Assembly (NCBI GenBank): GCA_004431415.1
Contig: QPMI01000405.1
Span: 1-35,141 of the forward strand
Origin: Cyanophora paradoxa CCMP329
Lineage: Eukaryota > Plantae > Glaucophyta
DNA: 35,141 nt
Direction of reading: 5' to 3'
Below are positions 1 through 35,141 of this stretch, one piece after another. Within the stretch, counting starts at the first letter, position 1. The number at the start of each line of letters is the position of its first letter. The notes beneath the pieces are model-generated. The model was not told the origin of the DNA, did not search any database, and was given only the letters and a program-made list of their open reading frames with translations. The position numbers and the translations under genes were made by a program.

Positions 1-85
1 CTAGAGCGATAACTTGGCACCGAGCGGGCGCAACTTGCGGCAACCTGCAGCTGGCACAGCCTAGGCCTGCAGCTGGCAGCAATCA

Positions 86-3000
86 ATGGTGCCCGCGCCT
101 GGACCACCATGGCCAGCGCAGGCGTGGGAGGCCAACCATATGCATCCCGCCGAGCGCGCGGGACCTGAGCTCGAGCCTGAGAAAAACGTGGACGATATCA
201 ATGAGCCCACTGCAGCGGTCGTCGAGCTCGGCCTCGACTCGGACGCAGCTGCGCATGCGCGCCGCTTGCAATTGACGAGGTCATCAACGCTGGTCATAGG
301 GCCGCCGGGATCCGGAGGCCGCAGCTGGTCATGGCGCGCGCGAGCGGCTGTGGAGTGACGCGGAGGCGGCGCCCGCCCCTGCGCTGGCCGCCGCGTGCGC
401 CGCTTTCTGCCCGCGGTGCGCCGCCGCGCGCGCCCCTCTTTGAGCAGACGACCGCGCCCGCCACCCGCTGACTGACGAAGACGCGGGCAGGCTGGTGCTG
501 GGGCACTGCCGCGGAAGACGGCTGCGTGAGACGTGCGAGGCAGTCGTGGCGCTGCTGGACCTGGCGGGCTTCTCCGACCTGGTCGCAAAGTGCAGCGCCG
601 GCGAGAGCGACATGGAGCAGCTCTTCGACGCCATCAACAGCTGCTTCCGCGCCGAGATCGAGCTTCTCGAGGGCCCGCCCCCGCCCCGCACGCCACGCCC
701 TACCCAGCCCCCACGGCCGATCGCGAGTGCCGGCGCCTAGGCCTGACGCGCCGGCAGAGTACGGAGCGGACGTCCTGTCCTTCCTTGGCGACGCCTCCTC
801 GCGATCTGGCCGGTCGAGCCGCACGTGGACGAGCCCGGGAGCACGGGCGCGCCCCTCGTCGGGGCAGTCGACGCCGGGACGGAGGGGGATGGCGACTCGG
901 AGGGGCGTCTCGCGGCGGCCCTGTCGCTGCGCGCCGCCACCGCCGCGAGTGCGCGCTGCGGGTGCGTTAACGTTCGATCCCGATCCCAGCCTAGCCGCGC
1001 GGCTCGCGATCGAGTGCTTTCGCGCGGCGCGGCCGACTTTAATTTCGAATTCATGTTAAAATTTTGAGTCGAATAGTGCTTTAATTACAATTTTCTCGAT
1101 AATTTCAGGAGTAATAGAGTTCATTTTCTCCTTGCGATAGACTTATGGAAAAGATATATCGTTGGGGCGCCGGCGGGTGCAGGTGCAGGAGCGGTTCGCG
1201 GCGGGGGTGGCGAGGGGCATGAGGCTGCGGTGGCCCTCTCCGCGGGGCCCCTGCGCCTCTGCGTCGGCGGCATCGGCGGCACCGCACTCGCCGAGAGCCG
1301 ACCCGCTTCCCGCACCTCCAAGCAGCCGGCGCCGGCGTCGTATCCGCATCTTTGGGCTCGGCCGCGGCCGCGGCGGCGGAGACTCGGAAGCGCCCTCAGG
1401 GGCCACCCTCCGCAACCCCGACGGGTCGGCCGTGCCCGGGTGCGCCTGCGACGCTGCCGCGGCCCTCAGCTGCTAGCGCTCCCGCTGAGCACGCGGGCGG
1501 CAGGCGGATGGTTTTCTTTGTGAAGGCGCGGCGGTGACAGAGGCTGGCGACGCCCTTGGCGACATCGCCCCGGGTCCGCAGGCCTAGGCCCTTCGCCCCC
1601 ACCTCGCCCCACCCCGGCCCACCCCGCCAGCGCCTGACGCGGCTCGGCTCCGGGCGGCAGGCAAGTCGTGCTCTGCCCCTCGATAATCGAGCACATCCCG
1701 CGGTCGGCGCTGCTGCCCGCTAACCGCAGCATGCGGCGCGAGACCGTGCGGCGAGAGGCACTGCAGCGCGAGCAGTCCTCTTCCCCACGACTCCCCGCTT
1801 GCGATCGCACAGCGGCGCCGACTCTGCGGGGGCGGCCGCGGCACTCGCACTCGCCCTCGTCGTCGGCCCGACGGCCGGCGCGCCCCTCGCCGACTACTGC
1901 CGCAACGTTTTGGGCGTCCCCTCCGGTCCGCGCCCCTTTCTTGCCGCCCCGGACGCACGCCGCGGCCGGCCTCCAGCCCGGGGCGGACTTTGACGGGGCG
2001 GCCGGGCAGGGAGCCTGGCGGGGCGGCTGCGGGAGGCGGCGCCGCCGCTGGAGACCCCCGAGCAGGTCGCCCTCGCATCCCTCTTCGTCCCCTACACGGC
2101 AAGCGCCGTTCCGGGATCCGCCGCTCGCGCCCCCGGACGAGCTTCGACTAAGGGGAGGCGCGGGGGCGCGCGCAGGTTCGGGCGCGGCTGAACCAGATCG
2201 CGAGCCTCGGGCCGTCGACCCCGCCCGCTACCTCGCCGAGTTCCGCCCGTGCGCCGTCCGAGCCGTCTGAGCGCTGCGCTGCGCCGCGCCGCGCCGCCCG
2301 CTGAGCTCGAGCGCGGGTCAGGTCTCGGTGCTCTTTGGCTCTCTCAAGATAGCGGTGGAGGAGGAGGGCGGGCCGGAGGGCGCCGCGCCGCGGGCCGTGC
2401 AGCGCGCCGTCCGGACGGTGCAGGCGCTGCTCTACGCACACCAGGGCTCCCTCCGCCAGATCGTCCTTGACGGTGCTGCCCCCGCCCCGAGCCTTATCTC
2501 GCCCGCAGCGACGCCTCTGCAGACAAGGGCCTCGTCGTGATCGGCGTCTTCGGGCTGTACCCCATCTCGCACGAGGGTGGGCCGGCACAGCCGCTCCGCT
2601 GCACTCCGATGCACAAAGGCCTCGTCTCATGCCCCCCCGCCCCACGCCCCCCGCCCCCAGACGACGCGGCGCGGAGCGCGCGTGTGCATTGGACGTGCGG
2701 GAGGCGATGGAGGCGGCCGGCGTCGCCTGCGCCATCGGCCTTGCCACGGGCCTCGCCTTCTGCGCCTTCGTCGGAGACCCCGCCACCCGCTGGTGCCCCG
2801 CTCTCTACAAACGTTCCCGCCCTACGCGCACACGAGTTGGCCGCGCAGCGAGTTCTCGTGTTCGGGAACGCGGTGAACCGGGCGGCGCGGCTCATGGGCA
2901 AGGCTGCCGTCTCCGGCGCCGGCGTCCTCGCCGATGGCGAGACCCGCGCCGCCGCGTGCGCCCCGCCCCCCCCCCCCGCCGACATCGCGCGCCGATCGCG

Positions 3001-6000
3001 GTCGACGCCGGTGAGCGGCGCAGGGGCAGCAGGTCGAGATGGATGCGGCGGGGGAGTACCACCTGAAGGGTATCCCGGGCCCCACGGCGGCGCACCGGCC
3101 GCTACGAGTGCGGGCGGGCTGCGGGGCAGACGCAGCCGGGCGCCCTCCATAGCCCTCGGGCAGGCGCCGGAGGTTCTCTACGGGCGCGAGGAGGAGCTCG
3201 CGTCCTCCGGGGGCTCCTCGAGGCCCACGCGGCCCCCCCGCCACCCCCCACGTGAACGCGCCTTCGCCGCCCCTCTCGCCCCTCGAGGATGGCCCGATCT
3301 GCCCTGGCCCCCAAGGCGCCGAAAGGGCCCGCTACGGCGCCGCGCCCGCCGTCGCTGGTGGTGGCTGCGGGGGACACGGGCCTCGGGAAGTCGGCGCTCG
3401 CGCGGGCGGCGGCGGGGATGGCGGCCGTCGGCTGGCGCGCCGCTGCCACCGCCGCGCTGTCGACGCAGCGCCAGCCGCTCGCCGCGTGGCGGCCCCTCCT
3501 CGCGGCCCTCTTCCCGCAGGGCATCCTCGAGGCGCGCCCGGCGGCCCCGCCCGCCTGCCGGGCATCCGCCCTTGCGTCCGTGCACGTGTGCGCGCTCCTC
3601 ATGGGTCGCAGGCGGGCCCGCTGGCGCTGGAGGACACGAGCCTGGACCCCGCCGTCGTGGCGGATCTCGAGGGCCTCCTCCCTCCCGCCCCGCCCCGAGC
3701 CCGCGCCGGCGCCATCGACATCGCTCCCCAAGCCCGTCTCCAGAAGGCGCCCTTCCCTGCACTGGATTCCAGCCTCCCCGCCCCTGCTGAGGACGCCGGA
3801 CCCCTCAGCCCGCCTTCCGAGGGGGCGCAACGCCGTACGATCGCGAATTTGAAGCGCGTCCGCGAGCGGCGAACGACGCGGCTTCAGCTCCCAGATGTGC
3901 CAGCGGAAGTGCGCGCGGCGCAGCTGCGGGCGGCCGTCGTGCGGCTCGTCCTCTCCCGCGCCACATCCCGGCGGCCCCTCCTCGTCGTCTTCGAGGGCGC
4001 GCCGCCCGTCCGACCGCGTCAGGCCCTGCCGCGCCTCACGCCGCCGCAGACGTGCACCTGGCGGACAGCCAGAGCCAGGCGGCGCTGCTGCGGCTCGCCG
4101 AAGAGGCGGCGGAGAGCCCCGCGACGCGCCTCCTGCTGCTCGTCACCTGTCGCCGGCCTGGCGGCGGGGCGGCGGCGGCGGAGCCGGACGGGGCGGACCT
4201 TTTGGCGAAGCTGGCCGCTGTGCCCGGACAGCGCTGGCTTGAGCTGCAGCCGCTGGACTGCGAGACGGTCGCGCGCCTCGCCTGCGCCCGCATCGGCGCC
4301 GCCTCGCTGCCCGCTGATGCCGCCACCTTCATTGGTCCGCCGCGGGGCGCAGAGGGCGCGCCGGGCGGCCGCAAAACCGCAGAGCCGCCTGACGGGTCTC
4401 GGGGCACTCGCAGCGAGCGAGTCGGGCGGGGTGCCTTTCATCGCGGCGGACCTGGCGGAGAGGCTGCGGGAGGAGGGGACCCTCTGCGTCGACACCGCGA
4501 CGGGTGCCTGCACCGTGGCGCGGCCGCTCCACAACCCGCGGCCCTCGGACGGCCTCCGCTCCGCCCTCCTCTGGCGCCTCGACCGCCTCGGCCCCTCGCA
4601 GCTCTTCACCGTCAAGGTCAAGGCTCCCCCCCCCCCCCCCCCCCCCCCCCCCTCCCCCCCCGCGCCGCCTGCCGACGCGCCCCGCATGCACAGCTCGCCA
4701 GCATCGTTGGCATGCGTTTCAGCGCCGAGGAGGTCGCCGCTAATGCTGTGGGCTTGGACCGAGGCCAGCGCTGACAGGGACGCGGCGGCAGGTGGCGGCC
4801 ATCTTGCCGCATCTGCAGGGCGGGAACGGCGTTCGGTCGGCGGAGGCGCTGCGGGCGGCGGCGAGGTCGCTCGCGGGGGATCTGGCGGCACTGTGCGGGG
4901 CGGGCATCTTGCGGGAGACGGTGTACGAGGCGGCCGCGGGCGAGACGTTCGAGTTCGCGCTGTCTCCCATGCGCGAGGTCGTGCACGGCCTCCTCCCCGT
5001 CGCCGAGCGCCGCCGCCTGCACCGCGCCTTCGCCCAGTTCCTCGAGGAGTGCGAGCGGGAGCTCGACGCGGCCAGCCGTGCGAGTGACGGCGCGACGGCG
5101 GGGCGGCCTTCATCGAGGCCGGCCGACGCTGAGGGCTCATCGTCCGGCCTGGACGGGGCGGCGGCTGAGCTGCTCGCGTACCACTGGACGGCGGCAGAGG
5201 AGCCGGGCCTGGCGCTGCCGTACCTCGAGCGCTGCGCAGCGGCCGCCCTCGACAGCTTCGCCAACTCTGAAGCCGAGCACATGTACAGCGACCTGCTCGC
5301 CCGGTACCCCGGCGCCTCGCCTTTCCGGCGCGCCGGCTGGCTCGCTGGCCTCGCCGAGGTGGGCAGCCGCACGGGCCGCTACCCCTCCGCCGTAAAGCAC
5401 TGCCGCGAGGCCCTCGCGCTCCTGGGCGTGCGGATCCCCTCGTGCGTTTTCCCCTGGATCTTGCCCTTGCCCTTGCCTTGCCATCTTTTCCCCCTTTGTC
5501 CTCCCTCCCCCCCCCCCCCCCCCTCTCTCATCTGAGGCGCCTCAGGAGCCGTCTGGGCGTCTGGGGGACGATCATGCTCATGGCGGTGCAGGCAAGGCTG
5601 CGGCCTCCGCCGAGCCTCGCCAACTCCTCACCCGAAAAGCTGGCCGCGCGCTGCGGCACACGAAGTTCAAGGCAGGAGGACGCTCGAGACGTCGCTATCG
5701 CAGACTTGTTCATGATTCTACGGCAAGCCACGGGGCACAGCGGGGACGGCGCCCTGTTCCTCTACAGCGCCTTCGGTCTCTGGCGCCACGCGCAGGATCC
5801 GGAGCGCAGCCCCGGGCCCCGCTACCTCGCCATCGCTTCCGCGCTGGTCGTGCGTGCCAATTATAAATATAGCTGCACATAGCCCTGCCAACTCTGCCCC
5901 GAACGCGTCTTGCAGGCCAGCAACATGACCTTTCTCTTTCCAAGGAACCGCTCCCTCGCCACTGCATACGCGAAGTTCGGCTTCGTAAGTCCATCCCCCT

Positions 6001-7999
6001 CCACTCCCTGCTTCCCCCCCCCTCTCCTCCCCCCTTCGCGCCCCTTGCCCTCCGCTGCACAAACTGATCGAGGGGTGCGCAGAAGCTCGGGAGTGACACG
6101 TGCACTGGGGCGTACGTCTCTCCGATGCACCGGGCCGTGTCAGTCGCGCTCTTTGCCGCCGGAGAGCACGAGGAGTGCAGCCGCGTCTGCGATCTCTACG
6201 CCGACGCTGCCCTGAGGATGGCGCGCCCCGCGCCGCGTCGCGGGCCCTCGAGCTCCACTCCGAATAGCACATCATCGCGCAGCGTACACTGACGCCCTGC
6301 GCCCTTCGCAGCACGTGCGGCGGGACGTGCTGGAAGCGTTTTCGTTCCGGTTTCTGTGCCACTTGCGGACAAGGGCTCGCCCGCCATCCTCGACCACATT
6401 GCATCCTGCATCCAGGCGCGCAAACATTAACCGCACTGCGGGTTTCGGCTTGTATATCTTTTTTGGCCCGACTAACACGCGCATTCTCGCGATCGACGTC
6501 GGCAGGCGGCGCTGGAAAAGACGGCGCGGGACCGCGAGCTCTCCAATGAGGTCATCACAGTCGTCTCCACGGTGAGCTGAAGGCCGCTGGGCCAGGCCAG
6601 GCCAGCTTTTCTAGGTCGACTGAAAAACGTGTCCTAATGTAACTGCACGAAAAATGTTTTCTAAAAACGAGACGCGCCCGCGGCAAATTTGCTCTAGATC
6701 TAGATCTGCTTCACTCCGCGCGCGAGCGAGCGTGCAATTTGCAAGCGAGCGTTTCTTGCCTGCTTACGCATCAACGCGTCGGCGGTCTTGGCAGGCGTCG
6801 CTGGTGTTCATTCGCCTCCTACAGGGCCGGGCGCGTGAGGCCCTCGAGGTGCGCCTTCAAATTCCCTCTCCTCCCCCGGCCCTTTTCTCGAGGGGGACGT
6901 CCTTCGAATTCGCGGGAGCTCACAGCGGCGCAGGTAGGGGAGGAGTTCTACCGCGCGCGTTTCAGCGGCGGCTTCGTTTCGGTGGCGGCTTTCAGCCGAG
7001 CGTTCTTCCTCGCCGGCCACTCCCGGGCGCTCCTTTCCGGCTTCGGGCCCCACGCGCCCGCCCCGGGCAGCGCCCTCTCCGCCGTCCAGGCAGGCCCGAA
7101 TATTAATGCTTCCCGAGCACTGCGACACGTTCTGTCACGCATTGAGCTCGAGTCCGCTGCAGGTTGCGCGGCAGGCCGTCGAGCTTCAAATCAGCGATCG
7201 CACCAATCTGGCCAAACTCATAGGGGTGCGCCCTCGCACCCTCTGGATCCCTCGACTTGCGCTGCGCACCCTCTTGATCCGTCGCTTATCGCTTGACCGA
7301 CATCCATGGCCAGCCCGACGTCGTGTGCGAGGCTGCGACGGTGCTCTTCGTCGCGTGGCTCGTGTCGGCCGCCCCCGCCGCGCGCTCGCACCCGGCGGCC
7401 CCCTTCGCCCGCCTCTACCCCCTGCCGGACGCCGCCTCTGCGCCGCCGGCGCCGGCGCCGGCGCCGGCGGTCGGCCCGGCGAGTTGGTCGCTCTCCTGGA
7501 TGCCGCCGCCCGCAACGGCACGCAATGGAACGAAGCGGTGCGTGCCTTTCGATTTTGTTTTAATTTCTCTACCCGCCCCCTCGCGGCGTCGACCGCGGCG
7601 CAGGCGGCGGGCGCCGCGGCGGTCCTGGAGGGCCTCGCTCTGAGCGCGCGCGGCGCGGTGCGGGCGGCGCGCGAGCGCTTCCTCGCGGCGGCCGCGCTGG
7701 GAGGCTGGACCGCCCCCGACCCGGCTCCGGCGCCGCGTCGCCCCCGCGACTGCGCCCTCGGGCTGCTCTTTGCGGCCTTCCACACGGGTGCCCCGCCGGC
7801 GCCTGGCCCGGCGCCGCCTGCCAGCACGGGGCCCGCGCCCAAGCCGCAAAGCCTGAGGCGTCTCGAGCGGGCCGAGCGGCCGGGGCCGGAGCTTCTGAAG
7901 GCAAGCCGGGCGGAGCTGCTGGCGGCGGCCGAGCGTTGCTTCGGGCTCTACAGCGACGCCATCGGTGGCCGCATAGCCCGCGAGGCCGCCCGTATCTAA
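86..7999 (+). CDS. Multi-exon soluble adenylyl cyclase-like protein (two class III nucleotide cyclase domains + STAND AAA NTPase + TPR-like region), host gene
   Basis: Exon pieces read in order: VVALLDLAGFSDL (~545) and YGADVLSFLGDA (~760) = cyclase C1 metal-binding Asp motifs; GSLRQIVLD/DKGLVVIGVFGL, AIGLATGLAFCAFVGD and FGNAVNRAARLM = cyclase C2; LYGREEELA, GDTGLGKS (Walker A), LLVVFE/VHLADSQS (Walker B), SGGVPF, RLDRL, ERRRLH and LLAYHW = ADCY10/STAND architecture. Short GT..CAG introns, e.g. 4335-4413 and 4617-4693, join these in frame. Exact start and exon boundaries are uncertain; stop TAA ends at 7999. Confidence 0.88.
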
Positions 8000-8703
8000 G
8001 CTTGCATTCAAATGATTGATTATGAGCGCACTGCGTCAACCGTTGAACTTCTAATTATTTTGGACGATCCCCACTTCTTCTCTATTTTTCAAGTCACTGC
8101 AGCTGGCATGGCTCAATTAATATTATCAAGTGCACCGTGGCGCAGCCTGGCAGGATGGATAGAGCACTGCGACATTTCTCGCGATTGAATCGTGAGATTA
8201 TTATCTAATATGCTTAAGCTTACAATGAAGACGCTCATGATCAACCCGATCGCGATCGATATCCCGACCGAGGCCTGCATGGCCCAGCGCTATCATAGTA
8301 TCGATATTCATATGAGTCCTGGAACTTGGAAGATATCACGATCATGGCTTCGCGCCGTCTTGGCCCGGCCGCGATTTTCGCGCCGGGGGTGCAAGGGGGC
8401 CCGGGGGAACCGGGATCTAATGAAAGAGTCCTAGTGGCACGCACATGCGCGCGGCAGAACGACCCCGGCCCAGTGCGCGCGGGAGGTCGAAGACTCGAAG
8501 TGTAAAGATAATCACAGATTATGATTGAAAAAATAGAAAAAGCCCGATAAGCACACGCTGCGATCAAGTCGATTAAAAAAAAGACTCAATGAAAGGCCAG
8601 ACTCAGCGCACACTATATCAAAGATTGTTCTGGAGCCAAAAAACGCTGTGCATCAACTCTGTTCGCACAGCCTACCGCTAATTATATAACCCTGAACAGC
8701 TGG

Positions 8704-9300
8704 CTAAAAGATGATGGTGCTGTCTGCAGATCTAGAGGGCTCGCCGTAAACATAGGCGATCCAGGCCTTCTGGAGGGGATCGGGGCGGAAGTCGACCTTG
8801 GGGATGAGCGGCAGCCAGCGGCGCCGGTCCTGAAGAGAGCCGTCTTGCAAGAGCATGGTGAGGCGGCCCGCCGCCTCGAGCGCCCGCAGAGCCGCGCGGC
8901 TGGCGCGCTGCTCGCACCCGCCGCGCATCTGGTAGACAAGGTCTTGAATTTCGACGTCCGCAAGGCTGGCGTCGCGCAGGCGCTCGACGACCCCCTCGTG
9001 GATCCGGAGGTCCTCGATCGCAGGCCTTCATCATGAACAGACATCAGCTATGGGCGATGCACTTCAATCAAACTGCGCGCACCCGACAAATTTAAAGCGA
9101 ACGACGAAGCGATCCTGCCGCCCAGCCGCGAGTGCGTCGACGGTCGCTAAAGCGAAGGCGACGGTTTGCTCGCGCATGGCCATGGGGGGGAAGCCAGCCC
9201 GGTCGGGGAGCTCGCGGACGAGGATGAGCAGCGCTAGCGGCTTCACCGCTTGCGCCGCACGCGCTCCGTCCGCGTTGCAATTGTTGAAATTGGCCGCGCT
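8704..9300 (-). pseudogene. Degraded coding remnant of unknown origin
   Basis: Protein-like segments (ALLILVRELPDRAGFPPMAMREQTVAFALATVDALAAG...; IQDLVYQMRGG...WLPLIPKVDFRPDPLQKAWIAYVYGE) are separated by in-frame stops. No family recognised. Confidence 0.3.
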
Positions 9301-9912
9301 CCGCGCGCGCGCAGCACGAGTGCCGGGCAGCGTGCTCGGCTGCGGGCAGCGGCGCGCGCCTCCGGTTCTGCGCATGCGGTGCAAGCTCGATGCAGTGAAA
9401 AGTAGTCCAGGCGGCACGGGTACCGTGCGGCGTACGGCGCAGTGCGAGGAAGCCGAAATCTAGATCTAGAGGAGACATGTACAGCTAGGGAGCTCGAGAA
9501 GTGCTTGCCAATGTTGCCATGCATATGCAAAACCGCCGCGTGACGCAGCGCACCGCCGCGCGAGCGAGAGGCTGCGCCGAGAGCCCAGATCTAGAGGAGT
9601 GATCATGAGAGCGAAGTTGGTTTTCCCCTCGAAAACCAGTTTTCGCGAGTTCGAGAGAGCTCTCGCGAGCTCGACTTTGACGCTCGAAAGTCGAAGGCTG
9701 ACCGGTCCACCGAGCCAATTTGCAATCCGATGATCGGAATGCGAATAAGCCCCTTTTTTCCCGTGTTGCATACTGGCCCTCGAGCTCGGAAACGGCCTCA
9801 TAGAAAAATTTTGGCTGAAGCGAGGGAACGGGAAGCAAGCTGGGAGAAGCCCTTCGGTCTTCTTCCCCCCTTGCAATCACGATCATGGCTTAGCTGGAGG
9901 GAGCGCTGGAAG

Positions 9913-10650
9913 ATGCAAATGGATCCGGAGCGCTGGAGGACGCTGTTGTTCGACTGGACGAATCTCTTCCATCGGGCAGCGAGATCGAGATCTAGAGGGC
10001 GAGGCGGGGTACGGAACGGAGTGGTGGCCATGGTTGCAAAATTAATTGCGCGTGCATACCCGGACCCCCTCGTCCTCGTCAGAGGAGAGGCGTCGGGGCA
10101 CGAGCGTTTCGAGGACCTTCCCGTCCTGCCCGTGGCGCGCTAAACCGGCGGCCCCGCGCTGGCGCCGCATGCCCAGGGGCGCGGCGGACCGCCGGCGTAC
10201 TTGTTGGGCGAGGCGCGCGAGGAGAGGCGCAGCACAAACGCGCCCGAATCCTGCTTCGAATTCGCTGTGGCCATCCTCTATATAGCTAGATCTGCTGCGC
10301 CGCCTGCGCGCGCGCAAGTCGGGCGGCCATGCCGGCCACACACGTACGGCCCGCGGGGGATGACCGGGGCGGGCGGGGCCGGGCACCTCAAATGTGAGGA
10401 GGGGGTCGCCGAGGCGGTCCGGGCCTTCCAGGAAGAGCCGTTCGAGCTGCGGTACCCCGCGGGCTCGGCCCCGGGGCCGGGGCGGGCAGGTTTTGCAGGA
10501 GTCGCGGCGCGCGGGGCGGGGACCTGCAGCTGGCGGTAGATCTAGATTTAATTGCGCGCGCGACGGGCACGAGCCAGAAGCTGAATGAGCGGAGCTGATC
10601 TGCCGTGTATACGTAGGACTCCTGCTGCGGAAGCTCCGCTGCAGACTCGC
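9913..10650 (+). pseudogene. Degraded coding remnant of unknown origin
   Basis: Collinear protein-like segments (MDPERWRTLLFDWTNLFH..., CFEFAVAILY..., EEGVAEAVRAFQEEPFELRYP) are interrupted by a stop at 10141-10143 and TAGATCTAG-type stretches. Confidence 0.28.
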
Positions 10651-10874
10651 AATCGGCACCGCGCCAACGTGGGTCCAGCAGTACTAGTTCCGGCAAGAAG
10701 CTCCGTGGCACGTGCACCGCACCGATATTGGTGGTGATGATCTAGCCTAGCTATATATATAGTAGAGGAATTCGGTGTACAGCTGGCACCCTTCTCCAAA
10801 TCCTATGGCCCCGCCCTCGAGCTCGTCTCAACCTCGTATACTAGCTCATTTAGCTACTAGTATATACTAATGTA

Positions 10875-11134
10875 CCGTGTAACAGGAAAATACCAGATCG
10901 GAAATTAGTGGATCGTAAAACTTGGCCCTTTCACCGGCGAAATACTGGAGCCCGAAATTAGTGGATCGTAAAACTTTCAGGCTTGTATGGGGCGGTAATT
11001 TGGGGGGTACTGTATGAGGCCGCGTCCCATAAGAGAATTAGTGGAGCTCGAAATTAGTGGACTGAGTCGAAAGTTTGGTCCACTATTTTCCGGCTCCACT
11101 AGTTATCAGCATCCAGTATTATCCTGTTACACGG
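10875..11134. mobile_element. MITE / non-autonomous Tc1-mariner-type DNA transposon (260 bp)
   Basis: TIRs CCGTGTAACAGGAAAATACCAGAT versus reverse complement CCGTGTAACAGGATAATACTGGAT (21/24). TA on both sides (10873-74, 11135-36). Internal repeats of GAAATTAGTGGA(TCGTAAAACTT). No ORF. Confidence 0.85.
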
Positions 11135-11646
11135 TAGGCTAGCTCAGCCTAGCGCCGGCTAGCGGGCCAGTAGTAGCGGCCTGGTGGGACAGGTGGCAGG
11201 TCTGGGACTCTGGGCGCGGGCAATTAACCCCGGGCATTTCGGCTGTGACGGCGACGTCGATAAGCTGTCAGCCCGAGCATGCATATGATAAAAAAAGCCG
11301 GTACGAAATTACGGGTACGTGATCATGAAGCCCCTAAGCGCGGTTCGCACCCTTCGGCTTCACGATAAGTGGTCGTCGGATCCGGAGGCTGTCGCGATCG
11401 GACGCTCCGAGTAGCTCCAAAGAGGAGGACGGTTCTTAAAACACGGGGTACCGAGTTTCCGCTGGGGCGGTGCCGCGGCGCCGCCCGAAGCTTAAGAAGG
11501 CCCTTATAATTACTAGTAGAGTCTGCCAGGCTTGAGGCTTAGAGCCTTAGACCTGCGCGGCTTATATATAATATCAATTAAGCTTGCACTGCGGCCGGGC
11601 AGGCAAGCCCTTGACCCAAGCCCTTGAGCCGGGCTGAGAATTTGTT

Positions 11647-11946
11647 AAAACGCGGTAATTTGGTGCCGCGGGAATACTGTAAGCAGCTTATTATAAGCTG
11701 CAGCCAAGTTGCTCCATACAGACTGATGATACAGTACCCGGTGACCCCCACAATCATTGAATTACCGCCCCACACAACTTGTGAAACAAGCCTCAAGTTT
11801 TCTAAAACGCGGTAATTTGGTACCGCGGTATTCGGCGCCGCGGCGCGGTTGCGGTTACAATGCGGTATAATTCTAACGCGGTAATTTATGTACGTGTTGC
11901 CGGCGTAACTTGCCGCAGTGCGGTAATTCTAATTCCCGTGACGGTA
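11647..11946. repeat. Degenerate MITE-like remnant with repeated AACGCGGTAATTT motifs
   Basis: AAAACGCGGTAATTTGGT(G/A)CCGCGG at 11647 and 11804, shorter copies near 11875 and 11920. It ends in ...GACGG-TA like the right end of the 10875 element, but no matching left terminus was found. Confidence 0.45.
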
Positions 11947-12061
11947 GTAGTAGCCTAGGCTCAGTACTACTAGTACTGAGTCAGTACTACTGACTCAGTA
12001 GTGCGCCTCCCGGAGACTCCGTAGACTGAACCGTAGTCCGGGTTCGTAATAACTTCGTATA

Positions 12062-12299
12062 CTGTAAACGTACTAATATCCGCCAGCACTTTAATTCGAC
12101 AAAACCCGAAAATCCTGTCGAAAATTAGTCCGCCAGCGTCTTGATTTCGACACCCTGCGACTTCGCCATAGAGAGGTCAGCCGCTGGTACCCCTCTCTCC
12201 ATACAAAGGCTTAATTCGCCAGCGTCAAATATTCGACAGCGCGAGGGTCTGGCGAATATAGTCGAAATTAAACGCTGGCGGAAATTCGTACGTTTACAG
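12062..12299. mobile_element. MITE / non-autonomous Tc1-mariner-type DNA transposon (238 bp)
   Basis: TIRs CTGTAAACGTACTAATATCCGCCAGC versus reverse complement CTGTAAACGTACGAATTTCCGCCAGC (24/26). TA flanks at 12060-61 and 12300-01. Internal CGCCAGC...TTCGAC subterminal repeats. Confidence 0.85.
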
Positions 12300-13492
12300 T
12301 ATGTATTACCGTAGTACCTACTACCGTAGTACTAGGCTACTATTAGTAGTAAACGCTGGTGCCACAGTGCCACTGGGCCAGATCTCTGGTGGCCGTCGCC
12401 GACTTTGCCAAGTTGCACGTGGGATTCTCACGCAAGTTAAGATCTACTGCAGTAGAAGGCCTCGCCGAGTCGCGCGGCTCCCGGAGTCCGAGGCTCGCGC
12501 CGCGGGCCCGCGGCGCCCGGCGGCAAGCTCTAGATCTGCAAATTTCCGAGTTCGGCTGCGGCGTTTTAGATCTCAGAGTTTAGATCTTCTCCAGCGTGTA
12601 CGTAACGATGGCGGCCGTATTGGCTAGCGGCTCCACTGCAAGTGCGTGAATTCGCGCCCGCACTGCGGCGCGTGCGGTCGTCCGACGTTGACGTTCAACG
12701 GCTGTCGCGCCTCGAGATCGTATTCGCGTATACGTAGCGTGTCGTATTTACGCATGCGCACGAGCTGATCATAATTTTCGACCCCCATTGCGCAGCCTAC
12801 CCCGTCAACTGCTACTCGCAGACAGGATGCGCGGGCAGCGCAATGTCGTTCGGGAGTGGAGTATCGAGCGTCAACTGCAGCGGTAGACTGTGCGCCAAGA
12901 ACACATGCAGGGATCTCAGCGGAGCGAAATCCGTCATGTTCAACGGCAGCTGCACGAACCTCTCACTCGACGCCGAGACACAGGCGAGCACCCGATGATC
13001 CGCCGCGGGGCGGGGCGGGGCGGCGCCGGCGCGGGCGCCGGCTCAGCCAGCCGCGGCCGGCCCGTCCACGCGCGCGCGGAGCCGGGCCGGGCCGGCCGCG
13101 GGCATCATGCATATATATGAGGGCCAACAATGGGCCAAACGCGAAAAGTCAACCCCGAGAGCTCGAGACTCGGAAGTGACGCTTGGATTGCGGAGGTTCT
13201 TATAACCTCCGGGTCACAGCTGGGGGGTACCGTAGACGAGGCTGGTGATCACCATGATCGCGACGATCGCGATGACGATTCCGATCACGACGATCGCGAA
13301 AACGAGACGATCGCGACCATTTTCGATCGCGATTTCGGGGAGGGGGTCCATTTTGGGCCGGGGTAGAGAAAATAAATGCGAAAAGGCCGAAAAGTGCGTT
13401 TTTCACGCGTGAAATCGATCGAAAACGAGGGTTCGAATCCCGGGTCCGGATTTGGACTTGGGCAAAATCTCGAGTCAAAATGGGAGAAAAAT

Positions 13493-13558
13493 GGGACCTG
13501 GGACTTGGGACTTGGGACTTGGGACTTGGGACTTGGGACTTGGGACTTGGGAAGAGTT
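13493..13558 (+). repeat. Telomere-like heptamer array 1: GGGACCT + (GGGACTT)7 + GGGAAGAGTT
   Basis: Seven perfect GGGACTT units at 13500-13548, read directly from the sequence. Confidence 0.97.
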
Positions 13559-13609
13559 GGAATCAGAGTCTAGACTCAAAAGCGGGGAAATTTTCGGACG
13601 GGGAGAAAA

Positions 13610-13909
13610 ATGTCAGGCAATCTCTATTACGATTTCCCCTTTGAGTTGCATATGGCATTCGAGAGGCTGCGCGAGTTCTGGCGCTGGCACCTCACAGGAC
13701 ATGACATCCCCGACGTAACACCAGAGCCCAACTTACAGGGCGTGCTTGAAGTCATCCGTCAATATCCGCGTCGATTCAATGAATGGATTGAGTTCCACGC
13801 AACGAACCGTTTCCAGAGTCTCCCCGAGGCCATACGCGAAAATTTCGTGAGGCTGGTGGGCCAGGCTACGACAACCCTAACAATCATAGACCACGCCCAG
13901 CTGGCGTGA
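13610..13909 (+). CDS. Viral hypothetical protein (99 aa)
   Basis: Clean ORF with AAAAATG start, preceded by the element's ATTTTCG motif. Globular amino-acid composition. Confidence 0.65.
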   Translation: MSGNLYYDFPFELHMAFERLREFWRWHLTGHDIPDVTPEPNLQGVLEVIRQYPRRFNEWIEFHATNRFQSLPEAIRENFVRLVGQATTTLTIIDHAQLA

Positions 13910-14419
13910 CGCGCGAAGCTCGAAGCGACCGCAGTCTTTTCCGCAGGGAATTGAGAGAGGATAGACGGAGGCTTTCAATGGGGCTCCCGCAGATTGTGAG
14001 GGGGTACAGCCCGGATTACGAGACTTACCAAGAATTGTACGGCTTCGAAAATCCCTTTGAGAGGGTACTACCAGGGTGAGGGGCCAGGGGGGGCCCCTGA
14101 GGGTGTACCCCCGGCCCGAGACTCGACCTTCGGCGGACGCACTCGGGCGATTTCCGTCAGGCCGGCTCCCTTTTTCTGCCTTCGGCCCAACGCTAAATTT
14201 GGCTTTTTTCAGGCCAGTTGGCAACGTTTTCCGTTGCGAACTAGACCGCGAAAAAAATCGCCCACAAAACCGCGGTCCGCCGCCATTTTGGCTCACTCTT
14301 GAAACGGGTTCGCCGCCTTCTCTCAGCCCAAGGAATCCCCGCCTCTCCGAATTTTCACAAGTCCGCTCTCTCAGTCACCTCACGTTTTGCCTTTGCTGAT
14401 CTCTCTTCCCTTTGCGCAG

Positions 14420-15474
14420 ATGTCGATTCCCTCTGAGCTTGTCGAGGACCTTGCCAAGGCCCGTGAGATGTGGGCTAAGTCCCGCGATTGGCCTACCCGT
14501 GAAATGGAGAAGCGTGCCCGCAAGCTGGGGTACCTCTACCAAGCTCACAGCGGAGAAGGCTTCCATACCATCAACCTCAACTTTGTATCCACCCTTCTGC
14601 CCAAGTCCAAGCAACCCAAGCCCGAGCCCAAGCCCGAGCCCGTCGACGTGCCCCCCGTCCCCGGCTGGGTCAAGACTCCCACTGGCTGGGGCGACCCCAA
14701 GCTTTTCGCCGAGTCTGCCGCCGAGACGCTCGCCTGGGCCTATCCCCCTCAAGTCTTCACGAATTTCCCCCTCCGTCATCGTCGTCATCTGCCCCTCAGC
14801 CCGTCGCCGAGCCCGCTCCCGAGCCAGTCGATGACGCCGAGTCCGAGGCCTCTGACGCCGAGTCTGACATCAACGACTTTATCGACTTTGACGTGCCGAT
14901 TCCATACGACTCTGAGTCCTCTTCCGACTCTGAAGGCGACAACGAAAACCCGACTCGCAAGCGCCGCATTATCAAGACCAAGTCAATCGTCAAGAAGAAG
15001 TTCATGGAGACCACGTCATTCACCGACAACTCCGAGCGAGTCAAGAATCCCGCCAAGGAACACGAAAAAGACTTGAAGATCGGCGCTGGCATTGCCCGTT
15101 CTCGCGTCACGTCACACTTCAGCAAGCGCCTGACTCAGCACGTCAAGACCATTGAGAAGCGCATCATCGCCAAGCGCGAAATGGCCGAACTCCGGCGCAA
15201 GTTGCGTCACGAGCGCCTTCTTCGTCGCGAGATGACGCTGGCCAAGATTGCCGAGCGCAAGAAGAAGGAGGCAGCGGAACTTAGGGCGCGCGTCGAGGCT
15301 CAGCAGCGGCGCGAGGCAGAGGCGGCAGCGGCCTTGGCGGCGCAGCGCGAGCAGGAGCGGCAGGACTTAGTGCAGGCAGCGCAGGCCCTTCCCCGCATTC
15401 CCCTTAAGTCCGCGCCCGAGGCCCCGATTGACTTGGTTTCCGATGACGATGATTCTGACTTTGAGATGCTGTAA
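14420..15474 (+). CDS. Viral hypothetical nuclear protein (acidic tract, NLS-like RKRR, coiled coil, C-terminal SIM-like motif); one frameshift near 14770
   Basis: MSIPSELVEDLAKAREMW... (frame of ORF 14387) joins ...DAESDINDFIDFDVPIPYDSESSSDSEGDNENPTRKRR...APIDLVSDDDDSDFEML (frame of ORF 14893) at a C-run around 14767-14771. Consistent codon bias across both parts. Confidence 0.7.
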
Positions 15475-15545
15475 ATAGTATTGCGTCATTCCATTGTACA
15501 TACTTGTAAAAATTGGCCGACTATTCAGTTATGACTTGGCGCGAT

Positions 15546-15607
15546 CCTGGGACTTGGGACTTGGGACTTGGGACTTGGGACTTGGGACTTGGGACTTGGG
15601 AAGAGTT
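15546..15607 (+). repeat. Telomere-like heptamer array 2: CCT + (GGGACTT)7 + GGGAAGAGTT
   Basis: Seven perfect units at 15549-15597 with the same immediate flanks as array 1. Confidence 0.97.
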
Positions 15608-15887
15608 AGACTCAGGGTCTGGGCCCAGACTTTCTCTGGATCTGAGAGTTTGCCGTGCCAAGTCCCTAACCACCGGGCAGACTTAGAAAGGGGTACGGAA
15701 ATTTGGATACGACGTTTCTGGTGACATTCCAGGTGAGATTTCAAGCGAGGTAGAGTCTGAACTGGTGTACGACTTGTAGCATGATACTGGACATGAAAGC
15801 TCACGAGAGTATGCAACCGAAAAAGGATGTGAAGAGGGGTAGGAGTATTCGTGCGAGATGTCGAGAGAAGGAGGGTACGAGATGGGA

Positions 15888-15945
15888 TACGAGTAAAAAA
15901 GACTACGAGTAAAAAAGAGTACGAGGGGTGGTAGGAGTAAAAAAG
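15888..15945 (+). repeat. Short tandem repeats TACGAGTAAAAAAGA(C/G) in a purine-rich non-coding spacer
   Basis: Two 16-bp units at 15888-15919, a partial TACGAG at 15920 and GAGTAAAAAAG at 15935. Confidence 0.8.
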
Positions 15946-16020
15946 TCGGTAGAAAAACTCACCTGACTTGTCTGACAAATTTCTGATCCTGGAGAAAGTC
16001 TGGGCCGGGACCTGGGTTTC

Positions 16021-16068
16021 AACTCTTCCCAAGTCCCAAGTCCCAAGTCCCAAGTCCCAAGTCCCAGG
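16021..16068 (-). repeat. Telomere-like heptamer array 3 (inverted): CCT + (GGGACTT)5 + GGGAAGAGTT
   Basis: Five AAGTCCC units at 16031-16065 on the + strand, flanked by AACTCTTCCC and AGG. Confidence 0.97.
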
Positions 16069-16089
16069 TTTTTCTGAACCTAGGGCAAA

Positions 16090-16455
16090 ATGGCCCTGCT
16101 CCGGTGCACCGACTCGCAAGACGTCGCCTACAACGTCCTGGTCAACTCGGACGTACCCCCGAGTGCCTTGGAGTTTCCCTGGAGAGTGGACAGGGACAGG
16201 GTGAGCAAGACGTTTGGAGGGCGCAAGCACTACCTCTCCCAACTGATCCTCGGGAAGTCGCCACGTGGACGCTACGTGGAACACATCAACGGCAACCCGC
16301 TGGACTACAGGAGGGAGAACCTGCGCTGGGCATCAATGTCGGATATTCGCAAGAAGAGGAGGGGGTACGCCAATTTACAGGAGAAGAGCGAGGAGATTCG
16401 GGAGATGATGGAGGCGGCACAGGCGCTAATGCAGCTTAGCCAGTCTAGACGCTAG
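16090..16455 (+). CDS. HNH endonuclease-fold protein (HNH_3-like), possibly catalytically degenerate
   Basis: YLSQLILG...YVEHINGNPLDYRRENLRW matches the phage/NCLDV pattern xxHRxxxG...VDHINGxxLDNRxxNLR. Start context TTTTTCTGAACCTAGGGCAAAATG. Confidence 0.8.
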   Translation: MALLRCTDSQDVAYNVLVNSDVPPSALEFPWRVDRDRVSKTFGGRKHYLSQLILGKSPRGRYVEHINGNPLDYRRENLRWASMSDIRKKRRGYANLQEKSEEIREMMEAAQALMQLSQSRR

Positions 16456-17257
16456 TGGTGTGAATCTTGGTGTCGTACTCGCGACCAACCGTTTCCCAGG
16501 CCACGTAAACTTCGGCTCCGGCGCCTGGCGCTGTCGAGTTGGTAGTCGCAGTCGTGTAGTCCGCCTCTGCCTCAATTAGTTCGGCCATGAGGGTAGAGCC
16601 CACGACCATTCCAGAGGTAGGCATTCCGGCGATGTTGTTGTACAATTTGAAAGTGAATTTCGTGAAGAGGAGCCGGGGCCAGACCTGGGTACGGGGATTC
16701 GAGGCGCCGTATGAATAATCGGTACCCGAGGCGCCGCCCGTGGTGGCATTCGTCATCATCTCCTTTGCGGTCATCTTCCAGAGGTTGTACATCTCAAAGG
16801 GAACGGCCTGCGTGGTCTTGTGTGTGGCATCGATGAGGGCGCCATCTAAATGCGTTTTGATGTTCGGATTCGCACCATTCCCGAATTTGCGAGTGAGGGC
16901 GGTGTTAGCGGTGAACTTGAGTTCGAGCACGCGAATGGCGGGCCGATCAGGCACAGAGGGCTCTATCTTTTTCAGGAGGCCCGAGAGCCAGAGCGCCTCC
17001 GCCTCATCCGCGCTCACGCCCGAGTCGATGTCAAAGTACACGTACACGGAGCAGGAGGCGGGATTCTCGAAATCGTTGGAGGTGACGCGCAACATGACGG
17101 GATTCTGGACCCTCACGGTGAGCGGGGTGGCGTAGTTTCCGTCCCACTCCACCTTGTCCGTCCCTGCGTTGGCCACGTTCCCAGCGTTGCCGTAGAAATC
17201 GGGGACGATCGAGCCGGCAGACACGGTCTTCACGATGGTGGCCGAGGTGGTCGGCAT
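16445..17257 (-). CDS. Viral protein of unknown function, probably structural (270 aa); paralog of 17281-17961
   Basis: Intact ORF rich in T/G/N and beta-strand-like segments. Shares QNPV, SGLxKK, LExKF, NPR...PR..FT.F.F and AEL.E blocks with the adjacent gene. Confidence 0.75.
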   Translation of the reverse strand: MPTTSATIVKTVSAGSIVPDFYGNAGNVANAGTDKVEWDGNYATPLTVRVQNPVMLRVTSNDFENPASCSVYVYFDIDSGVSADEAEALWLSGLLKKIEPSVPDRPAIRVLELKFTANTALTRKFGNGANPNIKTHLDGALIDATHKTTQAVPFEMYNLWKMTAKEMMTNATTGGASGTDYSYGASNPRTQVWPRLLFTKFTFKLYNNIAGMPTSGMVVGSTLMAELIEAEADYTTATTNSTAPGAGAEVYVAWETVGREYDTKIHTTSV

Positions 17258-17280
17258 TTTGCGACCTCAAATGAGAAAGA

Positions 17281-17961
17281 TTATCCGTGAAAGAGGGTGA
17301 TGTCGCCACCGATGTTCATGACGCGGGCCCCAGGCACAGAGTCAGCGTCGGTGCCGTACGCGTAGGAAATCGAGCACTCACGCAGCTCCGCGCAGAGGCT
17401 GGCGCCCGTGCTGAAGTGGGGCTGGTCGGCGGCGTAGGAGAGGGGGAAGACCTGGAACCTGAAAAAGGTGAAGGGGAAGCGGGGTAGAGTCGAGCCGCGT
17501 GGGTTGCCGCCCGTGTAGAGGGCCCCCAGGGTCGCGGGACTTGGATTGAATTTCGTGAAGAGCACGTCGCCCTTGAGCGTACCCCTCATCTGGTAAGTTC
17601 CCGTACCCGGAAGATTCGAAGAACTGGGGTACCGGTTCACGGTGGGGCCGTACCCCGTCTCCCTGAACTTGACCTCGAGACAGCGCAAGACGTTGGCAGT
17701 GGCCGTGGCAGGTGCCACCTTTTTCACGAGTCCTGATTCGTGCAGCAGCTCGATAACCTCTGCGCTGAGGCTCAGAGGGTCGAAGAAGAGCTGGTAGGAA
17801 TAAATCTTGGGCGTGGCGTAGGCGTTCTGAACGACCTGAATCACGACGGGATTCTGCAGAAAGACGTCGACGTAACTGCCGGAGGGTATGCGTGCGAAAT
17901 CCTTGGTGTTGTTGCCAACGTCAAGTGAGCCGCTGAGGGTCTGGTACCAGTTGGAAGTCAT
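17281..17961 (-). CDS. Viral protein of unknown function, probably structural (226 aa); paralog of 16445-17257
   Basis: Intact ORF with the same conserved blocks as its neighbour. Confidence 0.75.
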   Translation of the reverse strand: MTSNWYQTLSGSLDVGNNTKDFARIPSGSYVDVFLQNPVVIQVVQNAYATPKIYSYQLFFDPLSLSAEVIELLHESGLVKKVAPATATANVLRCLEVKFRETGYGPTVNRYPSSSNLPGTGTYQMRGTLKGDVLFTKFNPSPATLGALYTGGNPRGSTLPRFPFTFFRFQVFPLSYAADQPHFSTGASLCAELRECSISYAYGTDADSVPGARVMNIGGDITLFHG

Positions 17962-18000
17962 TTACCCCGGGGCAGATATTTTTTCGGATCGTAGAGGAAA

Positions 18001-20135
18001 ATGCCCCGCTTCGTATTCGTGAAAAAGCAGGTGGTGCAGGCTCCGCAGTATGGCGTGGAGCCGATCTCGCTGACTGTGGGCAGGCCCCAGGTGCGATCGG
18101 GCTCCGTGCTCAACAACGGGAACAGTACGTACGGCTTTCAGCTGAACTGGGTCGCGGTCACCAACGCCGTCAAGTACAAGGTGTACAGGGCGACCAGCAT
18201 CAACGGCCCCTGGGATCTCGTGGCCACGGTGAATGCGCCAACCGTCACCTACACGGACTCTCCCTTTAGTTTGGGGGCCCAGCGACTCTACCGCGTGGCG
18301 GCGGTTCGCGAACAGGGCAGCAGCAGCACGGGCTCTGATGGCAAAGCCCCGCCCACAACCTACGCACAGTCGCTTCTCTACACCCACGAGGGTGCCATGA
18401 GCAATTACATTCTCTTCCAAGGCATAGGCGGCTTCAGCCCGCAGATCGAAGCCTACACCACGCTCACGACCGCCACGGCCCAGACCTACGGCGATTTTAT
18501 TGCCGGGGCGGCCCCGCGTCTTCGGGCTTCCCGAAACCCGCCATAGTCGTCACAATCAACTGGGTGGCCATGGAGGGCGCGGACTCGATTCGAATTTACA
18601 GGAACGGTACGCCAATCGGATTTGCGAGCAGTGCCCTGTCTACCTCGTACATTGACGATAGCACTGCTCTTACGTGGGGCACGGAATACTCTTACCAGGT
18701 GGCCGGCATCGTGGGCGGTGTCGAATACGACAAGTCCGATCCGCTCCTGGTCTGGACTATGCCAAACGCCCCACGAACGTGACGGCATCAGCACCCAACG
18801 ACCAGCAGCAGCCTGTCAGCCTCAGCTGGACTGCGTCCACGGGAGCGACGGGATACAAGATTTACAGAGACGGGGCCTACCTCACAGACTCCGCGACCAA
18901 CTCCTACAGCGACACGACCACCGTCTGGGGTACAGGGTACGAGTACCAGATCTCCGCGACGAACACGGGAGGGGAGGGGCCGAAGAGTATTGCGGCGTAC
19001 GTCACCACGGACCCGGGGCGCCCACTGGGCTCACTGCAACCCCCGCGGCGGGGCAGCACAGCCTGTTGTGCTCGAGTGGTCGGTGCCGGTGACGGGCGTC
19101 ACCGTCTCCTACAACATCTACAGGGGTGGCGTGTTCCTTGCCAGCGACACGAGCAGCCCCTTTTCGGACACAACGACCGTTTACGGAACCACTTACACTT
19201 ACACCATCAAGGGCGTCAACCAGATCGGCGAGGAAGGCCCTCAGTCCTCGTCTGCCAGTGCAACAACTGCAAACGCTCCTGTTTTGGGTACATTCTCCTA
19301 CACCGGGGCCGACCAGACTTTCGTAGTACCAACGGGGACTGTGGCTGTGCGTGTCATCGTATGGGCGGCCGGGGTGGAGGCGGAGAACGCGCAGGTACGG
19401 GGGTCCGTGGAGGCGCGGGTGCTTGCGTAGTTGGTACATTGGCTGTGTCCTCGGGGAGACGCTCATCCTTGTTGTTGGATGCGGCGGCCCAAAGGGTGTA
19501 TCGGGGACTGCCACTGCTACCGTCTACGGAGGTGGTGGAAGGGGCTGGAGCCATAGCGTCGATCCGGAGTACAAAAACGGCGCCGGTGGTGGTCGTTCTG
19601 CAATTCAGCGCGTTGCAGGGACCGACTTGGTTGTTGCAGGGGCCGGAGGTGGGGGTACATGTGATTCGAATGGCGGCGGGGGAGTAGGCGGGGGTTGACC
19701 GGTGGTGCGGCTGGGTTGGTTGGAGTAACCGGAGAGATACCGGCTCAAGGAGGCACCCAAACCGCTGGCGGAGCCGGTGTTGTGGCCTCAGGGGCCAGGC
19801 CCAGCAACCCGGGAACTTTGCGCCAAGGTGGAGAGACTGGGCCTGATTCAAGCGGCTACAGGTTCGGTGGTGGTGGTGGTGGTGGTTACTTCGGTGGAGG
19901 CTCTGGGTCCAGCAGGAGCGGAGTGTCAGAGAACCCAATAGCAAGAATGTTTGGAGGTGGCGGTGGCTCGAGCTACATAGGAAACTTGACGGATGCTACG
20001 GTGTATCCTGGGTCCGGCCAGGTGGCAGGAAATAGCGGAGACGCTCACTACGCAGCAGGCATTGGTAGGGGCGGCAACGGTGGCTCGTCTTTCAGCGACG
20101 GTGGCAACGGTCGAATTGTGATACTCGCGGTGTAG
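18001..20135 (+). CDS. Fibre/adhesin-like protein: several fibronectin type III repeats + C-terminal glycine-rich domain (frameshifted; could be two genes)
   Basis: FN3 signatures LNWVAVTNAVKYKVYRA, IRIYRNG...YSYQVAG, LSWTASTGATGYKIYRDG...YEYQISATNTGGEGP and LEWSVP...YNIYRGG...YTIKGVNQIGEEGP. These are followed by FSYTGADQTFVVPTG...WAAG and GGGGGGYFGGGSG...GGGGGSSY...GGNGRIVI, typical of phage/ALK-type Gly-rich domains. Confidence 0.82.
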
Positions 20136-20155
20136 TTATTCCTAGTTGTTCCAGA

Positions 20156-21220
20156 TCAGCTCGCCAGTGCCGCTACCTGGTCTTTGAGAGTTTGAACTTC
20201 TTGTGAAAGTTCCTGAATTGCCTTCAACGACAGGGAAATGAGCCTGTCGTAGTTTACCCCGAGAAATCCATCCGCGTTCTCGAAAACGAGACTCGGGAAG
20301 ACGCCTTGGACTTCCTGTGCGATGAGACCGTAATCCGTTTTCGAACCCCCGAGGATGTGTTCTTCCAGGTGAACGACACGGGATTCAGCTGCAGCAGAAG
20401 AGGGAGAATGCCCGACATGCTCGCGACATTTTCTTTCAGGCGGCTATCGCTCGACGAGTTTGTCAGGTATCCTTGAGCATCCGAATAAACGGCTCGGTTT
20501 CCATCGCCCGTGAGCGTCGAGACGATGAGCCGACCCGTGATGCCAACGCCGACGGTTCCGCACAGCAGTCGTTCGGTGCCGTTGTTTCTCAAGGATAGAC
20601 CAGAGCTGACGCTGACGCTTCCGCTATCAACGATTGAAGTGTTTGCTATGCTTAGGCCATTAGTAGGGCCTTCGATTGCCGAGGTAAATAGAGTACCTGT
20701 AACACCAACGCCAAGAGTCCCACAGAGGAGTCTATCGTTTTCGTTGTACTTTATAGCTACGCCTGAACCACCGCCATTTATGTACGGTGACGTTCCGGTA
20801 ATTTGCAGCTTATCGTCCAATGTAACGATGCCCGCCAAGTTTGAAGCCCCGCTCACCCTAAGCCCCCCACCACGTTTGCTCCGCCTCCTTGCACATACAG
20901 AGCCGCATTCCCCTCCCCGTTCACAGTCCCATTAAAGGTCACCTGATTCGTGGTGTACCCGCTCCCGTCCCAGGCCCCGTTCGTGACGGTGAGCCTCTGC
21001 GTCCTCACGCGCCCCGGCACGGCCGACCCGCCCTCCCGCGTGCGCATCTTGTCGCAGCGCAGCTCGCCGACGCGGACGAGGTCGGCCTCGGAAAAGGGGA
21101 CGGCCGTGGCGTTGTAGGGGCCTCGGTGGCCTGGTTTCCGAGGGTGGTCTCCTTAATCGTGTGATCGCCCTTGTGATTCACGCTGGCAGCATAGGTAAAT
21201 AGAGGGACAGCGACCGACAT
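20156..21220 (-). CDS. Tail-fibre-like protein with C-terminal intramolecular chaperone (Peptidase S74 domain); frameshifted
   Basis: SSDSRLKENV...LLQLNPVSFTWK, then in a shifted frame YGLIAQEVQGVFPSLV...GVNYDRLISLSLKAIQEL, the canonical S74 motif set. The upstream region has RLLCGTxGVGxTG repeats. Confidence 0.85.
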
Positions 21221-21244
21221 TTTTGGATTGCATCAGAAAATCGA

Positions 21245-24200
21245 TTACATAAGCAGCTTGCCGATCGCGGTCCAATGAATAAAAAGCTGGACAATTTGGG
21301 TGGGCGTGACCGTCATTCTGGGTTGGAATCTCACTTTAACTGTAAAGCCAGTGTGACTCACCGCCGTGACGTTGGCCCCGTAGAAATCGACATCCGTGCT
21401 GCCGCCGGGATTGATGTCGAACGAGGGGGTTACGTTAATAACCGGCGTTGGGTTTGCTGGGGTCCCCAGTCCGCCTCCAGTGTCGTACGCCTGTCCGAAT
21501 GTAATGTTGAACGTCACCGTGTATGTTGAATTGATGTTAAACTCCGTGTACGCAGCGTAGGAGTGGAAGGACGTGCCGTGCGTTATGTACGCATCCATGT
21601 TCACGTTTCTGTGCCCGTGGCTGGTGAGCGAGTACTCTGTGTGACTGTGCGTAGAGGGTGGGAAGGAAGTGGGTCGGTCGATGACATTATCCCAGTACAC
21701 ATTGTGACTGTGTGTAGAGGGGGGGAAGGTAAGTGGCTTGCCCGTTACGTTGTCCCAATCCACGGAGATGTTCGTCAAGTCCGGGGCCGTCCAGTCGCTG
21801 ATCTGAGAGATGGTGTGCTGGTGGTCTGCGTGGGGATACGTACTCGGCTTCCCCGTGATGCTATCCCACGCCCACGTTGTTGGTATCACGGGTATCGTCG
21901 GCCTCCCGCTGAGATCTGCATACGCCCCCGTGTGTGCCACCGTCGCCAGCTGCGGCACGGCAACGCCCACGGTGCTCACGGCCTGGCTCGCCCCGGCGCC
22001 ATGTGCCACTCGTAGTTCTGCGATGCAAACACGGGCTGGCCTGGCTCGGGCGCCCAGTACTCGATGCCTTTGGCGATCTTCTTGGTGTATGGTGCTGCAG
22101 GCCTGTCAACCAATTTATCGACGTAGGCCTTGGGTACCAGCCAGTTTGCCTTGGGGCTCTGCGAATTGATCCCGTTGTCTATGAAGGCCCCGTAATTCCT
22201 GAAGGCCTCGGCCTCCCACCAATCCTGCATGCGGAAGGTCCCGGGAATCTCGAGGCGCGAGTTGGCGTCCGCCAGGCGGGCCACCTGCGCCCTCCGTTCG
22301 ACGAGACGCCCGAGTGACGGATGGCCGAGCCGAATTCGCGCCTTAGGGCTTCGATGTGATTGATCCTGTTGAGGCCCTCCTGGTAGACGGCAATTAAGAC
22401 GCGCTTCCGCCCCTTGGTCTCCTCCTTTATCATCTGCTTCAGGTCGCGCATAAGTCGACTCAGGGCGAGCGAAGTCGACCCGAAGCCCTCCTGCATTTTA
22501 ACGGTGAGCTGGGAGAGGAAGAGCACGGTCGCGCGATCGATTTCGAGCAGGGTCTTCTGGTCCTTGGGGTACGGTAATCGTTGATGCTGTTGTCGAGCGC
22601 GCGAATGAAGGCCTGCAGCTCCTTCGGCTCCTTGATTTCGTTTAACCGCAGCTCCTGGGCCAAGAGCGAGGCCATTTCGCGCGCCTCCGAGGGTCGTACA
22701 CACCCAAAAATCCGGAGCCCAGCTCGCCCTCCAGCCGATTAATTCGGTTGCGCAGCTGGCTCGCCTCGTCGCCCCACGTCTCGACGCCCCAGTCGTAGAT
22801 CTGTTGCGAGAGCTCCGCGATGAACTGTATGGTGTCGGTCGCCCAGTCGACGGGGTACTTGAAAAAGTTCTTCACGATTTCTTCCGCGCTGCGCCCGTTG
22901 ATGATATCCACGATCACCTGCGCGATGGCGCCCGCGAGGATGGACAGGCCAAGTCCGCCCACCGTGCCGATCCTCATTTTCGTGAGGGCGCTCAGGGCGG
23001 ACGACATGCCCGTCTGAAGGCCAAAAGAGCCGACCGTCATGATCATCTGATCGCGGAACGTATCGAAGAACTCGGCCTCCCCTATCTTGCCCTGCGAGAG
23101 CGCCTGGTAGGCCGAGAGCAGGCCGCCGGCCGTCGCCAGCCCAAGGCCCGCCGCCGCCGCGCCCGCCCGCCGCATGGCCCGCGAGCCCGTACCCCCGAGC
23201 CCGGCGCCCACCAAGTCGATACCCGCCCCTGAAATAAATCGGCTGCCCCGAAAGACATGCCGTCGTTGTTCGCCGTACCCGCCGCCGAGAAGAGCGTCTC
23301 GGCGCTGAGGGCCTCCTTGGCCACCCCGGGCCGCCTTGCCCTCGGGCGCCCCAGGTACGCGTCGCGCTGCTCTTTGGTGGTGAATCGCTCGAGGTCGAAA
23401 TCGGCGAGGGCGTCGGCGGTGGCGCGGTTCCAGTCGCCGTAGGGCATGAGGGCGTTGCGCAAAATAACGTCCGAGTCGCCCATCACGCGCCTGTCGAGCG
23501 TCTGAAACACGCCCTCGGAGGGCAGGCGGGCGGTGCCCGGGCGCATCTCCTCCACGGAAACGTCGTCCCTCTCCGCGAGTGTGATGTCGTCTGGGCTGGC
23601 CAAGCCGACGCCCGCGCCCTCATCGGCGTACGCCCTTCCCTTCGTTTTAATATTTGATTGGCCTCCCGTTTCAATGCTTGGTACTCTGTCTCTACCTTGG
23701 TCTTTCTTGCCTCTTCCTCTGCCGCCTTGCGCTCTGCGATCTTCCGCCTCTGCTCTTCTATCTCGGCGTTGCGTCTCGCCGCGTTCTCCTTGGCTTGCTG
23801 CTTCCGCTCTTCGATCACCCTGTTTGCGTACTCCTTGTCCGCTTGGGCCTTTCTGTAGCGCTCCTCGATCTGACTCTTGGCCTCGTCTCCTCTCTTCCTT
23901 AGATCGCCCATGAATGCCGTCGTATCTATGTGAATCTTGTATTTGGCGGGTGGGTGCTCACGTTTGAAGGCCTCCAGATCGCGCACCATGGCATCGTACT
24001 GCGCGAGCCCCTCCGCTGGAATGATGGCTCTTCGCATTTCCCAAAATTTGCTCAGCTTGCCCACGTAATCGACCATGGAGAGGTACGCGCTCTGTGCGCC
24101 CGCGCTCACCGTTTTCGGATTGGCTCGCAGCTCTGCCAAAAACTCCCCTTTTGTATCCGGTACAGTGACCATTCGAGGGCTCCCCGCCACAGGCTCGCTT

Positions 24201-26339
24201 CCGTCCGCAGTTCTCTGTGCATCTCCTCCACGTCGCCGTATGCTATCCAGATGGCATCGCTGATGGGCCTCTGAACAGCCTGACGCTCAAAGTTTTTCCA
24301 CTTCTCATCGGCCATCTTTCTCCTCAGTTCTTCGGCGTCTTTCTGACCCCTTCCCGTCAGCTGATCCATAACGTAGCTAAAGTCGCGCATGTTCTCTTCC
24401 ATGGCGCGGAGCCTGTCCCCCGATGCATTTCCTTCTTTCAGTCTTTTGAGCTCCGAGCGGTAAAAATCCATCTGCGCCCCCTGAACGTCTCCAGTCGTCG
24501 CTTACGCTCCGCTACCTTCGGCTCCTCCAGCCGTGCAAATTCCTCGTCTGATGCAGTTTGCATTGCCTTCAGTCGTTCCTCTTCTGTCTTGGCAGCTGCC
24601 TCCTCGTCCGCCCTGCGCCGCTGCTCTAACGCGTCGAAGAGGGCCCTCTGATCCTCGAGCGTGAGGCCAATGAGCTCTTCCACCTGGTCGCTCCTACCCA
24701 GCCGCGCGAAGGGCAGCCTCTCGGCGGCCGGCCTTGGATCGGGCCTTGGCGTCGTCTGCGTCTCCATTGTGCCCCTTGGCACAGCCGTCCCTATCCTCTG
24801 CAGCTCGGCCGTCAGCGTTTTCACTTGCTGCTCTAGGTTGAATCGTATGGTGGATGCGAGCCCCTCTGCCTTCTGCCTCTCCTGTTCTCGCAGTTCGAGC
24901 TGCCTTAAATCCTCCTTTGCTTTTCTGGCTTGCTCCTCCGCTGCCTTTCGCTCATCGTCCAGCATCTTTGTGCCCTCTTCGACCTCGTTTGCTATGTTGA
25001 CCTTGTTTGCTATTTCCATGTCCAGTTTCTCCAGCTCGGTCCTTGCCTGCTCCTTTGCCTCCCTTATCGCGTTTTCCACGATCCTATCGGCCTCTCTCTT
25101 CCGGATCTCGGCTTTCTCCTCGGCCTCCAGGGATTTCTCAATTCTATCGCTCGCCTCTTTCAAATCGTCCGCTATCTTTTTCTCGGCCGCTGTCCTCATT
25201 TCGTTAAATTGCCGCTCCCTTGTCTTCAGCTCCTCTGCCAGTATTCTCACCTGCTCGTCTGAGTAAACGATCGTTTTGTTATCTTTCTGCAGCTCTGCAA
25301 TGTCCCTTTCGTACGCCTTCCGATCCCTGTAGTACTTTGCACCGCCTGCAATCAGGGCCGCGCCGAAGATTCCCGTTGTTGTACCAAGGATCGGCACGAG
25401 CGTACCCCTCCGCCGCTCTCTCCGCCCGAGCCGCCGCCACCCGAGCCGCTGCTACCCCCGCCCCTCCCACGGGCGTGCCACTGGAGCCCCCTCCGCCCCC
25501 CGTGCCTGTACCCCACCCCGGTGCCTGTACCCCCACCCCGGTGCCTGTACCCCACCTCCCGTGCTTCCGCCGCCCGTACCCCACCCGGAATCGCGCCCGG
25601 CACCTTGGGCCCGCCGATGATGTCGTCGTACAGGTGGCGGTGCGCCCAGTCCGTGATGTCGGCCTTCACATGCGGGTGCTTGACGAGGGCGTACCTCTCG
25701 TCGTGGAAGTGGTCCTTCAGCGCCCAGTTCTGCGTCTTCGCCCAGTCTGAGCGATCGGGGAGCACGTCGGGTGCCGTTGGGATGCGGCCCCGCCCGTCGT
25801 CTCCGGCGTCTCGCCCGTCCTGTCGGCGCTCAGGGCGCGGATGTTCACCTTGAAGTGGTCGAACCACGCGAAAAACTCCTCCCTGTCGCGCCTGTACTGC
25901 TCGGGCTCCATGCTCGGCAGCGCCTGGCGGCTCCAGTAGATGTGGCGCAGGGGCCCGCGATGCGCTCGAGTGCGTTGTACCCGGGCCTCACGTCCCCCTC
26001 TGCGCCCTTTAGAGTCAGTTTCACGAGGTTCAGGGTGGCGTCTTTCGCTGTAACGGAGTTTGCGATTTTCACGTCGGCCGCCCTCTTAATAATGTTCCAG
26101 TCCACGCCCGTCTCGGTCGTGACGCCCCAGAGCCCCTTGATAATTGCGGTGAGGTCACCGTAATCGTCCAAGGTACCGACGGACGTCAGGAAATCGCTGT
26201 AGGTCGCGCCCTTGCGCAGCCTTATCTCGTCCGCGTAAATTCCCCTCACGCTCAGGCTCCCGTCTATCGCGAAGGCGCCGTTCAGCACCTCGTCCGGATT
26301 CGGGATGGCCATGCGCCAGGGGTCGTCGAGCATCGACAT
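21245..26339 (-). CDS. Very large virion protein (~1700 aa if the frameshifts are artefacts): coiled coil + hydrophobic segments + phage fibre repeats + C-terminal gp53/H-lectin-like domain
   Basis: About eleven overlapping minus-strand ORFs chain end to end with no intervening AT-rich spacer. Long EK-rich coiled coil (24438-25397), Gly/Ala hydrophobic helices (22642-23214), WDSITGKP / WDNVTGKPLTFPPSTHSH repeats, and a terminal TVTFNITF...P...TGFTVK...IHWTAIG. Confidence 0.7.
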
Positions 26340-26364
26340 TTTATCCGCGAGAGAGAAAAATTAA

Positions 26365-26841
26365 CTAATGCTCCGCGTCCCACGTCCACTTCAGCTTGCC
26401 GCTCACCTCGCCCGTTGTCCAACGGCCCACGGGCACCTGCCAGAAAACGTCGGCGTAGGGGTAATCGGGCCTGATAGTGATCTGCTCGTCACGCAGCCAG
26501 CGGTAGGCCTCGGAGGCGTCGCGTATTTTCGGCTCCCAGTATTCCCCGCCCGTGCCGTTCGGCAGCGAGTACCCCTCCCTTGCTACCCGTACCCTGTAAA
26601 CGTGCTCGCCCGTTAGCGTGTCTACCCCCCTGTACTCGAATTCTACGATTAAGGCCAAGTCCTGCCATGCGCTCTCGCCGAGACGGATGTGACTGAGGCT
26701 GTGCAGCAGCCCGTATTTAATTGGACCAGAGGCGGTTACAAGATCGACTCTGTAAGTGAGGGGCGAGGGGTAGCCAGGCACGCCCGTAAAGGTGCGCGTC
26801 TTGACGCCCGAGCCCTTTCGCGGGAATATGATCAGGCGCAT
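26365..26841 (-). CDS. Viral hypothetical protein (158 aa)
   Basis: Intact ORF between AT-rich spacers, with the upstream ATTTTCG motif. Confidence 0.7.
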   Translation of the reverse strand: MRLIIFPRKGSGVKTRTFTGVPGYPSPLTYRVDLVTASGPIKYGLLHSLSHIRLGESAWQDLALIVEFEYRGVDTLTGEHVYRVRVAREGYSLPNGTGGEYWEPKIRDASEAYRWLRDEQITIRPDYPYADVFWQVPVGRWTTGEVSGKLKWTWDAEH

Positions 26842-26861
26842 TTAAGGGGGCCTGCGAAAAT

Positions 26862-27310
26862 CTATTTAGCAAAGGCCCAGAGGCCGAAGTTCTTGACGAT
26901 GAAGGCGTTGTTCTTCTTGGTGGCGCCCGTGATGTCGGTGAAGCGCACGCGCAGCTCCTGGAACTTGTCGTACGCGACGTAGTTCGGGCGCACGGCCATG
27001 GGCACCTCGAACCAGTAGAGGATGGTGTTCTCGAGGCCGTCGTGGCCCCACGTCGGATCACGACCTTGTTGATGCACGTGTTGACGTTCGAGATGGTCGT
27101 GACGTTCAAGTCGGGCACGTCCATCAGCAGAACGTTGACGGTTTTCGCGGCGGTGGGGTCCGGAATCGCGGTCGTGTCCAGCTCCAGGTAGACGCCCTTG
27201 ATCTGCAGCGTGTCGATGTCGGCGGGGATCTGGTTCAGCCTGAGGCGCCAGAAGCCCTCGGAATCCTGCGTCTCTCCGTTCGACTGGACGTAGAGGTTGA
27301 CGCAGGACAT
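26862..27310 (-). CDS. Putative minor capsid (penton-like single jelly-roll) protein; one frameshift near 27050
   Basis: About 150 aa of alternating beta-strand pattern ending in FQELRVRFTDITG, resembling the L.I.L.D..G motif of PLV/virophage-type pentons. Confidence 0.5.
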
Positions 27311-27333
27311 TATTTAGGAAGGGGCCTGAGAAA

Positions 27334-27522
27334 TTATGCCTTCCTCAGGCCGTTGAGGAGGTAGGGCCCCACGAAGTAGTAGCCCGCGAACTGCGCGGCG
27401 AGGATCCGCACGAGGTAGTAGCGCGCGGGCGACATGTAGGCGACCGCGCCGAGGGTCAGCAGGCTGCCCAGGTAGCGGGAATCGCTGGTGATATCATCGA
27501 GGCTCGGGAGCATGGACGACAT
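27334..27522 (-). CDS. Small membrane protein (62 aa)
   Basis: Two hydrophobic segments (YLGSLLTLGAVAYM; YYLVRILAAQFAGYYFVGPYLL). Motif-bearing spacer upstream. Confidence 0.65.
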   Translation of the reverse strand: MSSMLPSLDDITSDSRYLGSLLTLGAVAYMSPARYYLVRILAAQFAGYYFVGPYLLNGLRKA

Positions 27523-27544
27523 TGTTAAGGGCCCATTCAGAAAT

Positions 27545-27894
27545 TTACTTGGGCATGAAGAAATTCCTGACGCGCTCTCCCTCCTCGTGCAGCGCCCACT
27601 GCAGCCGGTCGATGACGGCGGCCATCACGGGCGGGCTCGCGGCGGGGTTCTTCGCGTACGCCCGGGCGTCCTCTGCCATCTGGGGTGGTACTGCTCGACG
27701 CGCTTGGCGTAGCTCGCGATGGCGCGGCGGGTGCACCGATCCAGGTCAGCCGCCATTTCCGCCGGTGCCTTCGGCTGCTGCTGCTTCTTTCGCGCGTAAG
27801 TCCTAAGAAGCCAAGGGTAGGCCGCGGTGCTGCTGCTGGAGTTGCTGGGCGCTGGAGCCTCTGCGCTGGGGGCTGGTGTCGCGGGAGTCTCCAT
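27545..27894 (-). CDS. Viral hypothetical protein; one frameshift near 27685
   Basis: METPATPAPS...KRVEQYHP joins QMAEDARAYAK...VRNFFMPK. Bounded by AT-rich spacers. Confidence 0.6.
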
Positions 27895-28174
27895 TTCCCA
27901 TGTTCTCTAGAAAAAAACGGGTACCGGTTTGCGTCATCTGAATGTCGACGTGGTGCGGCCCTATGTTCTGCGTGCTCTCGCGCCTCTGCTGCTCCGGTGG
28001 GGGTTCGGGCTCGGGCTGTCCGCGGCGGACGACCCTAAGGGCCGCCGCCTTCAGGGCGCCCAGCACTGTGTTGGGGCCGACGCGCTCCGTGCCGCCCAGC
28101 AGCTCCGAGACCAGGAAGAGCGCGCCGCAGACGACGGTGATGATGTCCGAGTGGGTGCATTCCCCCTGGAACAT
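27803..28174 (-). CDS. Small membrane protein (true stop probably near 27934)
   Basis: N-terminal hydrophobic helix IITVVCGALFLVSELLG followed by PNTVLG. The ORF tail overlaps the next gene and its upstream motif, which suggests a frameshift. Confidence 0.55.
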   Translation of the reverse strand: MFQGECTHSDIITVVCGALFLVSELLGGTERVGPNTVLGALKAAALRVVRRGQPEPEPPPEQQRRESTQNIGPHHVDIQMTQTGTRFFLENMGNGDSRDTSPQRRGSSAQQLQQQHRGLPLAS

Positions 28175-28196
28175 TTTCGCGGGCCCGTCAGATTTA

Positions 28197-30225
28197 TTAT
28201 CCGCTACCCCTTCCCCTTCCGCGCCCCTTGCCTTTGCCGCGCCCTCGGCCCCTGGCCCTCAGGTCGCCGATTTCCGCGGCCTGCGGCGCGAAGCGGGGAT
28301 CGTCCGCCTGGCCGGCGTCCGCCTGGAAAATCGTGAAGAGGTACCCGTCCGTGTTGTTGTCGGTGTTGTTCGTGTTTCGCGCGTGCGACCACTCTTTCAG
28401 TAAATCGCGCCTCTGCTTGTCGGGCAGCGTCTTTGAGAGGTACTCCTGCAGCTTGCTCGCGTAATTTTCCTCTGGGATCAGCGACGCAAGGACGGTGGGC
28501 GGATCTTTCCCCATGCCTATCTTCTCTTCCGTCAGCATGCGCTCGAGCTCTGCGATTTCCACCATCGTATCGATGCTCGGTTGAGGCCCTGCCTCTGCCC
28601 TCTTCTGGTCTACGAGGCGCTGCCCCGCCGCCGTGAATTTCGCGGACAGAATTTGGTGCAGCCGCTCGTACACCGTCGTGGTGCTCGGCTCCTTCTCCTT
28701 CAGCAGCACCACCCAGTCGTAATTCGCCCACAGCACCTGCAAATTCGATATGTGATCGATCGTCACCAGCACGTGGGCGTGCAGCGCGCCGTCCGTCGGC
28801 CCCACCTCCACGCCCCCTTGCACGCGAATTCCGATGATTGCGTTGGCGTACGTGTCGTCCTTGTACTTGCCGTTCTCTTCCTTCATATTGAAGCGTATGA
28901 ACTTGTAGAATTCTGCATCCGAGAGCACCTCTGCGAGGCTGTCGCGCAGCGCCGCCGCCTCGAATTCTCGCGCCTCTCCCAGGCGCTTGTGGGTGTTGAA
29001 GAGCACCCAGTAGCGCGACTGGCGCGCCTGTCGTATGTCGTACCGCGTGCTTCCGTCGGGATTCTTTTTGTTGAGGATGAAGACCGACCGCCCCGTCTCG
29101 CTGATTTCCGTGATCACCTTCTCGAGCGCCTCCAGCCCGTTTGCCTGCGCCGCCTGCAGTCCCGTTTTCGCCTTCTCTATGTTCTGCTTTACCTCTTGCG
29201 CGTCCGCGAAGGTTGCCATTAAATCTTCCATGCTCGGCGCCACGATTTTCGCCTTTCTGATTTTCGACTGCGCAGAGTTGGGCTCGATGACGGACGATCC
29301 GAAGTCAGCGGCCGTATCCTTTGCCTTTTTCGTGGTCTTTGGCTTCGGCCCGCCGAGCACGCTCTCGACCATGTGGTCGCGCGTCTGCTTGGAGACGGTG
29401 GCCGTGTCGCCCCTCTTTCGCCTCTGCAGGCCCAAGATCACGAGCAGGCCCTTGTTGCCGAGCAGCGTGACGCACTTCTGGCAGAGCCACGAGTTTCTGG
29501 GCGACACCGTGGGCACCTGCGCCGGCTTCTTGTCCTTGATGAGGGGTACGGCTCCTGGCCCTTTTTCTTTCCCTTGCCGTTTTGCTTGGCCGCCCACGCG
29601 TTTGCCTTCTCTATGACCGCGACGTACTCTTCGTACACGGCATCCTTCCTCGCCTGCGCTGCCTCCCTCGCGGCGATTTTCTCTGGCGTGTTGGCCCCCT
29701 TGGCGCTCGGCACGGGCGTGGCTTCGTACATGAGGCGAAGGCAGCGGTAGCAGATTGGCGGCGATTTCTGCGCGCTCTGGTACGTGCGCGGTATGGCGCG
29801 CAGTCGCTCCTCGGGGAGTTTATCGTACTCGATTTCGCTGTGGATGCTCCAGAGGGTCGCGGGCTCGTGGTATGATTTATCGAGCAGCGATGGGAGCATC
29901 TGAACTTCTTTGGTGGCCGAGAGCTTGATGTAATCGGATATGCTCTTCTGCTGCTGGAATATGCCGTCCTCGCCCTGAACCAGCACGTATCGCTTCGGAA
30001 TCTCAACGACGGGCGTCTCGAGCTCGTCCACGCCGGTATCGGGCGCGTTTCCCTTTGCCTTTCCCTTTCCCTTCCCCTTGCCCTTGCCCTTCGGCTTAGG
30101 CTCCGGCTCCTCTTCCTCTTCCTCCTCTTCTTCCTCCGACTCGGAGGACGGGACGTGGGCTCCTCTTCCTCTGACTCGCTCGAGCTCTCTGGCTTCTTCT
30201 TGCGGCCTCGGCGCTTCGGAGGCAT
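28197..30225 (-). CDS. Long HUH endonuclease (rolling-circle Rep-like) with N-terminal charged region and CxxC pairs; frameshifted
   Basis: Motif I-like SRYWVLFNTHK, motif II GVEVGPTDGALHAHVLVTIDH, motif III-like LQEYLSK. CYRC and CQKC upstream. ORFs 29611-30225, 29438-30031 and 28197-29597 chain together. Confidence 0.8.
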
Positions 30226-30246
30226 TTATTGGACACGAGAAAAAAT

Positions 30247-31087
30247 TTACACGAGCTTTACAGCGCCCGTCTCGAGGGCCTCTACCGTCTTCGTAATGTA
30301 CAGCTGCAGCAGATCCTTAAGGTTGCTCTGCGGCAGCAATTTTACGTCTACGTGCATCTGCCTGGCGGTTTCTCGCTTCCTGTAGCCCGTCTCCTTGCCC
30401 GTCCACTGCATGCCGAGGGCGTCCTTTCTCCGTATCGGCCGCACCGCCGTCTTCTGGTACTCCTCCCCGAACCAGTCGTCCTTGTAGAAATTCGGCAGGC
30501 CGCCCTGCCCTCCGTTTGCATGAACTTGATGAGGAAATCCGACGCCTTCTTGCCGTCGAATTGCACGCGCGAGTAGTGCACCAGCGTGAGCAGGATGTGC
30601 GCGTGGAGCCGCCCCGACCGCGGCCCGTACTCGATGCCGATGTTCGCGTTGCCCTTCTCCACGTGCGTGTCGTACTGGTCGGACTTGAAATCGAAGCCCT
30701 TGGGGTTCGCCTTGTCGGGGTACACCCCATCTTTATGCACCGCGCCAGCTGCCTGTCGTCGTAGAAGAGGGCCTCCAGCCCCCTGTGAAACGCGTCCTGC
30801 ACCTTGGAGCCCTCTCCCCTGCTCCGCGGCTTGTAGTTGGTCTGGATGGTGATCATGAAATTCGACTCGCGCTGCGGCCGATCCTCCCCGTTCAGTTTCC
30901 TCACGGGCGCCGCGTCCAGCACCTTCTGGAACCACGTCTTGTCGGGCGCCAGCACCTTGTCGTTGATGTTGCCCACCACGATGTGCGTCTCTACCCGGGA
31001 GCGGCCGGAGGCGTCCATGCGGAGGTGAGGGTTCGGTGCCCGGGCTTGCCTGTTTGCTGCCACGCCCCTCGCGATGAGGTTGAGCAT
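30247..31087 (-). CDS. HUH endonuclease (rolling-circle Rep-like); frameshifted
   Basis: Motif I SNFMITIQTN, motif II GIEYGPRSGRLHAHILLTLVH, motif III LLQLYITK, spread over three chained frames. Confidence 0.85.
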
Positions 31088-31160
31088 GTCAGACCAAGGC
31101 CTAGAAAATTTTCCGAGGCTGGGGTGAGCTTCCACGTGGGCCCCGGGGTACGTCCGCACC

Positions 31161-31201
31161 TCACCTGAGCATCACCTGAGCCTCACATGAATCACCTGAG
31201 C
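31161..31201 (+). repeat. Iteron-like direct repeats TCACCTGAGC (3 perfect + 1 degenerate)
   Basis: Copies at 31161, 31172 and 31192, plus TCACATGAA at 31183, in the divergent spacer between the HUH gene and VLTF3. Confidence 0.8.
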
Positions 31202-31317
31202 AACGCCTTCTGCAACAAGTGCTTCCTCACTTGCAAGTGGGACCCACTCTCCTCTGAGAAGCCAACCTGTTGGTTCTGCAGGGGAATAGCTCAGCTGCAG
31301 TACGAGGACTCAGAGGA

Positions 31318-32146
31318 ATGGCAGACTCTAACGAAATCGATCTCCTCCTCCGAAACTTCGAGCAGATCCAGCGCTACGGCGCCATCCTTCACGACGAGGG
31401 GGACCCAGACTTCGACACTCCGGCACCGTACCCCGCCGCCGCCGCCGCCATCGCCAACTCCTACCTCGGGGCCGGAGAGCGCCCCCGCAAGCGCAACCGC
31501 CGCACCCAAGGCCCCCAAGGCGAAGCCGCTGTCCCCTGCGGAAATTGCAGCTCTACCGCCCTCGTTGGTGTTCACCTGGATGGGGATCTGGTTTGCCAAG
31601 GCTGCGGTCTGGTCCTGGATCTTTATTATCCGGACCATCAACCCTGGCTGTCAGCGAGCTCCACAGCAACTACCTGCGCAAGTACCACGTTTCCGAGCGA
31701 CTTAAGCAGCACTGCCTGGAGGATTCTCCGGTACCCGAGGACGTGCTGGCAGCTATTGCGAGGCGCATGGCGGGAAGGAGTGGAGCAAAGACAATATCCG
31801 CCAAGTTCTCCGGGCTCTGAAGCAGCAGAAGTACATCGAGCGCTGGGCGCAGATCAAGTGGCGCATCACGGGCGAGCGCCCGCCTCCGATGAGCGCGGAG
31901 GACATGGACCGGGTGCAGGAGATGTTCGCCCTGGTGGAGGTCCCCTTCAGCATGTTCAAGTCGCAGGGCAGGAAGAACATGCTCAACTACAATTACGTTT
32001 TCAGGCAGATTTTCGTGCTGCTGGATTTGCCCCAGCACCTCCCCTTTTTCCCCTTGCTCAAGAGCAGGCAGAAACTCTCGGAGTTAGATTCGATTTGGAA
32101 CAGGATCTGCGAGTACAACGACTGGCATTTCTTTCCTACTCTTTAG
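31318..32146 (+). CDS. Viral late transcription factor 3 (VLTF3, poxvirus A2-like); frameshifted
   Basis: N-terminal Zn ribbon CGNC...DGDLVCQGCGLV, then YLRKYHVSERL and LKQQKYIERWAQI, and the hallmark C-terminus RKNMLNYNYVFRQIFVLLD...FPLLKSRQKLSELDSIWNRICEYNDWHFFPT. Confidence 0.93.
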
Positions 32147-32491
32147 CTACTCTTTAGTGATCGCGGCGGCCTTCCGCTCGAGCGCCTGCTTGATTCCGAA
32201 GCTGGCGCTGGTAGCCTTGATTAGCATGTTCGTCTGCCCGTGTGTGAATCCGAGGATGAACATAATTCCGCCGGTGGGGTCGTCGTCGAAGAACTTGAGG
32301 GTGAGCACGTATTTCGAGAGCAGGCCGAGGGAGAGGCCGTTGACGGCGACTTGCGCGGCGAGCTCGGCTGCGTGGCCCGCCCTGTTTTCGCCTTCGTGCG
32401 AGGAGAAGGCGGCGTCGATGAGGGAGCCGGATGCCAGGCCGAGGGCGTACTGCACGATAGCCTGGGAGAGCCCTAGGAGCACCTTTGACAT
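32147..32491 (-). CDS. Putative virion membrane/envelope protein (114 aa)
   Basis: Three hydrophobic segments with E...Q and GG..F...F..Q..L..K patterns reminiscent of small NCLDV membrane proteins. Confidence 0.6.
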   Translation of the reverse strand: MSKVLLGLSQAIVQYALGLASGSLIDAAFSSHEGENRAGHAAELAAQVAVNGLSLGLLSKYVLTLKFFDDDPTGGIMFILGFTHGQTNMLIKATSASFGIKQALERKAAAITKE

Positions 32492-32526
32492 TTTCCTAGC
32501 GCCTCGGAAATTTTTAAGGGGCGCGC

Positions 32527-32876
32527 CTAGGCGTCGGAGTCCTCGTCCTCGGTCTCCTCTGCCTCCTCCTCCGAGCCCGATTCCGAGGTCGCAAAATCGT
32601 CCGGGTCGCGCACGTAAATCACCCTGTCTCCCTCTTCGTCTGTCATCTCCTCCGAGCTGGTGTCCTCACTGCCCAGCGACTCGGCCGCGGCCTCGTCCGC
32701 CGCCTCCGCGGTCAGGCGCTCCCAGTTAATTCCAGCGCGTCGCAGATCCTCTCCAGGGCGCTGCTGACCTCGCCGTCGTTAAAGGGCGAGGAGGGGTCGA
32801 GGCTCGCCTCCAGGAGGCAGTCGTAAGCGATGGACTCGACGCGGAAGACGGAGGCGATGTGGGCGCTGGGCGACAT
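32527..32876 (-). CDS. Acidic hypothetical protein; one frameshift (absent from the ORF track)
   Basis: MSPSAHIASVFRVESIAYDCLLEASLDP... continues in a shifted frame as INWERLTAEAADE...EEEAEETEDEDSDA-stop. Upstream TTTTTTCTGA motif. Confidence 0.55.
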
Positions 32877-32902
32877 GCTTACGCACGAAGCCTCAGAAAA
32901 AA

Positions 32903-33972
32903 TCAGGCGAGGCCGCGGTGCTTCCTGAAATTATCTATCATGCCGAGGAGCGTCTTGTCCACCGTGCCGTCGTCCGGACCCACGAGATTTTCTCCGTTGA
33001 CGGTTTCGCCCTCCCAGTACTCCTTGGATCCGATGCGGAAGGGGGCGGCTCCTCGGCCTTGTAGACGTACAAAACGTCCAGAGGGTTCGTAGAGTTGTTG
33101 GAAGAATCGATGATAAGGCAGTGGTTATCCTGCGTGTACTTATCGAGCAGGTAGTAGAAGGCGCGCTGGGAGATGATGTCGCCCCACTCCTTTGCGAGGG
33201 CCTCGCGCTGCATCGCCTGCGAGCACTTGAAAATGACAGCCAGATCAGTATTGGAGCGCAGGACGGGATTGATGCCCTTGGCATACTGCGTCGTGATAAG
33301 GGTCATGATTTTGTAGTGGCGCCCCGCCACGAAGAGCTCGTTGAGGGCCTCGTCGTACCGCAGCCGAGCGTCGGAAATCACGTCGTCGAGCAGCACGAAA
33401 AATCGCGGGTCGACGGGATCCTCCTTTCCCGCGAGCACGTCTTCGGACTTGTTGTGCTGCATGATCGCCTGCTGCCTCCTGAATAAATGGAAGAGCACGC
33501 CCGGGTTGTACTTGGGCCAGATGAAGCGCTGCGGGATGTACTGCTTCCAGTAGCCGTTCAGGCGATCGGTCTGGCTGATCACGATACCCCCCGGGAAGGT
33601 GCCGGAGAGGTTGAACATGAGATCGCGGAGGAAGAAGGACTTGCCCGTGCGCCGCTTGCCGACGCAGACGACCGTGGCGTCGGACTTGACGGTGTTCACG
33701 TCGAACCACTTGAGCTCGGGCAGGCAGGCCATGCGCTCGATGCCTCCCGTCTTCGAGTTGTCGAGGAAGGCGTTGACCTGCTCGGGCGTGAGCTGCTGGC
33801 CGTCCTCTGTCATGCCCATGGCGCAGCTGGCGCCGGCGGCGGGGGCCGTGCCCGAGCCCGTGCCGGTGGCCTGGCCGGCGGGGGCGGGGGCCGCGGGCGC
33901 TGCGCCTGCGGGCTGGGCGGGCTGGGGCTTGGCCGCCTTCGGCTTCTTCGGCTTCTTGGGGTCCTTGGCCAT
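32903..33972 (-). CDS. A32-like (FtsK-HerA family) genome packaging ATPase; one C-terminal frameshift
   Basis: Walker A VGKRRTGKS, Walker B FVLLDDV, GRHY arginine motif, LITTQY, LRSNTD, and in the shifted frame PFRIGSKEYW, typical of NCLDV/PLV A32 ATPases. Confidence 0.95.
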
Positions 33973-33986
33973 TTTACCCCCTTCAT

Positions 33987-34198
33987 TCAGATTTTTCGAG
34001 GGTGCTCCAGGTCCTCGTAGTCGATACCTAGCTCCAGGTCCTCGTAGTCGATACCTAGCAGCGCGCAGCCCTCTCTAATGCAGCTTTCGAAATCGCTCAG
34101 AATGTCTGGAACGCTTTGGCTGTAGTCTGAGCTGAAGAACTCATCTCGGTAATGTCGATGCACCATCCGGATGAATTTTTCCGCCAGGCCTCTGCCAT
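33987..34198 (-). CDS. Small acidic hypothetical protein with internal 9-aa duplication
   Basis: GLAEKFIRMVHRHYRDEFF...LGIDYEDLELGIDYEDLEHPRKI. Perfect 27-bp tandem duplication at 34004-34057. The ATG at 34198 follows a copy of the ATPase upstream sequence and needs one frameshift. Confidence 0.45.
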
Positions 34199-34230
34199 CC
34201 CCTTCATTCAGATTTTCTTGCGACCCTGGG

Positions 34231-34706
34231 ATGAAGATCCTCGGCGTGGATGTGGGGGTCATCAATTTCGCATGGTGCCTCATCGAATTCGATCCGCAGA
34301 CAAAGGAATCCCAGATTCTCGACTGGCAGAAGATCGCCCTCTTCCCGTCTGCGCGCTGCTGTGGCCGCCTGGTTGCGCGCCTGGTGGAGGTTACTCGCGG
34401 CCATAGCGCCTTCGGCCTTCCCGACCAGATCGCGATCGAGGGCCAGAGGACGGGAATCAATCGCTGCATCGAGTGCACGCTCCACGCCCTGCTGTACGGG
34501 CGTGCGCGGATCGTGAGCCGCGCGCCATCAAGCACTTCTTCAAGATCTCGAACCCGAGCTACAAGGAGCGCAAGCGGGGCGCCGTGGACAAGTGCCGCGA
34601 CCTCGTACCCGCCGAGCTCGCCGACATCGCGGATCGAAACGGCAAGCTCGACGACCTCTGCGACGCCTACTTAATCGCCCTCTACGCCGCGCTCAATCCG
34701 TTGTGA
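34231..34706 (+). CDS. RuvC-like Holliday junction resolvase (poxvirus A22-like); one frameshift near 34520
   Basis: MKILGVDVGVINFAWC, IAIEGQ, YKERKRGAV and KLDDLCDAYLIA: all RuvC/A22 catalytic motifs are present. Confidence 0.92.
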
Positions 34707-34736
34707 TCCATTGTGATTTCTAGGCCCCGCCGCCAG

Positions 34737-34898
34737 ATGGGATCCTCGTGCCGCAAGCCCAGGTCCCTCTGCTGCGAAATCTGCCGCCTGCCCCAGACCA
34801 AGCGCGGCTGGGTGCTCAAGGCGGGCGTCTACGTCTGCTGCCCCCGGTGCGCCGTCCGCTACTACGCACTTTTTTCTGAAGGCTGTCTACACCCGTAG
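34737..34898 (+). CDS. Small zinc-finger protein
   Basis: CEIC...CPRC pair in a 53-aa ORF. Upstream ATTTCTAG motif. Confidence 0.5.
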   Translation: MGSSCRKPRSLCCEICRLPQTKRGWVLKAGVYVCCPRCAVRYYALFSEGCLHP

Positions 34899-34907
34899 CT
34901 AGATCCC

Positions 34908-35101
34908 ATGGAGCACGCCACTACTGCTTCAAGTGCCGCTCCAAACCAAGCTCGCCAACGTCGAGGTGCGTACCAGCAAGAACAACCGCAGGTGGCCGTC
35001 GGCTCCTGCACGAATGCAGCGGCCGCGTCTCGCGCTTCATGCGCCGGGTCCTCGAGGAGGGGGCCGGGAGACCAGCCCTCCGCCGCAGCGCCCGCAGGTG
35101 A
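34908..35101 (+). CDS. DUF5679-like small zinc-ribbon protein; several frameshifts
   Basis: Reconstructed YCFKCRSK.KLANVEVRTSKNNRR.AVGSC.ECSGRVSRFM matches the YCxKC...KNxR...GxCxxCGxxxxR pattern. About four single-base corrections are needed, and the end is uncertain. Confidence 0.6.
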
Positions 35102-35141
35102 CCGACGCCGCTGGCCCGGCCGCCGGCTCGAGCAGGCACCG

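Follow-up and report, generated by a model that had tools for sequence, protein, structure and literature searches.

A multi-copy mriyavirus-related element, very probably integrated in the nuclear genome of Cyanophora paradoxa

The window is the entire 35,141-nt stretch analysed here. Its left part carries a host gene that contains an AAA_16 domain and is divided between many short frames; to judge from the sequence this gene probably has introns. The GC content is 72% over this gene (positions 1-8,000), compared with 60% over the viral part. Two TIR-bounded repeats, at ~10.87-11.14 kb and 12.06-12.30 kb, have a high depth in the reads. From ~13,111 to the window end at 35,141 the DNA is very likely to be an integrated, multi-copy element in the nuclear genome of Cyanophora paradoxa, of which the left 22 kb is visible and the right end lies outside the window. 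An earlier note on this DNA had described compact viral genes beside a host gene and host repeats. This is borne out by gene spans that occupy ~97% of 16,090-35,141, a rough figure in that the spans were chosen by hand and a gene in broken frames was taken as a single span. Many of the viral genes in this copy are broken by frameshifts.

The left end of the element is placed at a TA run (13,111-13,118), the probable host-virus junction, where a single-copy short-read contig ends. In run X1 this contig covers 12,272-13,140 at a depth of 72 with no mismatch and stops 30 bases past 13,110; by 31-mer logic this would mark the start, just after 13,110, of a repeat that another locus also has. Among the short-read pieces listed the junction is crossed in one of four runs, by 30 bases where the standard of the tool is 31, and positions 13,141-13,177 are covered by none. 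The depth of the short-read contigs steps from single-copy to ~20-25-fold at the TA run near 13,111. The terminal region that follows (13,119-13,490) is non-coding and multi-copy by short-read depth; a contig at 13,178-13,388 has a depth of 1,544 in X1 (single-copy 72-84), and one at 13,178-13,409 a depth of 2,488 in X7 (single-copy 92-101). Loose contig ends at 13,472 are present in all four runs, and continue toward the first of the repeat arrays described below. A perfect 8-bp hairpin lies inside the terminal region at 13,191-13,211, seen in both sequence and fold, and at the element end the TA run is followed by TG. These contigs place the beginning of the element near 13,111-13,119, rather than at 13,190 as the earlier note had it, and uphold its view of a virus integrated in a protist chromosome, in that the single-copy flank runs into the multi-copy end; of the latent or integrated stage implied there, it is the integrated one that they support. 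Insertion may be targeted to TA runs, on the strength of this one junction.

Three tandem arrays of a single 7-bp unit, two direct and one inverted, are located within 13,483-16,074. The second and third are inverted arms of 78 nt on either side of a 355-nt spacer, and the region is a candidate origin or end-recognition region. A gene model on another contig (P0328) extends into the second array. A 7-bp array was found in none of 162 comparison loci; one locus, L107, has a 5-bp array at its contig end. In the same stretch lie an ORF of 99 aa on the plus strand (13,610-13,909), preceded by the viral upstream motif and with no Pfam or PHROG match, and one or two frameshift-broken plus-strand ORFs (14,420-15,474) that are acidic and coiled-coil-like and match no family. 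They are followed by an HNH endonuclease (16,090-16,455, plus strand; PF13392, E 3e-7, and PHROG HNH families) and by two paralogous minus-strand ORFs of 270 and 226 aa (16,445-17,961), which are 29% identical over 202 aa (E 4e-12). Their EukProt clusters have 15 and 14 members respectively. The single-sequence fold of the 270-aa ORF has a pLDDT of 29, and all its atlas leads score below 0.9.

A frameshifted, glycine-rich protein with FN3 repeats (18,001-20,135, plus strand; fn3 E 2e-5, ALK_LTK_GRD E 7e-4), of which P0355 is a longer copy, is likely to lie on the virion surface. On the minus strand are a frameshifted phage-like fibre with a C-terminal S74 chaperone (20,136-21,220; PF13884 E 6e-6, PHROG tail-fibre families to E 2e-17) and a fibre with phage-tail-like repeats (21,245-22,105; PHROG tail families E 1e-11), the latter with a weak H_lectin match (E 0.006) that is below the cutoff. 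A coiled-coil-like coding region, long and divided between many frame pieces (21,976-26,339, minus strand), matches no family and is followed by two small minus-strand ORFs (26,365-27,310), one of which, of 158 aa, is related to 20 EukProt sequences and to one JGI homologue at 44%. The two small ORFs, which do not match the gamadvirus mCP-like family, were considered as minor capsid proteins, the coiled-coil region as a member of a gamadvirus family, and the last ORF of the window (34,908-35,141, plus strand), which is cut by the window end so that the element continues, as ssb. None of these assignments was supported, the best hhalign probability being 10% or less in each case.

Two predicted HUH endonucleases lie side by side on the minus strand. 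The long one (28,197-30,225), about 670 aa in pieces, has a Cys-rich N-terminal part and a C-terminal HUH domain; the short one (30,247-31,087) is frameshifted and was identified from P0279 (E 2e-19) and P0280 (E 7e-9) as tblastn queries. Alignments show motifs I, II (HUH) and III (YxxK) to be intact in both. The model of the long protein has a pLDDT of 86.9, with atlas matches to Rep families at 0.90; in BFVD the top match has E 2e-9, followed by many Reps at E above 0.003. The best HUH-type PDB match is weak (the ISDra2 Y1 transposase, E 0.005), ferredoxin-like proteins tie at Z 5.3-6.7 so that transposase and Rep are not separable by fold, and an HUH profile searched against PDB sequences gave nothing useful. 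The short HUH has matches in 20 of 256 loci, and a short HUH gene followed by a long one is the layout of six of 14 HUH-centred loci. In a tree the long HUH and gamadvirus HUH_long do not form a group, so orthology is unsupported; the window protein is also much smaller than the 1,591-1,857 aa of the gamadvirus ones, and its N-terminal part matches no gamadvirus protein.

The right part of the visible element contains the core genes. VLTF3 (31,318-32,146, plus strand) is frameshifted and has an N-terminal zinc ribbon, with PF04947 matched at 31,706-32,143 (E 2e-23). It is opposed by a 114-aa protein (32,147-32,491, minus strand) of a family that is conserved between the ATPase and VLTF3 in gamadviruses (HMM E 2e-10, hhalign 95%), is present in 30 of 162 loci and is probably Mriya_50, a label we infer. 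The A32-like packaging ATPase (32,903-33,972, minus strand; PF04665 E 6e-5) is frameshifted once, within a homopolymer run near 33,041; either side of this break is 100% identical to P0122, an intact copy. The order of ATPase, 114-aa gene and opposed VLTF3 is that of a comparison locus, L001. A frameshifted RuvC-like resolvase in two frames follows (34,231-34,706, plus strand; Ydc2 E 3e-5, Pox_A22 E 1e-4, gamadvirus-family HMM E 8e-8). Profile searches and conserved motifs have identified the whole of the combination proposed earlier, i.e. VLTF3, A32 ATPase, RuvC and HUH endonucleases.

An AT run followed by C occurs upstream of 18 of 23 viral starts, including those of the ORFs at 13,610 and 16,090, compared with 39 of 434 other ATGs; the motif was picked after inspection and the viral starts were picked by hand. 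No Pfam match to an integrase, recombinase or transposase, and no match to a polymerase or helicase, was found in 150/155 frames of the window, and genes for a capsid, helicase, polymerase or integrase are absent from the visible 22 kb, as is a double-jelly-roll capsid protein. The absence of a protein-primed polymerase noted earlier therefore holds for the visible 22 kb; the right part of the element lies beyond the window.

The earlier reading overlooked that the element is one of a family. There are most likely ~20-25 similar copies in C. paradoxa nuclear DNA. EukProt contains 25 ATPase sequences from this species, of which 21 are named and lie on 21 different contigs, and nine of the copies read are full length and 96-99% identical. 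The 20-25-fold depth of the terminal region agrees with this count. A marker is present on 48 named contigs and two or more on 19, in 18 of which they fall within 14 gene numbers. On five contigs the gene at 16.4 or 17.3 kb is linked to the ATPase, 12-14 gene numbers away, so the element is repeated as a unit. Variants of the long HUH are 72-79% identical and copies of the 226-aa ORF 84-98%, and the copies form at least two subfamilies. Some have suffered damage (in P0001 a residue of Walker A is altered), and most are probably silenced by CpG methylation.

We are confident that the element belongs to the Mriyaviricetes. In an ATPase tree of 54 rows the window clade joins 30 gamad-type rows with support of 100/100 against 20 giant-virus rows, and a second ATPase tree gives 100/100 with gamad-type rows against nine giant-virus rows; the giant-virus label was assigned from gene content for seven loci and from low score for the rest. 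In a VLTF3 tree of 53 rows the window and 21 gamad-type rows are separated from 31 others at 100/99. The ATPase is 44-54% identical to gamad-type loci compared with 32-35% to giant-virus loci. Both proteins therefore fall outside the giant-virus families and group with Gamadviridae-type sequences, in line with the class assignment of the earlier note, in trees built from references other than Yaraviridae, PLVs and the Zora, VC134 and VC218 groups. The window is sister to all sampled gamad-type rows (ATPase 96/93, and 90/83 under C20; VLTF3 93/8), a position that may result from long-branch attraction, in view of warnings from the trees. VLTF3 argues against the identity of the element as a polinton-like virus or virophage.

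There are likenesses to the Gamadviridae (the Pleurochrysis sp. endemic viruses and NDDVs), namely VLTF3, RuvC, the 114-aa family, the block of ATPase, small gene and opposed VLTF3, an ATPase 52% identical to that of Pleurochrysis endemic virus 2 (PEV2; AUD57306), a short HUH directly followed by a long one, and inverted-repeat structures near the helicase or contig end in two loci, L276 and L278. In contrast to gamadviruses, the window element is a long-branch sister rather than nested, with a much shorter long HUH, a phage-like fibre block, a glaucophyte host and ~20-25 chromosomal copies. The gamadvirus mCP-, VLTF2- and ssb-like families were not matched in the window by HMM or hhalign, in an hhalign run where the 114-aa family (95%) was the sole positive control and the RuvC and VLTF3 target frames were absent from the set. 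Likewise no Gamadviridae-specific protein (PEV_8 to PEV_35, mCP, ssb) was detected in the visible part, where, of VLTF2, PDDEXK, Mriya_1, _48, _50 and _51, only the 114-aa family was matched; the assignment of labels to locus families is our own reading. Among the best 120 of 398 matches to a gamadvirus MCP there was none from Cyanophora, which has no bearing on absence.

Other known elements share some of these features. Polinton-like viruses and endogenous protist virophages also have many dispersed copies and phage-like fibres, but the window element has VLTF3, RuvC and two HUH genes, and lacks pPolB, RVE and YR in the visible part. A subterminal hairpin is a property of IS200/IS605 elements. 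These Y1 transposases and SIRV1 ORF119 are similar in their way of working only, i.e. in a single-tyrosine HUH fold with weak structural matches and the hairpin, whereas the window element is a virus of >22 kb, its matches are no better than those to other ferredoxin-like folds, and its HUH activity is a prediction. Phaglo-G, an NDDV scaffold of Phaeocystis globosa, is likewise of gamadvirus type and comes from an algal assembly; it is described as integrated and as having short tandem repeats on its flanks (10.1101/2022.07.28.501842). It differs in its haptophyte host, and the passages seen of that paper call its origin unclear and describe no multi-copy family. Regions related to Mriyaviricetes and embedded in a Glaucocystophyceae assembly are reported in a preprint seen in part (bioRxiv 10.1101/2025.04.19.649669), and from class and host group these are very probably the same element family. 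The link to a host that had been put forward for this DNA therefore stands but is not new, and integration in this host group is less of a surprise. The passages seen treat such regions as mainly accidental, and do not give copy number, ends, gene anatomy or mechanism. A literature search lying outside bioRxiv supplements and subscription journals found no description of copy number, ends or mechanism for the family, so that the number of copies, the sharp terminus and the deep position look undescribed.

The explanation that we favor overall, with a probability of about 0.6, is a mriyavirus next to the Gamadviridae, present in 20-25 copies through repeated, end-specific insertion by its own HUH endonuclease. 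Following Yutin et al. (PMC11253617), the virus would replicate in the nucleus by HUH-primed rolling circle using a host polymerase, RuvC would resolve the products and the A32 ATPase would package them in a capsid of the double-jelly-roll type, its gene expected to the right of the window. Attachment to the host surface would fall to the products of the fibre, lectin-like and FN3 genes. One or other of the HUH enzymes might nick the element end, at the hairpin and repeat arrays, and join it to TA-rich host DNA in the manner of Y1-type HUH transposases. Such HUH-driven insertion is the leading mechanism, proposed tentatively and at somewhat less than even odds. We are more doubtful of its boldest form, a third, glaucophyte-infecting mriyavirus lineage that uses an HUH endonuclease as integrase to insert whole genomes into TA runs by a defined end. 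It would be both virus and HUH transposon within the giant-virus phylum, and a model alga in culture would contain intact proviruses.

Linear or nicked viral genomes might instead have been joined to host breaks by repair during a persistent nuclear infection. The visible part has no integrase, the two or more subfamilies would fit several waves of infection, and Nucleocytoviricota regions devoid of mobility genes are taken as mainly accidental insertions in the part of the preprint seen (10.1101/2025.04.19.649669). However, random capture should produce fragments more often than ~20-25 copies with the same terminal region and end-to-core gene order, although the end of a linear genome could still explain the common terminus, and we consider such capture possible but rather unlikely. 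A conventional integrase (tyrosine recombinase or RVE) could be encoded in the right part, since the right end is outside the window and the visible part has neither capsid gene nor helicase; with a genome of 35-45 kb some 13-23 kb would extend beyond the window, and the Zora, VC134 and VC218 groups, which are related to mriyaviruses, pair HUH or Mriya48 with RVE or YR. The TG that follows the TA run is like RVE-type ends, which read TG. Against this, mriyaviruses reportedly lack integration genes (10.64898/2026.06.19.733378) and the ATPase adjoins gamadviruses (in trees built without Zora, VC134 and VC218), making this explanation unlikely.

The element might also be composite: a mriyavirus core with a polinton-like virus or a transposon, the fibre-rich left half, nested next to it. 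The host has 366 PLV-type capsid genes (PMC10120064), and a PTR-PTR-H_lectin fibre is known from a C. paradoxa PLV (PMC12220804). Yet on the five other contigs the left genes and the ATPase are 12-14 gene numbers apart, the upstream motif is common to both halves and no PLV capsid or integrase is found in the visible part, so this is very improbable. Least probable of all is a chimeric assembly, in which a co-cultured free virus was joined to the host contig. The many frameshifts, and junction evidence from short reads alone, would be in keeping with this, but in one run the error-free single-copy contig extends from the flank 30 bases into the end common to the copies, diverged copies are present on dozens of contigs, and the terminal depth is within what the copy number explains.

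Of all living relatives of the giant-virus ancestors, mriyaviruses have been proposed to be the closest; yaravirus is their sole isolate. With 20-25 copies in a cultured alga, it is testable whether the HUH enzyme starts rolling-circle replication, and also how viruses of a group said to be devoid of integration genes get into chromosomes. For their part, the glaucophytes gain a defined virus lineage.

Several viral genes lie where the earlier note had placed them, as judged by Pfam and alignment: VLTF3 (31,318-32,146, plus strand; Pfam E 2e-23), an A32 ATPase (32,903-33,972, minus strand; Pfam E 6e-5), a RuvC-like resolvase spread across two frames (Ydc2 E 3e-5, Pox_A22 E 1e-4), and a long (28,197-30,225) and a short (30,247-31,087) HUH gene in tandem on the minus strand. 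The left half of the element contains an HNH nuclease, two paralogous ORFs without assigned function, an FN3/glycine-rich gene and two phage-like fibre genes. The 155 frames of at least 75 aa do not include any that begin before 13,560 or run across the arrays; in the 150 of them searched (five overlapping frames were left out), Pfam gave no match to families of polymerase, helicase, capsid, integrase, recombinase or transposase. There is a perfect 27-bp duplication in the small ORF adjoining the ATPase (34004-34059), and 19-20-bp tandem repeats occur in a Pro/Gly-rich coding stretch (25497-25564).

The ATPase search gave 298 proteins with E values of 1e-10 or better, out of 457 candidates. 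Ten of the 120 matches listed belong to the window's own lineage and 110 are 49-55% identical, including the ATPase cluster of the gamadvirus PEV2. ATPase identity is 44-54% in 71 of the 80 viral loci retained and 32-35% in nine, which are read as giant viruses, judged by gene content in seven. Six reference loci (PEV2, L096, L111, L131, L142 and L150) are named gamadviruses or pieces of gamadvirus contigs in Yutin's table. In the 54-row ATPase tree the window forms a clade with another host copy and two database proteins, P0003 and P0004 (supports 100/99), and this is united with 30 Gamadviridae-like (gamad-type) rows at 100/100. The clade is sister to the gamad-type rows at 96/93, with a long-branch warning; an earlier quick tree did not settle this position, and a mixture model on 30 rows supported it at 90/83. 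The VLTF3 tree agrees (100/99), as does the gamadvirus-like gene order of ATPase, 114-aa family member and opposed VLTF3. The order of short then long HUH is that of 6 of 14 HUH-centred loci. However, the long HUH is under half the size of gamadvirus HUH_long and outside its group in sequence grouping, and the mCP-, VLTF2- and ssb-like gamadvirus families have no match in the window, all of which counts against plain membership of the Gamadviridae. The assignment to Mriyaviricetes made previously is upheld by the grouping of ATPase and VLTF3 with gamad-type rows; because the reference set was without Yaraviridae and PLVs, the element is most safely read as lying within Mriyaviricetes, next to Gamadviridae.

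Relatives of the window lineage occur beyond the EukProt set: P0003 (ENA), P0004 and P0274 (Logan; contigs of 8,181 bp), P0275, P0276 and P0279 (the last two on 4,240-bp contigs) and P0303 (JGI). These are 84-90% identical in the ATPase and 34-39% in the long HUH, so the lineage extends beyond a single genome. Four gamadvirus-type contigs (L257, L258, L260, L261) sit in bacterial MAG bins in GTDB; two are given as gamadviruses by Yutin et al. (PMC11253617). A 133-bp inverted repeat pair at the end of gamadvirus contig L278 (6889-8133) and a long imperfect palindrome in L276 (6167-6342), just ahead of a large ORF that is probably a helicase, are possible origins.

EukProt proteins labelled Cyanophora paradoxa are 96-100% identical to those of the window, and from these source names we infer the host. 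The ATPase has 25 Cyanophora-labelled sequences there (a cluster of 18 and 7 singles); 21 names were seen, on 21 contigs (15 of the 18 being among the matches listed), and the nine sequences read are full length. The ORFs at 16.4, 17.3 and 26.4 kb are represented by 15, 14 and 20 sequences respectively. On lists of ≤15 sequences per cluster, at least 48 contigs bear a marker and at least 19 bear two or more, within 14 gene numbers in 18 of the 19. The window's gene order is kept on all three contigs with three markers, and five contigs join a far-left gene to the ATPase. Full-length copies have 84-99.6% protein identity; as C. paradoxa is described as probably haploid (PMC6704402), they are unlikely to be alleles, and a single copy may still be divided between two contigs. 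At 72-79% identity in the long HUH, proteins P0271-P0273 (the first two with the host label) form another, diverged subfamily within this host. The ATPase frame breaks in a homopolymer, the sequence on each side being 100% identical to an intact copy, and single-copy host stretches are error-free against short-read contigs whereas multi-copy repeats show indels. Frameshifts in the window's viral genes are thus probably consensus errors.

The left flank contains a host gene (300-8000) that we take, from motifs recognized by eye, to be adenylate-cyclase-like and to include AAA and TPR regions; of these, AAA_16 alone gave a score (E 1e-4, which misses the cutoff), and the TPR match was weak. A high-copy host repeat (8390-10020), whose contig depths add up to as much as ~250 times that of single-copy sequence, shows consensus indels relative to reads and no Pfam match, and is possibly a transposon remnant. 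Three short multi-copy repeats lie just left of the virus (10875-11140, 11640-11830, 12059-12302), two having MITE-like terminal inverted repeats.

The integration claimed in the earlier note is borne out by short-read contigs, where single-copy host flank gives way to a multi-copy viral end, the boundary being deduced from one run. Over 8,000-13,490 in four runs, single-copy contigs reach 12,983-13,140 and multi-copy contigs start at 13,178. Terminal multi-copy depth is 1,544 against 72-84 for single copy in run X1, and 2,488 against 92-101 in run X7. This 20-25-fold depth, a rough measure, fits the gene-model count, with no sign of a large free virus pool. An X1 contig (12,272-13,140) has zero mismatches and ends 30 bases past 13,110, the expected stop of a 31-mer contig if the shared repeat begins at 13,111. 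The start of the element is therefore placed there, one base below the bridging standard and with 13,141-13,177 not among the pieces listed. A TA run opens the shared repeat, and the terminal region contains an 8-bp hairpin along with three arrays of a 7-bp unit, of which two make inverted arms. An AT-run motif, picked post hoc, precedes 18 of 23 viral starts versus 39 of 434 other ATGs; its presence upstream of the ORFs at 13,610 and 16,090 ties the element end to the viral core. At least half of the words from 9,000-18,500 are contained in 14 of the 24 runs listed, which have one organism label throughout and may be related cultures, not independent strains.

The virus would replicate in the nucleus by HUH-primed rolling circle, as proposed by Yutin et al. 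(PMC11253617), unproven there too, and its own HUH enzyme would carry out integration. We favor HUH-driven insertion, at a probability of roughly 40%, in view of the defined shared end, the spare HUH gene, the lack of a visible integrase and the report that mriyaviruses are missing integration genes (10.64898/2026.06.19.733378). Two alternatives stay in play at somewhat lower probability: passive capture of the copies and, a little less likely, an integrase encoded in the right part, beyond the window. For the long HUH, 31 proteins were recovered from the 50% library; in the alignment, the motif I region, the His-x-His pair and Tyr-x-x-Lys are all conserved. The predicted domain structure is confident (pLDDT 86.9). 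Among viral structures, its top match is a 793-residue half-entry that carries no name (E 2e-9); below it come weak CRESS-virus Rep matches, and the atlas matches are Rep families at 0.90. ISDra2 TnpA matches weakly (E 0.005), and a Sulfolobus transposase and SIRV1 ORF119 score level with unrelated ferredoxin folds, so that structural support for HUH-driven insertion is weak. In C. paradoxa, genes of viral origin are reportedly enriched among methylated genes, which are mostly silent (PMC12344493), so the element copies are probably quiet.

The proposed link to a host stands but is not new: embedded Mriyaviricetes-related regions have been reported in a Glaucocystophyceae assembly and a Pavlovophyceae genome (10.1101/2025.04.19.649669), in a preprint that may give copy numbers in its figures or supplements. 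Roitman et al. (10.1101/2022.07.28.501842) called haptophyte NDDVs integrated, Phaglo-G being flanked by short tandem repeats. For C. paradoxa, 366 capsid genes are given in the supplement of PMC10120064, and one PTR-PTR-H_lectin fibre is listed from a PLV of this species (PMC12220804). Cyanophora and glaucophytes are absent from the two supplement files accompanying Yutin et al. (PMC11253617), and mriyaviruses go unmentioned in 10.64898/2026.10.13.758929. The element is real, integrated and multi-copy, and most likely a mriyavirus. The searchable literature seems to contain no description of its copy number, defined end or deep branch, and these features make the question of integration testable.

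Follow-up and report, generated by a model that had tools for sequence, protein, structure and literature searches.

Two questions attach to mriyaviruses: by what mechanism their replication begins, and how integration proceeds with no integrase. The rolling-circle model of their replication comes from gene content only. Both are raised by an endogenous relative of these viruses in Cyanophora paradoxa, a glaucophyte alga. The window analyzed here is the whole 35,141-nt stretch of strain CCMP329 contig QPMI01000405.1. Near the left end of its viral element stand three tandem arrays of the heptamer GGGACTT, and these arrays are copies of one ~90-bp non-coding viral cassette. We tentatively favor the reading that they are iterons, predicted binding sites through which a terminal origin would load the HUH initiator of viral replication. 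A discrete candidate origin and two candidate binding proteins in a culturable alga make both questions testable with short DNA probes.

The viral element and its left boundary

The element is a multi-copy, endogenous mriyavirus-like virus in the C. paradoxa genome. It encodes an A32-type packaging ATPase (32938-33972, minus strand; Pfam Pox_A32, 362 homologues), a VLTF3-like protein with a TFIIB zinc ribbon (31318-32157, plus strand), and a RuvC-like resolvase (34171-34674, plus strand; Pfam Ydc2, E 3e-5; PHROG RuvC-like, E 0.014), three genes expected of Mriyaviricetes (Gamadviridae-like). Homologues of the VLTF3-like gene occur in 77 of 80 related loci, and one of them matches Pox_VLTF3 at E 4e-17. 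Two further genes carry HUH motifs. The long one (28197-29372, minus strand) has a HAH motif and matches, in pairwise comparison (E 1e-7), an ORF from L076, a related locus. The short one (30317-31087, minus strand), which in this copy lies in more than one frame, likewise matches an ORF of locus L011 (E 8e-10). HUH duplication is a mark of Gamadviridae, and here both genes are assigned by motif and pairwise homology; neither has a Pfam or PHROG family match or a phage match, a profile built from the motif has no match in the window, and a single-sequence fold model of the long protein (pLDDT 49) was unusable. For the major capsid protein, SF3 helicase, VLTF2 and PDDEXK, no match to related-locus ORFs was obtained in the window, which ends inside the element. 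Pfam identifies no integrase among the scanned ORFs, and no site-specific recombinase is seen in the window.

In the available text of PMC11253617, Gamadviridae-like Mriyaviricetes have an A32 ATPase, VLTF3, a RuvC-like protein and two HUH-motif genes in an order similar to that seen here, and HUH-dependent rolling-circle initiation is predicted. Like the mriyaviruses in that text, this element has no visible integrase or polymerase. The available part of 10.1101/2025.04.19.649669 describes an endogenous mriyavirus in a Glaucocystophyceae assembly, the same host class as here. The integrated virus has already been reported; a description of its cis elements was not found in the literature, the available portions of these two sources do not describe them, and the word "tandem" is absent from that of PMC11253617.

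The left boundary of this copy is a zone at 13026-13178, where single-copy DNA passes into multi-copy DNA. The single-copy contig ends at 13025 and has a depth of 100.5 in sequencing run X1. A 232-nt contig at 13178-13409 has a depth of 2488 in X1 and 270 in X2, compared with 72-104 and 8-25, respectively, for single-copy pieces. Since the drop falls between 13026 and 13178, the nearest array lies at least 320 nt inside. The sequence-only reading had placed the arrays at the virus end. They are indeed near it but lie inside, with ~0.3, 2.4 and 2.9 kb between them and the left end, and they are not terminal.

The terminal region has features of its own. A perfect hairpin at 13191-13211, with an 8-bp stem and a 5-nt AT-rich loop, is a candidate nick site. 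It is one of three such hairpins in the 22-kb viral part, and 13 nt separate it from the point where the high-depth contig begins; its distance to the nearest array is ~290 nt. Degenerate CpG-rich 9-mer repeats follow at 13256-13317, then a 14-bp palindrome at 13401-13414, and the first 2.5 kb of the viral part contain four of its nine perfect palindromes of at least 12 bp. A high-depth variant in X2 omits 13212-13307. In six sequencing runs that we guess to be RNA, the fraction of words present from 13100-18000 is 0.46-0.61; one of the six, X15, has no cover at 13207-13470, and we draw no conclusion on expression from these runs.

This boundary bears on the proposal that the arrays are telomere mimics driving homology-based integration. 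HHV-6 and Marek's disease virus carry G-rich, short-period telomeric arrays near the end of the viral genome. The arrays here resemble them in period, in G-richness and in lying near a viral end; no integrase is seen among the ORFs scanned, integration genes are reported absent from mriyaviruses, and a related integrated element, Phaglo-G, is described in the available text as flanked by short tandem repeats. The unit itself differs from the telomere repeat known for the host class. That repeat comes from Glaucocystis, whose telomerase produces TTAGGG, and the best ungapped identity of the array is 14/42 to it and 24/42 to TTTAGGG. Unlike the herpesvirus arrays, those of C. paradoxa are short (35-49 nt) and internal. 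The virus-host junction is not in or at an array, as high-copy, non-array viral DNA fills the space between the boundary and the first array at 13500. Nor did this copy insert in telomeric DNA on its left side, where the 13-kb flank consists of an interspersed repeat and then GC-rich unique DNA; no telomere tandem occurs in the window. Telomere mimicry is largely refuted for the left end of this copy, and it is the least probable of the readings considered here.

Three copies of one cassette

The arrays are A (plus strand, 13500-13548, seven units), B (plus strand, 15549-15597, seven units) and C (minus strand, 16031-16065, five units). All are perfect, and each has the 3-nt 5' and 10-nt 3' boundaries first described. 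A and B are direct repeats 2049 nt apart (13497 versus 15546), in agreement with the ~2.05 kb first given. The equal copy number also ascribed to the arrays applies to A and B but not to C. No other perfect period-7 array of at least four copies occurs in the window, and none of 200 shuffled windows contained any 7-mer array of five copies. The window contains the core 7-mer 22 times where 3.1 occurrences would be expected, a count that none of 100 shuffles reached. Arrays with common boundaries far exceed chance.

In each case, the array is the core of a ~90-bp cassette. Cassette A (13497-13577, plus strand) and cassette B (15546-15637, plus strand) consist of the heptamers, the common 3' flank, and a palindrome 17-19 nt past the array (12 bp at 13566-13577 and 14 bp at 15617-15630, respectively). 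Cassette C (15991-16068, minus strand) is inverted and has an imperfect palindrome. The 5' flanks have nothing in common beyond the 3-nt boundary. Likeness continues past the 3' boundary first described (24/30 nt for A and B, 21/30 for A and C, 31/40 for B and C), which makes B and C an inverted repeat of 89 nt with 88.8% identity (15559-15645 and 15982-16069). Between the facing arrays lies a non-coding spacer (15601-16027) with a GC content of 0.48, A-runs, a 16-bp repeat at 15888-15925, and six TACGA motifs against 0.40 expected (0 of 2000 resamplings). The viral genome is tightly packed, and the cassettes lie within its largest non-coding blocks. An Rfam search gave chance-level matches only.

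Two readings of the arrays follow from their composition and geometry. The first is that they work by forming G-quadruplexes, which would stall replication or transcription or would tag single-stranded intermediates for packaging. The G3-N4 periodicity supplies 8, 8 and 6 G-tracts, and the folding potential put forward from the sequence is real. It is not special: G4Hunter scores are moderate (1.25-1.32), and the arrays are three of 21 canonical motifs in the window, seven of the other 18 being viral. Moreover, a G-quadruplex would need neither invariant loop letters nor a conserved 3' flank, and we regard this role as improbable.

In the second, the cassettes serve as recombination sites, and a genetic switch would operate by excising the A-B block or by inverting B-C or A-C. 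The cassettes offer 75 nt of direct homology and 89 nt of inverted homology, and the element encodes a RuvC-like resolvase. Against this, inversion of B-C would flip only non-coding DNA, no site-specific recombinase was seen in the window, and of 25 checkable contigs, 24 keep the ~351-aa gene of the A-B block beside the 270- and 226-aa genes. The sequence-only reading raised excision of this 13.5-15.5 kb block, which looks rare and is not supported as a common event. A recombination switch is very improbable.

Left-end genes, other copies and relatives

The arrays stand among genes that they may control. A 99-aa orphan ORF (13610-13909, plus strand) starts ~60 nt past array A and has no match in Pfam, PHROG or the representative library. 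The ~351-aa gene (14420-15474, plus strand) is in two frames in this copy and encodes acidic, basic and charged-helical stretches. It is preceded by a putative 58-nt 5'-UTR intron (14362-14419, plus strand) with donor-, branch- and acceptor-like sequence, which would end at the start codon. Its family counts 56 sequences in 29 clusters, from a single Cyanophora proteome and 55 distinct contig names; Pfam, PHROG and Atlas gave no lead, and alignment to metagenome contigs accepted none of 589 candidates. A terminal inverted repeat holding this gene was considered and rejected, as the 56 sequences map to 55 contig names and the sole repeated name reflects adjacent fragments.

Downstream of cassette C is a 121-aa HNH-fold protein (16090-16455, plus strand; Pfam HNH_3, E 3.3e-7; model pLDDT 84). 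Its best PDB structural match is I-HmuI (E 0.012), PDB sequences gave no significant match, and 35 viral HNH proteins match at E<=0.001. The same Cyanophora proteome holds 13 such sequences under 18 accessions. Tyr and Ile stand at two aligned positions, the Tyr in 11 of 11 aligned sequences. We take these positions to be those of the two Asn of active HNH nucleases; with the Asn replaced, a DNA-binding role would suit the protein.

Operator or enhancer function is a close rival of the iteron reading, and a possible one, though it is given a lower probability. In this reading, the arrays would be bound by a host factor or by the neighboring HNH-fold protein and would set latency against early expression of the left-end genes, possibly with looping of A to B/C. 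Arrays A and C end ~60 and ~21 nt before the starts of the 99-aa ORF and the HNH gene, C abuts a T-run found upstream of most viral starts, and B and C alike are upstream of the gene for the HNH-fold protein. RNA polymerase subunits are missing from mriyaviruses, which probably rely on the nucleus, and an intron-like leader precedes the 351-aa gene. CpG is absent from the arrays; their host methylates 32% of CpG, with a preference for its viral genes (PMC12344493). Several points weigh the other way. A and C are opposite in orientation to their genes, 8 of 13 checkable contigs have no HNH model between the 270-aa and 351-aa genes (absence or missed prediction), and the catalytic-residue reading of the HNH-fold protein is tentative. 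If the cassettes are early-gene operators, they would be candidate latency controls of a methylation-silenced endogenous virus.

Other copies and relatives show how far the arrays are kept. In a second, diverged copy (contig tig00021441, P0145), array B is kept with its seven units and the flanks on either side, and 29 of 30 residues are identical to B without gaps when read through a translated gene model. The contig carries a 351-aa gene of another type and is therefore not this copy. The comparison covers one array (B) in one other copy, by way of that gene model. We rejected the view that the arrays exist to be translated as part of a reading frame, and the P0145 exon is taken as a mis-prediction. 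Arrays of this kind were found in none of 81 distant-relative loci (~50% ATPase identity; up to 10 kb on either side, with ends mostly missed) and at no locus in a pattern scan of viral contigs. A protein scan of viral contigs gave no close relatives, and the ATPase clade had one distant locus among 190 metagenome candidates. Three of 82 related loci have duplicated, inverted non-coding cassettes of their own, all standing before genes. L062 has two 200-bp cassettes in which inverted tandem 8-mers face each other across an AT-rich center, and L063 and L064 have a common inverted pair of 43-44 nt. Repeats at L024 (1-258) and L052 (2177-2700) were rejected as analogues, being coding-like with triplet spacing. 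The relatives' cassettes before genes, and A and C close to starts, also fit transcription control.

Finally, the arrays may be neutral: a minisatellite of viral or host origin that arose by slippage, was copied in three short duplications, and is homogenized by slippage and conversion among dozens of copies. Common boundaries alone do not prove function because duplication of one cassette gives them. Copies look mosaic, so conversion is likely active, and the array is in none of the 81 related loci. Slippage and gene conversion can likewise keep arrays uniform. On the other hand, the 19 units contain no substitutions, whereas the 3' flanks are 55-70% alike after the first 10 nt. Perfect units beside flanks that differ by 30-45% point to selection on the unit. 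The diverged copy keeps the unit number, GGGACTT arrays are absent from the 13 kb of host flank (window 1-13177), and the genome is otherwise tightly packed. Neutrality is unlikely, and the view that the arrays form a conserved viral module and not random slippage is upheld by the perfect arrays within diverged flanks and the seven-unit B of the second copy.

A candidate origin compared with known systems

The preferred reading is that the heptamer runs are iterons of a terminal origin. The candidate origin comprises a hairpin, iteron runs, and a facing pair across a lower-GC spacer. The HUH initiator would bind the heptamer runs and nick at the terminal hairpin or a cassette palindrome, and DNA opening would occur in the spacer between B and C. 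As with baculovirus hr elements, these sites may in addition enhance early genes close by, and G-quadruplex folding would be secondary. The HUH-motif genes, the position of the terminal hairpin, and the analogous architecture in relatives would fit such an origin, and the tandem direct repeats lie in non-coding DNA, as in iteron-type HUH origins. The hairpin and cassettes could further form an HUH-recognized attachment site, where HUH strand transfer, similar to that of AAV Rep or Helitrons, would integrate and re-mobilize the virus without an integrase. This extension is doubtful; if true, it would account for the dozens of insertions, with defined ends, of a nucleocytovirus relative that lacks an integrase in a glaucophyte genome.

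In the available text of PMC4753449, HUH origins combine tandem direct repeats with a separate nick hairpin: RepB of pMV158 binds 11-bp and 7-bp repeats and nicks ~80 bp away, and AAV5 Rep binds 4-bp repeats. The replicon in C. paradoxa likewise carries short tandem direct repeats and, apart from them, a hairpin, together with an HUH-motif gene. It differs in having three cassettes over 2.5 kb, in two orientations and with genes between them, which is unusual for a single rolling-circle origin. Furthermore, the hairpin is ~290 nt off, the virus belongs to a class of 35-45-kb dsDNA viruses, and the binding sites are predicted.

Baculovirus hrs are several dispersed, non-coding repeat-plus-palindrome cassettes that could serve as both origin and enhancer. 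By that definition, the three intergenic repeat-plus-palindrome cassettes here are hr-like. Unlike hrs, they are clustered at one end and have a heptamer period, and their palindromes are short and non-identical.

Anatomy of the array cassettes

The window contains three perfect heptamer (GGGACTT)n arrays: array A (13500-13548, plus strand, seven units), array B (15549-15597, plus strand, seven units), and array C (16031-16065, inverted on the minus strand, five units). The positions and common boundaries (3 nt on the 5' side and 10 nt on the 3' side) given by the sequence-only reading hold for all three. They are the sole perfect period-7 arrays with at least four copies in the window, and none of 200 shuffles produced one. 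The 3' flanks are alike for 30-40 nt (A/B, 24/30; A/C, 21/30; B/C, 31/40), and similarity among the 5' flanks ends at the 5' boundary, which argues that a cassette of ~90 bp, the array plus its 3' flank, was duplicated. All 19 heptamer units are perfect, whereas the duplicated flank has drifted, and these invariant units suggest that a protein reads the heptamer. A palindrome follows the array in every cassette: it is perfect in A (12 bp) and in B (14 bp), where it comes 17-19 nt past the array, and imperfect in C. A 427-nt non-coding spacer with a GC content of 0.48 separates the facing arrays B and C and holds six TACGA motifs, against 0.40 expected. The G4 scores of the arrays are moderate (1.25-1.32), and they are three of the 21 G4 motifs in the window.

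The left end and the telomere question

Contigs from four of 24 sequencing runs were placed on positions 5000-13470. Single-copy DNA stops at 13025, and a 232-nt contig at 13178-13409 has ~25-fold depth in run X1, depth being a rough guide to copies only. The boundary of the window copy thus falls within 13026-13178, which puts the nearest array 320 nt or more inside the virus. A perfect hairpin with an 8-bp stem lies at 13191-13211; together with the arrays and the lower-GC spacer, it forms a cluster at the left end of the virus. In run X2, a variant at high depth lacks 96 nt (13212-13307), suggesting a second left-end subfamily. The 35 nt at 13111-13145 open a 2658-nt contig of run X15 that then runs into other sequence and could represent a different insertion, the opposite end of the virus, or a repeat of the host.

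The left flank is a high-depth repeat patchwork from ~8100, with GC-rich unique DNA beyond it. The patchwork (8100-13025), which separates the unique host DNA from the virus, consists of lower-GC interspersed repeats with many short palindromes and includes a MITE-like 42-nt inverted pair (12059-12100/12261-12302). A GC-rich and apparently intron-split host gene occupies 500-6300; by eye, its pieces resemble what we take to be an adenylate cyclase plus a P-loop protein, and its tested ORFs have no Pfam match.

The arrays had been proposed to mimic telomeres and to permit HHV-6-type integration. In the glaucophyte Glaucocystis, telomerase synthesizes TTAGGG (PMC3622300), and a term search of the Cyanophora assembly paper (PMC6704402) found no mention of telomeres or viruses. 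Compared with a TTAGGG array, the heptamer array agrees at no more than 14 of 42 positions, and a telomere tandem is absent from the whole window. Because the repeat is unlike TTAGGG, the arrays are internal, and the flank is non-telomeric, the proposal fails three defining tests at the left end of this copy. A loose end is Phaglo-G, a related integrated element described as 'flanked by short tandem repeats' (10.1101/2022.07.28.501842). We consider the arrays real, viral, and not telomeric, and they are probably functional.

The viral element and its copies in Cyanophora

Rightwards of the arrays are an HNH_3 gene, fn3 and peptidase S74 domains, a TFIIB-type zinc ribbon, an A32 ATPase, and a RuvC-like gene. 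By the definition in PMC11253617, the element fits Gamadviridae-like Mriyaviricetes; neither capsid nor helicase turned up in the window, whose right end falls within the element. Previous reports cover endogenous Mriyaviricetes from an assembly of Glaucocystophyceae (10.1101/2025.04.19.649669) and the methylation of viral regions in C. paradoxa (PMC12344493). Of 362 homologues of the ATPase, the closest are in one proteome whose accession strings name Cyanophora paradoxa. Two ATPases 83-89% identical to that of the window (P0003 and P0004) lie on contigs of 3.4 and 8.2 kb that are not from EukProt, indicating that close relatives exist outside the Cyanophora proteome. A VLTF3-like gene is common to 77 of 80 related viral loci, and two HxH-motif genes of the element have counterparts among the ORFs of loci L076 and L011. 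Fibre-like genes at 18001-22009 have an fn3 domain, a glycine-rich stretch, a peptidase S74 chaperone, and a weak H-lectin match. Many viral genes of this copy are split over more than one frame.

The 351-aa gene between A and B (14420-15474, plus strand) follows an intron-like 58-nt leader (14362-14419) whose last base directly precedes the start codon; most other viral starts are instead preceded by a T-run and A-rich context. It is represented by 56 sequences on 55 named contigs, all from Cyanophora. In a hand count of gene numbers, where accessions with identical sequence appear under one name only, it lies at most three genes away in all 13 named contigs with a 270-aa neighbour model and in 12 of the 13 that have a 226-aa one. 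With 24 of 25 distinct contigs keeping the gene nearby, the suggested excision of the A-B segment is not a common event. The N-terminal third of the protein (14420-14776) occurs in several distinct types and the middle is near-invariant across copies, suggesting mosaic exchange. On tig00000443, EukProt gene numbers (ATPase g757, 351-aa g782, HNH g783) reverse the window order, possibly reflecting a head-to-tail or permuted copy, as expected of rolling-circle products.

The spliced model P0145 on tig00021441, one of 228 proteins, is translated across array B from the minus strand; 29 of 30 residues match, without a gap, implying seven units and both flanks of B there. The neighbouring 351-aa model is of a different type, so this contig is another copy. 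Neither A nor C turned up in any other copy. Array retention across copies rests on this one case, and neutral duplication with homogenisation, an improbable origin of the arrays, therefore keeps a small share of the probability.

Candidate roles and related systems

In HUH origins, tandem repeats occur together with a nick hairpin that stands apart from them (PMC4753449). Given this analogy, the invariant units, two HUH-motif genes, and the clustering of hairpin, arrays, and spacer at the end, we tentatively favor the arrays as candidate iterons of a terminal origin; protein binding and all later steps are what we infer. Early-gene control is a close second, possible if doubtful: A and C stop ~60 and 21 nt ahead of start codons, the arrays contain no CpG in a CpG-methylating host, and the adjoining HNH-fold protein (model pLDDT 84; best PDB match I-HmuI, E 0.012) may have lost its catalytic residues, judged by what we take to be the HNH motifs.

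No close free-living relative was found in the viral and metagenome contig collections scanned. Perfect G3 tandems are absent from 81 loci around distant ATPases, and no non-triplet array is present at two places in 82 related loci, both sets mostly missing genome ends. Local inverted repeats of some kind occur in 25 of the 82, and L062, L063, and L064 stand out. The mriyavirus-like contig L062 has two 200-bp intergenic palindromic cassettes (4518-4721 and 11991-12199) that are 75% alike; in each, inverted tandem 8-mers face one another over an AT-rich center. One cassette precedes a 1038-aa ORF, the other lies between VLTF3 and a YqaJ-like gene, and they look like origins or early promoters. 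L063 (431-472/1583-1624) and L064 (271-314/1201-1244), two different viruses, have a common 43-44-nt inverted pair that brackets a small ORF directly ahead of a 635-668-aa gene. The cassette architecture recurs in the group; the array sequence does not. L076 (587-867) has a pair of long hairpins between genes, one of 78 nt (95%) and one of 81 nt (79%), next to short direct repeats.

In the literature searched, mostly open papers and with the motif itself not a query, neither cis elements of mriyaviruses nor the heptamer arrays are described. Term look-up found no cis-element account in 10.64898/2026.06.19.733378, PMC12220804, or PMC12210455 and zero matches in PMC10120064. The form of the cassettes within the mriyavirus class appears undescribed so far; the virus is already known, as are iteron or hr-like cassettes as a kind of element. 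Origin and early-gene control roles can coexist, as in baculovirus hrs.

Follow-up and report, generated by a model that had tools for sequence, protein, structure and literature searches.

Mriyavirus genomes are described as 35–45 kb long and without PolB or RNA polymerase (PMC11253617), and a short HUH endonuclease accompanied by a long one (HUH_long) is the published hallmark of the 'Gamadviridae' (Yutin et al. 2024, PMC11253617). The same source infers a role in replication for the mriyavirus HUH protein, gives SIRV1 ORF119 as its best structural match and terms the N-terminal region of HUH_long uncharacterized, and its main text never uses the words 'integrase', 'integrated' or 'endogenous'. 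Genes for integration are reported as notably absent in mriyaviruses and common in neighbouring groups (10.64898/2026.06.19.733378), where the Zora, VC218 and VC134 groups often carry RVE or YR, some alongside HUH, and no integrase appears in the published annotation of three Phaeocystis endogenous relatives (Supplementary Data 9). Nucleocytoviricota insertions without mobility genes have been read as mainly accidental (10.1101/2025.04.19.649669), and in the literature available to us, some of it in part, we met no suggestion that mriyaviruses integrate by means of HUH enzymes.

Methylated giant-virus-like endogenous regions have been reported in Cyanophora paradoxa (PMC12344493), and Mriyaviricetes regions in a glaucophyte (Glaucocystophyceae) assembly (10.1101/2025.04.19.649669); the available part of the latter source gives no copy number, ends, HUH annotation or integration mechanism for these regions, which may belong to the same family as the element described here. 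PMC10120064 mentions neither Cyanophora, glaucophytes nor yaravirus, and according to the available text of PMC10288648 glaucophytes yielded no Replitron proteins. We analysed a window of 35,141 nt (C. paradoxa CCMP329, contig QPMI01000405.1, positions 1 to 35,141) that carries a pair of HUH genes. The short HUH and HUH_long pair is itself already known from mriyaviruses, and how mriyaviruses that lack an integrase enter algal chromosomes is the main question that the locus raises.

A tandem pair of HUH endonuclease genes

Six-frame translation placed a short and a long HUH gene head to tail on the minus strand, with a spacing of 21 nt:

31087-30247, minus: short HUH endonuclease gene (mriyavirus HUH)
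30862-30836, minus: motif I of the short gene, NFMITIQTN
30638-30597, minus: G-x-E-x-G-P-x-x-G-x-L-H-A-H stretch of the short gene, GIEYGPRSGRLHAH
30303-30286, minus: tyrosine motif of the short gene, YITK
30225-28197, minus: long HUH gene (compact HUH_long)
29752-29741 and 29483-29472, minus: CxxC motifs of the long gene
29015-28989, minus: motif I of the long gene, RYWVLFNTH
28814-28773, minus: G-x-E-x-G-P-x-x-G-x-L-H-A-H stretch of the long gene, GVEVGPTDGALHAH
28445-28428, minus: tyrosine motif of the long gene, YLSK

A first-pass annotation, made from the letters alone, had described motif I, G.E.GP..G.LHAH and YxxK in both adjacent genes, and CxxC pairs and charged tracts in the longer one. 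Translation, the coordinates above and a shuffle control (two instances of the strict HUH motif in the window, none in 100 codon shuffles) confirmed this description. The long protein has a charged (acidic/basic) N-terminus, two CxxC pairs, a C-terminal HUH domain and an RG-rich tail. YASK was considered as motif III of the long gene and rejected, a second subfamily being without it; the conserved motif is YLSK, just downstream. Both genes are frameshifted twice in the window, the short one near 30730 and 30500 and the long one near 30145 and 29545, and intact copies, of 280/285 aa for the short protein and 657–676 aa for the long, are found among the EukProt Cyanophora paradoxa gene models. 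The assignment of both products as HUH proteins and as paralogs of one another, also proposed at first pass, is supported by their alignment (27% identity across 107 aa, E 1e-8), by invariant residues and by the predicted fold.

The surrounding element

The HUH pair lies among further genes of viral type:

16090..16455, plus: HNH endonuclease gene inside the element (Pfam HNH_3 E 3e-7; PHROG HNH families)
31318..32146, plus: VLTF3-like late transcription factor with an N-terminal zinc ribbon, frameshifted (Pfam Pox_VLTF3 E 2e-23)
32938..33972, minus: A32-like genome-packaging ATPase (Pfam Pox_A32)
34231..34706, plus: RuvC/A22-like Holliday-junction resolvase, frameshifted (Pfam Ydc2-catalyt E 3.6e-5)

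The VLTF3-like protein is 45% identical to an IMG/VR relative, the ATPase shares 47–53% identity with its counterparts on 29 IMG/VR contigs, and the resolvase matches a protein of locus L001 (BLASTP E 5e-10) whose cluster hits Pox_A22. The presence of VLTF3, A32 ATPase and RuvC/A22 genes near the HUH pair identifies the element as a mriyavirus and supports the provirus context assumed at first pass. Features of Mriyaviricetes found here are thus an HUH endonuclease with motifs I–III and the set of VLTF3, A32 packaging ATPase and RuvC-like resolvase, and the 'Gamadviridae' combination of a short HUH with a HUH_long whose HUH domain is C-terminal is also present. An NCLDV-like double jelly-roll MCP, a helicase, VLTF2 and a PDDEXK nuclease had no match in the visible 22 kb of an element that exceeds the window; its unseen part would be at least 13 kb if the genome has the published length of 35–45 kb.

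The ORF clusters of the 29 ATPase-related IMG/VR contigs include an NCLDV-type MCP, Pox_A22, YqaJ and VLTF3. When 339 ORFs from 26 related loci were compared by tblastn with the window, which is divergent, frameshifted and partial, only the HUH genes, VLTF3 and the ATPase matched, and the search thus brought up none of the family-specific 'Gamadviridae' genes PEV_8, 12, 14, 15, 20, 26, 27, 34 and 35. In a tree built without Yaraviridae or PEV references, the window ATPase sits at the end of a long branch and falls outside the 30 environmental relatives included, a placement from which the element appears to be a divergent member or a sister of Gamadviridae. Elsewhere in the element, fibronectin-III/glycine-rich and tail-fibre-like genes at 18001-22009, one with a Peptidase_S74 chaperone domain (Pfam, PHROGs), likely encode virion fibre or receptor-binding proteins. 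A small hydrophobic gene at 32147-32491 is convergent with VLTF3 and positioned as in L001 (possible Mriya_50), its product giving no BLASTP alignment with the L001 counterpart; no homologue was found for the leftmost viral ORF.

Conservation of the pair in environmental viruses

Residues E158, G160, H167, H169, H176, Y269 and K272 of the short HUH are invariant across 65 aligned short relatives, and Y596/K599 of the long YLSK motif across 50 aligned relatives, and no row among the 65 short and the 50 mixed ones departs from the catalytic E, G, H, H, H, Y and K; the rows of both alignments were picked mostly by the HUH motif and not by Y or K. An HUH profile search over 1.84 billion representatives returned 500 matches at E <= 0.001, and the best 150 of these comprise short HUHs, proteins of 1,000–1,900 aa whose HUH domain is C-terminal, and a small number of proteins of 611–724 aa. 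At least two CxxC motifs occur in all 29 HUH_long relatives of at least 1000 aa (P0042-P0182), often in the pattern C-x-R-C-x-R followed by N-x-C-x-x-C, and those of the compact forms align with them; from this conservation, the two motifs likely constitute a split zinc site. A SAP DNA-binding domain was also seen in one HUH_long (locus L039:3681-9344).

Twelve IMG/VR loci were taken for gene order, three of which end too early to judge. Among the nine assessable contigs, five have the short gene followed by the long with a gap of 23–32 nt, and the other four have the short HUH alone within ~10 kb downstream; some relatives may therefore replicate without the long gene, which would leave it open to a different function. 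The mriyavirus-like loci with a short HUH only are L033, L036, L040 and L041, and two such contigs (L006/L041 and L007/L036) fall in a separate ATPase subgroup. In a quick tree of 141 HUH domains, from which fragmentary or redundant host models and motif-less rows were left out, the short gene clusters among short HUHs, and the long gene joins the 611–724-aa relatives (SH-aLRT 94), this compact clade adjoining canonical HUH_long with an SH-aLRT of 89, which is below the starred mark.

DNA scans of IMG/VR and JGI contigs with the long protein or the short-gene alignment found no close relatives. Two environmental short/long relatives, P0043/P0047 and P0045/P0070, have longest contigs of equal length (8181 and 4240 nt, respectively) and are for that reason probably on the same contigs, and the compact short gene paired with a 611–613-aa long one may thus occur outside Cyanophora paradoxa. 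Since the pair is found in environmental viral contigs and is a printed Gamadviridae hallmark, its duplication is best seen as an old feature of the virus group and not as a sign of provirus life. The first-pass annotation had reasoned from two HUH genes and no integrase to one of them acting as integrase or resolvase; the duplication, being common to environmental viruses, lends that step no support.

Predicted structures

Structure prediction, which had been proposed for both proteins, gave an HUH-like model of the long protein with alignment Z-scores below 8 and failed for the short one, whose model, built from five sequences, has a mean pLDDT of 39 and is unusable. The intact long protein's model reaches a mean pLDDT of 62.5, with values of about 80–95 at residues 381–500 and mostly below 50 in the N-terminal third. 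Its top VIA-align row is SIRV1 ORF119 (Z 6.8, rmsd 3.0, 101 residues aligned), tied with Thg1, which has an unrelated fold, and the next rows are bocavirus NS1 (Z 6.0), a REP tyrosine transposase (5.8) and AAV5 Rep (5.5), with geminivirus Rep and a Helitron transposase also among them. All Z-scores of the long model being below 8, it fits an HUH fold that does not distinguish an initiator from a transposase. Foldseek returned no match at E <= 0.001 against the PDB and one strong match, to an unnamed protein, against BFVD (A0A2H4YB87_2, E 4.6e-10); a PDB sequence search gave nothing significant, and the N-terminal region of the long protein had no usable match in the ESM Atlas.

Copies in the genome and the left boundary

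The closest proteins to both products are EukProt Cyanophora paradoxa gene models, up to 98–100% identical. Short or long HUH models occur on 36 contigs (EukProt contig names), although some small contigs may be assembly redundancy and several models are error-rich fragments, and the tandem pair occurs on 17 of them, with consecutive gene numbers on 16 and consecutive accessions on the 17th. The genome probably holds 20 or more near-identical copies of the element. Intact long copies form two subfamilies, 99.5–99.7% identical within type A, 96–99.5% within the other and 67–70% between them, the divergence being concentrated in residues 61–340 (57% identical) as against residues 341–500 (88%), whereas 11 short copies are 93–100% identical to each other. 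On contigs tig00021137 and tig00021586 the short gene of one type adjoins the long gene of the other subfamily, and such mixed pairs point to recombination between viral variants or copies.

Short-read unitigs were mapped over 5000-13450, and the ratios of unitig depth given below are a rough proxy and not a copy number. The two regions defined were:

1..13110, no strand: host flank, GC-rich (mostly 69–77% up to 8 kb), followed by a mosaic of single-copy pieces and short high-copy repeats
13111..13178, no strand: inferred left boundary of the element, where unitig depth passes from single-copy to about 20–25-fold

In run X1 a unique unitig at 12272-13140 with a depth of 72 is followed by a unitig at 13178-13388 with a depth of 1544 and 0 differences, and in run X6 the depth inside the boundary is 2488 vs about 92–104 in the flank. 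The flank keeps a single-copy depth (72–84 in X1, 92–104 in X6) up to 13140, and from the 31-mers used and the unitig end at 13140 the shared sequence should begin near 13111. At least one contig among the loose ends listed, a 2658-nt contig of run X15, joins at exactly 13111 with different letters before it. The step at 13111-13178 agrees with the first-pass estimate, which put ~22 kb between the left end and the right edge of the window, and fits a defined element end; the window copy could also be truncated at 13111 while other copies continue leftwards, and a natural linear-genome end captured by host repair would yield an identical depth step. The stretch at the left end is tied to the virus by its position, its youth and a similar multiple only.

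The virus is located in a repeat-rich region, the host sequence at 8100-13100 being a mix of single-copy stretches and short, diverged repeats of very high copy number; it includes perfect hairpins (11955-12010) and an inverted repeat of 42 nt (12059-12302). No hairpin stands out at the left end itself (z -1.0 to +0.3 for 100-nt windows over 13101-13400), and the z of -3.0 for a 301-nt left-end fold is due to an internal palindrome cluster; short palindromic repeats forming stacked hairpins lie at 13250-13345, 140–230 nt inside the boundary. Within 15548-16455, two 7-mer tandem arrays in inverted orientation surround ~350 nt with A-rich 16-nt repeats directly before the HNH gene, a candidate origin region, and a third 7-mer array lies closer to the left end. 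An 18-nt left-end pattern was discarded as chance (none of its 8 matches in metagenomes reached further than 20 nt), and a scan with the 7-mer array unit led to two unrelated tailed-phage contigs without HUH, from which nothing follows.

It seems very unlikely that host processes multiplied the copies from one or two initial insertions, by segmental duplication or by recombination via the short tandem arrays or viral RuvC/YqaJ-type enzymes, or that the copies are in part assembly redundancy. The mixed-type pairs do indicate that copies or their parent viruses recombine, the 7-mer arrays lie within the left part of the element and would suit such exchange, and the error-rich fragments among the gene models are in keeping with redundancy. 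However, the flank is single-copy right up to the step and was therefore not duplicated along with the element, the two long-gene subfamilies differ by about 30%, and the multiple in short-read depth is of the same order as the contig count.

Search for an integrase

No tyrosine recombinase or rve domain was found by Pfam in 137 stop-to-stop frames from 8.2 kb to the window end, nearly all of at least 100 aa and with sensitivity reduced by frameshifts; the same scan detected VLTF3, the A32 ATPase, Ydc2/RuvC and HNH. PHROGs likewise gave no integrase in 42 selected window frames, and both results agree with the first-pass observation that the visible 22 kb hold no tyrosine recombinase or retroviral-type integrase. 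YR and rve were also absent from G001, a 39.6-kb relative carrying the HUH pair (in that search control profiles matched in 14/14 and 8/14 genomes), and from a set of 106 ORFs (98 cluster representatives and 8 long ORFs) that covers 26 related loci. The RuvC/A22-type gene at 34231-34706 had been overlooked at first pass, and with a Holliday-junction resolvase of the element's own 3 kb away the suggested resolvase role of an HUH paralog is weakened.

A tyrosine recombinase or rve encoded beyond the visible 22 kb, or supplied in trans by a different element, is in our view distinctly unlikely. The MCP and helicase are missing from the window in the same way, so that a large part of the genome lies outside it, RVE or YR is frequent in Zora, VC218 and VC134, in some cases together with HUH (10.64898/2026.06.19.733378), and a lineage as divergent as the long ATPase branch implies need not obey the mriyavirus rule. 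Against this, the same source reports such genes as notably absent in mriyaviruses, and none was present in any relative tested.

A dedicated single-tyrosine (Y1) HUH integrase, in which the short HUH would start replication and HUH_long, or the pair, would join a defined viral end to host DNA, is rather unlikely, though several observations suit it: the lack of a canonical integrase in the 22 kb, in G001, in the related loci and in the Phaeocystis annotation; the many young copies; the depth step within 67 nt together with a second context joining at 13111; the HUH transposases among the structural neighbours of the long model; and a long paralog that diverges between subfamilies (57% in 61–340) much faster than the short one (93–100%). 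Yet the pair is retained in environmental viral contigs, any HUH fold resembles initiators and transposases alike, the left end has no stand-out terminal hairpin (z -1.0 to +0.3, 13101-13400), and a single junction was seen at sequence level.

The HUH pair as a likely replication module

On balance we lean towards reading the HUH pair as serving viral DNA replication, and towards insertion without a dedicated integrase, as a side effect when host repair joins nicked replication intermediates to chromosomes. Both proteins are predicted to be single-tyrosine nickases. Following the published model, the short protein would nick the origin and thereby start rolling-circle replication by host polymerase in the nucleus; the long protein, which has a faster-evolving, predicted zinc-binding N-terminal part, would serve as a second nicking and rejoining subunit that recognises the origin or a genome end and closes or resolves unit-length genomes. 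A genome end freed by nicking would occasionally be joined to host DNA.

This reading draws on the motifs, the shuffle control, the paralogy and the invariant catalytic residues, on the same tandem pair in 5/9 assessable environmental viral contigs and on the absence of YR or rve from G001 and from 106 ORFs of 26 related loci. It is also consistent with the predicted HUH-like fold of the long protein and with the tree, which suggests that the short gene belongs with the short HUHs and the long gene beside canonical HUH_long. Weighing against it are the VIA Z-scores, all below 8 with the top row tied to an unrelated fold, the 4/9 assessable contigs that show a short HUH alone within ~10 kb downstream, and, as regards insertion as a by-product, at least 20 young copies (long type A 99.5–99.7%), which exceed the usual rare accident, and a single-copy flank beside a 20–25-fold step within 67 nt, which suits an enzyme-defined end.

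Comparison with known systems

Consecutive short and long C-terminal-HUH genes are described for Pleurochrysis endemic virus 2 (genes 11 and 10, 'Gamadviridae', PMC11253617), as in the window, and the element shares with the 'Gamadviridae' HUH pair intact motifs I–III in both HUH domains, with the group VLTF3, A32 ATPase and RuvC in one genome, and SIRV1 ORF119 as best structural match. It differs in its long protein, 676 aa vs 1,000–1,900 aa in most relatives among the best 150 of 500, in an ATPase whose long branch falls outside 30 environmental relatives, in matching the 339 ORFs of 26 loci at HUH, VLTF3 and ATPase only, and in its host, a glaucophyte. New here are the near-identical models on 36 contigs, the left depth step, the compact 676-aa long form and the conserved CxxC pairs. 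The latter offer an initial way into the part of HUH_long that has been called its 'uncharacterized N-terminal region', and a protein of 676 aa is far easier to express than the 1,000–1,900-aa forms.

Endogenous mriyaviruses embedded in algal genomes, as here, are described for NDDV Phaglo-G (10.1101/2022.07.28.501842), which has short tandem repeats at its flanks, and for PaeNCLDV/PgeNCLDV (PMC12480563) in Phaeocystis. A young family, probably of at least 20 copies, with a sharp left boundary in a cultured alga makes integration testable through its junctions. Integrating PLVs and the Zora, VC218 and VC134 groups resemble the present element as small dsDNA genomes with an A32 ATPase, and some Zora and VC218 members also encode HUH, but these groups often carry RVE or YR (10.64898/2026.06.19.733378), none of which occurs in the visible 22 kb here.

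The motif of the pair, HUH with a catalytic tyrosine, is shared with IS200/IS605, IS91, Helitrons and Replitrons (PMC10288648), whose chemistry is capable of strand transfer, and in the long protein it is placed on a predicted HUH fold (Z < 8). HUH transposases mobilise small capsid-less elements or ssDNA genomes, unlike the present element. AAV Rep-mediated integration is another instance of HUH strand-transfer chemistry. Should HUH_long prove to be a zinc-binding Y1 enzyme dedicated to integration, linking a fixed end of the viral genome with host DNA, which we consider rather unlikely, the glaucophyte family of at least 20 young copies would be a natural record of HUH integration, and mriyaviruses would stand apart from these systems as capsid-encoding dsDNA giant-virus relatives with HUH chemistry as their sole means of both replication and integration.
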